Positions 1 to 64,000 of a stretch of DNA of 64,000 bases are shown one piece after another. The position numbers and the translations under genes are program-made. Where the stretch lies: positions 512,001 through 576,000 of the forward strand of contig OY762940.1 of the NCBI GenBank assembly GCA_963667255.1. Reading direction: 5' to 3'. How positions within the stretch are numbered: position 1 is the first letter of the stretch; every line of letters starts with the position of its first letter. The notes beneath the pieces were generated by a model. It ran no database searches, was not told where the DNA came from, and saw only the letters and a list, made by a program, of their open reading frames with translations. The DNA comes from Candidatus Cloacimonadota bacterium. GTDB lineage: Bacteria; Cloacimonadota; Cloacimonadia; G963667145.

Positions 1-2
1 AT

Positions 3-3000
3 TCTACAGGCGTGCAAGGTAAGAAATACATCTATAAAGCCGCTTTGTATAACAATTCTACGGGATACTCTCCATTTGGAGATGCTGTGGATACACTGGG
101 TAAAGAGATTTCCGCTCCAACTATTTTGGATGTTTCCAAAGGAAGGTATGAAGACACTATCAAAATCACATGGAGTATGGTAGCAGGTGCTACTAGGGGA
201 TATATGGTTCTCAGAGACTCTACAGGCAGTGATGGTAGCAACGATAATTCTTATGATACTCTCTATCAGACGGAAGAAAAACCGTTAGTTTCCTCTGAAA
301 CAGACACTATATATAGTGATTACACAGTATATCCTGCCGGTAAGAAAATCTATTACAAGATAGTTTCGAAAGGTGCAGACAAAGTGTCTAGCAGGTCTTC
401 TTCAGATTATGGATTCCTCAAGTATGGAGGAGTGAAAGATTTGAAGGTTATTGGATGGTCAGCAAACCCGAAAACAGACACAATGAAAATTACTTGGTCA
501 ATACCGAGTGCTATAGCATGGGATTCTATCTATGTCTCAAGGCTTATGGATGTTGACTCTGCGAATATCTATGACACATTGGCAGCTCACAGGATACCAC
601 AAGCAGAACTTGCATCTTACCTGACCAGTGCAACGAATGGAGATTATAAAAATTATACTTATGTTTCCACATCTACCGACTTATTGATAGGTCAACTCTA
701 TTTCTATCGCGTTAGAGTGAAATCGTCAGGATTTTTGAGCACACCATCCAACATAGGAATAGGATACTTGAATATGCCCAAGGTCACAGGTGTAACAGCA
801 ACAAAAGCTATAGGTGATAGCATAGTCATCAGTTGGACAAAGATATCCAGAGCAAAGAACGATTCTGTCGATTTCTACAGAGTCCATAGGTATGATGCTA
901 TTGCCAACGAGACGAAAACCAAGGAAGTAAGTGGAGGAAAGAGTCAGCTTACAGATTATGCGATAAGTGAAAAATCTCCTTATTCTTCTACGGAAAAGGG
1001 TAAAAACTATTCATACTTTGTAGTTGGAGTTAAGAATATTTCACAAGATACTGTAGTCGGGTCCGTCAGTAGGAAATTTGTAACAACGCTAACGGGAGCA
1101 AACTCTGATACAGCTGTAGGATATTCTAATCCGGATACTGCCACCATAGTGAGTGTTAGCAAAGGGACTGTTGCAGACTCCATAACGATAAAATACTTGT
1201 CTCCAAATTATGTGGATAAGGTAGAACTTTATCGCAGAGGCTCCGGTGAGATTAGCTGGGGGAGCAGTGCTTATAGCACATTAGTTGCAGGTAAGGTTGT
1301 GGAAGAAGGCGAAAAGAACGACAGGAGTATTGAATATGGTAGGATTTATTATTATAAGATAGTTTCCACAAAGGGAGATTATTCTAATACCAGCCTGATA
1401 GATAGTGGATGGAGTTTATTGAAGAGCCCTGATAGCATTAAGATTCTTTACAACGGAGTATATTCTGACAAAATAAGACTCCAAGTGTTCTCTAGCAATA
1501 GTGATGCGTATGTAGATTCTTTGGTTATTATCAAATATGCAGCCACTTCCGGACAAAGAGACACAGTGAAGATTGCGAAAACAAGTATGAATAGTAATTC
1601 ATATGTGGTAGTGGACTCACACAATATTAATCAAGGAGTATTCTATCAATACCGTGTAGCCTTTAGCAACAGCCTGGGTGTTTCTGCTTATACCAAAGCT
1701 GCAAGTAGCAAAGCTTTTGCCAAGATGTCCGCTCCGACTTGGGTTAGCATTAGTCGCAATGAGTATGTAGACTCTATCAAACTTGTATGGAATAAGATTA
1801 ATAGTGCGTATAAGGGGTATAGAGTATATAGAGATAGTGTTCTCGGCTCGAACGGTGCAACGATTACAAATTATGCGAAAATCTTTGCAAATTCTGAGGT
1901 TGCCAATTGTAGTGGGGATACAGCTTATGCTGACAATTATACATATTCCCCGGGGCAAAGCATTTACTATACCATTCAAGCAGTAGGCTATGACACCGTA
2001 TCGGAAAGATCTGAGAGCAACTATGGAACATGTAAATATGAAGGGGTGAAAGATTTGCAATTTATCGGACCGAAATTAGATAGCATATATTTCAAATGGA
2101 CAGTTGCTACAACGGTGGCAGGACCGACTTTTACCTTCTACAAATACGATTCCATAGGAAGAACAGATAGCATTACGAATACATACAAGACAAATATTTC
2201 CTCATATGGAAGTAATGGAAATTATCATATCTCAGAGACACCTGCGAGCAGTAGCTTGTTAATAGGTAATTTGTATTTCTATCGTTGTGTAGTCACATCG
2301 AGTGGTGCTGTGAGCAATCCGAGCAATGTAGCTTTTGGATATCTTAGTATGCCAAAAATTTCGGGATTGGATGCTTCTGAGGGCGGTGAATATTTGACAC
2401 AAGGAGTATTCACGAATTACAAAGATAGCATCAAAATTACCTGGAAGAGAGTTTCTCATGTTGTTAACGATTCCGTAAGCTATTATATTATTACCAGATA
2501 TACTGATACTTCGAAAATTGCTCGCCAATATAAATTGGGTAATGGAAAAGATACATCCTTTACCGATATAGTGGGGACATCGTTCTTCGATGAACAAACA
2601 GAAAAAGGGCAGACATATCGTTATACTGTTCAAGCCGCATACACGATTAGTGAGGATACTACGAAAGAGTCTGGATATTCTCCTTTTATAACTGATCTTT
2701 TGTCTCCAGCTGGAGATACCGTTGTAGGATATACATATCCTGATAGTGTCAAGATGGTCAGTGCTTCCCAAGGGACATATGTAGACAGCATAAAAATCTC
2801 TTATACCAGTGGATTGTATGCTGATTCTATAGTGCTACAAAGAATGGGCTCAAACAACCTTTGGAGTAGAGTAGGACTTTTGAATACTATGGTTAGCAGG
2901 AATACAGCTGCTTCCTTTATGGATAAATCCGATGCTTTGGTCGCTGGTAAAACTTATAGCTATAGAGCTAAAGTTCACTTGAAAAATTTGGTTAGGATTA

Positions 3001-6000
3001 GTGATACAATCGTAGGTTATTCCAAAATAGGACCTCCGAAAAATGTGAGATTTGTCAGGAAGAGTCAATATGCGTATACAGAAGGCAAAGAAGACACCCT
3101 CGGAATAAATGTGATGTGGAGTCCCGAGAGTGACGGAGACGGGTATGTTGTCTATTTTGATACTGCCAGCACTGTGAGAGCCAATGGCTATGTCGATTCC
3201 TTGAAGTTAGATGGAACTTACGATACTACTTGTTTCTGGCAACCAAGAGAGTTCAGGAATTCACACGATTCCATTTTGAAATACTATTTTGCTGTGAAAA
3301 CATACATGAAACAAAATGACGGCACGAGGAAATATTCTGATTTCTCAGATCAGGCATCGGGAGCTGTGGTTAGTCAATCTGTAATGGGATTGGAAGCAGT
3401 ATACAATTCCACAGTAGGGATAAAGAAAATAAGTGTTGCTTGGGATAGTTTGCCGCTAAGATATAAAACAAGCGAAGTACAAAGGTATTGTATATATCAA
3501 GCCAAAAATTCCAAACTCGAGATTAATTTTAAACTGGTAGCTTCTCAAGAAACACAAGATGCCCGTAGCATAAATATAGATACAAGCAAAACACCGGTAG
3601 GTAGTATTTATTTTTACAAAGTAAGAGTTCAATATAACAATGCTAAAGACTCTTCAGTTTATTCACCTATGACCAGTGGAGTTTATCCGCCTTTAGGAAT
3701 CTTAAATTTGGAGGCTAGCAAAGATAGCTCTAGCCAATACTTGTGGTTTAATGTGATACCAGGGATAACCAGTTACAAAATCTATAGGGCAAGCGATACT
3801 ATACCTATAGAGCAAAATCCTGTTGCCACTTTGGATTCTAGCAGTGCAATCGCCTTGGCTACTAATGGAAGAGCAAAATGGACAGACAATTCCGTTCAAA
3901 AAGGCAAAATCTATTATTACGCAGTGGTGATAAGCAAAAATATTAATGTAGATGGAGATTCCAGCTATGCATTGAACACCAAAGAAGGATTTGATGTGAG
4001 CAGTGCTGTCTATGGATATGTCAATTGTGATTTCAAAACTATTGATTTTGATTTCTGTAAGGATGGAATATCTATTTTTTGGCCTAATAATACGCAAAAC
4101 TTCCCCGTAGGAGTGAGTCCGGAAGCTTATAATTTGAAGAGGAAAGGGGCGAATGAAACTTCTTACGGACAAAAAGAGGTAACAAATTACATAGTGAAGA
4201 CGAGAATAGGCTCTACAATGGATTCCTTGTATATGGTTCAGGATAGCGGAGCTAAGTTCTTCACAGCGTTGCTCTCGGGTAGCAAATACGACTATCAACT
4301 GATAGCGACGAAAAAAAGTAAGATTCCGGGCAATGTCATGACCCTAAAATCCCCTATAATGAGGATGAGTTACGACTACAATTGGAAGTATGACTCTACA
4401 TCTACCAATGCTAATTATAAGGGAACACAAGGTTCATATGATGACAGAGTAGAGTTGAGATTTAACAAGTTTAAACCTTTCAGACCAGTGGGAGACTATG
4501 ACAGCACAGGGATTACTCCGGACACTGCAAGCTATTACAAAATCACTAGATATAAGGGAGGTGAGGCTATATATAATGGTATATTGGACACTCTCTATGT
4601 TTGTGATTTTGCTCCAGAAGTAGACGGAACTACTGGAGACACAATATATGTCTTAACGGATAAAAAGATAGGAAGTAGATTTGGCACCAACTTGTCAGAA
4701 GGAGTTTCTTACTACTATGCAGTGCAAGCGGTTTTGGATTATTCCGGAGAATCAGTATTCCGTTCCGGCATTGTGGATGGAATAGCTTCGAAATGTTTCT
4801 TAAAATTGAAATCCGTGACTTTGAAAAGTGTTAGCTCGTATGTAGTGGATAGTATTATCGTGGGAGCTAAAGTTATTTGGGACCCGGGTGACCAAAAAGG
4901 TGACAAGTATATAATCGGTAGAGATACATCCAGTAACTTCTCTTCCGGTTCGGAAATGGTGGTTCAGAATACGGCTATATGTCAAGATACATTGCCAAAC
5001 GGCGAGATTGTGAAGGGCGATACGATGTTTATCGATTACAATATAGCTAAGAATAATTCTGAGTCGAAAGAGAGTCCTTTTGGTATTCTTAGGATGGGGA
5101 TGACATATTTCTATAGAGTTGCCAAAGAGATGAATGGCAGTGTTTGTAGTGACTGGAGTGCACCTATCAGCTATACATATGGCAAGGATGCCGCAGGCAA
5201 TTATATAATTTCCTCTTGGGTTGATTTCAACGATTTGGCAGAACAATATAATAGCGGGCTTATCACCGGAAATATTAGCGTTATTTTGAATAACAATATT
5301 TCGTTTACCAGCACTGACAGTTTGATACCTCTTGGTAATGCTACGCATCCATTCACAGGGAAGTTCAATGGTAAAGGGAACACTATATCCATAGAGCATA
5401 TGAAGGATAATGTTGATAATGTAGGTGTATTTGGTATGGTCAATGGGGCAACTATTAGGAATATAAAAGTCATCAACAAAGCAATTGTAAGCCCGGCGAA
5501 AGGTGGAGCTAAATATGTTGGTGGTCTCATAGGGCAGATGGACGGGATAACCAATGTTGACAGTATCAATATCCAAGTGCATGGTTCTCTCACTGCCAGT
5601 ATAGGAGTGGGTGGATTGATAGGTGGAGGAGACGGTTCTCTCAATGCTTATTACGATACTGTCGTTGCTACAGCAGATTTGGTTGGAGGTGTTTACGCTG
5701 GAGGTTTGGTTGGTAAAGCTATCAATCCTACGGAAATAGGCTATTGTGATGTGACGGCGACAAACATTACTGGTAGTGGTGGAACAGAAACCTTTGTATA
5801 TGCTGGAGGAATGGTAGGGCAATTCAACGGGAAAATGGTTTCTTCTAAAGTCAGTGGTGCTACTTCCGTAAGTGCTGTTGCCAGTGGCAAGACCTGTTAT
5901 GCCGGTGGTTTGGTAGGATATGAAGTTGTAATCGGTAGCCGATATAATAAGTCAACCGTGGGAACGATTACCAGTGGTGTAGCTGCAGGGAGTAGCAGTA

Positions 6001-9000
6001 TTCCTGCTTTAGCAGCATCTGCTGGATATTTGATAGGATATAGTAAGGCTCTCTTAATAGACAGTGTCTCTATGTCCACAGTAATGGGTGTTACTGCAGA
6101 TGCAACCGGAGAGGCTTGTGCCGGTGGTTTGGTAGGTAAGTTTGATAATGTTTCGGGTTCTATAAAGAAAGTGAATCTTACATTGGCAGGAAATATTACG
6201 GCTACCTCTACTACAGGTGATTCTTATACAGGTATGATGGTAGGTAGAGTAGTCAAAATATCAAGCAACAGTATCGGGACGGCGAGTGCAACAAGCACAT
6301 TAGATGGTGACGGTAAAGCTATAAAAGGCGTTGCACCGAGTGGAGTGGCACACATAGGTGGTGTGGTAGGGGGTATCTCTTCTACATCGTTCAAATCACT
6401 TAGTGTAAGCAATATAGTTTTCAATGCTTCAGCTAAAAGGGCTTATGTTGGTGGTGTAGCAGGCAAGGAAGAGGAAATAGGCAGTGTGTATGATAGTATT
6501 GATGTTGCACCTACAGTTGTTTTTGCTGAGAATTTGGCAGGTGCTGATACTTTGTGTGTAGGTGGTTTGGCAGGCTCCAGCAGAATGACATCTCTTGAGA
6601 AAGTGCATGTAAAAGCCAATATGAACTTAGTCACAGGATTCTCGGGACATAGTGTCACTCTCGGTGGATTGTGCGGAGAAGTGAATTATACAGCTTTGGA
6701 GTTAAAAAATATTGATTTGTCTCTTTCAACATTTAAAGCTCAAGTTGGTAAAAACTCCAAAATAGGATCTGTTGCAGGAGAAGCTAATATTGGTAAGACA
6801 ACAATTGATGAAAATACAATTAAGGATATAAATTTTAGCGGATTTAAAGTAGGGGAAGGTTCGTATGTGGGTGGTCTCTACGGTATAGTTTCCGTTGTGG
6901 CTAGTGCAGTGCTGGATTACAAATCAAGTATAACAATGGTGATAGAGGCAACGAGAGCATCTGAAAAGAGCTATATTGGTGGTTTGTTCGGGAAATATTC
7001 TAGTCCGGTACCTTCTACAGTAATAGATACATTTAGTGATATCTCCATTACACTCACCGGAGGTGGAGCTACAGTAGGTGGATTGGTAGGATGGGGAGAG
7101 AATGCTCAACTTAAAGAATGTAGAGTCAAGACTACTATTAGCGGTGTGCAAAAGAGTGGATTTATCCTTGGTGGTATGGTAGGGAAGATGACGGGAACCA
7201 GTTCTCTTAGAAATTCCTCTGTTCGCAAGATAGTCTTGACTGGAGCAGATAAGGCGGGAGCTCTTGTAGGAGAGATGAGCGTAGATGCTGCGGAAGGTCT
7301 GAAATACAGTTTCAGCTATGATATTAGCACTAACGATGTAGATACACTGGGACTCATGATAGGGGAAATGAGCAGTGGTCAAATAAATGCTTGCTACACG
7401 ATAGGATGCACAGCCGCTAGAGCAGATTCGACAATAGGTAACTTCGTTGGAATGATGAGAGGTGGGACCATATACAACTCCTATTCTGCCAAAGCTAACC
7501 AAGAGAAAATATATGGTAAATATACAGCCGGCGATGTTAGCGGAGCGATAATAGCAGAAAACGAAATCCTGATGGGAGAGAAGATTTTGGGCAAAACTGA
7601 GTGGGCTTTGGACAGCACTTTCTCATATCCTTACCTCGTGGACAACAAATTTGAAGTTCCCGTTAGTGAGATGTGTAATAGCCTCAAGATGGAGATAAAC
7701 AGTCAAGGTTACTACCAAATTACCAAACCGATACAATTGGATGCTATCGGAGATGTCAGGTTGACCACGGGAACAGACTATACCAAAGTCAGCAGTATGT
7801 CTGATGGATTGAATTTGAACAACAAATATATCATAAGCAAAGATTTGGATTTCACTGGATATACTGGATATACCCCTCTAGGATATTATGACAAATCAAT
7901 CGCATTTACTGGAGAAATAAACGGTAATTACAAGAAGATTAAGGGCATCGAAGTATCCACTGGTCTTAGCTCTGCCAGAGGTATATTTAGCTACATAGAT
8001 GGAGGCTCTGTGAGCAAAGTAAGAGTAGTGAATGCCAAAGTTACCGGTAGCAAAAATTCAGGAGTTATTTGCGGTGTATTGAAAAGCGGAACAATTAGCC
8101 AAGTGGTAGTAGACAGCTCCACAGTGGAAAATACAGCCGGTTCAGGAGCTGTATTAGTGGGCTCTATCACAGGTGGCTCAGTGCGAGATGTGCTCACCAG
8201 ATACAATAGTCTCACCAGTTTGACTGATGCCGGAGTAGTGGCAGGTGGCATGACAGGTGGTTCGGTAGCCATGGTATTTAGCTCTGTAGACAGCATAGTT
8301 GCCCAAACAGGCAATGTAGGAGGTCTTGCAGGCACTGTAAGCACAGGAGCAAAGATAGACAGTTGCGTCTCTGTGGCTACATGGCTTGGCGGAAGCTCCA
8401 TATACAAGGTGGCTAAAAAAGACGGCGGGACTCTGAGTGCCAACTACACAACTGCTGAAACCAGATTGGTTACCACCACAGATACTTCATGGATAATAGG
8501 AGTTGACTCGGCAGGAACACATGGGTCTAATGTCTTCTTCAGAGGATTTACAACTTTCTTTGAAGAAAATTATCACGGGTTTAATACGGCCCCATGGAAG
8601 TTTGAAGTCGGAGACAGGAACTGTCCGTATTTGTTGAATTTTGATAATGTTACAACCTTGCAAATGGCAGAGAATGACTTGGAAGGTGCAGCTAAGATAG
8701 GTAATAATGTAATGGAAATTGGTCGTTTGGCAGCTCTTGCTCTGGTGCAGGGATACATAAATCAGGTGGATACTTTCCGCTTAACAGCTAACTTGACCTT
8801 TGGTAGCAATGATGACTATAGCAGTAATTCTGGTAATTTTGATCCTATACCTACGCTTGATAACAAGATCTTTGACGGTGCAGGACATTATATCAAGAAT
8901 ATGTCTATAAATGCCACTGAGTCTCAAGGAGGATTTATTACCAGATTGGACAACAGCACAGTGAAAAACTTAGCTTTGGTAAATTGCACTGTTACAGGTG

Positions 9001-12000
9001 GTTCTTCCACTTTATCCATAGGAGGAATAGCTGGAATTATTATTTCGGGCACTATTGAGGATGTATATGTGGGTTCCAGCACTGTGGACGGCTCTAGAGG
9101 TGCTATATATGTTGGAGGTATAGTAGGTCGCTTAAACTCTTCTGCAACAATCCAATACAGCATAGCTCTCGACAATGTGATAAAATCAAAAGATGCAGCA
9201 GGTGGTGTGGCAGGTAGTGTCGCAAATACAGGTATATTAAAGTATTGTGTTTCATCTATGGACTCTGTAGTAACCCCAAACAAGAACTCGAGAAGAATAG
9301 GCACAAATCAGTCCTCCGATATGAGCAATAACTATGCATGGAATGGCAACACTATTAATAGTTCGCAAGATGTTGGTCCGACAGGACTGGAAGGCTCTTC
9401 ATTTGCTTTCTCCAGTATTTGCAAAAGCAGTTTCTACAATAGCTTAACCGCGAGACCTGCATGGATATGGGATTGGACATCAGCTGCTTCAGATACATGG
9501 TGCTGTATGCCAAGATTGAACTACATGTCAGCCACAGAATGCTCTCCTAAGGTAGTGAGATTTGCCGATAATAGTGACGGCTCACTATCCACACCGTTCA
9601 AGATAGAAAAAGTCCAACAATTGGATGCAATACACCTCTTCGCAACGAAAGGCAAATATTTCAAACTAATGAAGAACTTAAACTTTGATACAGAGGGATT
9701 TGACTGTGACGATACTACCGGCAACAGCAATTGGATACCGATAGAGACATTTGTCGGGGACATAGCTGGTAACGGCTACAGTATCTCTGGTATGGACATC
9801 GTGAGCACTGACGATGCAGGATTTATAGTTAAGACGCTTGCTGGGTCTAATACAACTATCAGAGACTTGAGTTTCTATGATTGTAATGTTACGACTACGG
9901 GTTCCAGCAAAAATGCTGCGGTTGTTATTTGCCAATATGAGAATAGTCAAAATAGCACTTTGAAAAATATTCTTGTAAAGGGGTGTAAGGTAGTGGCTAC
10001 CAATTATGCAGCTCCGGTAGTTGCGTATAATAATGGACCAATTAAGAACAATTATTTGTTCTCCTTCAATAACAAGGTAATCTCCAGTGGCACATATGCC
10101 GGAGGTGTTGTGGGTTATGCATCTACTTTGGGTCTTACGAATAGTGTCGCTATTAACGATACGCTGAAGGCAGTAACCACTATAGGAAGGATTTACGGTG
10201 CTAGCTCTAATGGGACAAAAGCCAATAACTACGGTTTCAGAAGAACATATTATAAGGTTGGGACTGCTAATCCTACCCAAAGACTGAACTCGGGTATTGC
10301 ATCGGATATAGACGGAACGCCGACCTCTATGCTCGCCTTCAATAAGGGATTCTATACAGAGAAGCTGGGTCTCTCTTACGGAGAAGACTGGAAATGGCCA
10401 TCCGCCGAAAAAGCAGCACACCCTGTAGGACTGAATGTAACTCCGGAAATTGACTCTGGTATAATAGACTGGGCACCTTATGGCATTACCACTGATCCAA
10501 GGACATTTGCCAGTGGAGATGGGACAAAGTCAGCTCCGTTCTTCGTCATGACCGAAACAGACTTGAAAAATATGCAATACGGTGTTGAGCTGTTCTACAA
10601 ATTGGGAGCAAATATCACTCTATCTGCGACTCCTTGGACACCTATAGGTATAGATTCCTTGCCATTCCAAGGCTCGTTTGACGGTCAATATCATTCTATC
10701 AGCGGCATGATACAGTCGGCAACAAGCACCTTAGGTGCAACAGGATTGTTTGGGCGTATCAAAGCTAAAGACCAAGGATGCGAGATTAAGAATCTAGCGA
10801 TTTGCAACAGCACAATTAACGGGGCAACCTATGTAGGAGTTTTGGGTGGATATGATGAAACAGAGCAAATCCGCAAATATAAATACTCAAATATCTTGTC
10901 TCACAATAATAAAGTCTCTGGAACGAACTATGTTGCAGGGTTGATAGGCAAATCAGACTATGGCAATTTGAGTAGAATCTTTGTAGCCGGTGGCTCGGTA
11001 GTAGCCAGCTCAGGGAATGCTGGAGGTATACTCGCCAGCACTAACGGCTCTACCATCGATAGTTCTGTAGTGATAGTGGACTCCATAGTCAGCAAGACTA
11101 CCACGGCTGGTAGGATAATAGGTAGTAGCAGTGGTGCGACAATCAACAACTGCTACGGTTGGTATTTCACCAATGTGAAAAGTAATAATAGTCTCTATGA
11201 CCCGATGAATAGTCTGCTGGCTAGAGACGGTAAAAATGCTTTCTTGTCCGACTTTGTCTCTACTGCTTGGTGGATAAATCGCGGGTTCGATTTGACCTCG
11301 GGAAATGTTTGGAAATACGGAACAGACCGCTTGATCAAAATGAAAGTGGGTCCAGCTTTCGTCCATATGACAAGCGACACTATCTCCACCGCAAGAGTCA
11401 ATTTGCCGGTAAATAGTAGCGGATACAAGATAGTCAGTGAGCCATACAACTTGAATGTAATAAGAACTTATCCGAGCTTCAACTACACATTCCTCAATGG
11501 CACTACGGATACAGCAGTATTGGATATGAGCGATACCACTAAATGGTATAAAGACCTCAACGGTTCCGTCGCAGGCAACTGGACACCGATAGATACATTC
11601 AGCATGGAGATAGAGGGTGGATACGGTGCTATCATCGGACTGAGAGTGCCGGCTACCTCTACCAAGCAAGGATTTATCGCTACGCTCAAAGGTGGAAAGG
11701 TGAGGAACCTCGGTATTTACAAATCTACCTTCACCGGTAACTCCAGCACGACCGTCCAAGGAGCTTTGGCAGGTGAAATCACCGGCTCTGCTACCCTGCA
11801 AAACATCTTCATCAATGGGAATACATTCAACGGTGCAACTAATGCCAGCGTGGGAGGTGTAGCCGGAACGGTAGCATCCGGAGCAAATATCAACACTATT
11901 GTAGCAACTAAGAACCATATATACGCAGCAAGCAAAGCAGGTGGTGTCTTCGGAACAAATGCTGCCACAGGTATTACCAAAGTTGCAGGTTTGGGCAACA

Positions 12001-13049
12001 AAGTGTTTGTCACTAATAGCAAACCGATTGTCTATGAGAATACAGGAGGGAGCTTCACAAAGACTTATACCGACACAGGCTCTACAGTGTTGGGAGCAGA
12101 GCCTAATAGTGATTATGTAAGACCTACTACCACTTGTCCTTCAGGAGCTAAGATAATCATTACTATGCACTATCTGGAGAACTCTACATTCTGGACTCAT
12201 AGCGACAGCATGAATATAACCTTGGATGACAAAGCAATCAGAAATGTATCGGAGAGACACTATCCGACTTTGATGCAGGTATCTCTGGATATCGACGACG
12301 GATTCCTTATTCCGTTTATGGGCAAAGGGACTATGGCAGATCCTTACACGGTATTCAACTCGATTACACTCAAGTATGTAGGTCATAAGAAGTTTGTTGG
12401 AAAAGGACATTATTTCCGTCAAACAGCTAACATAGATATGAGCAAAACAGATAACTTCTGGCCAATCGGACTTAAAGATGCTAACAACAGTTTTAACAAA
12501 GAAGTAGACGGATTTGCAGGAGTGTATGATGGAGACGGCTATACGATATACGGCTTACACAACGCTATCGGTTCTCAGACACAAAGCTATTGTGGACTGT
12601 TCGAAAAGACTCAAGGTAGTGGATTAGCTGAAATACCAAGCGGAGACATAGACACTCTCAAGAACATAGTTTTGGATTCTGCGACTATTGTAGCTAAAAG
12701 TTGTGCAGGAGGTATTCTCGGTTGGGGTAAAGATAATGTCTCGGTCCACGATTGTAAAGTCAACAACTCATCCATCATTTCTACTTCAGGTATTGCAGGT
12801 GGTATAGTAGGTAAACTTGAAAAACCGAACACTATTGCGAACTGCTTGTCCGTCAACAACTCAGTCACAAGCACAACCTATGCAGGGGGTATACTTGGGT
12901 ATGGAGCTTCTGGCATAGTAAGCAAATGCGTTACAGCCGGTGGATACATCACAGGTGGCAATGCCACAACCAGAGGATATATCGCCGGAGAAGCAAGTGC
13001 CTCTTCTAGTGGTAATTACTATTGGGAAGGTGTGATAGTCAAACCATAG
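3..13049 (+). CDS. Giant surface protein, 5'-truncated (FN3-like repeats + GLUG-type Gly-rich C-terminal repeats); paralog of 14084..46840
   Basis: Frame is open from the window edge (tct aca ggc gtg...), so the GTG at 12 is probably internal. Its first residues (YKAALYNNSTGYSPFGDAVDTLGK) align with YKAALFNSATGYSPYSSVVDTIGK at ~33893 in the downstream giant. FN3-like modules (I.I.W...Y.Y.V) run to ~5190, followed by GGLVG/GLUG-type repeats. Confidence 0.9.
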   Translation, partial: STGVQGKKYIYKAALYNNSTGYSPFGDAVDTLGKEISAPTILDVSKGRYEDTIKITWSMVAGATRGYMVLRDSTGSDGSNDNSYDTLYQTEEKPLVSSETDTIYSDYTVYPAGKKIYYKIVSKGADKVSSRSSSDYGFLKYGGVKDLKVIGWSANPKTDTMKITWSIPSAIAWDSIYVSRLMDVDSANIYDTLAAHRIPQAELASYLTSATNGDYKNYTYVSTSTDLLIGQLYFYRVRVKSSGFLSTPSNIGIGYLNMPKVTGVTATKAIGDSIVISWTKISRAKNDSVDFYRVHRYDAIANETKTKEVSGGKSQLTDYAISEKSPYSSTEKGKNYSYFVVGVKNISQDTVVGSVSRKFVTTLTGANSDTAVGYSNPDTATIVSVSKGTVADSITIKYLSPNYVDKVELYRRGSGEISWGSSAYSTLVAGKVVEEGEKNDRSIEYGRIYYYKIVSTKGDYSNTSLIDSGWSLLKSPDSIKILYNGVYSDKIRLQVFSSNSDAYVDSLVIIKYAATSGQRDTVKIAKTSMNSNSYVVVDSHNINQGVFYQYRVAFSNSLGVSAYTKAASSKAFAKMSAPTWVSISRNEYVDSIKLVWNKINSAYKGYRVYRDSVLGSNGATITNYAKIFANSEVANCSGDTAYADNYTYSPGQSIYYTIQAVGYDTVSERSESNYGTCKYEGVKDLQFIGPKLDSIYFKWTVATTVAGPTFTFYKYDSIGRTDSITNTYKTNISSYGSNGNYHISETPASSSLLIGNLYFYRCVVTSSGAVSNPSNVAFGYLSMPKISGLDASEGGEYLTQGVFTNYKDSIKITWKRVSHVVNDSVSYYIITRYTDTSKIARQYKLGNGKDTSFTDIVGTSFFDEQTEKGQTYRYTVQAAYTISEDTTKESGYSPFITDLLSPAGDTVVGYTYPDSVKMVSASQGTYVDSIKISYTSGLYADSIVLQRMGSNNLWSRVGLLNTMVSRNTAASFMDKSDALVAGKTYSYRAKVHLKNLVRISDTIVGYSKIGPPKNVRFVRKSQYAYTEGKEDTLGINVMWSPESDGDGYVVYFDTASTVRANGYVDSLKLDGTYDTTCFWQPREFRNSHDSILKYYFAVKTYMKQNDGTRKYSDFSDQASGAVVSQSVMGLEAVYNSTVGIKKISVAWDSLPLRYKTSEVQRYCIYQAKNSKLEINFKLVASQETQDARSINIDTSKTPVGSIYFYKVRVQYNNAKDSSVYSPMTSGVYPPLGILNLEASKDSSSQYLWFNVIPGITSYKIYRASDTIPIEQNPVATLDSSSAIALATNGRAKWTDNSVQKGKIYYYAVVISKNINVDGDSSYALNTKEGFDVSSAVYGYVNCDFKTIDFDFCKDGISIFWPNNTQNFPVGVSPEAYNLKRKGANETSYGQKEVTNYIVKTRIGSTMDSLYMVQDSGAKFFTALLSGSKYDYQLIATKKSKIPGNVMTLKSPIMRMSYDYNWKYDSTSTNANYKGTQGSYDDRVELRFNKFKPFRPVGDYDSTGITPDTASYYKITRYKGGEAIYNGILDTLYVCDFAPEVDGTTGDTIYVLTDKKIGSRFGTNLSEGVSYYYAVQAVLDYSGESVFRSGIVDGIASKCFLKLKSVTLKSVSSYVVDSIIVGAKVIWDPGDQKGDKYIIGRDTSSNFSSGSEMVVQNTAICQDTLPNGEIVKGDTMFIDYNIAKNNSESKESPFGILRMGMTYFYRVAKEMNGSVCSDWSAPISYTYGKDAAGNYIISSWVDFNDLAEQYNSGLITGNISVILNNNISFTSTDSLIPLGNATHPFTGKFNGKGNTISIEHMKDNVDNVGVFGMVNGATIRNIKVINKAIVSPAKGGAKYVGGLIGQMDGITNVDSINIQVHGSLTASIGVGGLIGGGDGSLNAYYDTVVATADLVGGVYAGGLVGKAINPTEIGYCDVTATNITGSGGTETFVYAGGMVGQFNGKMVSSKVSGATSVSAVASGKTCYAGGLVGYEVVIGSRYNKSTVGTITSGVAAGSSSIPALAASAGYLIGYSKALLIDSVSMSTVMGVTADATGEACAGGLVGKFDNVSGSIKKVNLTLAGNITATSTTGDSYTGMMVGRVVKISSNSIGTASATSTLDGDGKAIKGVAPSGVAHIGGVVGGISSTSFKSLSVSNIVFNASAKRAYVGGVAGKEEEIGSVYDSIDVAPTVVFAENLAGADTLCVGGLAGSSRMTSLEKVHVKANMNLVTGFSGHSVTLGGLCGEVNYTALELKNIDLSLSTFKAQVGKNSKIGSVAGEANIGKTTIDENTIKDINFSGFKVGEGSYVGGLYGIVSVVASAVLDYKSSITMVIEATRASEKSYIGGLFGKYSSPVPSTVIDTFSDISITLTGGGATVGGLVGWGENAQLKECRVKTTISGVQKSGFILGGMVGKMTGTSSLRNSSVRKIVLTGADKAGALVGEMSVDAAEGLKYSFSYDISTNDVDTLGLMIGEMSSGQINACYTIGCTAARADSTIGNFVGMMRGGTIYNSYSAKANQEKIYGKYTAGDVSGAIIAENEILMGEKILGKTEWALDSTFSYPYLVDNKFEVPVSEMCNSLKMEINSQGYYQITKPIQLDAIGDVRLTTGTDYTKVSSMSDGLNLNNKYIISKDLDFTGYTGYTPLGYYDKSIAFTGEINGNYKKIKGIEVSTGLSSARGIFSYIDGGSVSKVRVVNAKVTGSKNSGVICGVLKSGTISQVVVDSSTVENTAGSGAVLVGSITGGSVRDVLTRYNSLTSLTDAGVVAGGMTGGSVAMVFSSVDSIVAQTGNVGGLAGTVSTGAKIDSCVSVATWLGGSSIYKVAKKDGGTLSANYTTAETRLVTTTDTSWIIGVDSAGTHGSNVFFRGFTTFFEENYHGFNTAPWKFEVGDRNCPYLLNFDNVTTLQMAENDLEGAAKIGNNVMEIGRLAALALVQGYINQVDTFRLTANLTFGSNDDYSSNSGNFDPIPTLDNKIFDGAGHYIKNMSINATESQGGFITRLDNSTVKNLALVNCTVTGGSSTLSIGGIAGIIISGTIEDVYVGSSTVDGSRGAIYVGGIVGRLNSSATIQYSIALDNVIKSKDAAGGVAGSVANTGILKYCVSSMDSVVTPNKNSRRIGTNQSSDMSNNYAWNGNTINSSQDVGPTGLEGSSFAFSSICKSSFYNSLTARPAWIWDWTSAASDTWCCMPRLNYMSATECSPKVVRFADNSDGSLSTPFKIEKVQQLDAIHLFATKGKYFKLMKNLNFDTEGFDCDDTTGNSNWIPIETFVGDIAGNGYSISGMDIVSTDDAGFIVKTLAGSNTTIRDLSFYDCNVTTTGSSKNAAVVICQYENSQNSTLKNILVKGCKVVATNYAAPVVAYNNGPIKNNYLFSFNNKVISSGTYAGGVVGYASTLGLTNSVAINDTLKAVTTIGRIYGASSNGTKANNYGFRRTYYKVGTANPTQRLNSGIASDIDGTPTSMLAFNKGFYTEKLGLSYGEDWKWPSAEKAAHPVGLNVTPEIDSGIIDWAPYGITTDPRTFASGDGTKSAPFFVMTETDLKNMQYGVELFYKLGANITLSATPWTPIGIDSLPFQGSFDGQYHSISGMIQSATSTLGATGLFGRIKAKDQGCEIKNLAICNSTINGATYVGVLGGYDETEQIRKYKYSNILSHNNKVSGTNYVAGLIGKSDYGNLSRIFVAGGSVVASSGNAGGILASTNGSTIDSSVVIVDSIVSKTTTAGRIIGSSSGATINNCYGWYFTNVKSNNSLYDPMNSLLARDGKNAFLSDFVSTAWWINRGFDLTSGNVWKYGTDRLIKMKVGPAFVHMTSDTISTARVNLPVNSSGYKIVSEPYNLNVIRTYPSFNYTFLNGTTDTAVLDMSDTTKWYKDLNGSVAGNWTPIDTFSMEIEGGYGAIIGLRVPATSTKQGFIATLKGGKVRNLGIYKSTFTGNSSTTVQGALAGEITGSATLQNIFINGNTFNGATNASVGGVAGTVASGANINTIVATKNHIYAASKAGGVFGTNAATGITKVAGLGNKVFVTNSKPIVYENTGGSFTKTYTDTGSTVLGAEPNSDYVRPTTTCPSGAKIIITMHYLENSTFWTHSDSMNITLDDKAIRNVSERHYPTLMQVSLDIDDGFLIPFMGKGTMADPYTVFNSITLKYVGHKKFVGKGHYFRQTANIDMSKTDNFWPIGLKDANNSFNKEVDGFAGVYDGDGYTIYGLHNAIGSQTQSYCGLFEKTQGSGLAEIPSGDIDTLKNIVLDSATIVAKSCAGGILGWGKDNVSVHDCKVNNSSIISTSGIAGGIVGKLEKPNTIANCLSVNNSVTSTTYAGGILGYGASGIVSKCVTAGGYITGGNATTRGYIAGEASASSSGNYYWEGVIVKP

Positions 13050-13087
13050 ACAGAAAAAGTAAGATTCTGCATTAAACTTATAAAATT

Positions 13088-13119
13088 GCGGCTCAAGTGA
13101 AAATTTGAGTCGCTTTTTT
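13088..13119 (+). terminator. Rho-independent terminator of the first giant gene
   Basis: GCGGCTCAA-gtgaaaat-TTGAGTCGC stem (one G-U pair) followed by T6, ~40 nt after the stop codon. Confidence 0.8.
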
Positions 13120-13208
13120 ATCTTGTGGAAAATATACCGAAAGAAGTCATATGTTGCTAATCAAGCAATTGTTTATTTTTTGTGTGGGAGTTCCCAATCC
13201 TCTCCCGA

Positions 13209-13614
13209 CTGGATACCCGCATTTCATCCACATCCCCGCATTTTCCTCTCATCCTCGCACCTCACCCACATCCCCGCGAAAGCGGGAATCCACAGGGCAG
13301 GGTTGGTCAGGGACATACAGATGGAGAGTGGACTGGGACATTGTTCTCGCTCCCAAGCTCCAGTTTGTGCTTCTTGCTGTTCTTTGTTTTCTTGCTTGTT
13401 CTCTCCCCTCATACTCACGGAAGTGGGTATCCATTCTCCTTTTCGTTACTCGCTCTCAATCTCCAGCCAAACACAGTTTCATTATGCTTGATAGACTTAG
13501 GAACGAGATTGTTTTTCCCATTATTAACAGAGGCTCAAGCAACTGCACAATAGGGGTTGGATGGAGACATCAGCACTTGCCTCCTTTCTCGTTCCCGCGG
13601 AAGCGGAAATCCAG
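13209..13614. repeat. Cluster of REP-like short palindromes
   Basis: CATCCCCGCGAAAGCGGGAATCCA (13269-13292), CATACTCACGGAAGTGGGTATCCA (13410-13433), CGTTCCCGCGGAAGCGGAAATCCAG (13590-13614), an inverted half copy at 13209-13220, and a second-family element TTGTTCTCGCTCCCAAGCTCCAGTTTG (13341-13367). Confidence 0.75.
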
Positions 13615-13803
13615 TTAGGTTGGGGAGGGAAAAACCCACAAAATCGTAAATACCCCCATCAATATAAAAATCAAATAGATAAAAAAATATGTAAAAAAAT
13701 AGCGATTTTTACAAAAATTTGTATCTTATTGAAACATCAAGAGTAATAAATTTTCAAAATTGTAACAAAATAATTTTTTTCAGTATGATAACTTTAGGCA
13801 AAT

Positions 13804-13956
13804 AGTTTATAACTCCCTAAATAGTGTTATCTTCCTGGTGTATAGTCGTTTATAACTCGTGGATAAACTGTGAAAAAAATCTTTTGCTTTTTGCGTATCT
13901 TATTGATGTTTATAGTGTTGTTGGATTTGCTCAAAAAAGGACAAAATTTATTGACA
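13804..13956. promoter_or_regulatory. Cluster of DnaA-box-like 9-mers next to an AT-rich tract
   Basis: Reverse-strand 9-mers compared with TTWTNCACA: 13869-13877 TTTTTCACA (0 mismatches), 13858-13866 TTATCCACG (1), 13847-13855 TTATAAACG (2), 13837-13845 CTATACACC (2), 13804-13812 TTATAAACT (2), 13907-13915 CTATAAACA (2). Forward strand: TTATTGACA 13948-13956 (1), which also contains a perfect -35 TTGACA. Confidence 0.45.
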
Positions 13957-14070
13957 AACTCCGTTACTGTTAACAATTTACTATTAATGGGCGTGTAGTA
14001 TGTACGCATCAGAAATTGGAAAAAAATATAGGTGCAAAATCAATTGGTTGTAGTAGCCCGAGAGGGAATT

Positions 14071-14075
14071 AGGAG
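14071..14075 (+). promoter_or_regulatory. Shine-Dalgarno site of the 10,918-aa gene
   Basis: AGGAG 8 nt upstream of the GTG at 14084. Confidence 0.7.
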
Positions 14076-14083
14076 AATGTATA

Positions 14084-17000
14084 GTGTCTAACACAAAAGG
14101 CAGAAATTACGGCAGATACCTCAAGATATTTATAGGGCTACTGTTGTTTTCGTTGTTGAGTTGTAACGATATGATCGTAAACAATGACGAGATTCCTGTT
14201 CCTACTAATGTGCAAGCCAGCTCTACCTATACAGACAGGATAAGGGTTACTTGGACATGTTCCGATGCAACCAATTTCATTATTTACCGTGCCGAGAGTA
14301 GTAGCACCACGGCTACCAATTATACCAAGTTGGCAGAAGTTTCGGGGAACTCTTATGACGACAAGGAGAGCTCATTAGTCCCGGGGAAAATCTATTATTA
14401 CAAAGTTTCTTCCTACACATCTACAGTTTCTCAAAAATCCGATTTGACTGGTAGAGGAAGTATAAAAGTTGCTACTCTTGAGAGCCTGTCTGCTACTACC
14501 GACCAAGAATATAAGATAGTGTTGTCATGGACGCTTCCTTCTACGCTTAAAAGTTCTTTGATAGAAGGATATGTAACTATTTACTATTCAAGCAATCCCA
14601 GCACAGTAATGGCAGACCTTTCAGACTCTATTTCCCTGAGTAATTTGGCAGGAAGTTACAATTTAACCAATGTTACCATAGGTCAGACATATTATATCAA
14701 GACAAAAGTTTCCGTGAAAGGAACTGGTGAAAGTGATTTGAATTTAAAACATTCGGATGTCAGCTCTGTGGTTACGGGAAAAACCGCTCTGACTTCTCCG
14801 AAGAATGTTATCGCCAGTAAGGGAACTTATTCCGGTGGTATTCGTATTACTTGGGACAAAGTTGTGGGTGCAACTGCTTATTTAGTTTTAAGGGGAGAAG
14901 TCAATAGTTCTCAGCTCACTTATGGGACTACAGTTGGCACATTTTATAGTGGGGTTACTACATATACCGACAGAAATTATGTGGACACAACTATCACGAT
15001 GGGGCAGAGTTATCGCTATGCAGTTAAGACAATAGTTACCGAAAACAACAATACTGTTACTAAGGCGTTGAACTCGGGAATAAATGATAAGGACACTGCT
15101 GGAGTATATCTTAACTTGGGATATGCCAATTATTCTAAGCTTACGAATCAAGGCATTTCCACTGATAGTATTGGTAAGGTTGTTGTAAGTTATAAAGCTG
15201 CAACTACTTCGTTTGACAGTGTTTTCGTCCAATTGTATCGTCGCAATTATTCCAGTTCTGCTACCTTGTCACCATTGGGTTCTCCGGTTGCTATCTCCAG
15301 TGCTGTGTTTACTATGACAGACATTTCGGCTGTCCCGGGACAAAAATACTATTATTCTGCTAAAATATATAGATTGTCAGGCACCAACAAGATGGGCGAA
15401 TCTGCATATGCCGATGAAGTGGTGGGCTATAGCCGCTTGGAATCTCCGCAAAATTTGACTGCTACAGATGGTAGTAGTAGTGCGAATGTTATTGCCAGTT
15501 GGAATAAAGTAAAGGGAGCAATAACATATTACGCTTATATTGGAACAGACAGCACTTCCATGAGTTGCATGGGAACTACGCAAGACACCTTCTATGCTTT
15601 CACTCGGGCGTTCTATGAGACGGGCAAGATTTATTATTTCAAAGTCAGAGCATACAACAATGTTTATTCGGATTTTTCCAATATTGATACCGGCTGGATA
15701 AGGATAGCTGCCCCGAGCAGTTTGAGAGTTTCTGAAAGGTTGCAAACTACTCTCGGTTTGGAATGGGCTAGTGTAAGAAATGCAATATCTTATGTGATAA
15801 CACGAAAGAATAACACTTCAAACTCTGCATATGTGAAAGTGGATACGATAAGTTCAACATCTACTTCTTATACGGATACAGGATTGGTTTCAGGTGCATC
15901 CTACACCTATAAGCTTTATACTATTAGTAATCGCTATTTAACTGCTTCGAGTTCTTATCAGATGTCCGAGGCTTCTGACACATTAACAACAAGAACGCTG
16001 CTTGTTGCTCCTACTTTGGATTCCGTTTCCAGAGATTTGACCGACAAGATTATTGTTTATTGGACAAGCAATAGTGCTAGCAGTTTGACGGGACTGAAGT
16101 ATAGGATTTACAGAAAAAATGATAGAGGCGGGTATGATAATATAGGAGAATCTTCAACTACAACTTTTGAGGTTCCAATCGATTCTATTGTTCTCGGCAA
16201 GGTATACACTTTTGGAGTTAGTGCTGTGTATGATGTAGAGTCTGAACTGAGCCTAACCAAGACCGGATATAGCAAATTGGATGCTGCCAACAGTCTATCG
16301 GCTACTCAGGGACTACTTGCTGACACGGTTCGCTTGACTTGGCATACTGCTCTCAAAAGTGGTGCAGAGCAGTTCAAAATAGTGAGGACAAAATCTGGCG
16401 AGAATGATTATTTGCAGGTCGGCTCGCTGACAGATTTGACCACTGCCACGGTAACTTCTACTTATCGAGGGTATACTTATAATGATGTTTCCAATTTAGA
16501 AGGTGGTCAGAATTATGACTACAAAGTGGAATCTTATCGCTCGGATTATACACTTCAGTCGGGAGTTAGTAAGATATACAGTAATGTTGCCACCGGAAGA
16601 ATTAAGATATTGCCTCCTGAGATATATAAAGTCGATTGTGGCGTATCAAGCGGGAAGATTACTATTATTTTCAACAAGTTAGCTTCAGCTTCCTCATATC
16701 GTTGTTATTACTCCAAAGATGGAAGTTTTTCCGATAGCACTTATGTTTCAATAGCCACAGGTGCTGTTACCACTTATGCTGAGAACAAACTCAAGTATGA
16801 AATGGCTATTAGCACTCTCGGGTTGAAAGACGGACAATTGTGCTATTTCAAGATGGCTGCGGTAGTCTCAAATGAGGTTTCGGCTCTATCTGACATGAAG
16901 CCTGGATTTTCTCTTCCGGTCAAACCGGTTATTTGTTCTCAAGGCACTAAGGGGACTCAGGACTACATCCATTTTGCATGGAACAAGGTGAGCAATCCGG

Positions 17001-20000
17001 ACAATATCAGATACGAAATCCTTAGAACAAGAAATTCCGACTATTCCACTACCATTATTATGACCACGGATAGTTTTTACAAAGATACCTCTGTGGTGCC
17101 CGGGTTCAAATATTTTTACAAATGTAGGGCAGTTGACCAAACAGCTTTGAATGCCTGCAACACTGCTTATTCCTCAGCTTTTGACAGTATGTTGGTCAAA
17201 TCGTTGTATTCCGATACGACCTCCGGTTATGTCAAGGTGGGCAAAGTTAAAGACTTGTCAGCCAGTAATAATAAACAAGATTCGGTGGAGTTGACTTGGA
17301 CATCTCTTGCAAAGGGCGTTAGTTATGATGTCGTGAGAAGACCTGTTAATAGCACTACTTGGAGCACGATTATTAGCAGTTTGGATACGGGCTGGTGTAT
17401 TGATAGCAAAACTTATAACAATGTGCAGGGATATTCATATTATTATAAAATAAAATCTTATACTAACGACTACCCGAATATTTACACTTTATCGGATAGT
17501 GTCCAAGGGCATATGGCACCTTCGCCTCCGCAAAATGTTGTTGCCAGCAAAGGAGAATATGCGGACACGATAAAAGTTAGTTGGGATACTTTGCCCATGG
17601 TTAGTAGTTATTCGGTATTGAGAATAGATGGCAATGGGACATTAATGCCAATTTCCCCAAATGTAACTTCCAGTGGGTCGAGAGTCTATTTTTATGATAT
17701 TAATCTAACCAAAGGCTTGGGCTATTTATATTTAGTTAGGGCAAATTTGGATTACAGCATGGGACAGACCGTATATAGCGACACATCCATCGCTTCCCTA
17801 AAAACTTCTGCAACCGGATATACAAAATTGCCCAAAGTGGGAAGCATTACAGCGACTCAAGGGACTTATCGAGACAGCATCAGAATTTCGTGGAGCAAAG
17901 TAGGCGTCGCTACCTCTTACAGTCTTTTCCGCTATTATCAAGGGACACTAAAAAACGAATACACTGTAACTGACACGGTTTATTTGAACAAGCGGTCTGC
18001 AGACTTAAATGACGGGCAGATTTATAGTTATGTGGTTTTTGCCAAAAAAGGAACTATAGAGTCGGTTAGTTCCAGTGACACAGCTAAAGGCTATTTGCAA
18101 CTTTGTGGACCGAAGAATGTAGAAGCAACTCAAGGTCTTAAGGACACTATTGTTATCTCTTGGGATACTCTCACGGCCACTACCATAGATTCTTATTATA
18201 TTTATCTTTCAACTAATTTGAATGTTGCTTTGGGTGGAGTGAAGTCTCCCGCTAAGAGATATGCTTATCCCGTGCCATCTGCTGATAAGGGAGCAACAAT
18301 AGGCTTCGTTGTGAAGGGGAAGAGTTCATCGTTTGGGCTGAGTGCAACGAGCGATGTGGCGAGTGGATATTGCTTGGTGGACACCCTAACCAATTTCAAG
18401 GCAGTAGGAGCGGATACAGCTTCTGCTAATCCTAAAGTAGTGCTTAGTTGGACATCTCCTGCCAGTGCGGATTCCATAAGGATACAGGTAAAGACGGGAG
18501 CCACTTGGGACGCTTTGGCGGTCTTGCCAAAAGACACGACTTCGTTTACCGATACAGGCAGAATAGTAGGAAGGAGTATCCAATACAGAGCTCAAGGAAT
18601 AAGGACTGTGAGCGGAGTTGAGCGAAATTCCGGATTTGTCTATACCAACATCTCTTTGCATATCCCGACCATAGCTTTTGATACCATCACCAAGGGCGAC
18701 TATCTATCATATGTATATTTGACTTGGCCTTGTTTGCCGAGCAAAGATGAGGCGAACTTCCAAATTTTTGTTTATGAAACTGAAGAGAAATACAATTCGG
18801 GAACTGTTTTTGACACACTGACAGTTGTGGAGTCAGGCAAAAGCTCATATGCGTTTAAACACAGTGCAAATACAGCTAAAAACGGCTTTGTCAAAGGGAC
18901 GAAGTATTTCTATAGGATTCGCACGAATACTATCACCGATGGGACATGGTCGGCATTAACACCTATGAACCCTACTCCAAGCGTTTATTACGGCTGGTCT
19001 AAGACTCCCGCACCGATACTGGATAGTGTTACTACAAACCTTGTCGGTTCTATAAAGATTTACTGGAGATATGGAAGTGGTGCTAGCAGTGGTCAGGTAA
19101 GGACAGTAGGTTTTGGTATCACAAAAATAGCAGATGTTAGTGGCACTTATTTGGAGAGGAATACAGAGATTTTTAGTGGACAGTATTATACTATTTCTGT
19201 CAGAGCAATTAACCCGGCGATAAGAGATACTTCCGACTGGAGCAATTCTCTCATCGGATTGGCACAAGTTGGACCGCCTTCTGTTTTTTCCGCTTCTGAC
19301 GGAACTAAAAATGATACAGTGCAACTCTCATGGGGCATATCTGGGACTACACCTAACTATGGAGCGGAAAAATATGTAATTGAGAGAGGGTTGGACACCA
19401 GTAATTTTAATGTGCTTCAAACTGTAGAAGATAATTCGTGGAATATAGGTGAGCAGGCTAGAACTCTCACATATAATGATGTGTTGACCAATTCTGAAAT
19501 AGGGAAGATGTATTATTACCGTATCTATGCCAAAGGGGGAGTGGGTAACACTTCTGCTCCGAGCAAGATAGACTCCGGTTGGGCAAAGATACCCGCTCCG
19601 GAAATCACAGGCTACACTGGTTACAATGGCTCGTTGCCTCTGGAGACGGACTCCATTAGAGTGACTTGGAGCGACCCTTGTTCTTTGGCGACAGCTTCGA
19701 CTGTTTATAATATTGTTGTTACGATGAACGGGAACACAACCAATCATATAAGAAATTGGAATTCAAAAAGTTTCAGTCTTAATATTGCTCAGGCTGATAG
19801 ATATCAAGGAATCAATGTAAAAATTTATTCTGCGAGAAATACCTTCGGAAATTCCTTGGAAACAGCCAGTTTGCTGACCTACACCATATTGCCGGTAGTT
19901 GCTAAGGGCGATATTATAAAGAGCCTGACTGCAACTGACAAGGGAGTTTCCCTCAGTTACAAAGGAACTAATGCCTGGGTTGACTCTATTATCTTCTTGA

Positions 20001-23000
20001 GAAAAGTAAGTGGTAGCACGGTCTCCACTCAAGTAGCTAAAGTTGCTAATCCGGGAAGTTCAATTACTGTGACCTACGGAGATTCCAGTGGGCTTATTTT
20101 GAGCACGGTCTATGGTTACAGTTTCAAACTGTATAGCAAATATGCCGGATATTCGGTCGAGAGTGATACAGTTTCGGTGAAGACGAAAGTTATTCCTCCT
20201 GAAAGCTTTAGTGCGACCAAAGGCACTTCCACGAGCAATGTTACCATGTCGTGGACATCTGTTGCTTCAGGAACTAGGAAGATTTCTTACAATATTTATG
20301 CTGATACTGTTTATCAAGACTTTAAAGCTTCCGTTGCTGCAGGTAACAAGATGATATCGCCTGCTGTAGCCAGCTCTCCAGTATCTTTCACTGCCGGGAC
20401 TCTTCTTAATTCTTGGTTAACATTAGAAAGAGGTAGAAAATATTATTTCACCGCAACGACCAATGAAACAAGCATTTATGCTGGAGTAAACTCTATCTCG
20501 GTTCCTTCAAACATAGATTCGGGCTATATTTCACTTGCTAAGCCTGTTTTGGACAGTGTTTCCAAAGGGGCATATTCCGATTCCATTATTGTCAGATGGC
20601 GAGCTTGCAACGCTTACAAGCATAACACTTATGTGAAATACAAGTTGTATTGGTCTTGCGATGGCGGAGCACAAAGCACCAAAATTATAAGTTCGTCCGA
20701 CTATACTTATGACGGAACATATATAAGATACGCTTTGCCCAAGACAGAAGGATCGATTACCAATCTTTTGGCGAAAAAAGTCTATACTTTTAAAGTTAGA
20801 GGTGTGATGACAGCGTCTGCTTCTACTTTTGAGGATAGCTCCGAGATTAGCATCAGCGGATTGACCGGATGGTTGGCTCTTGCGAGACCTACAAGTTTTA
20901 AAGCGAATTACTCAGGATATTCACCGGACAAAATACAACTTAGATGGAATAATCCGGACAATTTGTTGGTGAGAATCTATATGAGCAACAATAAATCTAC
21001 ACTTTGGGATAACTTCCTATACTCTGCGGCAAAGGGTGCTACAACATATGATGTTCCGATAGAATCCGATACCAATAGGGGTGTGTATAAATATTTCGGA
21101 GCGAGATTTTATGACCAAACTTTTGGGCTATCTAATATTGCTGACACAGGATGCCAAGATTCCGGTTTAGCTCAAATAGACACCATAAAAATTACCAGTG
21201 TTTCGCGAGGCGATTATCTTGATAGCATTTTGGTTTATTGGGACTCATTGCCCAATGTTAACCAATATCAAGTGAGAGTAGACGATATTTCTGGCAACCT
21301 TGTTCAGAGCTATAGTTGGAGTTCGTATTCTGTTTTTAGGGAAACATTTAAGGGGAGCAATTTAACGAAAGGTCAAAAATACTATTTCAAGGTTAAGGCT
21401 CGAAATTCTGCCATTCCTATCCCAGCAGTTGAGGGCAGTTTCCAGAGTAAAGGTGTTTATGGCTTTACTCAATTGCCTAAGGTAACAGGAGTTACAGCTA
21501 CAGATGGCATACACTCCGACAGGATAAGAATACAGTGGACAGCTTTATCGGGGGCACAAGAGTATGTTGTTTATCGCTCTGAAGATACTATCAGTGTGGG
21601 TTCGCCGATTGCCACCGTTACGACTAATTCTCACGATGATAGTGCATCCACCTTGGTCTTTGCTAAAGATTATTATTACAGAATTTTGGGAGTCAATAGT
21701 TGGACAAGAGACATTAGTGCTTCCAAGAAAAATTATTCTGCTTTTGATACAGGCTGGATTAAGCTGCCGATAGTTAAGAATATATCCGCTTCCAAGGGGA
21801 CTCTCGAAGGGAAAATTTTGGTTTCTTGGGACCAACTGTCCAGAGTAGATGGCTATTATATTGATACTTGCGGGTATGGACTTTCTACTTATGGGACTCT
21901 CGATTCCATTACTTCCGCCAGCACCAGCAGAGTTTATTATTATGAATCTAACGGTTTGAAACTGGGCAGATGCTATTATTTCAAGGTTAGAGCATATACG
22001 GGGAATAGGTCAAACAGTTTGTCTGAAGTTACAGCCGATTCTGGTTATATGTCTCTAGGCAAAGTGCAAAATGTTAGAGCATCTCAAGGGACATATGCTG
22101 ATTCTATTAGGGTTCTCTTCAATAAAGTTACTGGTTACACACAAGCTAACCAGTATGAATTGCAAAGATATAGTGTCTCCAAAACGAATACTGCAACCGT
22201 AGGACAATATGCTTCGTTTGCTATTGTGGCTGATACTGTCGCTGTTGTGGACACCTCTTTTAACCCAGAGAGAGAAGGTTTCATCTACAAATATCGGGTG
22301 AGGATAGCCATTCCGTCGCAATTGCTGTGGTCAGAGTGGAGCGATTGGGGATTGGAAGGTTGGAGTTCTTTGCCGAAATTGGCTATCAAGGTATATGATG
22401 AGCAGGATTCTTTGAAGGTTGATACCATCAAGGTTCATTGGGATACATCGTCATTTGCGGGGAGAAGTGCCACCAAGATAGAGCTTCAATATGGGGCAGA
22501 TACCGTGAGCTTCTCCAAATCGGTTATCCTCAATAAGCAAGAGCAACTTGATAAGGGCTACTTGATGCTTGATGCCGAGAATTATGTTACTATCAAGCAA
22601 GGTCAGGTCTTCTATTTCAGAGCAAAAATCTATAGAACAGAGGGAACGAGCGAGATTTCGTCCGCTTTCTCTGCGATAGACTCCGGATGGTATCAGCTCA
22701 AGAAGGTAACTATGAGCACCATGGGATTGGGACAATATGCCGACTCCATCTATGTCAGTTGGACACCACAGTCAAGTCTGCCATCGTTAGTATTGTCTGC
22801 TATGACATACGAGATATTTAGAAATGGAGTGCGTTTGGACTCTGTGATCGGTGGCAAGACCAGTTATTACGACACTACAGGCATAGATAGAGGGAAGTCC
22901 TTTACTTACGCTATCAGAGCTTCGCACAATAAATTTAAGAAATCGAGTGTAAGTGATTCGGCAAAAGGTTATGCAACTATTTTAACTCCGATGCTTGACA

Positions 23001-26000
23001 CTGTTAGAGTTAGCGGGGACGACCTCAAGGTTGAATGGAGATATAGCACGGGAGTTGACATTGACTCGTTTTATGTGTATCGCTTAGAGAGTAGAGATGC
23101 CTCTCTACCAGAGCCTACACATTCGGCTGCTTATAGTTCCGCTGTTTCCAGCTACTCTTGGACTAATACCGCTTGCGAAAAAGGTAAAGATTATTTCTAT
23201 TGTGTAAGGGCTTATAAAAGAGGATTGTCTTTGTCCGACACGAGTCAAATAAAGAGCAACTATATCAAGTTGGATGTTCCGGTGATAGACACGGTTTCAA
23301 GGGGAACAAGCACTTCTCAAATTGTAATCAAATGGAAAGACGACACCTACGCTAAGCAATTGTCTATTGTGCGTGATACCTTGTCCAACTTCTCCACTGC
23401 CAAGATTTTGGATACGGTTAACTTTACTGTAAAGACCTATACTGATGCGAACAACTTGCAAGATGGCAAGATTTATTATTACAAAATAAATAGCATTAGA
23501 GGTAGGTTTACTTCCGACACCAGCAAGTTTGTAGCCGGATATACGAGCTATAAAGTCCCTGCTTTTGATGGCATCGTGAACAACGAAGACAGTATTCAGG
23601 TTAAGTGGAAAGAGAACGGAAGTTCCGCCGATTCTGTTTTGCTTGTTATTGGAAATGATGTTCAGGTTACCTCACCTCTTGATTCGATGCAGACAGGAGA
23701 CAAAGAGACAAAAAACCTTATCACTAAGTTCAATTCTCCCACATGGTTTGTCAGAGGCAAAGAGTATTATATTCGGATAAAAGGTATTTCGCACTATAAT
23801 ACGGTGAAGAGAGAGGGAAATTCTGCGGAGAAATTTGCTGTTTGTTCCGATTATGCCAATGCAAAAATCTGTTACTCCTCTTTGCAAGTGCCACAGATTT
23901 CAGTTACTCGAAATCTATTGGATACTGTTAAGGTTTCTTGGAACAAGATGGCGAGCGATGTCGTTTCTGTTGTCCGTGTTGAATGGAAACAGGGTGCTTT
24001 TGGTGTTGCAGGAGACAGTATCTATCGGGAATTGAACAACGATGGTGTAGATACTGTGCTGGAGATTAAGGTTGATTCTTCTGAATATAAGCTTTTGGCA
24101 GCAACCAAATATAAATTCCGAGTCAGGTTCTTTAGAGGAACTATCTCTTCCGCTTACTCTAATGTGGATACAGGTTGGAGCAAACTACCTGCACCAGTTT
24201 CCTTGTCTGTGAGCCGAGCTACTTATGACGATTCGTTGCGTTTTACATGGAATAACTATTTGAACGGAACAGACAAAAACAAAGATAGCACTTACGAATA
24301 TGTTTTGGAATATGAAAAAAATTCCAGCTATGCGTTATTCAAAAGAATTTCCGCTCGAGAGAGTTTCTACGATGTAGTTTATAATGCTAATAGCATACCG
24401 CTGGGAGTAGAAACAAAATTCAGAATCAGAGGTGTTTATAGAGCAGGAGAGAAGATAGATAGTGTAACTACTAATCTTCCCACTGCAACTGGTTGGACAC
24501 GACTTATCCCTCCGATAGATACTGCAGCCGATTCATCTACTGTGAGCAAGAATATTGTAGGAAAAATTAAAATAAAGTGGACAAACAAATTAACAGATGC
24601 GACACAAAAGACTGCATATAATAACATGGGAGTGGTGTATCAGGTAGAGAGAAGAAAATCGACAGAGTCTTTTATTGAGTCGGGTTACCAGACAGTATCT
24701 TCTTATTTGGTAGACTCTTTTATAGATAGTAGCAATCTGTGGCCTCAATACACTTATTATTATCGGGTTCGATATTTTAGTCCGCATTATTACAATCTCT
24801 TGGGGAGCACAAGTAAGAGTATCTCTCCGTGGGTAGAGATAAAAGACTCCGGATATTTGAAATTGGCCACTCCGACTGTAGAAGTGGGCGTAGTGGGAAC
24901 TTATTATACTGATAGTGTCTTATTGAGGGTCAAGAGAGTTTACGGCTCTGACAGTTTATATCTTTATAGAAAATCCGCAGATGAAACAGGCTACACTTTG
25001 TGGGATACTGTTATATTCCCCTCCACTTCCACTTTGATATACGGAGCAAAGAGCTATTATACAGATGCCAGAAAGATCAGAAGAGGTCAAGCCTATAGTT
25101 ATAAAGCGGTAGCGTTGGCTGGGATAAGGAAGTCAGACACCAGTGCAGCTTGTTCTACCTTTACTTTGTTAGGGAAAGTTTCCAATGTTGTTGCCACCGA
25201 TGCTACGAGTGAAGATTCTGTAGTGGTTACTTGGGATACTGTCGCTTTTGCCGATTTCTATGATATCAGAGTGGAAAATGAGAATGGAGCTACTCTGTTT
25301 GGGACTGTGCGATTGAATAAACAAGATACCATTATTGCAGTGAAGAAGAAGTCGTTGGGTGGTTTGCTGGATTATGGAGTTATTTACAAATTTGGAGTAA
25401 TAGGGAAAAGTAAAAATTGCGTTTACAATGGAGACACTCTAGGAACTGAAGCTGTTTATGATAAGGGCTATTTGAGATTTACCAAACCGACCATAACCGC
25501 TCTTTCCAAAGATTCTGTGGGCAAAATCAAAATAGGTGTTTCTTACCCCAATTCCGGATTCACCTTTAAAGTTTATCGTAGCCCAGATTCTGCTTATTTT
25601 AAGAACACAACAAATCAATATGACAAATATGAAAAGATTGAGGCAATTCTCACCGACTCTGGTAATGGTGGTTATCAATGTGTAGATTATACTTCGGTGA
25701 CAAATGGGACTAATGGAGTTCATTACGCATACTTCATTCAAGCCGTTAGCGGCTCTATAGCTTCCGCTATTTCCGACAGCACCAAGAGTGATACGGCTAC
25801 GGATATTAATAAGCGTTTCGGATATAGCAAGATTGCTGCATATCCAGGAGAACTCTCTGCTACAAAGGGGATAAGCACCGATTCTTTGGTGGTCAGTTGG
25901 CCAGTGCCGGAGATAGCATCTAAACTTGACTCCATAAAGTATCAATGGTTTGAATACAAAGACGATGTAGCCAAAGATTCGGGAATAGTAAAAGGGACGA

Positions 26001-29000
26001 AAGTAGTTAGAGATACAACAACCAATGCTAGAGGTGTGAGATACAAATACAGAATTAAGTTGAAAGCGTATGACAAGAATGGCAACAACTATACTACCTC
26101 CGATATTTCTCTTGATTCGAAGACAGGTTGGATTTCCTTAGATACCCCGACCATTGTTTTGACTCGTGATGCTCTGAAAAACAATGTTATCTCCATTAGT
26201 AACAGCACATTGCCATTTGGTTTATTTAGGACAATTAACGGTGTTAGTATGTCGGAGATTAGAGTTTCCGCCGGTAAATCTTATACAGATTCTGTCTTGT
26301 ATGCCAATTACTATGTTGGTAAGCATGTAAGTTATACAGTCAAAACTTATAATAGCGATTTCACTTTGCAATCTCCTTTCTCTCTGGCTGTGGATACTTA
26401 TTACTATATTTATCCTCCTGCTTATTTTGCTGCATCACAAGGGACTTATGAGAATAAGATTTCGCTGAATTGGGCATGGAAAAACCAAGAAAAAGCACAT
26501 GTCGATAGTTTTATTCTTTATCGTTATAACAACAGTGTATTGAGTAAGAGAGTTGCTTTGACAGAGAGCAATCTTACGATAAACCTTGCCGGTGATTCGC
26601 TTTTATATTACGATATCGATGAGATTAAACAAGGCGTTTCTTATAGATATGGCATCAAGACCAAGAGAGTAAATACCGGTTTTAGCAATAGAGAGTCTGA
26701 CACTACTTGGAATATCAAAAATGGATATGCAACATTCTCTGCTCCGCAAAATCTCACTGCCAGTAAGACTGCGAAACAGGTTACTATCAAGTGGGATTCC
26801 CTTAGAAATCAAGGAAGTGTAGGCGGATACATTCTCTTCTATACAGCGGATAAGAGCAAGGCTTTGTCGCTTTGGGATACTGCCGTGGTAACGGATACTG
26901 TATTGACTCAATCTGGAACCAAAGCTGTTCCTGAGGGGACAATCAGATGGTATAAGGTCGCTGCGTTTAGTAGCATTGTGGACACAGGGACTGTCTCTAC
27001 GAGCGATGTTTACGGATACGCCTTGATGAATGCACCGAGCGGACTTAATTGTTGTGAAGCTGTATCGGTGGATTCTATTAGAGTTACTTGGACAAAAAAA
27101 GCCGATATCTACAAAACATACTATTTGCAATGGGCTTTGGATACTGCTTCCAATAGCAATGGAACTTTTGTAAAGCCTCTCGGGGAAAAGGGAGATTACG
27201 ATTATAGCACTTCCAGTTTTGTTTTAGATTCGTTTACTATTCCTATTACTGCCGACTCGTTACGAGGCAGGAGAATTTATGTAAAACTTTGGGCACAAAA
27301 TAGTTACGGTCGGTCTGAGCCTGCTTTGGATAGCGGTTACACGAGATTGGCGAAATTGACCAGCTTGTCTGTTAGCAAGGGACTGAGAAAAGACAGTTTG
27401 CGAATTTCTTTTGCCAAGCCGAGTGATGCCAATACAGCAAGCTTCAACTTGATAGTGGATACTTTAGGTTCTAATTTTAGTTCTCCTGAGCGTAAAATTG
27501 AATCGATTGTTACGATGGATACAATCCTCAAAGTCAATCATTCGGGATATTATTACAAGGTCGGAGTTAGTGCCAATAGTAATCTGACCGGTGCAGGTTC
27601 CGATACGATTTGGGATAGTGGATATAGCAAAATTCCTGCTCCTACGGGAATTACGGCAGAGGCTCTCAAAACCGGATACAACAAAATAACTTGGAACAAG
27701 GGTTACATAGGAGCAAATCAGGAGATTAGTTATTCAGTTTACCGTAAAGATAATAGCAACGCTGTAGCGACTGTGGTAAATAGATACAAAGATGCCTCTG
27801 CATCTGCAACAAGCAGTCTGATAGATTCTTCGTGTATGCCCGGATATCACTACGAATATTATCTTAGAGCTTATGCTACTTCTAGACCTTTTAATAGCTC
27901 TGTATCTATAGAATCGGATACATCCGCTCATGCCAGTGTCGACACGAAGATAGGAATAATTGCCAATTTCATTCAAGATACTAACGCCTTTAGCCAAACT
28001 TCAGCGTCATTGTATTGGAGTCAAAGAGGAGATTTGGTTAACTATGAGATTTGGTATTCTCGTTTTGCCGATACGACAACCGCCAAAAAAATAGATGTAA
28101 CCATTGCCAACAGTAATTTTTATACCTCAATTAGTGATTCCCTTGCTAATTTCCCGGGGATGCTTTGGCACTTCTGGATAAAAGCCAAAACTGCCTCAGG
28201 ACTTACAGGCACTTGGACTCCGGACAACGATACGGGACTTTTGGTATATACTTTGCCGAGTATTTCCACCATCGATTCTGTAAGTGAAGGGGTCTCTGAG
28301 GACACAATTTATGTTAGATGGTCTAAATCTAAATACAGTAAATTCAGATTAGCGTATCGTAAAAGCAGTGCTACGACTTGGGATACTTTATCTGCTCGAG
28401 CAGACACCATTGCTAAAATTTCTAAAACTACCCATTCTCTAATCAGAGGGGAACAGTATTATTTCAAAGTCAACTCTTTGATAGATAGCGGAACAGTGTC
28501 TCCGATGGGCTCTACTCATGGTGCATACGGCAGATACCTTGAGTCTGGATATTCCGAGAGCAAAGTCGGATATTTGAAATACGATACGATAGCCAATTTC
28601 CGAGTTTATAACCAAGCCGACAGCATCAAAGACGATAGGATAAATCTGTATTGGGACAAAACAGAAGGGAGCAATGTTTCTTATCTGCTTTATCGTTCTA
28701 CGACCAGCGATGTAAGCACAGCATCTCTTATGTCAATGTCCACTCTAACTGATGTAGGTTACTATGAGGATGCTCGTGCTAATAATGGGTCTGCTCCGTT
28801 GCCTGGGAAAGCTTATTACTATTGGATTACAGCCAAGAAGAACACTTTGCCCAATTCCGAAGGTGAAAAGAAGAAATTGAGAGGATACGCCAATAACGCC
28901 TTCAACGGTGTGGATAGTGCATGGACAAAACTTATTGCACCATCTAATCTCAAGGTTTCCGGAGTGTTCTATTCCTCCACGATGAAGAACGATAAGAGCC

Positions 29001-32000
29001 TGTCTTATACCGACTCCATAGTGATTCGTTGGAACAAGATGAGTAGTGTAGATTCTTTCCGCTTGCAAGGAAGCATAGGGAGCACGATTTATTTGGACAC
29101 CTTTGTTTCGGATACACATGTTTGTTGGAAAGGTATGGTGCGAGGCAAAGTTTACAGCTTTAAAGTTTGTGCCTTCAACTCTTTAGTTGGCAAAACTTCG
29201 CCCAAATGGACAGATGCAGTTAATGGATTTGCGATGCTCAAAGCACCTACCAGTGTCACACTGAAGCAAGATACGATAAATTGTGGTGTTGTTGTTTCCA
29301 TTGATACTGTGCATTTGGCAGATAAATATTTGCTGTATTCTCATTCTACAGGCGGCAGTTTTGAAAAGCTATTTGAAGTCCCTCACGCAATTAGAAGCCC
29401 CTTGGATACCTTGGACAACACGCTTTTACCAGGGAAGAAAGTTTGGTATTGTGTAACGGCTTACAACGGCACAACCGGAGGTTCGGACAGCTCTGCCATA
29501 GTGGACACTTTCTGCCCTGTTTTGCCACCGAACGGACTTAGTGCGACCAAAGGAACTAGAAGCGGTGATGTCTATATCACTTGGAATCTTGATAGATTTA
29601 CCAAAGGGGTCGATAGTTTCCGCTTGTATAGAGACAGTTTGGCTGGAATCTGGACAGAGGGCGACCATATAGCTACTGTGAAAACTTTTTCTGGAGCACT
29701 TGTAGAATACTATGATGTATTGGGCTCAGTATCCGCCGCTTCAGATACTCTTTTCAGTGGCAAGAAATACAAATATGCTCTCAAATCTTATGCCAATGGA
29801 TACTCCTCAAAATTCACATCTAATGAAAAGGTTGATACGGGTTGGGTTGCGTTACCGGATGTGAACAAGGTTAGAGGGACTTTTGTCAAGGCAGGAACTG
29901 ACAGCATCAAATTGTATCTTACGGTAAGCAAGTTGGCAAATAAGAATGTTGGTTATGTCTATCGCAGAGTTAAGATGAAAAGAGGTAGCTTTGATACTAC
30001 CTATGTCACCACTCTTCTTACCAATGATTCTTTAGTTAAAGACGGCAACAATTTGAAAGAGGGAATGGTATACAGTTATGAGTTTAAGGCTTATAACAGT
30101 AATTTCATAGGTTTGGCTGCTCATGGGGCTCCAAGTGTTTGGAGCAATAAGACTGGAGCTCAGTTGGGTTCTGCCGGTATGATTAGTGCGAATTGGTCTA
30201 CGCTGACTTACGGTGGCAAGAAATTTGCAGCTCCTACTATCCATGCGGTGAGGAATTTTGACAGTCTAAAAGTGGACACGATAACCTTCTCCTGGCAATC
30301 GGACAGCTTAGTAACTCATTATAATTTCGTAAGAGATACAACAGTGGCGTTCTCTTCGCCTGTGGCATTCGGCTTGACCAATAATTCTCTCAGAAGTTTG
30401 GACAGCTATTTCTATGCACCAGCCGAAGGCTTGGCCAAAACACAACCGTATTATTTCAAAATGCAAAAGCAAAACCAAGAGTATGAAATGACTGCTTGGG
30501 ATTCTTTGTCTTCTCCATGGTCTGCAATAGACAGCAGTTGGTCTAAACTGATACCGCCGAAAGGTGTGACGGCTACCACTAAAATTGTAGATACCATTAG
30601 AGTCAACTGGAACAAATATTCTTGGAAAGACACCGTAAGCTATGTGGTGGTGTCCAAAAATTCTGCTGGAACTTGGGTTGCTACGACTGTGGGCAATTTT
30701 GACAGTTTGAGATTTAGGTCGACTTATGCCGATGGTGAAAAAGAGATTGGTGTTTATACCACTCACGCTAAGTTTGGCTCTTCTGATACGAGCTCTCCTT
30801 TGGTAATAGGTATGGGCAAGATAGAATCTCCCACATTTGCCGATGGACCAACTAGGGGTCGCTACTTAGATAGTGTAGTGATGGTGATGAACGAAGCAGG
30901 AATGAACTCAGCCAAGACAAAATTCAGAATGTATTATTCCACTGACAAAACTTCACCTGCAATTAGCTCAATAAATCCTGATGATGGTGATTATTTTGCC
31001 AGTGATTCTAACCGTTTGGTTTTCAAGAGTGGTTCAGGGCTTTATACCAGTGGATATGGAGCTAAAGTCTATTTCAGAGTTGCTTGGTCTTTGGGCAGCA
31101 TTTATTCGGAAAAATCCGCAGTTGATTCCGGCTGGACGAAACTAGATACCCCGACTAATTTCCAATCAAGACCTCTGGAAGACCCATTGGATACCATGGC
31201 GATTAAGTTGATTTGGAGCAATCCTGCAAATGTAGATACGGTTAAAATTTACAGAACAAGAGTAAAAGACAATTCGTTTGTGTTGCGGAAAGATGTGCTT
31301 ACTTCGGGAAGTAATGGCAGTTTTATAGACATCATACCGGAAGAGGACAGAAGGAAGACTTATTATTACAAGATTATGGCGACGAACAAGCTGGACAGCA
31401 CGGACTCCAAGTTTACCGATTCTGTTAAGGCGTTCGTAGCAATTTATAATATTACTAATTTCTCAGCTACAGATGGTGCCAAACGAGATACTATTGAGTT
31501 GAGCTGGAAGGCTGATTTGGATACGAACTTCACTATCAGAATTTATACCGATAGAGACCATAACTCTGTGGTAGATTCGATTAAGAATTTGAAAGCTTCT
31601 GCTGGCAAGAGTTGGATACCGAACAAAACTACGACTTTCCCTGGATACTGGTATTATTTCCGCGTGAACTTGGAAGGCGATGAAAACAGTCCTACAGTCA
31701 AATTTGCAGCGGTGGATAGTGGGTATGCACTTATTCCTGAGATTAGCAGAGATTCGGTTATCATCACGAACGACACTTCTAAGATAAAACTTGGGACTCG
31801 TATTGCAAATGTGGACGATTCCGCTTTCACACAATTTGATGCTACCGGAGCGTTCAGGCTGAATTATGTTAGCAAAATCTATGTTTCCAAATACAATGCG
31901 ATTACAGGTGTGTTCACCATTGTAGATACTCTGCTCACCGGCAAAAAAATCGTCAAAGATATTGATTTAACTTACGGTAAGATTAACCGTTATTCCTTGA

Positions 32001-35000
32001 AATTTGTGAACCAAGTTTCAACGGGATTTGAGCGAGATTATTATAGCTTCACTACTTTGCGTAAACCAGCTACACCTACATGGAGCAGTAGTGATTTGAG
32101 TCTTACTCAGATTAAATTGAGAGTATTCAAAGGGAATAATGATGCTACTTTGATTGATTCTGTTGTTTTGTATAGATTGGATAGCAAAGGCAACAAAGAT
32201 ACTATGGTTTATGCCTTCTCCACCACTATGGAGCCAAACTCTCTGATTGATACTTTGAAATTGACACAAGCGTTATTCTATAGCTACAAAGCTGCATTTT
32301 ATAATAACAAAACCGGAATTTCCAGAATTTGTGACAGTATAGATTCGGTATATGTCAAGTTGCAAGCTCCAGTATTTGATAGTATCTCCAAAGGGACTAA
32401 TCGAGATACGATTTATATCAGATGGAAGACCGTAAGTGCCGCTTCAAAGGGTTATAGATTGTATCGCAACGAAAATTACCCCGAGGGCTCTTTCAGCTTG
32501 CTGAAGTCGTTTGGAATTAAAACTGATACATTCTACAAAGATAGTAGTGTTTACGAGCAATGTAAAAATATCTACTATCGCCTTTTGGCTGTAGGTGAGG
32601 ATACTACTTCCTTGCTATCCGATTGCACTCCTGACTATGGTAGCAGAGCTTTCAGAGGTGTGAAGAACTTAGTTAGCAAAAATGTCCCGCAACTAAGCAA
32701 AGTTCAGTTGGAATTTTCTGTTCCTTCCACTATTTCCTTGAGCAATCCGGAACCTGCTGAGAAATTTGATAAAGGTGTGCAGTTGATGAGATACGACACC
32801 ATAAGCGATACTGCCAAAACTAATAGTATCTATTCTCCGAGAGTCACAGTGATTAACAACGGAAGTGGCTCTTACAGTTTGGAAGACGATTCTTTGCTTA
32901 TTGGGCAGTTGTATTTCTATAGAGTTTTGGTAAAATCCACCGTTTCAGCTTCGGTTAGTGAGTTGTCTAATATCGCTGAGGGGTATATTTTGCCGCCGCC
33001 TATTACAGGTGTCTCGGCTACTATCGGGGCAAAAATAGATACGATTGTCTTGAGTTGGACAAGGATTAGCCCTGCGACTTTGCGAAGAGACACTGTTGAT
33101 GCTCAAATAATTTATCGCTCAAACGATGGATTTGTCAGCAATAAGGACTCTTTGACCATTGGTGGCAAGGACTCTATTTTTGCTGATTGTGGCACTAAAA
33201 TGGGCAATCTGCTTAAACCTGGTCACGATTACAGTTATAAGATAAAAGCGGTAGTGAAGATAAACGAACCTGATACCGGAGGCAGAATATTTGAGACGAC
33301 TCTGTATTCCGCATACTCTAATGTTGCCAGTGGTTGGGCACAAATGGGTGCTTTGGCAAATAATCAAGTGACTGTGGTCAAGACAGATACCTCCAAAATA
33401 AACAGAAGATATCCTCCTGCTACGATTGCTGACTCTGTCGTTCAAATTAATTTTACCAATTTGCCGACATACGCTACTTATTTGAATATTTACAGAAAAA
33501 CTATGGGAACCACACAGTTTATTTTTGCAGATACCGTGAAGTTCTCAGGCACGAGTGTTACCTATTGTGACACGGTAACCGGTAGTCGTAACCGTGGAGA
33601 TGTGCTACTCTATAGGATAAAACTTGGTGCAAATCATGAAGCCGAAAAATATTTTGACACAGCTTCTTATACGAATTTGCAACAGGCAGTTTCCATAACG
33701 ACTTTGAGCTATGACACTAGCATGGTTAAACTTATGGTGACTCTTGCTTATAATAGTTATGCTAACACCGATTCTCTCTTGATGAGTAGATACAGTATGT
33801 CAGATGTTCTCCAAGACAGCTTCTTGACTGCTGTTGGTGGCAGAATGGTAACTGTAGTTGATACTGGAGGCACTCCTGGAACGCTTTACAAATACAAAGC
33901 TGCATTGTTCAACTCTGCCACAGGTTACTCCCCCTACAGCTCTGTTGTAGATACTATCGGCAAAGTAATCTTGCCTCCACGATTTGACACCATCACCAAA
34001 GGGGTTTACGAAGACTCTATTAGCATTGTTTGGCATAAGAACAAATATGCATCCAAGGGCTATATATTGTACAGAGATACTTCTGGATTGACTGGTTCTG
34101 TGGATGCTCTTTACGATTCTATTTATACTATCACCAGTATAAGCGACACCGTATATGCTGACAAGAAAACTTATCCTGCCAGTAAGCACATCTATTACAA
34201 AGTCGTGAGTGTGGGGACAGACACTAAATCCAGTAAATCTGCCAAAGATTATGGTTATCTTAAATATAAGGGTATCAAAGATTTGGTTGTAAAGGGTTGG
34301 TCTAATAGTCTGTTTACGGATAGCTTGCAAATTAACTGGACAATGCCTACAGCACTCCCTATAGATTCTATCTTCGTTTCTCGTCTTACCGATGTTGATT
34401 CCAGTGCGAATTTGGATACTTTGACCGCACATCGCTTGGCGAATAGTTTGATTGCTCCCAGAATATCAATTGTTACCAATGGTGATTATACAAATTACAA
34501 GTATTTGAATTCTAGTGCATCAAGCGAACTATTATTGGGGCAATTGTATTTCTATAGAATCAGGATAAAAATAACAGGTATTACCGAGGCATCTACGCCG
34601 TCCAATTTGGGAATCGGCTATCTGAATCTTCCGAAAGTTAGCAATGTATATGCAACTACAGGAGAAGGTGACAGCATAGTTATTTCTTGGACTAAATTGC
34701 CGAGAGTGAAAACCGATAAAGTAGACAGTTATCGTGTATATAGGTCTGATGGTCAGAAGATTTCTGTTTCCGGAGATATTGGGGAAGTTACGGATTACAG
34801 TTTTGGCACTTCTCTATACGGCACTCTATTGAGCAAAGGTGCAAGTTACAAATACGCTGTAGTCGCAGAGATGAAAATCGATCAGGATACTTTGCCAGGG
34901 ACATCTCCAGGGAAGTTCGTTAAGGTTTTATTGAGCCCGATTTCCGATTCTGCTCTTGGTTACACTTTCCCCGATAGTGCTCATATAGATACCGTAAGCA

Positions 35001-38000
35001 AGGGGACGGTTCAAGATTTTATTGCTATCGGTTACAGAACACCGAAGAATGCCGATACTGTGGCACTGTATAGAAAATTAACTTCCGATGTGGGTTGGCC
35101 ATCTACCGCTCTTTCAGGTTTGCCGGGCAATGTCAGCACAACAGCTTATTATAATGACAGTGCGATAGTGACAGGTGCTATGTATCAATATAAAATATTG
35201 GTCAGAAAAGGAGCTGTGGATAAATACACGAGAATTGACAGTGGATACAGTTTCTTGAGTGCTCCTGATAGTATCTTGATAGCCAATAATGGCGAAAACA
35301 GCAAGTTGATAATGCTCAAGATTTTCTCTCCGAATGTTCAGAGTTACCAAGATTCCATTCTAATTCATAGGGCTTCTCTCTCTCTTAGCGATACTGATTC
35401 CGTGTCTTATAGAGTGCCCTCTCCATTGATTGGCAATATGTATATTGTGAACGATACTCACAATATTCATCAGGGAGTTTTCTATAAATATAAGGTTCGT
35501 TTTAAGAACGAATTGGGGTCAAGTCCATATACCGCTGCTAAAAATACAAAAGCTTATGCTAAATTGGATGTACCGAGTTTGAAGAGTGTAAGTGTTAGGG
35601 AATATCCTGATACTATCAAATTAGTATGGAGCAAGGTTAGCCATGCCAGTAGAGGATATGTGATTTGGGCAGATTCTACACTGAATACTGACGGGACGAT
35701 TGCTTCCGCATATAAGATAATTGACTCTACTACTTCGGTAAATGACACTATCTACAAGGATACTACCAACTATTTACCTGAGCAAACAATATATTACAAG
35801 GTCCAATCTTTTGGTCCGGACACTACTTCCGCTTTGTCTTCTGCCGAGCGCGGTTCGCTTAAATATAAGGGATTGGACAGTTTAAATATTGACATAAATA
35901 ATCCGAAAGTTGATACCATTTACTTCAGTTGGGCACTCCCTACTACTATCGTCAATCCGCAGTTTACTTTCTATAAATACGATTCCGTTACAAAAATAGA
36001 CAGCCTAACTGATGTCTACAAGATGAGTAATATTTCTGCGTATAAAGTTGCAGGTGTTGATACTTTGTATTACGCTATGGAGACTCCTGCCAGCGATGTT
36101 TTGACAATTGGCAATCTCTATTTCTATCGTTGTGTTGTTTCCATAGGTGGTCTTGCCTCTAATGCCAGTAAAGCCAAATACGGGTTCTTGGCGATGCCAG
36201 AAGTGAAAGGATTTTCCGCTTCTGCCGGAGGTGCTCGCACTCCTGAGTTCGTCATTTACCAAGACAGTATTGTTATCTCTTGGAAAAAGGTTAGCTACTT
36301 CAAGAGTGGTGAATCTCCCGAATATATTTTGAACAAGTATGATACAAGTGGAGCAAAGATAGGCTCTATCACGATCAGGGATACAATGTATGTAGATAGT
36401 GTTGGAGGGAGGGGTTTTGGCACGGCTATCGAGAGAGGTCAAAGTTACAAATACAGTGTAAAAGCTAAATTTACGATTAGTGAAGCCATAATAGGTGGAA
36501 CAGCTACGCATACGATTCTCTCCAAAGATTCCACGATAGTAACTGGATATACATTCCCAGACAGTGCTCATATTATTTCTGTTAGCAAGGGGACAATCAC
36601 CGATACTATCAAAGTGGAATTTACTACGCCAAAATACGCCGATTCCATAGTTCTCTATCGCACTAATTCTGGAAATATAACCAAGCGTTTGGATACTCTA
36701 AGGATTAACGCTATTTCAACGACAAATTATATCGATTCTTCTTCTGATTTGATAGCGAGCTCGAACTATGTTTATCAAATAAGAGTTTATAAAAACGGAT
36801 TGATTAATTTAAGTAATTTGGATACGGGATACATTAAATTGGCTGCACCAGATAGTGTATGGTGTGAAAGAAGTGACCAATATGCCAGCGGTTATAAGGA
36901 TACAAGTGAGATTGTAATTAAGTGGAATTATGAGAAAAATGCACATGGTTATTGGGTATATTTGGCAAAGAGTAGTTTAAAAACCAATTTTGCACCTATA
37001 GATAGCACTCAGCTTCCCAGTGTATACGATACTATGCTGAAGTACCAACCAAAAGATTTTCTGAACAGGGCTGACAGCATTAATGATTATTACTTTGTAG
37101 TGAAATCTTATGTAAGGAATCAGGACGGCAATATCCGTTATTCTGACATTTCTATGGAAGATTCCGGTGCTGTGGTTAGTCAGTCTGTTGTGGGGATTTC
37201 TGCCAAATACGATTCCGGCAAGGACTCTATTGTGGTGAAGTGGACAGGTCTTAGAGCGAACTACAATAGAAGCGAAGTTGATTCTTTCGTTGTTTATCAA
37301 GCTGCCAATACCAAGCAAAGCACTGGATTTACAAGAGTTGCATCTACTAAAGATACCATTATCTCTATTGACAGTAATCGGACATCTGCCGGTAATTTCT
37401 ATTATTATAAAGTTAAAGTATATTACAACAACGATAAACGGGTTTCTGTTTACTCACCAGTCACATCTGAAAATGATGTTTACTTGCCTCTTGGGAAAGC
37501 CAATCTTAGAGTTAGCCGAAACAAGAAGCAATTGACTGTAATTTTTGATACTATTGCAAATGTAACTGCTTACAAACTCTATAGATATATAGATACTTTG
37601 CCATCCACTTATTCTCCGGTTAAAACTTGGACGAATACTAGTGCTACCAGTGCCGCCTCAGGAGATTCTGTTACTTGGATAGACGCTTCTGTCCTTCAAG
37701 GGAAAATCTACTACTATGGTATGGTAGTGGGAAAAACTGTGGTTGTAGATGGAGAAACTTTGACCTGTAGTAGCAATTTTGGTTTCTCTGTAGCCCAAAG
37801 AAAATGTGGATATATCAGAAGTTACTTCTCTTTGGTTGATTTTGATTTTGTCTCCGGTGGGCTCAAGTTATTCTGGTCTCGCGGGATTAATTTTGCAGAT
37901 GGGGTTATTCCTGAATATTATGATTTGACCAGAGGAGTCAGTCCGGCGATAGGCTCTTTTGTCAATATTAGTGATAAGGTGACCAAAAAGGTCTCCACAA

Positions 38001-41000
38001 GTGATGCAAAGGATACAATTTTTACTATCAAAGATAGTGGGACAGGTTTATTTACGACAGCCAAAGAGATTGGGAAAAGATATCGCTATTTATTGAGAGC
38101 TAGGATAACAAGTAAGCTACAAGACACAATGTATGTTGTTTCTGATAGCATGGATATGCTGTATGATTATCACTGGGCAAACGATTCTGCAACTACTAAT
38201 AGTAAATACTCTGCAAGTAAGGGAAATTACCGAGATAGGATTCTCTTTAGATTTACACAATTCAAACCGTGTAGAGATACTGCCGACTACGATACTCTCG
38301 GCATTACGCCTGATACATTGAGTTATTATGTAGTAGCAAGGTATAAGGAAAATGCTTTGGGATGCTATATTATGGAAGACAAAGATACAGTTCATGTTAG
38401 CGATATGGCAGTTATCTCTTCATACGGTGGTCTTGATGAATATTATATTGATGACAATGGCGAAGATTCTATCTTCACCACTGCACTTGCAGATGCCGTC
38501 CAATATACATATTCTGTGCAAGGTTTTATTGATTATGGTGGAGGCACTGTATTTAGTTCCAAAGTTATCAAGGACAGCTCTATTTGTAATGGACATCTTA
38601 AAATGCCCAGTTTGACACTGACAGATATCGGTTACATTTTGGTTGATTCAGTGCGGTATGGTATTAAGATTAAGTGGGACAAGCCCAGCACAGCCAGTTG
38701 TTCATACATTGTAGGTAGAGATACCGTCCCTACATTTGCAGAGCAAAGTGATAATTATGTTCCTGCTGCTATGGATACTATTTTGGCTAGTGGGAATTTG
38801 ATATTGAACGATACGATGTTCTTGGATTCCAACACTACCGCTAGTCCTCTTGGGAAGACCAGTTTGGGATATACATACTATTATAGAGTTAAAAGGGGTG
38901 TTGAAAGTAGTTCCAAAGATACGATTTATACCAGCTGGAGCAATGTTGTTTACAAAACATATGGAATGGTAAACAATGTTTATAATATCACGACAGCCAG
39001 TGAGTTTAACGATGTGGCGACTCAAATAAATAGTGGTAAACTTAACAAGAGCATTAGTGTGGAATTAGCAAAGGACATAACTTTTGCGGGCGTTGATACA
39101 CTTGTGCCAATGGGGAACTCCGCACATCCGTTTATGGGAGAGTTTAACGGGAAAGGTCATACCGTCCATGTTTCCGTGATGAATTTGAGTGATACCAGAT
39201 TAGGACTCTTTGGTGGTGTTAGCTCGGCTACGATAACAAATTTGAAAATTGTGTATGATTCGGCTGTAACAACGACTTCAAAATATTTTGGTGGTTTGGT
39301 CGCTGAGCTTGTTGGTGCGGCAACAATTAAAGGCGTTGATGTCACATTTAAAGACACTATTACGGGTGCTGATTATGTAGGTGGATTGATTGGCGGTGGA
39401 AGTGGAGCAGCAACTCTGAGAAACGACTCTGTATATTTAAGTGGGAATATAACCGGAGGGTTATATGTCGGAGGATTTGCCGGAGAGTTAGTCGGATATA
39501 GCACAGTGGATAGCTGTCAAGTCTCTGCCAGTAGTAGCTCTATTGTCTCTACTAACGCTGTAGGTGGTGGATTTGTAGGATACTTCCGCGGAACTATGAC
39601 CAATAGTCAGATGGATTTGGCGGGGCAAGTTAAAGTCAGAACAGGAGCATCAGGCACTCAAGTAAGGTTGGGAGGCTTGGTAGGAGAAGATTTAGGGAAG
39701 TCATCTTACAAGAATGTTACCATAAAGAATCGTCCGACTGTAGATGCAGGTGTTTCCACAGTGAGTCAGGCTATTGTAGGTGGTTTGGTAGGATATAGTA
39801 GGGCGGAGTCTATTAGTGATATTTCTATGGGTAGTGTCAAGAGTGTCCGTGGTATAGCCAGTGGAGCTGTATATGCCGGAGGTGTAGTAGGTATGTTTGA
39901 CTATGCTAGTGGATATATGGAGAAATTCAATCTTCAAGGTTGTGATAGCATAGTTGGGCGGTCTACAAGCGGTGATGTTTGTGTAGGGCTGATTGCAGGA
40001 AGAACAGAAGAGATATCTTCTACCGTGAGTATAGGCTCTGCAAGCGACACGATTAGAGTTTCTCTTGCTTCGGGTAAATATTTATCTGCCAGTTCTACAA
40101 GTGGTAAACTTTATTTGGGTGGTGCTGTAGGTTATAGCGAAGATTTGGTTCTTAAAAATACTAAGATAGATTCTATCCAGTTTAATGCTAATGGCTTATA
40201 CGGATGTGTTGGTGGAGCTGTGGGGTATGAGAGCACAAATGGAAGTAAATATACCAGCGTGATTGTGGGTAGCAATGTTGCTCTTAATAGTGGATTATCT
40301 TCTGTTAAGGAGCTATATGCAGGAGGATTGGTAGGTGTCGCTAATTCATCCACAACAAGTGGAACTAAAGTTGCTGCTAAGTTTGACTTTACCAATTCCG
40401 CTTTTGCCAGCAACAAAGTGTATTTGGGTGGTGTTTATGGGCATGCATCTTCTTCTGACATTGATTTGACAGGGATAGAAAAATTAAGTTTGGATTCGTT
40501 TGCGTTCAAAGTTGGAAATAATTCTGTTGTCGGAGGCTATGCAGGTATCTTGGATGTAAAAACTTTCACTCTCGACACAACTACAATTTCTAAGATTAAG
40601 TTCTCTTCAACTTCTGTAAATACAGCAGGGGACTCTTCTTCCGTTGGTGGTATTGCCGGAAGTTGTGTTGCCTCAGGAGTATTGAATATCAATTATGGTG
40701 GTTCTGTCAATTTGTTTGTTGCCGGTGGGAAATTGTCCAATGTTGGAGGCTTGTTTGGTAAAATGTCTGTTCCCGTGGGAGCAACTCTGATAGATACATC
40801 TGCTGGAGGAATAACTCTTAGTGCGGGGACTTCCGGAGCAGGTGTCGGTTCATGGTATGGTGGATTGGTAGGGCATACCTATGGTGGCACATTGAAAGGT
40901 CTCAGAGTCAGAGCTACCATAGACAGTGCCAAGATTGTTGGTGGTTTGGTTGGTAAACTGAGTGGTTCTGCTATTTTGAAGACCTCTTATGCAGATAGTT

Positions 41001-44000
41001 TGGTTACTATCAATGGAGGGACTTTTGTAGGTGGTCTTGTCGGAGAGGTGGTAGAGAACGATAATGCTACCGGAATTAGCGAATGCTATGTTTATGGCAT
41101 CAAAACTTCCGGCGATTTGGGCGAAGTTGGGCTTTTGGTCGGTAAATTGACCAAGGGATACATTTCTTCTTCATACGCTATTTTAAATAAAATCGATAGA
41201 ACCGGAACAGGCAATAATGCTTTATTTGTAGGGAAGATGGCAGACGGTAAGGTTTTGAACAGTTATGCTATTCACAACGGAGTGAAAGTCTCTGGGGCTT
41301 CTGCTTATTCCGATATTACCAAGAGATTTGGGACTTATACTGCCGGAGATACCAGTGGTGCGATAACAGCCGAGAACAGAATATTAATGTCTCAGGAGAT
41401 TACGGGTAGTGTAAATTACGAACTTCGCAACCTTTATTCATATCCTGTTTTGGTGAACAATGTCCGAGAGATAGACACTTCAGTCCTGAGTAATAGTCTT
41501 AGGATGACAAGAGATAATAACGGGAAATATGTAGTGACCAAGCCAATCCAGTTGGATGCAATCGGAGATGTCCGGTTGGTTGGGCAAGATTACAACAAAG
41601 TCAATTCAACTTATTTCCCTGCAGGGTTGCGGTTGGTAGATAGTTTCATTTTGGGCAACAACCTTGATTTCACCGGATACATAGGTTATTCTCCTATCGG
41701 TTATGCAAATTATAACAAAGCATTTACGGGAAGTCTTTTCGGTGACGGGAAAACCATTAAAGGATTGGATGTCTCTTACAGTAACCTTGGAGTAATCAGC
41801 ACAGTTTCTTATAGAGGTCTAGTTGGACATTTTGCCGGTGGAGTCATCGAAAAATTGCGTATTAGCAAAGCTGTATCGGTTGCTACTGGAGGAGACTATT
41901 GTGCTGTAGTTTGCGGCAAATTGGAAAGCGGAGTAATAGACCAAGTGCAGGTTGATTCTGCTAACATCAACATAGGTAGTGGTAAGAATATTTCCCTTGT
42001 CTGCGGAGAGATAACCGGAGGCACTATCCAAAATGTCAATACGATTCGTAACCATATCTTAGGATTGCGTGCAGTTGGTTCACTCATCGGCAAGATGTCT
42101 GGTGGCACTATATCCAAGTCTATCTCTACAGCCGATAGCGTTGTTTCTGAAGTGGGCAATGTAGGAGGCATAGTAGCTGAGCAAACAGGTGGTAAAGTTA
42201 CTAAAATTTATTCTGCTGCTCGAATTTTGGGCGGGACGAATATTTACAAAGTTTCTAGTCTTGGTGGTGGTAGTGTTGATTCTGCATACTCTTTGGGAGA
42301 GACTAATCTGATAAAAGACAATGACACATCTTGGGCTATAGGTCTTGGCATTACTACATACAATGGTAAGAACCTTTTCTTGAATGTTACCAAAGCATCA
42401 GATTTGATTACCAATCTCAATTTGGGTAGTTCTGAATGGACTACAGCAACTGCTGTTAGGACTGTTCCAGCTTTGAGTATTTTCAATAGTAGCGTAACTA
42501 CTATAAATGAAGGCGAGATTTTGTCAGCTTTGGGAGTTCCAGAAAAAACTATGGAAATTCCTACACCTACAGCTTTGTCTTTCGTTTCTTCTTATTCTAC
42601 TCTGAGTTCGGTAGACTCCTTTGTTGTCACCAAAAATTTGGTTTTCACCAGCTCTGATGACTTCTATGAGGGCGAAGGGAACCTTGAACCTATTGCTTCG
42701 CTGAATGGCAAAGTATTCAGTGGAAAAGGTCATACTATCAAGAATCTCAAAATTGTAACCAATGGGACTAAGAGTGGTTTGATTTCGGAGCTAACTGGTG
42801 GTGCCATCATTGAGAATCTTGGTTTGATAAATTGCGAAGTGACAGCCAATAGTGCGGGTGCGACAGTGGGAATGTTGGTGGGTAATGTCTCAACTGGTAT
42901 AGTGCGAGATATCTATATGGCAGATTGTCGTGTAATAGCTACAGGTGCGGGAAGTTCTGTCGGTGGGGTTATTGGTAAGAGCAATGTCTCTGGCGATGAC
43001 TGTGACAGGATAATCGCATTGAATACCTCTCTGAGAGGCAATACTACCAGCTCTTATGTGGGTGGAATAGTTGGCTCTGCTACGGGTAAATTTAATTATA
43101 TGTTTGCTTTCAACGATACTCTGATAGGTAAAACTATGGGGAGAATCTCCGGTAGTGGCGGAACAATAGCAGATGCTTATGCTTGGGCTCTGGATACTGT
43201 TGGTAGAGGTAGCACCATAGGTTTGGCTACAATACATGGCAAAACTACTGATTTCCCTTCAATTTTGAATAAAGATATTTATAACAATTTTGTTTCACAA
43301 CCTGCTTGGACTTGGACGGAGGATAAAGATAATTGGCAATGTGCACCACTTTTAGCATATATGGACTCTACAGATGCTAGCCCCGAAGTTCTTCGATTCT
43401 TTGGGGGATATGGCAGCAAAGATATGCCATTCCAAATCAAAACTTTGCCACAATTGAACTTGGTTAGAGCTTTTGCACAAAGTGGTAAATATTTCAAGAT
43501 GAGAGGCAATATCAATTGTGATAACATAAACTTTGATGGTGATGACTCTAACGGTAACTGGAAGCCAATTGGCGGTAAGGATGGATATTTCTTGGGGCAT
43601 TTTAACGGTAACGGATATAGTGTTTATAACATGAAGATTAAAAATGTTTCTCCGGCAGGTTTGTTTGCAAGTTTAGGGACAACCGGTAAAACAGATGTAG
43701 ATGTAAAATATCTCAGTATCTATGATGCCGAGATTACGCATACTGGGACTCTTGTAGCGGGTAATCTCAGTGCGTATAACTACGGAATCGTAAACAATGT
43801 CTTGGGTAAAGATGGTAAAATCTCATCTTCTGATGGAACTTATATTGGCGGTATTTTAGGACAAAATATAGGGAAAATCTCCAGTTGTGCATCAGCAGCC
43901 AACAAACTAACCGGTAAAACCGTTGGTGGAGTGGTAGGACATAATAAAGGGAATCTTTTGCTTTGTGGCTCTGTAAACGATTCGATTACTGCCAGCACTG

Positions 44001-46840
44001 GTTATGTTGGAAGGGTAGTTGGTAAGAACGAGAATGTCATTTCTTCAAACTATGCCTATAGGGGTACTATCATCAATGGGGCTGTAATTACCGCCGCACT
44101 AACAGGTGAAAGCACTATTCACGGTAAGTCTGTTTCTATTTTGTCATTTAGTTCCAGTTTCTATGACGGGAAATTGGCTATGGATATGATTAGCACATTT
44201 ACTTGGCCTGCACCTTCAGTGCCTAACGATGTTTTTGTCCCAGCAGGCAAATTTGTACCTATTAGTATTGACTCAGGATACATTGATTGGGGTATCCCAA
44301 ATCCACGAACTTTTGCTGGTGGAGACGGTTCATACTCTAATCCTTACAGTATCAAGACGGTGATAGATTTGAACAATATGCGATATGGTCCAGATATGTA
44401 TTTCCGCTTGGATACGAACCTCGTGGATGCTTCTGCTTTCACTTCGCCTATAGGTACGGCTGATATCCCGTTCGAAGGTTGCTTCTACGGCAATAATCAT
44501 TACATTTCTAAACTCAAAATAACAGTTGGCAGCACCGGTGTAAGCGGTATTTTTGGAATATTAAAAGCCACGGAAAGCGGTAGATTTATCCAAAACTTCG
44601 CCATTATGAATTCCACAATTAACGGCGACAAGAATTGTGTGGGAGCTTTTGCCGGAGTGGATGCCAGCCCCTCAGGTAGACCCTATACATTCAAGAATCT
44701 TCTTTCTTACAACAATAGGATTACCACTACGGGCGACTCTGTGGGTGGCATAGTGGGTAGTGCTCCTTATGCGACCATGACCAATTGTTTGGTAGTGAAC
44801 GGATATTTGGAGGCAAAAAATCACTTGGGTGGTCTGTCCTCTAAGGTGAAAGATTTGGTTAATTGCGGTGTGATAGTAGATACCATGAAAATAACTAATG
44901 CCAACGGGACTATCAACCGATTGGGAAATGTAACTGAAGGTTCGACTGTTGGCGTAGGTTGGTATTTTGGCAAAGTGTTAAAAGCTACTACAGCATTGTC
45001 GCCTGCTGATAGTCCAAATAATAATAACACTGCAACAGGCAACAACGCTACTGCTGGGAATTTTGTAGATTCCACTTATTGGAAGGACAGAGGGTTTACC
45101 CTTGCTAATGGATGGTTGCCTGCTCCAACGGGTAAATTCCAAGTAGCACCAACTCTGAAGAGCATGAACTATGACAGTATAGTGGTGGGCGGACTGTATC
45201 CTACCAGTGGAGACGGAACGATTGCCAGTCCATATAAGATTACCGATACGCTGGGATTGAATATGTTGCATTTCTTCGTCAGTGGAGGACCTCTTGCAGG
45301 GAAGTATGTTGAGGTTGAGATGCCTACTTGTTCTGCTGGCAATAATGTGATAGATTTGGGCAACTCCAGTAGCAATTGGGAACTCGACTTGAACGGAACT
45401 GAAGATGGTAACTGGAGACCGATAGCCGATTTCAGCGGAAACTTGAATTTCAAAAATGGTGGTGTTGACCATTTGAAAATTCAACAAAGCTTTAACAGCA
45501 ATCAAGGATTTTTCGCTTCTGTTACCAGTGGTTATGTGAAAGGTATGGGAATTTACAATTCGAGATTGTCCGGTTGCACCGGAAATGTAGGATGCTTGAT
45601 AGGTGAGCTTAGCGGTGGCTCTGTAGAGGCTGTTGTCGGTAGGCAAAATACCATCGTCAACGGTGCTACTGTGGGTGGATTGGTAGGTAAAATTTCTGGT
45701 GGCTCTATCAAACAAGGAATATTTGTTTGGAGTAGTCTCAACTCAGGAACGATTGTTGGTGGAGCACTTGGTAGCTTTGTAAGCGGTGATATTTCCCGCA
45801 TAGCTGCCATGGGTAATAAGATATCCTCCGAAAACTCTGTTTTTGTTAATACGATATTGGGTTCTGGAGCGAAAAATATAAATACCGACACGCTTATATG
45901 TGACAGCACACTAACGATTATCGGTTCGGGCAATGGGGCTTTCCCGAGTGCTGAAGACGGGAAATTGTATACCATGGTTAACCACATAGGCGACAATAGC
46001 TTGTGGACGAGCAATGGCTTTGACTCTATTACCTATTTCAGAAATTTGAATGAAACCAGAATTATCTTCACTCTAAAAAATGTTCCTCTGGCTGTAGATG
46101 ACGGTATTATGCCTACCTTGAGAGGAGATGGGACTTACGCTGTTCCATACCAAGTCTTTAATCCGGCTTCCTTGAAACAGGTAGGTTACGAGAAATATGT
46201 CCAAGGACCATACTATTTTGTTCAGACTGCCAATATTGATATGAGCGATGTTCCGGACTTCTGGCCTATAGGTTTGAAAGATAATAACAATATTTATAAC
46301 AAAACTTGTGACGGTTTTAAAGGCGTTTATAATGGTCGCGGATACAGAATCTCCGGATTGCATGTTGCTGACACTACCAAGGATTATGCAGGATTATTTG
46401 CCAAATCTGTTGGTTTCACCGATACTATTAAAAATGTTGTTTTGGATAGTGCCAGTATCGTGGGAACTAAATGGGTCGGTGCTCTTGTTGGCTATAACGA
46501 TAGTGCTGTTATACAAGATTGTAGAGTGTTCAAATCTACTGTTAGACAATCTATTGCAAGCATTGTAGCTGGAGGAGTGGGCGGTATTGCAGGATACTCC
46601 AGCAAGACAGTAACCAGATGCTTGTCCGTGAACAACTATATGGCGAGTGGTAATAAAACAAATGATACCAAGATGGGCGGTATCGTGGGTCAAGGTGAGA
46701 GTTTGACAGTTAGCTATAACGCTGTTGTGGGAGCACTGTTCATCAATGAGAAGAGTAGCTTCGTAGGTAGGATATTGGGAGGTGGTAGTTCTATTATTTA
46801 CACCAAGAACTACAGTTGGGAAGGTGTGATGGTCAGATAG
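14084..46840 (+). CDS. Giant 10,918-aa predicted lipoprotein/adhesin: FN3-like repeat stalk + GLUG-type C-terminal repeats
   Basis: Uninterrupted 32.7-kb ORF with RBS. Signal peptide MSNTKGRNYGRYLKIFIGLLLFSLLS-C27 (basic N-region, hydrophobic core, LLSC lipobox). Dozens of ~100-aa modules of pattern P..V.AS.G.Y.D.I.I.W...Y.IYR...Y.D...G..Y.Y.V.A extend to ~38970. Gly-rich repeats follow, with GDG(T/S)...PY.I, PIG...F.G.F.G.G..I and YVGGLVG motifs. Confidence 0.92.
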   Translation: MSNTKGRNYGRYLKIFIGLLLFSLLSCNDMIVNNDEIPVPTNVQASSTYTDRIRVTWTCSDATNFIIYRAESSSTTATNYTKLAEVSGNSYDDKESSLVPGKIYYYKVSSYTSTVSQKSDLTGRGSIKVATLESLSATTDQEYKIVLSWTLPSTLKSSLIEGYVTIYYSSNPSTVMADLSDSISLSNLAGSYNLTNVTIGQTYYIKTKVSVKGTGESDLNLKHSDVSSVVTGKTALTSPKNVIASKGTYSGGIRITWDKVVGATAYLVLRGEVNSSQLTYGTTVGTFYSGVTTYTDRNYVDTTITMGQSYRYAVKTIVTENNNTVTKALNSGINDKDTAGVYLNLGYANYSKLTNQGISTDSIGKVVVSYKAATTSFDSVFVQLYRRNYSSSATLSPLGSPVAISSAVFTMTDISAVPGQKYYYSAKIYRLSGTNKMGESAYADEVVGYSRLESPQNLTATDGSSSANVIASWNKVKGAITYYAYIGTDSTSMSCMGTTQDTFYAFTRAFYETGKIYYFKVRAYNNVYSDFSNIDTGWIRIAAPSSLRVSERLQTTLGLEWASVRNAISYVITRKNNTSNSAYVKVDTISSTSTSYTDTGLVSGASYTYKLYTISNRYLTASSSYQMSEASDTLTTRTLLVAPTLDSVSRDLTDKIIVYWTSNSASSLTGLKYRIYRKNDRGGYDNIGESSTTTFEVPIDSIVLGKVYTFGVSAVYDVESELSLTKTGYSKLDAANSLSATQGLLADTVRLTWHTALKSGAEQFKIVRTKSGENDYLQVGSLTDLTTATVTSTYRGYTYNDVSNLEGGQNYDYKVESYRSDYTLQSGVSKIYSNVATGRIKILPPEIYKVDCGVSSGKITIIFNKLASASSYRCYYSKDGSFSDSTYVSIATGAVTTYAENKLKYEMAISTLGLKDGQLCYFKMAAVVSNEVSALSDMKPGFSLPVKPVICSQGTKGTQDYIHFAWNKVSNPDNIRYEILRTRNSDYSTTIIMTTDSFYKDTSVVPGFKYFYKCRAVDQTALNACNTAYSSAFDSMLVKSLYSDTTSGYVKVGKVKDLSASNNKQDSVELTWTSLAKGVSYDVVRRPVNSTTWSTIISSLDTGWCIDSKTYNNVQGYSYYYKIKSYTNDYPNIYTLSDSVQGHMAPSPPQNVVASKGEYADTIKVSWDTLPMVSSYSVLRIDGNGTLMPISPNVTSSGSRVYFYDINLTKGLGYLYLVRANLDYSMGQTVYSDTSIASLKTSATGYTKLPKVGSITATQGTYRDSIRISWSKVGVATSYSLFRYYQGTLKNEYTVTDTVYLNKRSADLNDGQIYSYVVFAKKGTIESVSSSDTAKGYLQLCGPKNVEATQGLKDTIVISWDTLTATTIDSYYIYLSTNLNVALGGVKSPAKRYAYPVPSADKGATIGFVVKGKSSSFGLSATSDVASGYCLVDTLTNFKAVGADTASANPKVVLSWTSPASADSIRIQVKTGATWDALAVLPKDTTSFTDTGRIVGRSIQYRAQGIRTVSGVERNSGFVYTNISLHIPTIAFDTITKGDYLSYVYLTWPCLPSKDEANFQIFVYETEEKYNSGTVFDTLTVVESGKSSYAFKHSANTAKNGFVKGTKYFYRIRTNTITDGTWSALTPMNPTPSVYYGWSKTPAPILDSVTTNLVGSIKIYWRYGSGASSGQVRTVGFGITKIADVSGTYLERNTEIFSGQYYTISVRAINPAIRDTSDWSNSLIGLAQVGPPSVFSASDGTKNDTVQLSWGISGTTPNYGAEKYVIERGLDTSNFNVLQTVEDNSWNIGEQARTLTYNDVLTNSEIGKMYYYRIYAKGGVGNTSAPSKIDSGWAKIPAPEITGYTGYNGSLPLETDSIRVTWSDPCSLATASTVYNIVVTMNGNTTNHIRNWNSKSFSLNIAQADRYQGINVKIYSARNTFGNSLETASLLTYTILPVVAKGDIIKSLTATDKGVSLSYKGTNAWVDSIIFLRKVSGSTVSTQVAKVANPGSSITVTYGDSSGLILSTVYGYSFKLYSKYAGYSVESDTVSVKTKVIPPESFSATKGTSTSNVTMSWTSVASGTRKISYNIYADTVYQDFKASVAAGNKMISPAVASSPVSFTAGTLLNSWLTLERGRKYYFTATTNETSIYAGVNSISVPSNIDSGYISLAKPVLDSVSKGAYSDSIIVRWRACNAYKHNTYVKYKLYWSCDGGAQSTKIISSSDYTYDGTYIRYALPKTEGSITNLLAKKVYTFKVRGVMTASASTFEDSSEISISGLTGWLALARPTSFKANYSGYSPDKIQLRWNNPDNLLVRIYMSNNKSTLWDNFLYSAAKGATTYDVPIESDTNRGVYKYFGARFYDQTFGLSNIADTGCQDSGLAQIDTIKITSVSRGDYLDSILVYWDSLPNVNQYQVRVDDISGNLVQSYSWSSYSVFRETFKGSNLTKGQKYYFKVKARNSAIPIPAVEGSFQSKGVYGFTQLPKVTGVTATDGIHSDRIRIQWTALSGAQEYVVYRSEDTISVGSPIATVTTNSHDDSASTLVFAKDYYYRILGVNSWTRDISASKKNYSAFDTGWIKLPIVKNISASKGTLEGKILVSWDQLSRVDGYYIDTCGYGLSTYGTLDSITSASTSRVYYYESNGLKLGRCYYFKVRAYTGNRSNSLSEVTADSGYMSLGKVQNVRASQGTYADSIRVLFNKVTGYTQANQYELQRYSVSKTNTATVGQYASFAIVADTVAVVDTSFNPEREGFIYKYRVRIAIPSQLLWSEWSDWGLEGWSSLPKLAIKVYDEQDSLKVDTIKVHWDTSSFAGRSATKIELQYGADTVSFSKSVILNKQEQLDKGYLMLDAENYVTIKQGQVFYFRAKIYRTEGTSEISSAFSAIDSGWYQLKKVTMSTMGLGQYADSIYVSWTPQSSLPSLVLSAMTYEIFRNGVRLDSVIGGKTSYYDTTGIDRGKSFTYAIRASHNKFKKSSVSDSAKGYATILTPMLDTVRVSGDDLKVEWRYSTGVDIDSFYVYRLESRDASLPEPTHSAAYSSAVSSYSWTNTACEKGKDYFYCVRAYKRGLSLSDTSQIKSNYIKLDVPVIDTVSRGTSTSQIVIKWKDDTYAKQLSIVRDTLSNFSTAKILDTVNFTVKTYTDANNLQDGKIYYYKINSIRGRFTSDTSKFVAGYTSYKVPAFDGIVNNEDSIQVKWKENGSSADSVLLVIGNDVQVTSPLDSMQTGDKETKNLITKFNSPTWFVRGKEYYIRIKGISHYNTVKREGNSAEKFAVCSDYANAKICYSSLQVPQISVTRNLLDTVKVSWNKMASDVVSVVRVEWKQGAFGVAGDSIYRELNNDGVDTVLEIKVDSSEYKLLAATKYKFRVRFFRGTISSAYSNVDTGWSKLPAPVSLSVSRATYDDSLRFTWNNYLNGTDKNKDSTYEYVLEYEKNSSYALFKRISARESFYDVVYNANSIPLGVETKFRIRGVYRAGEKIDSVTTNLPTATGWTRLIPPIDTAADSSTVSKNIVGKIKIKWTNKLTDATQKTAYNNMGVVYQVERRKSTESFIESGYQTVSSYLVDSFIDSSNLWPQYTYYYRVRYFSPHYYNLLGSTSKSISPWVEIKDSGYLKLATPTVEVGVVGTYYTDSVLLRVKRVYGSDSLYLYRKSADETGYTLWDTVIFPSTSTLIYGAKSYYTDARKIRRGQAYSYKAVALAGIRKSDTSAACSTFTLLGKVSNVVATDATSEDSVVVTWDTVAFADFYDIRVENENGATLFGTVRLNKQDTIIAVKKKSLGGLLDYGVIYKFGVIGKSKNCVYNGDTLGTEAVYDKGYLRFTKPTITALSKDSVGKIKIGVSYPNSGFTFKVYRSPDSAYFKNTTNQYDKYEKIEAILTDSGNGGYQCVDYTSVTNGTNGVHYAYFIQAVSGSIASAISDSTKSDTATDINKRFGYSKIAAYPGELSATKGISTDSLVVSWPVPEIASKLDSIKYQWFEYKDDVAKDSGIVKGTKVVRDTTTNARGVRYKYRIKLKAYDKNGNNYTTSDISLDSKTGWISLDTPTIVLTRDALKNNVISISNSTLPFGLFRTINGVSMSEIRVSAGKSYTDSVLYANYYVGKHVSYTVKTYNSDFTLQSPFSLAVDTYYYIYPPAYFAASQGTYENKISLNWAWKNQEKAHVDSFILYRYNNSVLSKRVALTESNLTINLAGDSLLYYDIDEIKQGVSYRYGIKTKRVNTGFSNRESDTTWNIKNGYATFSAPQNLTASKTAKQVTIKWDSLRNQGSVGGYILFYTADKSKALSLWDTAVVTDTVLTQSGTKAVPEGTIRWYKVAAFSSIVDTGTVSTSDVYGYALMNAPSGLNCCEAVSVDSIRVTWTKKADIYKTYYLQWALDTASNSNGTFVKPLGEKGDYDYSTSSFVLDSFTIPITADSLRGRRIYVKLWAQNSYGRSEPALDSGYTRLAKLTSLSVSKGLRKDSLRISFAKPSDANTASFNLIVDTLGSNFSSPERKIESIVTMDTILKVNHSGYYYKVGVSANSNLTGAGSDTIWDSGYSKIPAPTGITAEALKTGYNKITWNKGYIGANQEISYSVYRKDNSNAVATVVNRYKDASASATSSLIDSSCMPGYHYEYYLRAYATSRPFNSSVSIESDTSAHASVDTKIGIIANFIQDTNAFSQTSASLYWSQRGDLVNYEIWYSRFADTTTAKKIDVTIANSNFYTSISDSLANFPGMLWHFWIKAKTASGLTGTWTPDNDTGLLVYTLPSISTIDSVSEGVSEDTIYVRWSKSKYSKFRLAYRKSSATTWDTLSARADTIAKISKTTHSLIRGEQYYFKVNSLIDSGTVSPMGSTHGAYGRYLESGYSESKVGYLKYDTIANFRVYNQADSIKDDRINLYWDKTEGSNVSYLLYRSTTSDVSTASLMSMSTLTDVGYYEDARANNGSAPLPGKAYYYWITAKKNTLPNSEGEKKKLRGYANNAFNGVDSAWTKLIAPSNLKVSGVFYSSTMKNDKSLSYTDSIVIRWNKMSSVDSFRLQGSIGSTIYLDTFVSDTHVCWKGMVRGKVYSFKVCAFNSLVGKTSPKWTDAVNGFAMLKAPTSVTLKQDTINCGVVVSIDTVHLADKYLLYSHSTGGSFEKLFEVPHAIRSPLDTLDNTLLPGKKVWYCVTAYNGTTGGSDSSAIVDTFCPVLPPNGLSATKGTRSGDVYITWNLDRFTKGVDSFRLYRDSLAGIWTEGDHIATVKTFSGALVEYYDVLGSVSAASDTLFSGKKYKYALKSYANGYSSKFTSNEKVDTGWVALPDVNKVRGTFVKAGTDSIKLYLTVSKLANKNVGYVYRRVKMKRGSFDTTYVTTLLTNDSLVKDGNNLKEGMVYSYEFKAYNSNFIGLAAHGAPSVWSNKTGAQLGSAGMISANWSTLTYGGKKFAAPTIHAVRNFDSLKVDTITFSWQSDSLVTHYNFVRDTTVAFSSPVAFGLTNNSLRSLDSYFYAPAEGLAKTQPYYFKMQKQNQEYEMTAWDSLSSPWSAIDSSWSKLIPPKGVTATTKIVDTIRVNWNKYSWKDTVSYVVVSKNSAGTWVATTVGNFDSLRFRSTYADGEKEIGVYTTHAKFGSSDTSSPLVIGMGKIESPTFADGPTRGRYLDSVVMVMNEAGMNSAKTKFRMYYSTDKTSPAISSINPDDGDYFASDSNRLVFKSGSGLYTSGYGAKVYFRVAWSLGSIYSEKSAVDSGWTKLDTPTNFQSRPLEDPLDTMAIKLIWSNPANVDTVKIYRTRVKDNSFVLRKDVLTSGSNGSFIDIIPEEDRRKTYYYKIMATNKLDSTDSKFTDSVKAFVAIYNITNFSATDGAKRDTIELSWKADLDTNFTIRIYTDRDHNSVVDSIKNLKASAGKSWIPNKTTTFPGYWYYFRVNLEGDENSPTVKFAAVDSGYALIPEISRDSVIITNDTSKIKLGTRIANVDDSAFTQFDATGAFRLNYVSKIYVSKYNAITGVFTIVDTLLTGKKIVKDIDLTYGKINRYSLKFVNQVSTGFERDYYSFTTLRKPATPTWSSSDLSLTQIKLRVFKGNNDATLIDSVVLYRLDSKGNKDTMVYAFSTTMEPNSLIDTLKLTQALFYSYKAAFYNNKTGISRICDSIDSVYVKLQAPVFDSISKGTNRDTIYIRWKTVSAASKGYRLYRNENYPEGSFSLLKSFGIKTDTFYKDSSVYEQCKNIYYRLLAVGEDTTSLLSDCTPDYGSRAFRGVKNLVSKNVPQLSKVQLEFSVPSTISLSNPEPAEKFDKGVQLMRYDTISDTAKTNSIYSPRVTVINNGSGSYSLEDDSLLIGQLYFYRVLVKSTVSASVSELSNIAEGYILPPPITGVSATIGAKIDTIVLSWTRISPATLRRDTVDAQIIYRSNDGFVSNKDSLTIGGKDSIFADCGTKMGNLLKPGHDYSYKIKAVVKINEPDTGGRIFETTLYSAYSNVASGWAQMGALANNQVTVVKTDTSKINRRYPPATIADSVVQINFTNLPTYATYLNIYRKTMGTTQFIFADTVKFSGTSVTYCDTVTGSRNRGDVLLYRIKLGANHEAEKYFDTASYTNLQQAVSITTLSYDTSMVKLMVTLAYNSYANTDSLLMSRYSMSDVLQDSFLTAVGGRMVTVVDTGGTPGTLYKYKAALFNSATGYSPYSSVVDTIGKVILPPRFDTITKGVYEDSISIVWHKNKYASKGYILYRDTSGLTGSVDALYDSIYTITSISDTVYADKKTYPASKHIYYKVVSVGTDTKSSKSAKDYGYLKYKGIKDLVVKGWSNSLFTDSLQINWTMPTALPIDSIFVSRLTDVDSSANLDTLTAHRLANSLIAPRISIVTNGDYTNYKYLNSSASSELLLGQLYFYRIRIKITGITEASTPSNLGIGYLNLPKVSNVYATTGEGDSIVISWTKLPRVKTDKVDSYRVYRSDGQKISVSGDIGEVTDYSFGTSLYGTLLSKGASYKYAVVAEMKIDQDTLPGTSPGKFVKVLLSPISDSALGYTFPDSAHIDTVSKGTVQDFIAIGYRTPKNADTVALYRKLTSDVGWPSTALSGLPGNVSTTAYYNDSAIVTGAMYQYKILVRKGAVDKYTRIDSGYSFLSAPDSILIANNGENSKLIMLKIFSPNVQSYQDSILIHRASLSLSDTDSVSYRVPSPLIGNMYIVNDTHNIHQGVFYKYKVRFKNELGSSPYTAAKNTKAYAKLDVPSLKSVSVREYPDTIKLVWSKVSHASRGYVIWADSTLNTDGTIASAYKIIDSTTSVNDTIYKDTTNYLPEQTIYYKVQSFGPDTTSALSSAERGSLKYKGLDSLNIDINNPKVDTIYFSWALPTTIVNPQFTFYKYDSVTKIDSLTDVYKMSNISAYKVAGVDTLYYAMETPASDVLTIGNLYFYRCVVSIGGLASNASKAKYGFLAMPEVKGFSASAGGARTPEFVIYQDSIVISWKKVSYFKSGESPEYILNKYDTSGAKIGSITIRDTMYVDSVGGRGFGTAIERGQSYKYSVKAKFTISEAIIGGTATHTILSKDSTIVTGYTFPDSAHIISVSKGTITDTIKVEFTTPKYADSIVLYRTNSGNITKRLDTLRINAISTTNYIDSSSDLIASSNYVYQIRVYKNGLINLSNLDTGYIKLAAPDSVWCERSDQYASGYKDTSEIVIKWNYEKNAHGYWVYLAKSSLKTNFAPIDSTQLPSVYDTMLKYQPKDFLNRADSINDYYFVVKSYVRNQDGNIRYSDISMEDSGAVVSQSVVGISAKYDSGKDSIVVKWTGLRANYNRSEVDSFVVYQAANTKQSTGFTRVASTKDTIISIDSNRTSAGNFYYYKVKVYYNNDKRVSVYSPVTSENDVYLPLGKANLRVSRNKKQLTVIFDTIANVTAYKLYRYIDTLPSTYSPVKTWTNTSATSAASGDSVTWIDASVLQGKIYYYGMVVGKTVVVDGETLTCSSNFGFSVAQRKCGYIRSYFSLVDFDFVSGGLKLFWSRGINFADGVIPEYYDLTRGVSPAIGSFVNISDKVTKKVSTSDAKDTIFTIKDSGTGLFTTAKEIGKRYRYLLRARITSKLQDTMYVVSDSMDMLYDYHWANDSATTNSKYSASKGNYRDRILFRFTQFKPCRDTADYDTLGITPDTLSYYVVARYKENALGCYIMEDKDTVHVSDMAVISSYGGLDEYYIDDNGEDSIFTTALADAVQYTYSVQGFIDYGGGTVFSSKVIKDSSICNGHLKMPSLTLTDIGYILVDSVRYGIKIKWDKPSTASCSYIVGRDTVPTFAEQSDNYVPAAMDTILASGNLILNDTMFLDSNTTASPLGKTSLGYTYYYRVKRGVESSSKDTIYTSWSNVVYKTYGMVNNVYNITTASEFNDVATQINSGKLNKSISVELAKDITFAGVDTLVPMGNSAHPFMGEFNGKGHTVHVSVMNLSDTRLGLFGGVSSATITNLKIVYDSAVTTTSKYFGGLVAELVGAATIKGVDVTFKDTITGADYVGGLIGGGSGAATLRNDSVYLSGNITGGLYVGGFAGELVGYSTVDSCQVSASSSSIVSTNAVGGGFVGYFRGTMTNSQMDLAGQVKVRTGASGTQVRLGGLVGEDLGKSSYKNVTIKNRPTVDAGVSTVSQAIVGGLVGYSRAESISDISMGSVKSVRGIASGAVYAGGVVGMFDYASGYMEKFNLQGCDSIVGRSTSGDVCVGLIAGRTEEISSTVSIGSASDTIRVSLASGKYLSASSTSGKLYLGGAVGYSEDLVLKNTKIDSIQFNANGLYGCVGGAVGYESTNGSKYTSVIVGSNVALNSGLSSVKELYAGGLVGVANSSTTSGTKVAAKFDFTNSAFASNKVYLGGVYGHASSSDIDLTGIEKLSLDSFAFKVGNNSVVGGYAGILDVKTFTLDTTTISKIKFSSTSVNTAGDSSSVGGIAGSCVASGVLNINYGGSVNLFVAGGKLSNVGGLFGKMSVPVGATLIDTSAGGITLSAGTSGAGVGSWYGGLVGHTYGGTLKGLRVRATIDSAKIVGGLVGKLSGSAILKTSYADSLVTINGGTFVGGLVGEVVENDNATGISECYVYGIKTSGDLGEVGLLVGKLTKGYISSSYAILNKIDRTGTGNNALFVGKMADGKVLNSYAIHNGVKVSGASAYSDITKRFGTYTAGDTSGAITAENRILMSQEITGSVNYELRNLYSYPVLVNNVREIDTSVLSNSLRMTRDNNGKYVVTKPIQLDAIGDVRLVGQDYNKVNSTYFPAGLRLVDSFILGNNLDFTGYIGYSPIGYANYNKAFTGSLFGDGKTIKGLDVSYSNLGVISTVSYRGLVGHFAGGVIEKLRISKAVSVATGGDYCAVVCGKLESGVIDQVQVDSANINIGSGKNISLVCGEITGGTIQNVNTIRNHILGLRAVGSLIGKMSGGTISKSISTADSVVSEVGNVGGIVAEQTGGKVTKIYSAARILGGTNIYKVSSLGGGSVDSAYSLGETNLIKDNDTSWAIGLGITTYNGKNLFLNVTKASDLITNLNLGSSEWTTATAVRTVPALSIFNSSVTTINEGEILSALGVPEKTMEIPTPTALSFVSSYSTLSSVDSFVVTKNLVFTSSDDFYEGEGNLEPIASLNGKVFSGKGHTIKNLKIVTNGTKSGLISELTGGAIIENLGLINCEVTANSAGATVGMLVGNVSTGIVRDIYMADCRVIATGAGSSVGGVIGKSNVSGDDCDRIIALNTSLRGNTTSSYVGGIVGSATGKFNYMFAFNDTLIGKTMGRISGSGGTIADAYAWALDTVGRGSTIGLATIHGKTTDFPSILNKDIYNNFVSQPAWTWTEDKDNWQCAPLLAYMDSTDASPEVLRFFGGYGSKDMPFQIKTLPQLNLVRAFAQSGKYFKMRGNINCDNINFDGDDSNGNWKPIGGKDGYFLGHFNGNGYSVYNMKIKNVSPAGLFASLGTTGKTDVDVKYLSIYDAEITHTGTLVAGNLSAYNYGIVNNVLGKDGKISSSDGTYIGGILGQNIGKISSCASAANKLTGKTVGGVVGHNKGNLLLCGSVNDSITASTGYVGRVVGKNENVISSNYAYRGTIINGAVITAALTGESTIHGKSVSILSFSSSFYDGKLAMDMISTFTWPAPSVPNDVFVPAGKFVPISIDSGYIDWGIPNPRTFAGGDGSYSNPYSIKTVIDLNNMRYGPDMYFRLDTNLVDASAFTSPIGTADIPFEGCFYGNNHYISKLKITVGSTGVSGIFGILKATESGRFIQNFAIMNSTINGDKNCVGAFAGVDASPSGRPYTFKNLLSYNNRITTTGDSVGGIVGSAPYATMTNCLVVNGYLEAKNHLGGLSSKVKDLVNCGVIVDTMKITNANGTINRLGNVTEGSTVGVGWYFGKVLKATTALSPADSPNNNNTATGNNATAGNFVDSTYWKDRGFTLANGWLPAPTGKFQVAPTLKSMNYDSIVVGGLYPTSGDGTIASPYKITDTLGLNMLHFFVSGGPLAGKYVEVEMPTCSAGNNVIDLGNSSSNWELDLNGTEDGNWRPIADFSGNLNFKNGGVDHLKIQQSFNSNQGFFASVTSGYVKGMGIYNSRLSGCTGNVGCLIGELSGGSVEAVVGRQNTIVNGATVGGLVGKISGGSIKQGIFVWSSLNSGTIVGGALGSFVSGDISRIAAMGNKISSENSVFVNTILGSGAKNINTDTLICDSTLTIIGSGNGAFPSAEDGKLYTMVNHIGDNSLWTSNGFDSITYFRNLNETRIIFTLKNVPLAVDDGIMPTLRGDGTYAVPYQVFNPASLKQVGYEKYVQGPYYFVQTANIDMSDVPDFWPIGLKDNNNIYNKTCDGFKGVYNGRGYRISGLHVADTTKDYAGLFAKSVGFTDTIKNVVLDSASIVGTKWVGALVGYNDSAVIQDCRVFKSTVRQSIASIVAGGVGGIAGYSSKTVTRCLSVNNYMASGNKTNDTKMGGIVGQGESLTVSYNAVVGALFINEKSSFVGRILGGGSSIIYTKNYSWEGVMVR
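32050..36840 (+). repeat. Three ~525-545-aa internal super-repeats (about five FN3-like modules each)
   Basis: G(Q/N)LYFYR recurs at ~32909, ~34544 and ~36116, with matching flanking motifs (AS(K/R)GY, G(V/I/L).. L, D(S/T)IV.SW). The upstream paralog has the same motif at ~696 and ~2271. Confidence 0.8.
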
Positions 46841-46873
46841 TCTTTGACAAGAGAAAATTTATAATAAGAAAAT

Positions 46874-46908
46874 AGGGAACAACAATTTACTTGCTGTTCC
46901 CTTTATTT
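46874..46908. terminator. Probable bidirectional terminator between the convergent giant gene and PHP gene
   Basis: AGGGAACA-a-CAA-tttac-TTG-c-TGTTCCCT hairpin with A-rich left and T-rich right flanks. Confidence 0.7.
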
Positions 46909-46966
46909 ATGCTGAAAATAGTTATCCAATCAGTTGGTTAGGATAGTCGTGAGAAGCCCAAACAGA

Positions 46967-47779
46967 TTATATTTCGGGCAAAAAAACTTTGCTGACCTTG
47001 GTGCAGTGATAGTCTCCGAAATTCTTGTTTTTGGTCGGCCAATGGAAGTCGCTACCGCCTGTCACGAACAAGTCGTGTTCTCGGGCAATCTCCAGATAGT
47101 TGCTTACCTGATTTTTGCTGTGAGAGGTGTAGTAAGCCTCCAGTCCCTCTATGCCCATATCTATCAAGTCGTAAATATTCCGTTCGTGATTTAGACGAAA
47201 CGGATGAGCCAACACGGAAATTCCGCCTGATGCTTTGATAGCTTTTATCACTTTTTGCGGAGAGAGTGCTCTTTTGGGAGTGAAGGTCGGCGACTCTTCC
47301 ACCAGATATTTATTGAAAGCCTCCGCATAGGAGTTGGCGTAACTGGCTTTGACCAAGGCGTTTGCCAAATGTGGTCTGCCGAGAATGTGCGTTTTCTCCG
47401 TTTTGATGTCGTCCAGAGTGAGGAAAACATCGTATTCGGCGAGTTTCTCTATGAACCGTGATATTCTGTCTTCCCTCTCTTGCAGATTATACTCTATCAC
47501 ATCCAAAAGGGCTTTGTGCGTCGGGTCAAAATTGTAAGCCAAAATGTGAACATCAAGCCCTTCGTGAAAACAGCTGATTTCTATCCCCGGGATGAGCTTG
47601 CATCTGTAATCGGAGGCAATCTCTTTTCCATGCAGATAGCCGTCAATATTGTCGTGATCGGCAAAAGCGATGACATCGAGCTTTTTGCTGTCCGCCATAT
47701 GCAAAATCTCCTCCGGCGAGTAAATCCCATCGGAGAAGTTGGTGTGAATATGTAAATCTACCTTTAGAGGTTGTAACAT
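46967..47779 (-). CDS. PHP domain-containing phosphoesterase (TrpH/YciV-like)
   Basis: DLHIHTNFSDG, ADHD, GIEIS, GRPHLA, LAHP and TGGSDFH motifs. Start placed at ATG 47779 (TGATG overlap with the dapA stop) rather than 47887. Confidence 0.88.
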   Translation of the reverse strand: MLQPLKVDLHIHTNFSDGIYSPEEILHMADSKKLDVIAFADHDNIDGYLHGKEIASDYRCKLIPGIEISCFHEGLDVHILAYNFDPTHKALLDVIEYNLQEREDRISRFIEKLAEYDVFLTLDDIKTEKTHILGRPHLANALVKASYANSYAEAFNKYLVEESPTFTPKRALSPQKVIKAIKASGGISVLAHPFRLNHERNIYDLIDMGIEGLEAYYTSHSKNQVSNYLEIAREHDLFVTGGSDFHWPTKNKNFGDYHCTKVSKVFLPEI

Positions 47780-48663
47780 CAAATTAGCTTGTATCTTTTT
47801 AGAACTTGTTTCAAATTGTTGCTTTGCTCGTCGGACAGCGGCCACATCGGTAAACGATACTCCCTCTTTATCATGCCCATTTGCCACAGAGCGTCTTTCA
47901 CAGGGATAGGATTTGTTACCATAAACATAGCCGAGTTGAGGTCGGACAGATATTGGTTAGCTTTCACAGCGTCTTGTTGATGCCCCTCTTGCCAGTTTCG
48001 CACCATATCACTGATAGCTTTCGGTGCGATATTGGATGTAACGGAAATCACGCCTGTGCCAGATGCCGCCATGATGGGAATAGTAACATCGTCATCTCCA
48101 GAGAGCAAGATGAAATCGTCGGGAGCATCTTTCAGGATTTTGGTTACTTGCACCAAATTCCCCGTTGCCTCTTTGATGCCCACTATCCTATCGAAGTCGT
48201 TAGCCAATCTCGCAGTGGTAGCCGCTTCCATATTCATTCCCGTGCGCGACGGCACATTGTAGATGACTATAGGGATGTCGGTGTTTTCCACTACGGCTTT
48301 GAAAAATTGATACAAACCTTCCTGAGTTGTCCTGTTGTAATACGGAGTGATGACCAAAGCGAAATCCGCACCGAGTGCCTTGACCTTGTTGGTAGCTTTT
48401 ATCGATTTATCGACATTGTTGGTGCCAGAGCCGACCATCACGGGGACTCGTCCGTTGATTTTTTTTATTCCGAATTTGATAACCTCTTCTTTCTCCTCAT
48501 CAGTCATAGCCGGAGCTTCGCCAGTTGTGCCCAATATCAATAGTCCATTCACACCGTTATCGATTTGATAATCAATAAGATTTGCAAATGCGTCAAAATC
48601 AACACTCTTATCCTCATTAAATGGGGTAATAAGAGCAGTCCAAGTTCCTTGTAATCTTTCCAT
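47779..48663 (-). CDS. dapA: 4-hydroxy-tetrahydrodipicolinate synthase
   Basis: TALITPF, GTTGE, TPYYN, YNVPSRTG, GIKEA (Schiff-base Lys), LSGDD and NPIPVK motifs. Confidence 0.93.
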   Translation of the reverse strand: MERLQGTWTALITPFNEDKSVDFDAFANLIDYQIDNGVNGLLILGTTGEAPAMTDEEKEEVIKFGIKKINGRVPVMVGSGTNNVDKSIKATNKVKALGADFALVITPYYNRTTQEGLYQFFKAVVENTDIPIVIYNVPSRTGMNMEAATTARLANDFDRIVGIKEATGNLVQVTKILKDAPDDFILLSGDDDVTIPIMAASGTGVISVTSNIAPKAISDMVRNWQEGHQQDAVKANQYLSDLNSAMFMVTNPIPVKDALWQMGMIKREYRLPMWPLSDEQSNNLKQVLKRYKLI

Positions 48664-48690
48664 TATATCTCCGTAAAATTATTGTAGCTA

Positions 48691-49875
48691 TTAATAATAG
48701 TCTCCATAGCCGCTGGAAGAGCTTTTTTGTTCGTTGTTTTCAGTCTGTTCAGCTTGCTCTTCTGTGCTTTCTTCGGCAGGAGTCTCAGTTATCTCTTCTT
48801 GATAAGTTTCCTCTTGTTTCTGTTCAGTCTCGCTTGAGCTTTCTCCATAAGGATTTTCGGTTGCTTCTGCTGCCTCAGCTTGAGGATTTTCGGTTGCTTC
48901 TGCTGCCTCAGCTTGAGGATTTTCGGTTGCTTCTGCTACCTCAGCTTGAGGAGTATAGGTTTGCTCCAATTCTGACTCAGCGGGAATTTCTTCGGTTACA
49001 TTTTCGTTATCTATCGGAGTTGTCTCTGCTTCCAAATCCTCAATCTCATCTTGATACTCATCAATATTTGTCTCATTAGCTATATCTGTCGCAACCGGTT
49101 TTTTCTTTTTTTTCTTTTTCTTCTTTCCTGTCAATTTGGACAGTTGACTGAGATTAGCCAGTTGGCTGAGTTCGGAGAGTTTGCTCAAATCTTTCAGTTG
49201 CAAGAGGTCATACATTTTGTGCATCTCCAAGACAGAGCTCAACTTTTGTAACTCTTGTAATTTTGTGAGTTCTTTCAGCCGAGAAAGCTCTTGCAACTGC
49301 GAAAGTTGTGCCAATTGTGCCAAGTCTTCCGGCAACTCCAACTCATCATCTTCGTCATCTTCCTCATCATCCTCTTCTTCAGCGGCGGCTTCGGCTCTCA
49401 GTCTTGCTTCGGCTTCTGCTTTCAGTTTCAACTCCAAAAGCTCTTTTTTCTTTCTATTTTTTTCTTCTTGTTCAAGTAGTTTAGTTACTTTTTGGTCATC
49501 AATGACAATATTTGTGTCAGGCTCTTCATAATCTTTTGCAGACGCTGTTTTTACAGAGAAAAAGTATGTTCCGTGTTGCGTATAAACGATGAGATTTGTG
49601 TCGTGTTTACCTCGTTTTGGCATCAAAATCAGATGGACTTTATTCACAATTTTGATATCAATAAGACTTTTCTTCTCATCATTATTAATCACGAAATCCA
49701 AAATCTCTTCAGGCAAAGTGATGTTGGTAGAGACATTGTTCTCTACAAATACAGTAGTATTTTTTTGTGTTTTTTTTGTAAAATCGTCCTTTCTTTCTAT
49801 AGTTTCTTCAGTAATTTCTTCTTCGATAGCTTCGGAGGAATTTTCTCCAAAAATGTTTTGAGCTTCATATTCCAT
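48691..49875 (-). CDS. Hypothetical acidic low-complexity protein with a VirB9/TrbG-like N-terminal beta segment
   Basis: Strong RBS (AAGGAG). Segment LILMPKRGKHDTNLIVYTQHGTYFFSV recalls the TNL.V.T...Y.F motif of TrbG/VirB9. It is followed by a coiled coil, an Asp/Glu run, Lxx repeats, K9 and a repeat-rich acidic tail. Confidence 0.7.
   Translation of the reverse strand: MEYEAQNIFGENSSEAIEEEITEETIERKDDFTKKTQKNTTVFVENNVSTNITLPEEILDFVINNDEKKSLIDIKIVNKVHLILMPKRGKHDTNLIVYTQHGTYFFSVKTASAKDYEEPDTNIVIDDQKVTKLLEQEEKNRKKKELLELKLKAEAEARLRAEAAAEEEDDEEDDEDDELELPEDLAQLAQLSQLQELSRLKELTKLQELQKLSSVLEMHKMYDLLQLKDLSKLSELSQLANLSQLSKLTGKKKKKKKKKPVATDIANETNIDEYQDEIEDLEAETTPIDNENVTEEIPAESELEQTYTPQAEVAEATENPQAEAAEATENPQAEAAEATENPYGESSSETEQKQEETYQEEITETPAEESTEEQAEQTENNEQKSSSSGYGDYY
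48851..48949. repeat. Coding tandem repeat, 3 x 33 bp (PQAE(A/V)AEATEN)
   Basis: GGATTTTCGGTTGCTTCTGCTGCCTCAGCTTGA at 48851, 48884 and 48917 (one mismatch in the third copy). Confidence 0.95.
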
Positions 49876-49893
49876 ATTGTCTCCTTCTTTTTT

Positions 49894-50661
49894 TTAATCT
49901 TTCCAAAAAAGCAGAAAGTCAAAAAAGCCTTTTTTTTCTCTCCATGGCACACCCCTTTTTTCCAACCAAAGTTGTGCTTCAGCACTTCCCAAACGGGCTG
50001 CTTGTTGGTAGTCTTCTATTGCTTTGTTTTCAAAATCTTTTTTTTCGGCAATTTGAGCATATATTAGGTAGCCGTCTGCAGAATAGGGGGATTTTTCCAT
50101 TAACCTGTCAATAACTTCGACAGCTTCATCGTATTTTCCTTGTTTATAATAAAATCTTGCAAGGAACAGAAAATTCATCTCAACGGGTGCATTTTGTAAT
50201 TCATTTTTGTAGCAATCGAGAGCGTAATCGATCTCTTTGTGGTATTCATGGATTCTGCCTAAATAGTAATTGGCATTGACTCTACCGGGGTCGTTGTTCA
50301 AAGTTTGGATAAAATAATTTTTTGAGTTCTTATAGTCACCAATGCAATAGTAGGTGAGTCCCAATCTATAATTGATGGTATTCGGCTCTATCCACTCCAC
50401 TTTTTTATAATTTTCTAAGGCTTCGCTATATCTTTTTATTTTGAAATAGCAATCTCCCATTCCTTGGTAACCGATAACATTTCTAGGGTCTTCCTCTACA
50501 ACCTTTGTGTAACAATAGATGGCGTCTATATACCTTTCATCTGCATAAAATTGTTCAGCTTTACCAATCTCTTCCAAGACATTGAACTGTTCACCCCACA
50601 ATCCGTGAAAAAGGCACGAAAAGAGCAAAACAATCGAAAGTCTAAACCAAGTTTTGGACAT
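49894..50661 (-). CDS. Exported tetratricopeptide repeat protein
   Basis: N-terminal signal-like segment MSKTWFRLSIVLLFSCLFHGLWG and multiple TPRs (GDCYF...Y.EAL.NY.K, LG.TYY..GDY, A.YYLG.I). Start at ATG 50661 fits a GAGG RBS and overlaps the ftsY 3' end. Confidence 0.85.
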   Translation of the reverse strand: MSKTWFRLSIVLLFSCLFHGLWGEQFNVLEEIGKAEQFYADERYIDAIYCYTKVVEEDPRNVIGYQGMGDCYFKIKRYSEALENYKKVEWIEPNTINYRLGLTYYCIGDYKNSKNYFIQTLNNDPGRVNANYYLGRIHEYHKEIDYALDCYKNELQNAPVEMNFLFLARFYYKQGKYDEAVEVIDRLMEKSPYSADGYLIYAQIAEKKDFENKAIEDYQQAARLGSAEAQLWLEKRGVPWREKKGFFDFLLFWKD

Positions 50662-51607
50662 ACTCATCAACCTCAAAAAATTTTAAATTTTCTTTTTTTT
50701 CTCCCAAGCCCATCAGCTTAACGGGAATATTGTATTTTCTTTGGATTCCGAAGACTACACCGCCTTTCGCACTGCCGTCAAGTTTGGTGATAGCCACTCC
50801 GCTGAGGGAACAAATTTTGTTGAACTCTTCCAGTTGAATCAGACTATTTTGACCCAAGCAACCATCCAAAACAACTATGGTTTCGTCAATTCCGTTTGGC
50901 AAGAGTTTTTTTGCTATTTTGCTGATTTTTTCCAGTTGTGCCATCAGGTTGGAATTGTTGTGCAATCTGCCGGCGGTATCTATGAGCAAAATGTCGTATT
51001 TTAGCTTTATCGCCTGCTCGACACCCCTATAAACCACAGCGGCAGGGTCTTCGTTCATTTTGGCATCAATGAAATGGCAGTTCGCAGTTTCGCTCCAAAT
51101 CTTCAATTGGTCGATAGCTCCGGCACGAAATGTATCCGCAGGCACGAGACAAACCGATTTTCCTTGTTGTCGCAAATTCCAAGCCAATTTGCCGATGGTG
51201 GATGTCTTGCCGACACCGTTCACGCCGACAAACATCAAGGTAGTCGGAGAGTTGGCGAAGTTAAATTTGCTCTGTTCTTTGTCGTAATCTTGGTGCAAAA
51301 TATCTGCGAGAATTTCCTTGAGAGCGTCTGAATCGATTTTGCTTCTGCTTTTTATCTCACTCAGTATCTGAGAGCAACTATCCAAGTCGATATCTGCTTG
51401 AATTAGTTTTTCTTCCACTTTGGACAAAATTTCTTGCGTGATGTCTGTGTTGAATATTGAAGAGAAAGAGTGGAAAAGTTTTGGTTTGAGGGATTTTTCC
51501 GTGACCAGTGAAGAGGCGGCTTTGTTCTTTTTCTTGAAACCCAAAAATAAAACAAAAAAAAGGCACAGCAATATAGCTGCACCTATTATCAGGTATGATA
51601 AATTCAT
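50642..51607 (-). CDS. ftsY: Signal recognition particle receptor FtsY
   Basis: GVNGVGKTSTIGKLA, DTFRAGA, DTAGRLH, TKLDGSAKGG motifs; hydrophobic N-terminal helix. Confidence 0.95.
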   Translation of the reverse strand: MNLSYLIIGAAILLCLFFVLFLGFKKKNKAASSLVTEKSLKPKLFHSFSSIFNTDITQEILSKVEEKLIQADIDLDSCSQILSEIKSRSKIDSDALKEILADILHQDYDKEQSKFNFANSPTTLMFVGVNGVGKTSTIGKLAWNLRQQGKSVCLVPADTFRAGAIDQLKIWSETANCHFIDAKMNEDPAAVVYRGVEQAIKLKYDILLIDTAGRLHNNSNLMAQLEKISKIAKKLLPNGIDETIVVLDGCLGQNSLIQLEEFNKICSLSGVAITKLDGSAKGGVVFGIQRKYNIPVKLMGLGEKKENLKFFEVDEYVQNLV

Positions 51608-51614
51608 AAACTAA

Positions 51615-51878
51615 TTATTCAGCAAATTTCTTGTTGATAAATTCTTGCAATCTGCTTTTTCTACGAGCGGCAGTTCTTTTGTGAATAACACTAGTTTTGG
51701 CAGCCTTGTCCAATTTGGAAAAAACCTCTCTCAAAATAGCCAAGCATTGTTCTTTGTCAAGGTTACCTTTTGTAATCTTCTTGGACAAGGTGGAAATAGT
51801 CGCTTTCACGAAGTGGTTTCGAGCATTTCTTCTCTTGTCTTGTTTCAGTCTCTTTTCGCACGATTTATGTTCAGGCAT
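51615..51878 (-). CDS. rpsT: 30S ribosomal protein S20
   Basis: MPEHKSCEKRLKQ...RN...K, LDKAAK..VIHK..AARRKSRL; GGAG RBS. Confidence 0.95.
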   Translation of the reverse strand: MPEHKSCEKRLKQDKRRNARNHFVKATISTLSKKITKGNLDKEQCLAILREVFSKLDKAAKTSVIHKRTAARRKSRLQEFINKKFAE

Positions 51879-51899
51879 TTTTCACTCCTAAAAAGTTTA

Positions 51900-52030
51900 T
51901 AATTATTAGTGTTTAAAAAAAATAGGCATAAAAAGTGTCAAGAGAAAAACTCTTGATATTAAAAAAAGTGATTTTCAAGTTTCAATAAAACTATTTTAGT
52001 TGACAGAGAGAGTGTCTGCCAAAGAGTTTG
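51900..52030. promoter_or_regulatory. Divergent promoter region (rpsT cluster / hypothetical-apt-purH)
   Basis: AT-rich gap with perfect TTGACA on the minus strand (51936-51941) and plus strand (52000-52005); -10 elements are not clearly recognisable. Confidence 0.4.
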
Positions 52031-52033
52031 AGT

Positions 52034-52357
52034 ATGAAAAGATTTGTAAAGACATATCATTTTGACGAAGATTTCTATTTGGATGAGCTGGATAGCCTGA
52101 CTGAGCATAATGTAAAGAGGGAATACGAGAAGACGGGCGAAGTGGAGGTTGGCGTTTCCAGCGCTTATCAGATGATGCTTGTCAGGAGAAAGCAAGAGGA
52201 AGATTCTAAGAAGATAGATGAGCTGGAGCATGCTGTAAAGTTCTTGAAGCGAAAACTGACTATCTCCTTGTTTGTTAATCTGCTCTGCTTTTTGTTTCTG
52301 TTCGTTGTCTTCATTTTGAGCGTTCAAAAGATTTTGACAGTGATTTCTGCGTTGTAA
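52034..52357 (+). CDS. Hypothetical small protein with a C-terminal transmembrane helix
   Basis: 107-aa ORF from ATG 52034 filling the gap before apt; charged N-part, hydrophobic LTISLFVNLLCFLFLFVVFILSV. Confidence 0.65.
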   Translation: MKRFVKTYHFDEDFYLDELDSLTEHNVKREYEKTGEVEVGVSSAYQMMLVRRKQEEDSKKIDELEHAVKFLKRKLTISLFVNLLCFLFLFVVFILSVQKILTVISAL

Positions 52358-52385
52358 TTCAGTTTCCTTTCTAAGGAGAGACAAA

Positions 52386-52895
52386 ATGAGTTGGATTAAA
52401 GAGTTTATAGCGGATATTCCCGATTTCCCCGAAAAAGGTGTCATATTCAAGGATATTACGCCTCTTCTGAGTAGTGAGAATTTTGCTAAATCCGCCAAAG
52501 AGATGATAGAGAACAGTGGTGTGGATTGGGATGAGATAGAGGCTGTCGCCGGCATAGAGTCCAGAGGATTTGTGTTTGCCAGTGCGATGAGTGCCATCTT
52601 GGGCAAGGGTTTGGTGCTTATCCGCAAAAAGGGGAAATTGCCTCCGCCATTTTTGGCTAAACTCTCCACGAACGAATATGCGAGAGAGGTGTTGGAGGTG
52701 AAGCCGGGGAACAAGAAAATCTTGATTGTTGACGATGTGCTGGCTACGGGTGGCACTCTGCAAACGGCGTATGAGCTTTGCCAAGAAGCAGGTTACGAGG
52801 TCAAGGGTTTCAGTGTTCTCGTGGATTTGCCGTTTTTGCACGAAAGGGATTTTAGGGTAGCCGGAATGAAAGTGAAAAGTTTGGTGGTTTACTGA
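52386..52895 (+). CDS. apt: Adenine phosphoribosyltransferase
   Basis: IPDFPEKGVIFKDITPLL, GIESRGF, IRKKGKLP, PRPP-binding IVDDVLATGGT; AAGGAG RBS. Confidence 0.95.
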   Translation: MSWIKEFIADIPDFPEKGVIFKDITPLLSSENFAKSAKEMIENSGVDWDEIEAVAGIESRGFVFASAMSAILGKGLVLIRKKGKLPPPFLAKLSTNEYAREVLEVKPGNKKILIVDDVLATGGTLQTAYELCQEAGYEVKGFSVLVDLPFLHERDFRVAGMKVKSLVVY

Positions 52896-54424
52896 TGAAT
52901 ATGATAAAAATCAAAAGAGCCCTTTTGTCTGTTACGGATAAAGAGGGCTTGTCTTTATTAGCCAAGGAGTTGTGCAAAGCGGGTGTAGAGCTAATCGCCA
53001 GTGACGGCACGGGGAGATTTTTGCAAAGCGAGGGGATTCCGTTCACGCCTCTCTCCGAAGTGACTGGATACAATCAGGCTTTTGACGGCAGATGCAAGAG
53101 TTTGTCTGTGCAGATTATGGGCAGTCTGCTGTTTGACCGAGAGAAGCATAGTGAGGAAGCCGAAGAGCTGGGGGTTGTCCCTATCGATTTGGTTGTGTGT
53201 AACTTATACGATTTTTACTCTGTGTGGCGAGGTGAAGCGGATGTGGAGAAATTGGTGGAGCAAATCGACATCGGAGGAGTCGCTCTCCTGCGGGCATCGG
53301 CGAAAAATCACAGATTTGTGGTGTCGCTGAGCACCGTTGCCGATTACGGCACTTTTGTGCGTGAACTCGAAGAAAATCAAGGACATATCAGCGTGGAGAC
53401 CTCCAAGCGATTGGCGATAAAATCTTTTGTGAAATGCAGTGAATACGACAGAATGATTGCTTTGGGATTGAGCGGAAGCACGCTTCGTTACGGGGAAAAT
53501 CCGCATCAAAGTGCGTGGAACTATCCTGTGGAAGATTTTGCTTTTGCGGGACTTCGGCAGTTACAGGGCAAGAGTTTGTCTTACAACAACTTCTTGGATA
53601 TCAAAGCTGGCTTGGACTGTGCAAGAGAGCAATCGTTGCCTGCTTGTGTTATCATCAAACATGGTAATCCGTGTGGTGTCGCCATCGGAGAGAGCGGAGA
53701 AAACTTGTTGTCTTTGGCTTGGGCTGGAGATTCCGTGTCGGCGTTTGGCTCTGTCGTTGTGTTCTCTTATGCGGTAACTCGGCAAGATTTGTCGTTTATG
53801 TGTTTGGAAGAGAAAGCGAAAACCAAATTTGTGGAGGCTGTGATAGCACCCGAATTTAGCTCGGACGCTCTGGAGTATCTCGGGCAGAAGAAGAAATTGG
53901 CTGTGTGTAGCTATGATAGAGGGGCGAAATTCGCCGATGTTTCGTTTAAGCAACTCGACTCTATGCTGATTGCTCAAGAGGTGGATGTCGCAGGGCAAGA
54001 AGATTTGCAGGTCATCGTCGGAGATGAGAGCGGATTGGACAAGGAGTTGGCTCTTTTTGGGACAAGGGTCGTTAAGGCGTTGCTCTCCAATGCTGTTACG
54101 ATAGTCTATCGAGATGGCGAAGATTGTCTTCGGCAAATTTCCATGGGTTGCGGTCAGCCGAACAGATTGGATGCGATTTATTTGGCTGTGCAAAAGCTGA
54201 AGCGGGCGATAGAAGCCGGCAATTTTACAGGGAAGCCGAGCGATTGCTATTTGGTTTCCGATGCGTTTTTGCCCTTTGCGGACAATGTGGAAGCGATAGC
54301 GGGAATCGGGATAAAGACGATTGTGCAGCCCGGCGGCTCGATTCGCGACCATCAGGTCATAGAGGCGTGCGAAAAACTAAGCGTGCGAATGGTTTTCACG
54401 GGTGTCAGGCATTTCAGACATTGA
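52895..54424 (+). CDS. purH: Bifunctional AICAR transformylase/IMP cyclohydrolase
   Basis: IKRALLSVTDK, IDLVVCNLY, EQIDIGG, LRYGENPHQ, LSYNN..D, KHGNPCGVA, SDAFLPF.D, QPGGSIRD, FTGVRHFRH. Confidence 0.95.
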   Translation: MNMIKIKRALLSVTDKEGLSLLAKELCKAGVELIASDGTGRFLQSEGIPFTPLSEVTGYNQAFDGRCKSLSVQIMGSLLFDREKHSEEAEELGVVPIDLVVCNLYDFYSVWRGEADVEKLVEQIDIGGVALLRASAKNHRFVVSLSTVADYGTFVRELEENQGHISVETSKRLAIKSFVKCSEYDRMIALGLSGSTLRYGENPHQSAWNYPVEDFAFAGLRQLQGKSLSYNNFLDIKAGLDCAREQSLPACVIIKHGNPCGVAIGESGENLLSLAWAGDSVSAFGSVVVFSYAVTRQDLSFMCLEEKAKTKFVEAVIAPEFSSDALEYLGQKKKLAVCSYDRGAKFADVSFKQLDSMLIAQEVDVAGQEDLQVIVGDESGLDKELALFGTRVVKALLSNAVTIVYRDGEDCLRQISMGCGQPNRLDAIYLAVQKLKRAIEAGNFTGKPSDCYLVSDAFLPFADNVEAIAGIGIKTIVQPGGSIRDHQVIEACEKLSVRMVFTGVRHFRH

Positions 54425-55070
54425 CCAAGAGGACGGCGACAAAGGCGATGGCGTTGTTCAGTGCGTGGTAGGTGCAACTGTAGGCGAACCCCAGCTTTAT
54501 CCTCACGAAACTGAGCACAATGCCCAAGAATAAGAACGGGAAGATTGCCAAAGCGAAATTCAGCGGGCTGGCGATATCTCCATAGTTCATATGCAATAAG
54601 GCGAAGCAAAGGCTGAAGATGACGGCTATCTTCGTTGGCTTTTCCCAAAAATTTTCCAAAGACTTCAAGTAGAAGAGGTTTCTCCCCAAGTGCATCAAAA
54701 TGAGCCAGATGCAAACTATCCAAAATGTTTTTAGCCAGAGAAATAAGGTGTTTTCCGCTTGAAGTCGGAAGAGAAATTCGCTACTGACGAAAGCCACAAA
54801 GCAAAAAATGCTTAACGGCAGATATTGCAGTTTGTTGAGGCTGAGACGGAAAATGGCTTCCTCCACGATAGGTGCTGTGATGCAGAAGTAGAAGAACAGG
54901 GAGAAAATCAGAAAGCTACTTCCTGAGTCTTTTGCGGTCATGATTAGCTCACAGAGGGCTTTTTGGTTTGGTAGGCAGTTGCTCGGATAGTGATGCAAAA
55001 GCAGTTGCAAGGCTGTTTGGGTAAACAGGAAGGTTGCCATAAACAGCAGAATTCTTCTTGGAAATTTCAT
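54414..55070 (-). CDS. CPBP (CAAX/Abi) family intramembrane glutamic endopeptidase
   Basis: APIVEEAIFR (EExxxR), FALLH (FxxxH) and HALNN (HxxxN) motifs; multiple TM helices. Start placed at ATG 55070 because the longer ORF start (55163) lies inside a hairpin. Confidence 0.85.
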   Translation of the reverse strand: MKFPRRILLFMATFLFTQTALQLLLHHYPSNCLPNQKALCELIMTAKDSGSSFLIFSLFFYFCITAPIVEEAIFRLSLNKLQYLPLSIFCFVAFVSSEFLFRLQAENTLFLWLKTFWIVCIWLILMHLGRNLFYLKSLENFWEKPTKIAVIFSLCFALLHMNYGDIASPLNFALAIFPFLFLGIVLSFVRIKLGFAYSCTYHALNNAIAFVAVLLVNV

Positions 55071-55139
55071 GATGGTTTTTATTAGGCGATAGGAGATTTG
55101 GTCAAGCACAAAATAACTGATAAGTGACAAGGGATTGAT

Positions 55140-55178
55140 AAAATAGACGATTGCGAAACGCATTCGTCTATTTTTTTT
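55140..55178 (+). terminator. Intrinsic terminator hairpin oriented for + strand transcripts
   Basis: AAAATAGACGA-t-TGCG-aaa-CGCA-t-TCGTCTATTTT, with T8 at 55171-55178. Confidence 0.7.
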
Positions 55179-55188
55179 GTTCTCCCAT

Positions 55189-55329
55189 CATTCCCACACT
55201 TCCCTGCCTCATTCCCACACCACCCTCATTCCCGCGTAGGCGGGAATCCAGAAGGGGAGTGGATTGGAACATCAGCAGTTGCTTCTTCCCTTATGCATTC
55301 CCAAGCTGGAGCTTGGGAACGAGAACAAA
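55189..55329. repeat. Second REP-like palindrome cluster, same two families as 13209-13614
   Basis: CATTCCCGCGTAGGCGGGAATCCAG (55227-55251), partial CATTCCCACAC copies (55189, 55210), and GCATTCCCAAGCTGGAGCTTGGGAACGAG (55295-55323). Confidence 0.8.
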
Positions 55330-55384
55330 AGATTTTAGAAAATACTATAGAAACACCACGGATTTTTTAGTGAGAAAACATCTT

Positions 55385-55579
55385 ATGAAAGCAAATTATA
55401 TTGTAAATAATGAATTTGTTTTACCAAGTGAAAATATCTTGCAAAATGAAATATTTGATAATCAAATTGCAAAGTATGTTGAGAAGGATGATGTTGTTGC
55501 GGTATTGAGTTCTATTCCACTTTTCTTGTTGGAATATCTTGGAGTCGAAAGTTTGGTAAAACAAATTTCAGAAAGTTAA
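55385..55579 (+). CDS. Possible small hypothetical protein or gene remnant (64 aa)
   Basis: AT-rich ORF MKANYIVNNEF...KQISES from ATG 55385; no recognisable motif. The upstream extension in the ORF track runs through REP DNA. Confidence 0.3.
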   Translation: MKANYIVNNEFVLPSENILQNEIFDNQIAKYVEKDDVVAVLSSIPLFLLEYLGVESLVKQISES

Positions 55580-55677
55580 ATTTTCCTACTTCAAAATTTC
55601 CTTGACACGCTTAGCTCATTACAAATCTAAACAATAAGCACAATCGTGTTACATCACACTTAAGGATTTGGACAGTA

Positions 55678-58266
55678 GTGAAAAAATTAACAAGCAGTCA
55701 ATTGCGAAAAAGTTTCATAGATTTTTTTATCAGTAAAGGACACAAATTCGTTCCTTCCTCTTCTGTAGTTCCACAGGATGACCCTACTTTGCTCTTCGCC
55801 AATGCAGGTATGAACCAGTTCAAGAACATATTTTTGGGGCTGGAGCAGCCCGAGTATCCCCGAGTGGCGAACTCACAAAAATGCATCAGAGCGGGTGGCA
55901 AGCACAACGATTTGGAAGATGTGGGCAAAGATGGCTATCATCACACTTTCTTCGAGATGTTGGGCAACTGGTCGTTTGCTGACTACTACAAAAAAGAGGC
56001 TATCCAGTGGGCTTGGGAGTTTCTGACGGAAGTGTTGGAGTTGCCCAAAGACAAGCTGTATGCCACTGTCCACACGAGCGACCAAGAGGCTTTCGATTTG
56101 TGGGCGAGCTGCACGGACATCAATCCGAAGCACATCGAATTTCACGGAGATAAGGACAACTTCTGGGAAATGGGGGCGACTGGTCCCTGCGGTCCCTGCT
56201 CGGAGATTCATATCGATTTGGGCGAAGACGAGTGCAATCTGCAAACTACCGCTGGGCATACTTGCCGAGTGAATGGCGATTGTCATCGTTTCGTGGAGCT
56301 GTGGAATTTGGTTTTTATCCAATATCAGCGGATTGAGGACGGCTCGCTTGTGGATTTGCAGAACAAATATGTCGATACCGGAGCAGGCTTGGAGCGGATT
56401 GCCAGAGTTATTCAGGGTGTGCCGAGCAATTATGACACGGATATTTTTACGCCGATTATCGCCAAGGTTCGCGGGATTTCTGCGGTTGAAGATGAGGTCG
56501 CTTTTCGCGTAATCGCCGACCACATCAGAGCGTTGACTTTTGCTCTGGCTGATGGCGGTATCCCGTCTAACGAGGGCAGAGGCTATGTTTTGCGGAGGAT
56601 TTTGCGGAGAGCTTGTCGTTTTGGTCGGGTCATCGGTCTCACAGAGCCTTTCCTGTTTGGTTTGGTCGATGTTGTGGTGGATGCAATGGGCGAGCATTAC
56701 ACGGAGATTGGCGAGAAGTGCGATTACATCAAGATGATAATAACGGCGGAGGAAGAGCGGTTCAACAAGACTCTGGACAAGGGTTTGATTAAGTTTGAGG
56801 AGATTGTCGCTTCGGGCAAGGACATCTGCGGTGCAGATGCGTTTTTGCTTTACGACACCTTCGGTTTTCCTCTAGACCTCACTGCTCTGATGGCGGAGGA
56901 GAAAGGGCTGAGAGTTGATTTGGTTGGCTTTGAGAAGTGTATGGACGAGCAAAAACAGAGGGCGAGAGATGCGGCGAAGTTCGACCAAGGCTCTTCCGAG
57001 TTACAGGGCGATATTTCGGCTGTTGCTCCGAGTGAGTTTGTCGGCTACGATGAGTTGGCGACCACATCCACAGTTGTTTTTGCAGAGGAGGAAGAGAGTA
57101 GCCAGTGGGTCGTTGCTCTGGACAAAACGCCTTTTTATGCGACTTCCGGCGGACAAATTTGTGATATTGGCGAGGTAGTCGGTGCAGATTGGTCGTTGAC
57201 TGTGCGAGATGTTTTCAAGGTTGGCAAGGTCATTTTCCATCGTGGCGAGTTGCAGGGGAAATCTGCGAATGTCGGCGATGTGGCAGAGGCTACTATTGAC
57301 AAGGGCAGACGGGAAATCATCAGCACGCATCATACGGCTACGCACATTTTGCAGTCAATTCTCAAGAAAAATTTGGGCGAGTTTGTTCGTCAGAAAGGTT
57401 CGCAAGTAACGGAAGACGGCTTGCGGTTTGACTTTGTGTGTATGGACAAGATTCCTGCCGAGCAGTTGCAAAAGATAGAGAACGAGATAAACGAAGTTTC
57501 GCGGGCTTGTTTGCCTGTGAACACAAGACAGATGGAGCTGGACGAGGCGAAGAGCGAGGGTGCTTTGGCGTTTTTCGATGAGAATTACGGCGAAAAAGTC
57601 AGAGTTGTGAATGTCGGCGATGTGTCTATGGAGCTTTGCGGTGGCACACATTTGAGCAATAGCGGGCAAATCGGCTTGTTCAAGATAGTTTCCGAGGGCT
57701 CAGTGGCAGCGGGCATCAGGCGGATTTCGGCGGTTTGTGCCCAAAAGGCTTTGGACTATTGCCTCGGCAAAGAAAATCTGCTGAACGAGTTGTCGGGGAA
57801 GTTGGGCTCTTCGCTCGATAAATTGCCCGAGAAAGCCGAAAGTTTGGTGCAAGAGCGGAAGAGCTTGTTGAGAGAGGTCGAGAGTCTGAACGACAGATTG
57901 GTCTCTTCCCGATTGACAGATTTTCTGTCAGACAAGCAAGTTATAGGCAACATCAGCGTTGCGGCTGGGTATCTGTCCGAGAACTCCGATTTGAAGAAGA
58001 GCGTGCCGATTTTGCTTGATAAGTTGGGAGAAGGTTTGGTGGTGTTGGTCTCGCCCAAAGACGAGAAACTCTCCATCGGTGTGGGTGTCTCAAAAGGGGT
58101 TGTGCCGAGAGTGAAAGCTGGCGATGTCATCAGAGAGATTGCTTCCGTTTTCGGTGGCAAAGGTGGTGGCAGACCGGAGTTGGCTTTTGGTGCAGGGAAT
58201 CTTCTCAAGAGTGGAGAGCCGGAAATCTTGAACTTGATTAAGAAGAGATTAACAGAGATATTATAA
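55678..58266 (+). CDS. alaS: Alanine--tRNA ligase
   Basis: DPTLLFANAGMNQFK, HHTFFEMLGNWSF, GPCGPCSEI, DTGAGLER, GRGYVLRRILRRA, editing-domain HTATH and ELCGGTH, C-terminal GGKGGG. Confidence 0.98.
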   Translation: MKKLTSSQLRKSFIDFFISKGHKFVPSSSVVPQDDPTLLFANAGMNQFKNIFLGLEQPEYPRVANSQKCIRAGGKHNDLEDVGKDGYHHTFFEMLGNWSFADYYKKEAIQWAWEFLTEVLELPKDKLYATVHTSDQEAFDLWASCTDINPKHIEFHGDKDNFWEMGATGPCGPCSEIHIDLGEDECNLQTTAGHTCRVNGDCHRFVELWNLVFIQYQRIEDGSLVDLQNKYVDTGAGLERIARVIQGVPSNYDTDIFTPIIAKVRGISAVEDEVAFRVIADHIRALTFALADGGIPSNEGRGYVLRRILRRACRFGRVIGLTEPFLFGLVDVVVDAMGEHYTEIGEKCDYIKMIITAEEERFNKTLDKGLIKFEEIVASGKDICGADAFLLYDTFGFPLDLTALMAEEKGLRVDLVGFEKCMDEQKQRARDAAKFDQGSSELQGDISAVAPSEFVGYDELATTSTVVFAEEEESSQWVVALDKTPFYATSGGQICDIGEVVGADWSLTVRDVFKVGKVIFHRGELQGKSANVGDVAEATIDKGRREIISTHHTATHILQSILKKNLGEFVRQKGSQVTEDGLRFDFVCMDKIPAEQLQKIENEINEVSRACLPVNTRQMELDEAKSEGALAFFDENYGEKVRVVNVGDVSMELCGGTHLSNSGQIGLFKIVSEGSVAAGIRRISAVCAQKALDYCLGKENLLNELSGKLGSSLDKLPEKAESLVQERKSLLREVESLNDRLVSSRLTDFLSDKQVIGNISVAAGYLSENSDLKKSVPILLDKLGEGLVVLVSPKDEKLSIGVGVSKGVVPRVKAGDVIREIASVFGGKGGGRPELAFGAGNLLKSGEPEILNLIKKRLTEIL

Positions 58267-58281
58267 ATTTGGCAAAATATT

Positions 58282-59502
58282 ATGAGAAACAGTAGCAGAG
58301 ACAATTGGTGGCAAACGGCTTTCTTTTATCAGCCGAGAGCAAATCTGAAATTTAGGCAGCTGGCTCAACAGGTGGTCAGATACAAGCAGATGGGCGTTGA
58401 TGCTGTCTATTTGGATGAGGTTTTGGATGCCGATTATCCCTATGGTGCTGTGAACAATTTTTACAAATTTAGTGCTGACAAGGGCGAAAAGGAAGATTTT
58501 CTCTCTATGTTGGATGCTTTTCATCGGGAAGAGATTGCGGTTGTCGTCAGGATGCGGGTAGATTGCACGACTCTTGAGAATAACCTTTTCAAACTCGAAG
58601 AGACACGGAATGAGTGTTACCCTATTTCCGAGGAGGTCGGTCCGTGGAAAGACGAAAATGGCAAATCTCTGTGGCATGGATATGGGGGCAAATTTTATTT
58701 GAGTCACCACGGCGAGGGTTATCCGCTGTTGGATTGGCACAGTCCTGTTTTGCGAGCCAAGATGGGCAAAGCTGTGCGGTATTTGCTAAACTTGGGGATT
58801 GACGGCATCGTTTTTGCGGGGATTGACAGCTGTATGTATGATTCGCAGGGCAACGACGACTATCGGACTCTTACCGATTTGAACCTCAAAGTTGTTCGCT
58901 TTTTACGAGATTTGGTCGCTGAACGCGGAAATTGTTGCTCTCTCGGAGAGTTGGACTCTTCGGCAACGGCTGACAAATATGAGAAATATTCGTTCAAATC
59001 TTTCAACTTGCTGTTTCGCCAGTTGGAGCGAAGTGATAGTTTGGAAGTTTTGGACAATCTTTTGGATAGTGGGAAGAGGAAATTTCTCTACTTTGCCACT
59101 GAAGACAGTCGATTTTCGGAGAGTTTGGAGAAATGTTTTTTGGCTTACGCACTTTGCAGTTCGGACAATTTTCTATTGCAAGATAATTTATCGGAAAATA
59201 AATTGCAAATGTATAAGGATGACAAATTCTTTGCGTTTATCCTTGCACTGCGGAAGAACGCTGTTTTGGGGATTGACAAGCTGGAGTGTGCCGACAAATT
59301 TCGTGGATTTTTGCTCAAAGGTGCCGAGAGAGCGATTGTTGTGGGTATAAATTTTGGCGAGAAAGAGTTTGTGTGGAAGGACATTGCCACAGACGATTTG
59401 GTGTTGCAATCGCTTGACTTCTTAGGATTTGCGGACAGCAAGATTGAGGGCAAAAATGTAGTAGTCGCACCGATGAGTTTGATAATCGGAGAGATTAGTT
59501 AG
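58282..59502 (+). CDS. GH13 alpha-amylase-family-like protein, degenerate catalytic motifs
   Basis: WWQTAFFYQ, GVDAVYL, G..EDF..ML..FH...I.VV, FYLSHH...YPLLDW..P.LR and GIDG recall oligo-1,6-glucosidase/trehalose-synthase-type GH13, but the conserved catalytic regions are altered. Confidence 0.75.
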   Translation: MRNSSRDNWWQTAFFYQPRANLKFRQLAQQVVRYKQMGVDAVYLDEVLDADYPYGAVNNFYKFSADKGEKEDFLSMLDAFHREEIAVVVRMRVDCTTLENNLFKLEETRNECYPISEEVGPWKDENGKSLWHGYGGKFYLSHHGEGYPLLDWHSPVLRAKMGKAVRYLLNLGIDGIVFAGIDSCMYDSQGNDDYRTLTDLNLKVVRFLRDLVAERGNCCSLGELDSSATADKYEKYSFKSFNLLFRQLERSDSLEVLDNLLDSGKRKFLYFATEDSRFSESLEKCFLAYALCSSDNFLLQDNLSENKLQMYKDDKFFAFILALRKNAVLGIDKLECADKFRGFLLKGAERAIVVGINFGEKEFVWKDIATDDLVLQSLDFLGFADSKIEGKNVVVAPMSLIIGEIS

Positions 59503-60222
59503 ATGATAAACAAGAGTTTTGTTACGAATTTTTTGAGCGGGTGTTTGGTTTTAGTTGGCTTGTTTGTGCCGTTTGCGGAGGAGTACCAATTGTGCAAAGA
59601 GGTAATTTTCACGGTTGGTCTTTTTGCTTTTTCGGGGGGCATCACCAACTGGATTGCTGTCTATATGCTTTTTGAGAAAGTGCCCGGATTGTATGGCTCG
59701 GGTGTTATTCCGTCGCGATTTCAGGAGTTCAAAGAGGGCATCAAAAATTTGATGATGAACCAGTTTTTTACCAAAGAGAATGTGGACAAATTTTTGAACG
59801 GCTCCGGCATTGAGCGGATAGATTTGATGCCGATAATCGAGGATACCGATTTTAACCCGATGTTTGATGCTCTGGTCAAATCCATTTTGGAGTCGTCGTT
59901 CGGGGGAATGATAGCCATGGTTGGCGGTTCTGCCGTGTTGGAGACTTTGCGTGAGCCTGTCGTGGTCAGACTAAAAGATGCCACTGTGAATATGGTCTCT
60001 TCGGAGGAGTTTCATCGGAGGATTGCCGAAAAATTGGTGAAAAAAGATGATGACATTTTGGAGAAAATTTCTACGATAGTGCAAAAGAGGCTCGATGAAC
60101 TTACGCCAGATTTGGTAAAAAAAATAATTCAGGATATGATAAGAAAACATTTGGGATGGCTTGTAGTGTGGGGTGGAGTTTTTGGCGGTTTGATAGGCTT
60201 TACCACGGTTTTTTTGAGATAA
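59503..60222 (+). CDS. DUF445/UPF0754-like membrane protein
   Basis: FAFSGGITNWIAVYMLF...GVIP.R and C-terminal IQDMIRKHLGWLVVWGGVFGGLIG. Confidence 0.8.
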   Translation: MINKSFVTNFLSGCLVLVGLFVPFAEEYQLCKEVIFTVGLFAFSGGITNWIAVYMLFEKVPGLYGSGVIPSRFQEFKEGIKNLMMNQFFTKENVDKFLNGSGIERIDLMPIIEDTDFNPMFDALVKSILESSFGGMIAMVGGSAVLETLREPVVVRLKDATVNMVSSEEFHRRIAEKLVKKDDDILEKISTIVQKRLDELTPDLVKKIIQDMIRKHLGWLVVWGGVFGGLIGFTTVFLR

Positions 60223-60235
60223 AAAGGGGAAAGAG

Positions 60236-61255
60236 ATGTTTGATAAATTGTTAAGTTTGTTTACTAAAGATATTGTGATAGATTTGGGCACCGCCAATAC
60301 TTTGATTTATGTCAAAGACGAGGGCGTTGTGCTGGATGAGCCGTCGATAGTTGCTGTCTCTACCAAGGATAAGAAGAAGGTGAGTTTTGGTAGGGAAGCC
60401 AAAAAGATGTTGGGGAAAAATCCCGATTTGATAGAGGTGACCAGACCTTTGCAAGACGGTGTGATTGCCGATTTTGCGATTACGGAGCTGATGCTTAAGT
60501 TTTTCATCAAAAAGGCTTTGGGGAAGAGATTTTTGATTAAGCCAAAAGTTATCGTTTGCATTCCATCGGGCATCACCGAGGTGGAGAAAAGAGCTGTGAA
60601 AGACAGTGTTCTGAACTCCGGAGCCAGAGAGGTTTACTTGATTTCCGAGCCTGTAGCAGCTGCTTTGGGAGCGGGTATTCCCATTACAGAGCCACAGGGC
60701 AACTTGGTGATAGACATAGGTGGCGGGACTACGGAGATAGCTGTGTTGTCGTTGTCCAATATCGTTGCTCACAACTCTATCCGCATTGCCGGAGACAAGA
60801 TGAACGATGCGATAGTGAACTATTTGCGACTGAAGAAGAAAGTTTTTGTGGGCTTGCTGACCGCTGAGGAAATCAAGCAGAAAGTCGGCTCTGCCATCAA
60901 AGTCGATGACGAGTTGGAGATGGTGGTCAAAGGGAGAGATTTGGTTTCCGGTTTGCCTATCAAGTTCAAGGTTACTTCCAATATGATACAAGAGGCTTTG
61001 GCGGACACTGTGCAAAAAATCGTGAGTGCCGTTTTGCAACTGTTTGAGATGACACCTGCGGAACTCACTGCGGACATAGCGGAAAATGGACTGTTTCTCA
61101 CAGGTGGTGGAGCACTTCTCAAGAATTTGGACACCAAGTTGCGACAAGAGACGAATTTGCCCATTCATGTTGTCCCCGAGCCTTTGACTTGCGTAGTGCG
61201 AGGGACTGGCAAAGTGATGGAGAATTTTTCCGAGTATTCAGCCGTTTTGATATAA
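60236..61255 (+). CDS. mreB: Rod shape-determining protein MreB
   Basis: IDLGTANTL, EPSIVA, RPLQDGVIADF, ITEVEKRAV, DIGGGTTE, LTGGGALL. Confidence 0.97.
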   Translation: MFDKLLSLFTKDIVIDLGTANTLIYVKDEGVVLDEPSIVAVSTKDKKKVSFGREAKKMLGKNPDLIEVTRPLQDGVIADFAITELMLKFFIKKALGKRFLIKPKVIVCIPSGITEVEKRAVKDSVLNSGAREVYLISEPVAAALGAGIPITEPQGNLVIDIGGGTTEIAVLSLSNIVAHNSIRIAGDKMNDAIVNYLRLKKKVFVGLLTAEEIKQKVGSAIKVDDELEMVVKGRDLVSGLPIKFKVTSNMIQEALADTVQKIVSAVLQLFEMTPAELTADIAENGLFLTGGGALLKNLDTKLRQETNLPIHVVPEPLTCVVRGTGKVMENFSEYSAVLI

Positions 61256-61265
61256 TTAACTTCTA

Positions 61266-62003
61266 ATGAAATATAGATTCCAATTGTTTGTTTTGATTAT
61301 TTTCAGTTTTTTTGTGTTGTTTTCTGGCAGTGCGACGAAGACCTCAATAGCCGATTTTTTCCGCAAATACTTGTATCTCCCCGTTGTTTCTTCTTTTGAA
61401 AGTCTTGAGTCCAAAAGCAAGCTGATAGAAGAAAATAAGAGGTTGCAAGAGCTTAATCGGGAGCTTTTGACACAGAATCTAGCGTATCGCGACCAACAAT
61501 TGGCTTTGGAAAAGAGAGATTTGGAGAAACGAGGCTTGCAACTCGCCACCGTGGTGGGAGTGATGGGCACTTACAATCAGAAAATTTTGGTTTTGGACAT
61601 CGGCTCGCTACAAGGGGTAAAGATAAACTCCCCCGTTTTCACTTCCCAAGGAGTGGTGGGTAAAGTCGTTTCAATTCAACTAAATACATGTCAGGTGCTT
61701 CCTCTTACCAATGTGGAATTTCACCTGAGCGTCAAATCGCAAAGAAGTAAGATTCAGGGTGTGCTGACCTCTTCTTTGGACGGCACGCTGTTTGTGGATA
61801 TGATAGATTTTGGGGCGGATTTGCGAGCCGACGACTTGTTCATCACATCCAATTTATCTACGATTTTCCCAGAAGGGTTTAAGGTCGGCTTTGTGCAGTT
61901 TCTGCGGACTTCGGACTATGGGAATAGATTGCAAGCGGTTATCAAGCCTATCGTGAATATCAATAGCTTAGAGACTGTGTATTTGCTAAAAGAGGGCAAG
62001 TAG
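61266..62003 (+). CDS. mreC: Rod shape-determining protein MreC
   Basis: N-terminal TM, coiled coil (EENKRLQ), LDIGSLQGV, GVVGKV, TS.L..IFPEG..VG; follows mreB. Confidence 0.9.
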   Translation: MKYRFQLFVLIIFSFFVLFSGSATKTSIADFFRKYLYLPVVSSFESLESKSKLIEENKRLQELNRELLTQNLAYRDQQLALEKRDLEKRGLQLATVVGVMGTYNQKILVLDIGSLQGVKINSPVFTSQGVVGKVVSIQLNTCQVLPLTNVEFHLSVKSQRSKIQGVLTSSLDGTLFVDMIDFGADLRADDLFITSNLSTIFPEGFKVGFVQFLRTSDYGNRLQAVIKPIVNINSLETVYLLKEGK

Positions 62004-62005
62004 TA

Positions 62006-62506
62006 ATGAGAAATTTTAGAATTTTGGTGATGGCTGTCGTTGTGTTGTATTTGCAAATATTCTTTGCGACTTTCTTGGATTTTTCTCAATGTTTGTCCAA
62101 CTTCTTGTTGCCGTTCGTTGTTTTGCTCTATGCTGTTTGGGGTAGCAGTAGGAAAACGGTTTGGCTACTTTTCTTCTTGGGTTTCGGATACGATATCTTT
62201 AATTCTATGTATTTAGGGTTTTCTCCGTTTGTTCTGCTGATTTGCTTGGTAATCTCTTCCCAGCTGTTTTTGTATTTCAATGTTCGCAATTTCTCCTCTT
62301 GCCTTTTGGTCTTGTTTGTGATTACCGTTTTTTATCAGATTGCCTACTATTTTATTTTTGTTTTGTTGTCCGCCGATTCCATTCAAGTCGGGAATTTGCA
62401 GATGATTACTTATTCCCTTTGTTCGCTGATTTCCAATACGGTCATTTTTATTATTTTGGATTTGGCTTACCATTTGCGTTTCGTTCTCCATGAAAAATCA
62501 AGATAG
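62006..62506 (+). CDS. mreD: Rod shape-determining protein MreD
   Basis: 166-aa very hydrophobic protein with FFLGFGYDI...LG motif, between mreC and the PBP2 gene. Confidence 0.8.
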   Translation: MRNFRILVMAVVVLYLQIFFATFLDFSQCLSNFLLPFVVLLYAVWGSSRKTVWLLFFLGFGYDIFNSMYLGFSPFVLLICLVISSQLFLYFNVRNFSSCLLVLFVITVFYQIAYYFIFVLLSADSIQVGNLQMITYSLCSLISNTVIFIILDLAYHLRFVLHEKSR

Positions 62507-64000
62507 ATTAAAAGTTTTCTTCTTCCTAATTTTCCTCTGCTTTTTGGTTTTTCTCGCCAGATTAATGTGGATGCAGATAAAACTCGGGGAATATTATCAA
62601 GAGGTTGCCCAAAGCAATAGTTTCACAAAGAGGATTGTTCCCCCGCAAAGAGGTATGATTTATGACCGCAGATTTCGACCTTTGGCAATGAACCGTCCGT
62701 CTATTAACCTCTATATTCATCCGGACAAAGTGGACAAGTTGTCGAGATACACCGACTTTTTGTTTCCCATTTTTGGCTCTGATAGCAGTGCGTTTGCGAT
62801 TAGTTTGAGCAAAAAACTCTCCGAAAATAGTTCCAATATTCTTTTGCAGGAAGATTTGGAGTATTTGCAATTTGTCAAGATTGCGGAGAATTTGAACAAC
62901 TATCCAGCGATAGAGATAAAAAACGAGAGCAGAAGAAAATACGCCATAAAATCGCATTTTCTTGGGTATGTTCGCAGTATCGATGCTGACGAATACAAAG
63001 AGCTGAGGGAATCGGACTACTCTTTGAATAGTTTCATCGGTAAAAGAGGCTTGGAAAAGCAGTATGAAACACTTTTGCGAGGTAAACCTGGTTACAAATT
63101 GGAGCAGAAGGACGCTTTCGGCAGGACTTCGGGGTTGGTTGCTGAGGGGCTAAAGGTGCAGAATGGCAAGTCTTTGGTTTTGAGTATTGATATGGACTTG
63201 CAAAACTATATCGGCGACTGCTTTGCGGGTAAAGACTACAAAGGTTTTATCGGGGTGATGGATGCCACTACAGGCGGTATTTTGGCTTATGTCAGTTTGC
63301 CTCAGTATGACAACAATTTGCTAAATCAGACTATTAGCCGAGATGTTTGGCTTTCGCTACTTAACGATACTCTAAATCCGCTTTTGGATAGAGGAGTAGG
63401 TGCTGTTTATCCTCCGGGTTCTATATTCAAGCCTATACCGGCTTCGCTCGGGTTGGAAGAAAACATTATCGATGAAAATACCACTTTGACTAAATGCACA
63501 GGTTCTTTCCGTTATGGAGGTAATGTTTTTAGATGTTGGGACCATAGTGGGCATGGGTCTCTTAATGTGGTTGGTGCTTTGAAACACTCTTGTGATGTGT
63601 TTTTTTATGATTTATCTCTGCGGTTGAATTTGGAAAATTTCCGCCAGTTTACCAAAGAAAACGGAATAACCGTGAAAACAGGGATAGATGTGCCAGACGA
63701 AGTTATGGGATTTTTCCCAAGTCGCTATTGGTATCTGAAGAAGTATCCTTTTACCTCATCGCAACAGGGTTTCAAAATCAACCTCTCTATCGGGCAAGGC
63801 GAATTACAGGTTACACCGATGCAGATGCTGGCGTATTACGGTGCTTTGGCTAACGGAGGAGTTTGGAGACAGCCACACTTTTTGAAAAAAGTGGTAGGCA
63901 ATTCGGACGACATTGAGTTCTCTTCTCGCCCATTGGAAATCTCGCAAAGCACGCTGGCTATCCTGGAGAGAGGTTTGTATGCGGTGGTAAACGACAAAGA
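62490..64000 (+). CDS. mrdA: Penicillin-binding protein 2 (3'-truncated)
   Basis: Read directly: MKNQDRLKVFFFLIFLCFLVFLARLMWMQI...PPQRGMIYDR, GKRGLEKQYE.LLRGKPG, YPPGSIFKP (SxxK at 63420), HSCDVFFY, SIGQGEL.VTPMQM; no stop before the window end. Confidence 0.93.
   Translation, partial: MKNQDRLKVFFFLIFLCFLVFLARLMWMQIKLGEYYQEVAQSNSFTKRIVPPQRGMIYDRRFRPLAMNRPSINLYIHPDKVDKLSRYTDFLFPIFGSDSSAFAISLSKKLSENSSNILLQEDLEYLQFVKIAENLNNYPAIEIKNESRRKYAIKSHFLGYVRSIDADEYKELRESDYSLNSFIGKRGLEKQYETLLRGKPGYKLEQKDAFGRTSGLVAEGLKVQNGKSLVLSIDMDLQNYIGDCFAGKDYKGFIGVMDATTGGILAYVSLPQYDNNLLNQTISRDVWLSLLNDTLNPLLDRGVGAVYPPGSIFKPIPASLGLEENIIDENTTLTKCTGSFRYGGNVFRCWDHSGHGSLNVVGALKHSCDVFFYDLSLRLNLENFRQFTKENGITVKTGIDVPDEVMGFFPSRYWYLKKYPFTSSQQGFKINLSIGQGELQVTPMQMLAYYGALANGGVWRQPHFLKKVVGNSDDIEFSSRPLEISQSTLAILERGLYAVVNDK

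Follow-up and report, generated by a model that had tools for sequence, protein, structure and literature searches.

Giant FN3-stalk lipoproteins of a Cloacimonadota genus carry dense candidate sites for Bacteroidota-type O-glycosylation

The general O-glycosylation system of Bacteroidota has been described for B. fragilis, T. forsythia, P. gingivalis, P. intermedia and F. johnsoniae, and a 2025 review calls this D-S/T glycosylation unique to the phylum (PMC12871550). According to the same text, Glu does not substitute for the Asp of the motif, the motif is in excess only in non-cytoplasmic proteins, and PBP and Big_5 proteins are among its carriers, while the third residue of measured sites is L, I, V, T, A or S in ~90% of cases, M, F, C and G contributing ~2% each and N, E, Q, P and D <1%. 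The first sugar is given as mannose and the glycan core as Man-Rha-GlcA, the locus for the outer glycan begins with metG and then a wzx flippase, and the initiating transferase is described as undiscovered (PMC12871550). TfsB, a surface protein and T9SS cargo, is reported as the most glycosylated protein of T. forsythia, with 20 sites of which 19 were detected (PMC8550257). In humans, TMEM260 (CAZy GT117, PF11028) mannosylates the B strand of beta-sandwich domains; its motif, as described, is different, longer, domain-specific and based on Pro and Gly, with no Asp, and mutation of its Asp52 inactivates the enzyme (PMC10214176; bioRxiv 10.64898/2026.09.21.753134). Finally, giant surface proteins with long FN3/Ig-like repeat stalks, adhesion or lytic tips and several paralogues per genome have been described in a preprint whose available text contains neither "Cloacimon" nor "lipoprotein" and whose glycosylation passages concern other matters (bioRxiv 10.1101/2023.11.21.568195). 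Within the top-ranked open-access literature we found no description of the giants presented below, no report of the motif in Cloacimonadota and no report linking TMEM260/DUF2723 to Bacteroidota glycosylation, although figure 2A or the supplements of PMC12871550 may hold values for Cloacimonadota.

We analysed a window of 64,000 nucleotides lying inside a complete-looking genome of 1,587,896 bases (G000; completeness 98.9%). Since one gene of this genome is 71-89% identical to its copies in five congeners classified as Candidatus Cloacimonadota or Cloacimonadales, the host is a member of the Cloacimonadota and not of the Bacteroidota. Genome size is 1.5-1.6 Mb in the genus and 1.4-4.4 Mb in the 35 other relatives searched. 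Three genes, A, B and C, encode giant proteins and together make up 6.3% of the genome. ORF 12..13049, taken in a preliminary description for a protein of 4,345 aa, turned out to be the C-terminal part of giant A (G000:C1:491876-525049, + strand; 11,057 aa, 1.2 MDa), a gene whose start lies 20 kb ahead of the window, with its lipobox Cys likewise outside, and whose last 4,348 codons (window 3..13049, + strand) contain 71 of the motifs considered here. Giant B follows on the same strand (14084..46840, +; 10,918 aa, 1.19 MDa), and giant C (11,247 aa) is encoded 100 kb upstream on the opposite strand. All three are present in five of five congeners, B being split in two of them (G001 and G002), and another of the five (G004) has three additional paralogues of 3,400-3,700 aa. 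An Rfam search gave 0 matches and an Atlas search returned FN3 clusters only. Contigs of one sequencing run (X1) cover window positions 1-20000 with one substitution and no gaps, and this run may be the source sample.

Each giant begins with a lipoprotein signal; in B, the signal peptide and lipobox (14084..14164, +) end at Cys27, which is followed by acidic residues and is kept in the congener orthologues listed. With a profile refined iteratively on repeats of the giants themselves, we counted 78 FN3 modules in A, 77 in B and 79 in C, the last modules of the A stalk occupying 3..5186 (+) and the B stalk 14198..38974 (+). In the latter, modules 1-10 have 1.4 sites per 100 aa and those beyond 2.7 per 100 aa. 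Across the giants, sites are sparsest in the tip and next to the lipid anchor (0.8-1.4 per 100 aa), and the distal stalk is the densest part (2.3-3.1 per 100 aa). One module of B with six motifs (35570..35863, +), modelled using AlphaFold2 with an alignment of 143 sibling modules, was predicted to adopt a seven-stranded FN3 fold (pLDDT 94.8; Foldseek top matches were FN3 domains, at a TM of about 0.7), with its sites located where strands start or end and in one loop; single-sequence prediction of a 434-aa piece gave a pLDDT of 30.5. The last 2,600-3,000 residues of the giants consist of glycine-rich repeats that form the tips. When the last 518 aa of B were used in a tblastn search, weak matches were found in 12 plasmid records, 5 of them annotated as GLUG-motif proteins; this GLUG-like tip (38975..46840, +) has 29 motifs against 9.6 expected. 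The A tip (5187..13049, +; 22 against 10.4 expected) matched no Pfam family above cut-off and is labelled GLUG-like by its resemblance to the B tip. At its end, giant C carries Listeria-Bacteroides repeats together with a GH19 domain, which is found in no congener giant.

The proteins had earlier been pictured as forming a mucin-like fibre. Mucins and serine-rich repeat adhesins are also long extracellular chains that are likely heavily O-glycosylated, but they are built of low-complexity tracts, have no sequon and are glycosylated stepwise, mucin-like proteins being marked by unfolded stretches rich in Pro, Thr and Ser whose sites are nearly continuous. The giants combine folded modules with a strict motif: they have some 78 FN3 beta-sandwiches, which bear about 2.5 sites apiece, placed where strands start and at turns, and their Pro content is about 2.6%. 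The mucin comparison was therefore dropped. On the modelled architecture, each giant is predicted to be a stalk of folded FN3 modules with periodically spaced glycans, resembling a glycosylated S-layer protein or adhesin more than a mucin.

The excess of the motif proved to be strong. In the first 590 aa of ORF 12..13049, 21 of 40 Asp residues are followed by Ser or Thr and 19 of these 21 continue with A, I, L, V, M or T, exactly as had been counted by hand, where shuffling predicts 3.3 D-[ST]-[AILVMT] triplets. Over the full proteins the motif occurs 201 times in A, 238 times in B and 274 times in C, compared with 53.5+/-6.8, 54.2+/-7.2 and 61.9+/-7.4 expected from 300 composition-matched shuffles (shuffle maxima 73, 73 and 85); shuffling in 100-aa blocks gave the same expectation. 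This 3.8-4.4-fold excess over composition persists under the very comparison that had been set beforehand as a possible refutation, and the few hundred candidate sites per protein that had been proposed are recovered, as 201-274 core sites or 264-368 with an extended motif. Half of all Asp residues in the giants precede Ser or Thr (1,033 of 2,064), against 9.7% in 783 predicted cytoplasmic proteins, and Glu, which is under-represented in the same context (41 E-[ST]-hydrophobic triplets against 71 expected), is no substitute for Asp. A 2.7-4.5-fold excess was likewise present in 20 of 20 large ORFs of the giant family in the five congeners. The motifs quoted in the preliminary description, together with its six pairs of paralogous sites that swap Ser and Thr, are all present, and when A was aligned to B, 117 of 197 aligned A sites were found to be kept, 33 of them with an S/T swap. 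AlaS (55678..58266, +), put forward as a cytoplasmic protein free of the bias, indeed has 0 sites in 59 Asp residues, but is a weak control, with only 2.3 expected. A DNA-level motif was rejected as the cause, as all 20 codon pairs are used. STT3-dependent N-glycosylation was also rejected: N-x-S/T counts in the giants are near expectation, and STT3 (PF02516) was not found in the 98.9% complete genome using a profile that matched four archaea as a control.

The residue following D-[ST] was found to obey a distinct grammar. Enrichment of Asp before [ST]-x is highest for I (6.1), L (4.7), V (4.3), C (3.4), M (3.2) and F (2.9), followed by T (2.6), G (2.4), A (2.0) and S (1.9), with H at 2.0 on 4 counts; N, Y, K, E, W, Q, P, R and D lie at 0.1-0.8. 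All ten of the common Bacteroidota third residues are among those enriched in the giants, and the congeners give nearly the same order. Conservation was assessed over the first 8,400 residues of 11 orthologue pairs of 47-55% identity, which have a common reference and so are not independent; G001 was left out as too close. Of 2,276 comparisons across these pairs, 70% preserve the complete motif, while other x-[ST]-hydrophobic triplets reach 14-18%. Ser/Thr is kept in 91% of cases where Asp is kept and in 29% where Asp is lost (43-50% and 39-41%, respectively, in the controls). These alignments indicate that Asp and Ser/Thr are conserved jointly and that the signal is a real, selected one. Because of the third-position spectrum and the paired conservation, we regard D-(S/T)-hydrophobic as a sequon, and the suggestion that this lineage uses one of the Bacteroidota type is upheld to the extent that such a sequon is under selection in the giants.

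An excess of this kind could also be expected if D-S/T-hydrophobic were a structural, strand-capping motif of FN3 and GLUG repeats that was spread by duplication and is left unmodified. The modules do have common ancestry, and 111 of 548 sites (219 modules) fall at one position, the start of the B strand, the rest being distributed over many positions. FN3 repeats from other proteins had been named as a refuting test of the sequon reading. As controls, 120 listed matches of a 26-module search were reduced to 60 at 60% identity and aligned with the same profile. Homologous FN3 modules of all 60 proteins gave a 1.25-fold ratio; once four high proteins were set aside, which was done only after their values were seen, the ratio was 0.93 (56 proteins, 436 modules), with 4.5 in the four alone. 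There is thus no excess in the 56, three of which reach 3-4-fold on counts of 7-12, and the sequon reading stands unrefuted. For the four high proteins, the best match is a single lipoprotein family; two of its members are named, both as Chitinispirillaceae, which we take from established taxonomy to be an FCB lineage. A taxon name was available for 5 of the 60 controls (Desulfosporosinus, Bacteroidales, Planctomycetota, Ruminococcaceae and Clostridiaceae), and a search of plasmids for FN3 controls gave one weak match. Of 116 [ST]-hydrophobic pairs at the B-strand position in the giants, 111 are preceded by Asp; in the 436 control modules Asp occurs there only 6 times, T, S, N and G being the prevailing residues. 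With this position removed, the giants retain 2.0 sites per module against 0.38 in the controls.

GLUG controls were taken from 7 of the 12 plasmid records matched by the B tip. Six non-FCB GLUG-type proteins have 18 sequons against 38.8 expected, and one Bacteroidota T9SS cargo GLUG protein has 2 against 3.9, whereas the GLUG proteins of G000 itself have 41 against 9.7 expected. The same excess is found in further folds unrelated to FN3, namely the PBP1A tails and Big_5 protein discussed below, and among aromatic residues following D-S/T the strand-favouring Tyr and Trp are depleted while Phe is enriched. Taken at the level of sequence, the FN3 controls together with PBP1A and Big_5 largely refute the strand-capping explanation, which we consider very improbable.

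We then asked how far the signal extends beyond the giants. A count by compartment across the genome, proposed at the outset, bore out the lack of bias in predicted cytoplasmic proteins (512 sites against 519 expected, 0.99) and gave a slight excess in predicted exported proteins other than the giants (201 against 175, 1.15-fold, P 0.03, with a crude hydrophobicity classifier); the same crude classifier gave 1.32 in a Bacteroidota benchmark, a 280-kb Saccharicrinis sample. In random samples of 120-140 kb, the ratios for three other Cloacimonadota were 1.01, 0.87 and 0.54, and that for a sample of Balneolaceae was 0.67. Twenty-two large proteins of other families, from 20 FN3-containing loci, gave a pooled ratio of 0.87, several lying well below 1 and 2 being clearly enriched, so that the signal is not universal and the TMEM260-like gene described below does not by itself predict enrichment. 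Such low values may fit an avoidance of the motif in surface cargo, by analogy with P. gingivalis, in which, as far as the available account goes, glycosylation is biased against abundant surface lipoproteins and glycoproteins are mostly periplasmic or inner-membrane.

A clearer signal came from two ordinary envelope proteins, PBP1A and a Big_5 lipoprotein, which were chosen because they are enriched in G000 and were followed through the best 30 loci each in 101 genomes. In 24 genomes each from other families of the phylum, outside the genus, PBP1A has 249 sites against 50.5 expected and the Big_5 lipoprotein 110 against 35.7, an excess of 3-5-fold, with Glu controls below expectation. Many of the sites of PBP1A fall within C-terminal tails whose length differs from genome to genome. 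In the available descriptions of Bacteroidota, a Big_5 protein ranks in the top three of P. intermedia by glycosylation and a PBP is depicted as a carrier in P. gingivalis. The idea of a dedicated glyco-filament system was consequently abandoned, the signal being common to ordinary envelope proteins across the phylum. No conserved glycosylation genes were found beside the giants in six genomes, only one of which (G004) has a polysaccharide cluster there, and a dedicated glycosylation locus adjoining the giants was rejected on this basis. Overall, the evidence from these sequences is mixed and favours a general system in the phylum.

We therefore propose, with a probability of roughly 0.78, that the giants are lipoproteins of some 78 FN3 modules and a GLUG-like tip, whose D-(S/T)-hydrophobic sites likely serve as acceptors in a general O-glycosylation of the Bacteroidota type that is likely phylum-wide. 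Sequence statistics reveal selection on an Asp followed by a hydroxyl and not the chemistry that follows, and the same sites could in principle accept another extracytoplasmic modification (phosphate, phosphoglycerol or similar) or bind divalent cations; the failure to find a locus like the metG-wzx locus of Bacteroides would be in keeping with this. Yet the third-position spectrum matches that of measured Bacteroidota glycosites, the protein classes glycosylated in Bacteroidota, PBP and Big_5, carry the signal here, and a metal site would hardly be expected to call for a hydrophobic third residue in many folds. We judge both such alternatives improbable and retain O-glycosylation as the preferred reading.

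As a candidate for the initiating enzyme, we identified a single-copy gene matching PF11028 (genome 966,325-968,667; E 2.6e-40). Among solved structures, human TMEM260 (PDB 9rql) was the only match of its product, and Asp36 aligns with the catalytic Asp52 of the human protein. PF11028 was found in 99 of 101 Cloacimonadota genomes, mostly in single copy, and in only one of 14 control genomes, that of B. thetaiotaomicron; where named, relatives of the TMEM260-like protein come nearly all from FCB lineages. The most frequent site of the giants is at the start of the B strand, the strand of beta-sandwich domains that the human enzyme mannosylates. On the grounds of distribution, fold and donor logic, the TMEM260-like protein appears to be the most likely initiating enzyme, with the balance leaning modestly in its favour.

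The main competitor is another GT-C enzyme, for example a PMT_2-like one, adding the first sugar to sites that are glycosylated all the same, the TMEM260-like protein being otherwise employed. G000 has three PF13231 (PMT_2-like) matches, one of them above cut-off, the human enzyme uses another motif, and the TMEM260-like gene does not adjoin the giants. PF13231, however, is also found in 9 of the 14 control genomes, including E. coli and B. subtilis, whereas PF11028 is found in that of B. thetaiotaomicron only; the TMEM260-like gene is near-universal in the phylum, and the first sugar in Bacteroidota is the one that TMEM260 transfers. Another enzyme is thus plausible, though the less favoured choice, and the TMEM260-like protein remains our candidate. 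G000 further encodes 14 GT2 matches, two Wzx flippases and a ManC-like gene; the latter, and a short GT2 resembling polyprenyl-phosphate sugar synthases, fall below curated NCBIfam cut-offs. A difference from the Bacteroidota system is that the metG-wzx locus was not found in G000: metG lies at 422-424 kb of the genome without an adjoining PF01943 gene, and the two flippases (PF01943) lie at 18-19 kb and 51 kb, inside polysaccharide gene clusters. In 79 loci around TMEM260-like genes, per-lineage sequon counts were too small for use, and the conservation of Asp in these loci (61 of 61 matched, 18 unmatched) was discarded as circular, since the search pattern contained the motif. The PF18962 profile had no match in G000, nor any in the controls, and is therefore uninformative; a local profile built from 5 C-terminal domains found one protein in G000.

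In the mechanism that we envisage, each giant would cross the inner membrane by way of its lipoprotein signal, and a periplasmic GT-C enzyme would add a lipid-linked sugar to Ser or Thr after Asp, so that two to three sites per module would become glycosylated in the periplasm. The chain would then fold into a stalk holding an adhesive or lytic tip off the cell, that of C possibly attacking chitin or cell walls, and the glycans may solubilise, stiffen and shield the stalk. An FN3 module is about 3.5-4 nm long, and 78 modules would therefore span roughly 300 nm.

Where the stalks reside is less directly constrained. Glycosylated giants could instead form a lateral scaffold in the periplasm, as would suit the periplasmic bias of glycoproteins and the avoidance of the motif by abundant surface lipoproteins in P. 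gingivalis. No export route was identified, and the giants are without an exact K-(D/E)2 or Q-A-(D/E)2, the signal described for lipoprotein export in Bacteroidota in the available text (PMC5080379). Against this, most orthologues have acidic residues after the lipid Cys, the tips are of domain types found in secreted adhesins, the end of C bears Listeria-Bacteroides repeats together with a GH19 domain, and the surface S-layer of T. forsythia is heavily glycosylated. The periplasm is, moreover, far narrower than the 300 nm that a rod of this kind would span. A periplasmic scaffold thus seems unlikely, and we infer that the giants are quite probably on the surface.

TfsB offers a likeness, being a surface protein with dense sites, nearly all occupied (PMC8550257). 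The two differ in scale and build: TfsB is a T9SS cargo with 20 sites, and the giants are 11,000-aa lipoproteins of tandem FN3 modules with 201-274 core sites. Their candidate sites are about ten times as many as the largest number per protein in the literature compared. If they are indeed glycosylated, the giants would far exceed every other sequon-dependent bacterial protein in that literature in their load of glycans.

In summary, this is a known kind of system in a phylum for which the literature search gave no report; its substrates are extreme, and the missing enzyme now has a candidate that can be tested. The signal, complete with its third-position grammar, is seen here in Cloacimonadota and in a Chitinispirillaceae protein family. 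More tentatively, and at somewhat less than even odds, D-S/T O-glycosylation started by a TMEM260 homologue may be ancestral to the whole FCB group and, in a Cloacimonadota genus of reduced genome, may have come to decorate three megadalton surface stalks with 200-370 glycans each. The one conserved candidate enzyme is open to testing in laboratory Bacteroidota, for which the six-site FN3 module of B is a ready reporter. For the organism itself, the giants suggest how a genome of 1.6 Mb may keep protein stalks of 300 nm soluble and protected.

Beyond the giant FN3 lipoproteins, sequons of the D-(S/T)-hydrophobic type are in excess in certain other exported proteins of the same genome. The exported protein cluster at G000:C1:784353-792372 (L199) encodes proteins of 701, 518 and 780 aa that lack Pfam families and contain 13, 8 and 9 sequons, respectively, against 2-4 expected, and is followed by a beta-barrel-like gene. 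Exported GLUG-repeat proteins encoded on the reverse strand at G000:C1:173129-182658 (L012) carry 41 sequons against 9.7 expected; here, ORFs of 326 aa and 949 aa overlap and may represent a single split gene.

The giant proteins themselves vary in their ends and surroundings. At the C-terminus of giant C, the third giant (G000:C1:377030-410773, reverse strand; L014/L015), lie Listeria-Bacteroides repeats, 12 in number, and a GH19 domain of the chitinase class I type. This ending is found in none of the congener giants, and the tip of C is likely a recent swap. In congener G004, the interval between A and B (G004:C1:661000-726000; L116-L120) holds some 26 clustered genes for polysaccharide biosynthesis, together with three additional FN3 lipoproteins of 3,400-3,700 aa, all of which are missing from this interval in the other five genomes. 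Gene B is read as two overlapping frames in G001 (L095-L096), where the break falls mid-gene, and in G002 (L100-L102), where it falls at a contig end, reflecting either a genuine frameshift or an assembly error. Between A and B in the window, a stretch of ~30 bases (13405-13446) matches several further contigs of sequencing run X1, which then diverge; with palindromic repeats close by, it is likely a dispersed intergenic repeat.

The 4-5-fold sequon excess in one Chitinispirillaceae-type family of FN3 lipoproteins (P0006, P0007, P0008, P0062, P0137-P0146; 1,150-1,310 aa) suggests that Fibrobacterota share the same putative O-glycosylation system. Within other Cloacimonadota families, large surface proteins are sequon-poor (1 against 10.6 expected in L187, 8 against 15.6 in L184, 8 against 16.3 in L185 and 20 against 31.1 in L183), a depletion that may reflect avoidance of an active system. 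The PBP1A C-terminal tails of other Cloacimonadota families (L209-L232) carry up to 16 D-S/T-hydrophobic sites, chiefly D-S-L, and would provide a compact reporter for the putative modification.

Follow-up and report, generated by a model that had tools for sequence, protein, structure and literature searches.

Among the giant adhesins of bacteria, LapA and SiiE are type I-secreted, and Ebh and Bap come from Gram-positive bacteria. Ebh has been cited as a giant adhesin (PMC11573180). The giants of Omnitrophota are, as far as the consulted parts of two preprints go, mostly multi-transmembrane mosaics encoded beside type II-like secretion loci (bioRxiv 10.1101/2023.11.21.568195; 10.64898/2026.06.07.730766). 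For the Bacteroidota surface lipoproteins that carry a lipoprotein export signal (LES), the transporter was unknown as of 2016, according to the consulted section of PMC5080379. The D-(S/T)-hydrophobic sequence is described as the general O-glycosylation motif of Bacteroidota (passages in PMC8729774 and PMC12871550); the latter passages call it unique to Bacteroidota and state that its transferase is undiscovered, and the former report that in P. gingivalis abundant surface lipoproteins avoid the motif and glycosylation is mainly periplasmic.

Here we analysed a 64,000-nucleotide stretch (the window) of a Candidatus Cloacimonadota genome, contig OY762940.1, positions 512,001 to 576,000, which encodes a 10,918-aa predicted lipoprotein, paralogue C. 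It shares with LapA, SiiE, Ebh and Bap a megadalton-scale rod of beta-sandwich or helical repeats and a distal binding region, which is putative here. Different from them, it has no RTX motif, C39-type ABC exporter or LPxTG motif but an N-terminal lipid anchor, and its repeats are highly diverged instead of near-identical. With the Omnitrophota giants, as described in those parts of the preprints, it shares a length of more than 10,000 aa and an origin in small-genome uncultured bacteria, and some of them carry wall-degrading enzymes, as paralogue A of the present family carries GH19. However, fn3 is the only Pfam domain on paralogue C, no transmembrane helix is predicted after its signal, no SecA-like or peptidase domain was found in Pfam and the genome has no secretin, so an Omnitrophota-type giant protein was rejected.

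A giant gene with two paralogues conserved across the genus

The gene and its neighbour occupy the following positions in the window:

1..13049, + strand, 3' part of paralogue B (11,057-aa gene, G000:C1:491876-525049), collinear with paralogue C at 32-47% identity
14071..14075, + strand, AGGAG ribosome-binding site 8 nt before the GTG start, read from the sequence
14084..46840, + strand, giant lipoprotein gene, paralogue C, 10,918-aa ORF

The ORF has a GTG start, one stop and no N, and the computed mass of its product is 1.189 MDa. Orthologues of paralogue C are collinear in five other genomes of the genus, with 33-55% identity across species. Since no 25-mer is repeated inside the ORF and two public contigs, perhaps source data of the same DNA, are identical to window positions 13500-33000 (19.5 kb), misassembly is very unlikely; with the collinearity of the orthologues added, misassembly and collapsed repeats were rejected.

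The source genome (G000, Cloacimonadales) is a single closed contig of 1,587,896 bases (1.59 Mb), 98.9% complete, with about 1,360 genes. Three giant ORFs, A (11,247 aa), B (11,057 aa) and C (10,918 aa), take up 6.3% of this chromosome. Paralogue B adjoins C directly upstream in tandem and is collinear with it at the above identity in 22/22 chunks, and paralogue A is collinear with C at 24-34% identity in 21/22 chunks. All three genes were found in 6/6 genomes of the genus (the other five are one contig each, 1.5-1.6 Mb), giving a family set of 18 genes, three per genome. Sixteen of the 18 are intact, with lengths of 9,923-11,247 aa; paralogue C is broken once in G001 and lies across contig ends in G002. 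No full-length giant gene was found in 55 other genomes of the class, which gave only partial module matches, and a word-index protein search for longer relatives returned five matches, three of them from the giant lipoprotein family. A MacAB-like operon upstream of B was set aside, being adjacent in only two of the six genomes.

The first-pass annotation of this DNA missed the two paralogues, the genus-wide conservation and the dense O-glycosylation-type sequons described below. Our literature searches found no description of this giant lipoprotein family. The main texts of giant-protein surveys, taken without their supplements, mention neither 'Cloacimon' nor 'lipoprotein', and their supplementary tables could list these proteins.

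A lipobox cysteine in all family members

14084..14164, + strand, predicted signal peptide II, aa 1-26, and lipobox Cys27, called by our own heuristic; CNDMIVNNDE is net negative after the Cys

Lipoprotein signals throughout were called by this heuristic, not by SignalP. At the N-terminus of paralogue C, a basic n-region and a hydrophobic stretch precede the lipobox LLS-C27, which the first-pass annotation had noted, and an equivalent lipobox Cys is found in 18/18 family members from the six genomes. Genes for Lgt and LspA are present in 6/6 genus genomes, and Lnt is present in the source genome. The product of paralogue C is likely lipid-anchored via Cys27 in the outer membrane. As in the LES lipoproteins of Bacteroidota, in the terms of the consulted section of PMC5080379, the residues right after the Cys are net negative (-1 to -3 in 18/18 members); the giants differ in that the consensus K-(D/E)2 or Q-A-(D/E)2 is absent after the Cys in the 18 members, and they are far larger.

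An FN3 stalk carries a predicted beta-helix head

14192..38968, + strand, stalk of ~79 diverged FN3 modules, aa 37-8295 (iterated profile, Pfam fn3, fold search)
38951..41494, + strand, head unit 1, long beta-helix, aa 8290-9137
41510..43387, + strand, head units 2 and 3, aa 9143-9477 and 9480-9768, capped beta-helices like PDB 3n6z (model, fold search)
43394..46837, + strand, head units 4-7, aa 10679-10918 for the last and aa 9771-10069, 10076-10369 and 10374-10678 for the others

A profile iterated from one module placed 78 FN3-like modules in aa 37-8295 and left a single gap the size of a module, hence our count of ~79, which agrees with the 75-80 modules over ~8,300 aa first estimated from length. 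The Pfam fn3 model scored 119 bits against a cut-off of 25, and in a five-module structure model (pLDDT 87) FN3 chains came top of the fold search. The modules are at most 41% identical to one another, 64 of the 77 intermodule gaps are no longer than 7 residues, and a five-module super-repeat occurs in modules 59-72. An FN3 module is ~3.5-4 nm long. At that length the stalk would extend ~280-320 nm and the head would add 35-50 nm, so that the whole predicted rod is likely ~300-370 nm long.

The last 2,620 aa of paralogue C consist of seven related beta-helix units, in keeping with the ~2,600 aa of C-terminal repeats noted earlier. A model of units 2-3 (pLDDT 91, pTM 0.86) is a capped beta-helix, for which only PDB 3n6z matched at E<=0.001 (E 7.5e-7, probability 1.00, TM 0.69 on target); the beta-helices of IgA1 proteases rank next, with 6xja of S. 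pneumoniae at probability 1.00 and E 0.011. The capped beta-helix fold is thus shared with BACOVA_03286 of Bacteroides ovatus (3n6z) and the S. pneumoniae IgA1 protease (6xja), from which paralogue C differs in its seven tandem units, in having neither HExxH nor a protease domain, and in the unmatched Pfam Glug model. A protease head of the M26 IgA1 metalloprotease type was therefore rejected; HExxH is absent from all three paralogues of the source genome. The earlier description of the head as GLUG-type stands in part: Pfam Glug (PF07581) gave no match at E<=0.01 in the whole head or in four pieces of it, so the head can be called GLUG-like by its 3n6z-like fold and by 20 G-G-hydrophobic-hydrophobic-G motifs, and not by a Pfam match.

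The heads vary more than the stalks. Orthologues are 33-39% identical over the last 1,500 aa but 40-55% identical along the stalk, head units 4-7 being the most variable part, and the heads of B and C have seven units each and that of A has four. In the source genome the end of paralogue A carries a GH19 domain, in which both motif glutamates are present, and Flg_new repeats; GH19 was rejected as a family feature, being found in this one alone of the six A orthologues. By the tests run, the product of paralogue C belongs to the lipoprotein and FN3-repeat classes, and it is fibrillar-adhesin-like, with a predicted stalk and anchor and a putative adhesive domain.

The stalk is loaded with D-(S/T) sequons

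Paralogue C contains 348 D-S/T dipeptides, 304 of them in the stalk, versus 142±10 in 500 shuffles (maximum 186), and none of its other dipeptides is as over-represented as DT and DS. The core motif D[ST][AILVMT] occurs 238 times versus 54 expected. Control ratios in the same protein were 0.83 for E[ST], 0.84 for N[ST] and 0.94 for the reversed order, and 642 cytoplasmic proteins gave 0.88. The third residue is, in order, I, V, L, S, G, T, A, F and M, and 321 of the 348 dipeptides are followed by A/I/L/V/M/T/S/C/F/G, where 63% is expected. In orthologues, the D of sequons is kept at 0.79-0.86 versus 0.52-0.55 elsewhere, and S/T after D at 0.78-0.83 versus 0.42-0.46 elsewhere, with many S/T swaps. 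Judged from these alignments, the sequon is shown to be under selection and conserved as a unit.

The first 8 modules of the stalk hold 1.3 sequons per 100 aa and the last 20 hold 3.5, so that density is low next to the anchor and highest in the outer stalk, before falling again in the head; this rise along the stalk is seen in 16/16 intact members, which are related sequences and not independent. The modules at aa 6303-6850 are an example of a sequon-rich stretch. Elsewhere in the source genome the motif is enriched 5-fold in a GLUG protein and 2.5-4-fold in unrelated lipoproteins, and the beta-helix head itself is enriched 1.8-fold. Most motifs lie at strand starts, with 36 of 171 at one model position and 33 model positions used in all.

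An FN3 or codon artefact was ruled out by FN3 controls and by the use of all 20 codon pairs for D-S/T. The ratio was 0.73-fold in 87 modules of eight non-FCB plasmid proteins and 0.15-fold, a depletion, in the one Bacteroidota FN3 lipoprotein tested, and its median was 1.07 in 152 FN3-rich proteins (at least 600 aa, profile search). Ten of these FN3-rich proteins reached at least 3-fold; seven are pieces of the giant family and three are not clearly so. Seven large proteins from four other genomes of the class gave 0-1.4-fold, with no enrichment. Genome-wide, 134 exported proteins (heuristic call) stood at 1.37, or 1.21 without GLUG genes, versus 0.95 in 547 cytoplasmic proteins, and the N[ST]x control was over-dispersed too (1.56 vs 1.81).

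O-glycans are likely attached to the stalk at some 240-320 D-(S/T)-hydrophobic sites. The known substrates of Bacteroidota O-glycosylation, such as Tannerella forsythia TfsA and TfsB, are, in the consulted passages (PMC8729774, PMC12871550), exported proteins with the same motif and third-residue preference; the giant differs in its phylum, in its ~240-320 predicted sites per chain, in being a lipoprotein and not type IX cargo, and in that its glycan is predicted.

Candidate enzymes for glycosylation

The source genome has one TMEM260-like (PF11028) gene, at G000:C1:966325-968667. This family was found in 57/61 genomes of the class and, among 14 controls, only in Bacteroides thetaiotaomicron. 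The protein of the source genome aligns with human TMEM260 (9rql, E 1.4e-8), and its Asp36 falls at the position of Asp52, a residue that the consulted part of PMC10214176 gives as essential for the activity of the human enzyme. The human enzyme reads a different, longer sequon, according to the part seen of bioRxiv 10.64898/2026.09.21.753134. Four other GT-C-like candidates, two Wzx-family genes and a GDP-mannose pyrophosphorylase-like gene are present as well. Our literature search found no paper combining DUF2723 with 'Bacteroid'. The single TMEM260-like GT-C protein would be the first candidate transferase.

A diderm genus lacking type IX secretion

The source genome is that of a diderm, with BamA, LolA, Lnt, LptE and a BamB-like protein, and two Omp85 genes occur in 6/6 genus genomes; with this outer-membrane machinery present, a monoderm envelope was rejected as an easy explanation. 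The first-pass annotation had seen no RTX, LPxTG or SLH motif, no autotransporter barrel or type IX C-terminal signal, and no adjacent transporter gene. Motif and domain searches of paralogue C bear this out (0 RTX motifs, no LPxTG or SLH, no C-terminal sorting domain), and there is no transporter gene in its neighbourhood. A Gram-positive wall-anchored adhesin was rejected on the missing LPxTG and SLH and on BamA, LolA and LptE in the genome.

Searches for type I, type II/type IV pilus, type III/flagellum, type IV, autotransporter and type IX systems all detected their positive controls. No secretin, VirB10, C39-type exporter, flagellar/T3SS gate or T2SS/pilus ATPase over cut-off was found in the source genome, and the autotransporter barrel (PF03797) was found in 0/6 genus genomes, a control search being positive in 3/14. 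A type I-secreted adhesin was rejected, with 0 RTX motifs, no C39 domain and both TolC genes preceding MFP and RND-sized genes. A weak CagX/VirB9 match downstream was set aside for want of a VirB10 partner. SprA was found in 0/6 genus genomes versus 25/25 other genomes of the class, and FlgD_ig sorting domains in 0/6 versus 25/25 (5 to 125 matches per genome). With no C-terminal barrel, no CTD and no SprA in the genus, a type V or type IX substrate was also rejected. One sub-threshold CTD match lies on an unrelated 717-aa protein.

Among the class genomes searched for them, only those of this genus are without the type IX translocon and the domains that mark its cargo. In a diderm cell this makes the export puzzle real at the genome level, and the secretion puzzle first raised over the size of the protein and its lack of a visible system is strengthened. 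The type IX loss and the giants are to be read as a coincidence and not as a statistical correlation, because they represent one evolutionary event.

A conserved non-flagellar MotA/MotB operon encodes a FliF-C/FliG fusion and a barrel-like protein. The MotAB/FliF-FliG module was not supported as a giant-specific exporter, since related modules occur in four class genomes without giants, three of which were tested and have SprA. This module and a BamG-like barrel that falls below the cut-off serve only as leads for the export route.

Discussion

FN3 modules, a beta-helix and a lipobox are ordinary parts, and lipoproteins built as stalk and head are not new either; the novelty lies in the size, the sequon load and the setting. 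What is surprising is the combination of size, genus-wide triplet, type IX loss and sequon-loaded stalk.

We lean slightly towards a model in which paralogue C forms a ~300-370-nm lipid-anchored outer-membrane rod, its stalk O-glycosylated at 240-320 sites and its variable head binding a surface or partner cell. The chain would be exported by Sec, lipidated at Cys27 and cleaved by Lgt, LspA and Lnt, for which the signal and the enzymes are observed. While it is being exported, a Bacteroidota-type system in the periplasm may glycosylate it; the TMEM260-like protein is the candidate enzyme, and the sugar itself is predicted. In the weakest step, it would pass module by module to the surface via an unrecognised lipoprotein route, for example LolA followed by a BAM-associated or stator-coupled module. 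There the glycan brush could stiffen and protect the stalk, and the three paralogues would present different heads. Surface exposure of stalk and head is likely, and adhesion would be by the beta-helix head. That the heads diverge more than the stalks and differ in unit number, that A ends in GH19 (with Flg_new repeats), and that the surface cargo secreted by its relatives is missing from the genus together suggest an outward-facing role.

Several observations speak against this model. The position of the sequons at strand starts also fits a structural cap. The candidate transferase is class-wide, yet the seven large proteins of other class genomes are unenriched. The surface lipoproteins of P. 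gingivalis avoid the motif, as far as the consulted source goes, and the tested Bacteroidota FN3 lipoprotein is depleted. The genome-wide enrichment is modest, the N[ST]x control is over-dispersed and there are four other GT-C-like candidates. Finally, the K-(D/E)2 export signal is absent after the Cys and the tested export systems were not found.

Adhesion may instead be secondary, the three proteins forming a glycosylated coat or spacer brush that shields against phage, predators or host defences or serves as a hydration layer. This we regard as unlikely, though three rods of near-equal length in 6/6 genomes, the 6.3% of the chromosome given to them, and a sequon density that is highest in the outer stalk and lower in the head all fit it, and the S-layer proteins of T. 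forsythia, in the consulted part of PMC8729774, are a heavily O-glycosylated surface precedent. Heads that vary in unit number and sequence, one of them with GH19, are better suited to contact with a target.

Returning to the outer-membrane rod, it might never cross the membrane and might stay in the periplasm as a glycosylated scaffold that runs along the membrane or fills an extension of the cell. The searched export systems were not found, and the consulted passages place Bacteroidota O-glycosylation mainly on periplasmic domains (PMC8729774, PMC12871550). The adhesin-type heads, the chitinase-family tip on paralogue A of the source genome and the low sequon density beside the anchor tell against such a scaffold. 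A ~300-nm rod also far exceeds the usual periplasm of 20-30 nm, and we consider a periplasmic location distinctly unlikely. To the same low degree we credit an unglycosylated fibrillar adhesin in which D-S/T-hydrophobic is a lineage-specific strand-capping or ion-binding motif spread by module duplication. The clustering of motifs at strand starts and few model positions, the shared ancestry of the modules and the weak genome-wide signal agree with such a motif, but control FN3 proteins are unenriched, the motifs are spread over 33 model positions, neither Asn nor Glu takes the place of Asp, density follows a gradient along one fold, and enrichment extends to the head, a GLUG protein and unrelated lipoproteins. 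An assembly artefact or a silent relic, to which breaks of the C orthologue at different places in G001 and in one other public contig might point, is a highly improbable account of the ORF and is largely refuted by the 16/18 intact family genes, one split sitting at a contig end, the cross-species collinearity, the repeat-free DNA and the 19.5-kb contig agreement.

If the outer-membrane rod is real, it would be among the longest lipoproteins and the most densely glycosylated bacterial proteins described, and a diderm cell could display a megadalton chain on its surface without any tested secretion system. The finding bears on the identity of the enzyme that initiates D-(S/T) O-glycosylation, which is described as undiscovered in the consulted part of PMC12871550, and on how bacteria of the FCB group move lipoproteins to the surface, as raised in that of PMC5080379. 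For the glycosylation enzyme, one FN3 module that carries conserved sequons offers a ready reporter, and the small gene set narrows the candidates for the lipoprotein surface route. A bolder and rather doubtful reading is that type IX secretion was lost in the genus and its surface cargo gave way to three 1.1-1.2-MDa lipoproteins, which would form a 300-nm brush, carry hundreds of Bacteroidota-type O-glycans per chain made by the TMEM260-like enzyme, and reach the surface by an undescribed outer-membrane route possibly powered by MotAB/FliF-FliG. If the brush reading is true, this genome of ~1,360 genes would offer a minimal setting in which to find both missing machines.

Other sequon-rich proteins and the candidate transferase

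The D-(S/T)-hydrophobic sequon, a putative O-glycosylation motif enriched in the stalks of the giant FN3 lipoproteins A, B and C, was examined elsewhere in G000, the single-contig genome containing the window, and in other FN3-rich proteins, together with its candidate transferase.

G000:C1:173129-182658, Pfam-GLUG protein (1,558 aa) with an ordinary signal peptide, and a similar neighbour
G000:C1:783069-792372 (L094-L095), two lipoproteins of 700-780 aa clustered with three barrel-like proteins
G000:C1:966325-968667 (L129:11325-13667), TMEM260-like GT-C protein (780 aa), single in G000

The sequon was enriched 5-fold in the 1,558-aa GLUG protein, whose similar neighbour is split into two ORFs (326 and 949 aa), and no sorting signal was seen at this locus. 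Enrichment was 2.5-4-fold in the two clustered lipoproteins, the cluster having no Pfam or NCBIfam match, and exceeded 4-fold in P0071, P0089 and P0131, which are rich in FN3 but belong to none of the three orthologue groups; P0071 shares 23% identity with B across 2,700 aa. The TMEM260-like protein, nearly universal across the class, carries an Asp that aligns at the position of human Asp52.

Possible export-related and motor-like genes

C1:433825, 899379, 1328321 and 1386309, G000 lipoproteins with an acidic post-Cys stretch
G000:C1:1326556-1327911, BamG-like barrel (NCBIfam NF053685, match below cut-off)
Window 48691-49875, minus strand, 394-aa protein between dapA and a TPR gene
G000:C1:676925-682218 (L089:6925-12218), MotA/MotB operon with a FliF-C/FliG fusion

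Several G000 lipoproteins are strongly acidic directly after the Cys (e.g. GNDEDDK, GSDDDDH), a sequence feature resembling an export signal, and the sequon is depleted in some of them. The 394-aa protein, conserved in the genus relatives G001 and G004, weakly matches CagX/VirB9 over its N-terminus, and its tail is long and acidic; VirB10 was not found in G000.

Besides MotA and MotB, the operon encodes a TPR lipoprotein, a barrel-like protein whose N-domain resembles LpoB/CsgG, and the FliF-C/FliG fusion, which carries a signal peptide; no flagellar export gate was found in G000. It is kept at 72-84% identity in all five genus relatives, and shorter versions occur in four other class genomes.

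Regions in and around the giant genes

Window 13105-13620, GC-richer stretch of the B-C spacer with short spurious ORFs
G004:C1:660332-737710 (L044-L047), C-to-B interval in G004
G000:C1:377030-410773, paralogue A, whose end comprises Flg_new repeats plus a GH19 domain

The spacer stretch had no family match; similar sequence also lies near C1:178495 and 182714, and it is possibly a small repeated element. In G004 the C-to-B interval holds a polysaccharide gene cluster, three FN3 lipoproteins of 3.4-3.7 kaa that end in DUF285-like sequence, and a ~290-aa gene present in five tandem copies; in G003 and G005 it holds GLUG-type or transposase genes.

The GH19 domain of paralogue A retains both motif glutamates and is absent from the other five A orthologues of the genus; this tip was therefore gained or swapped in the G000 lineage.
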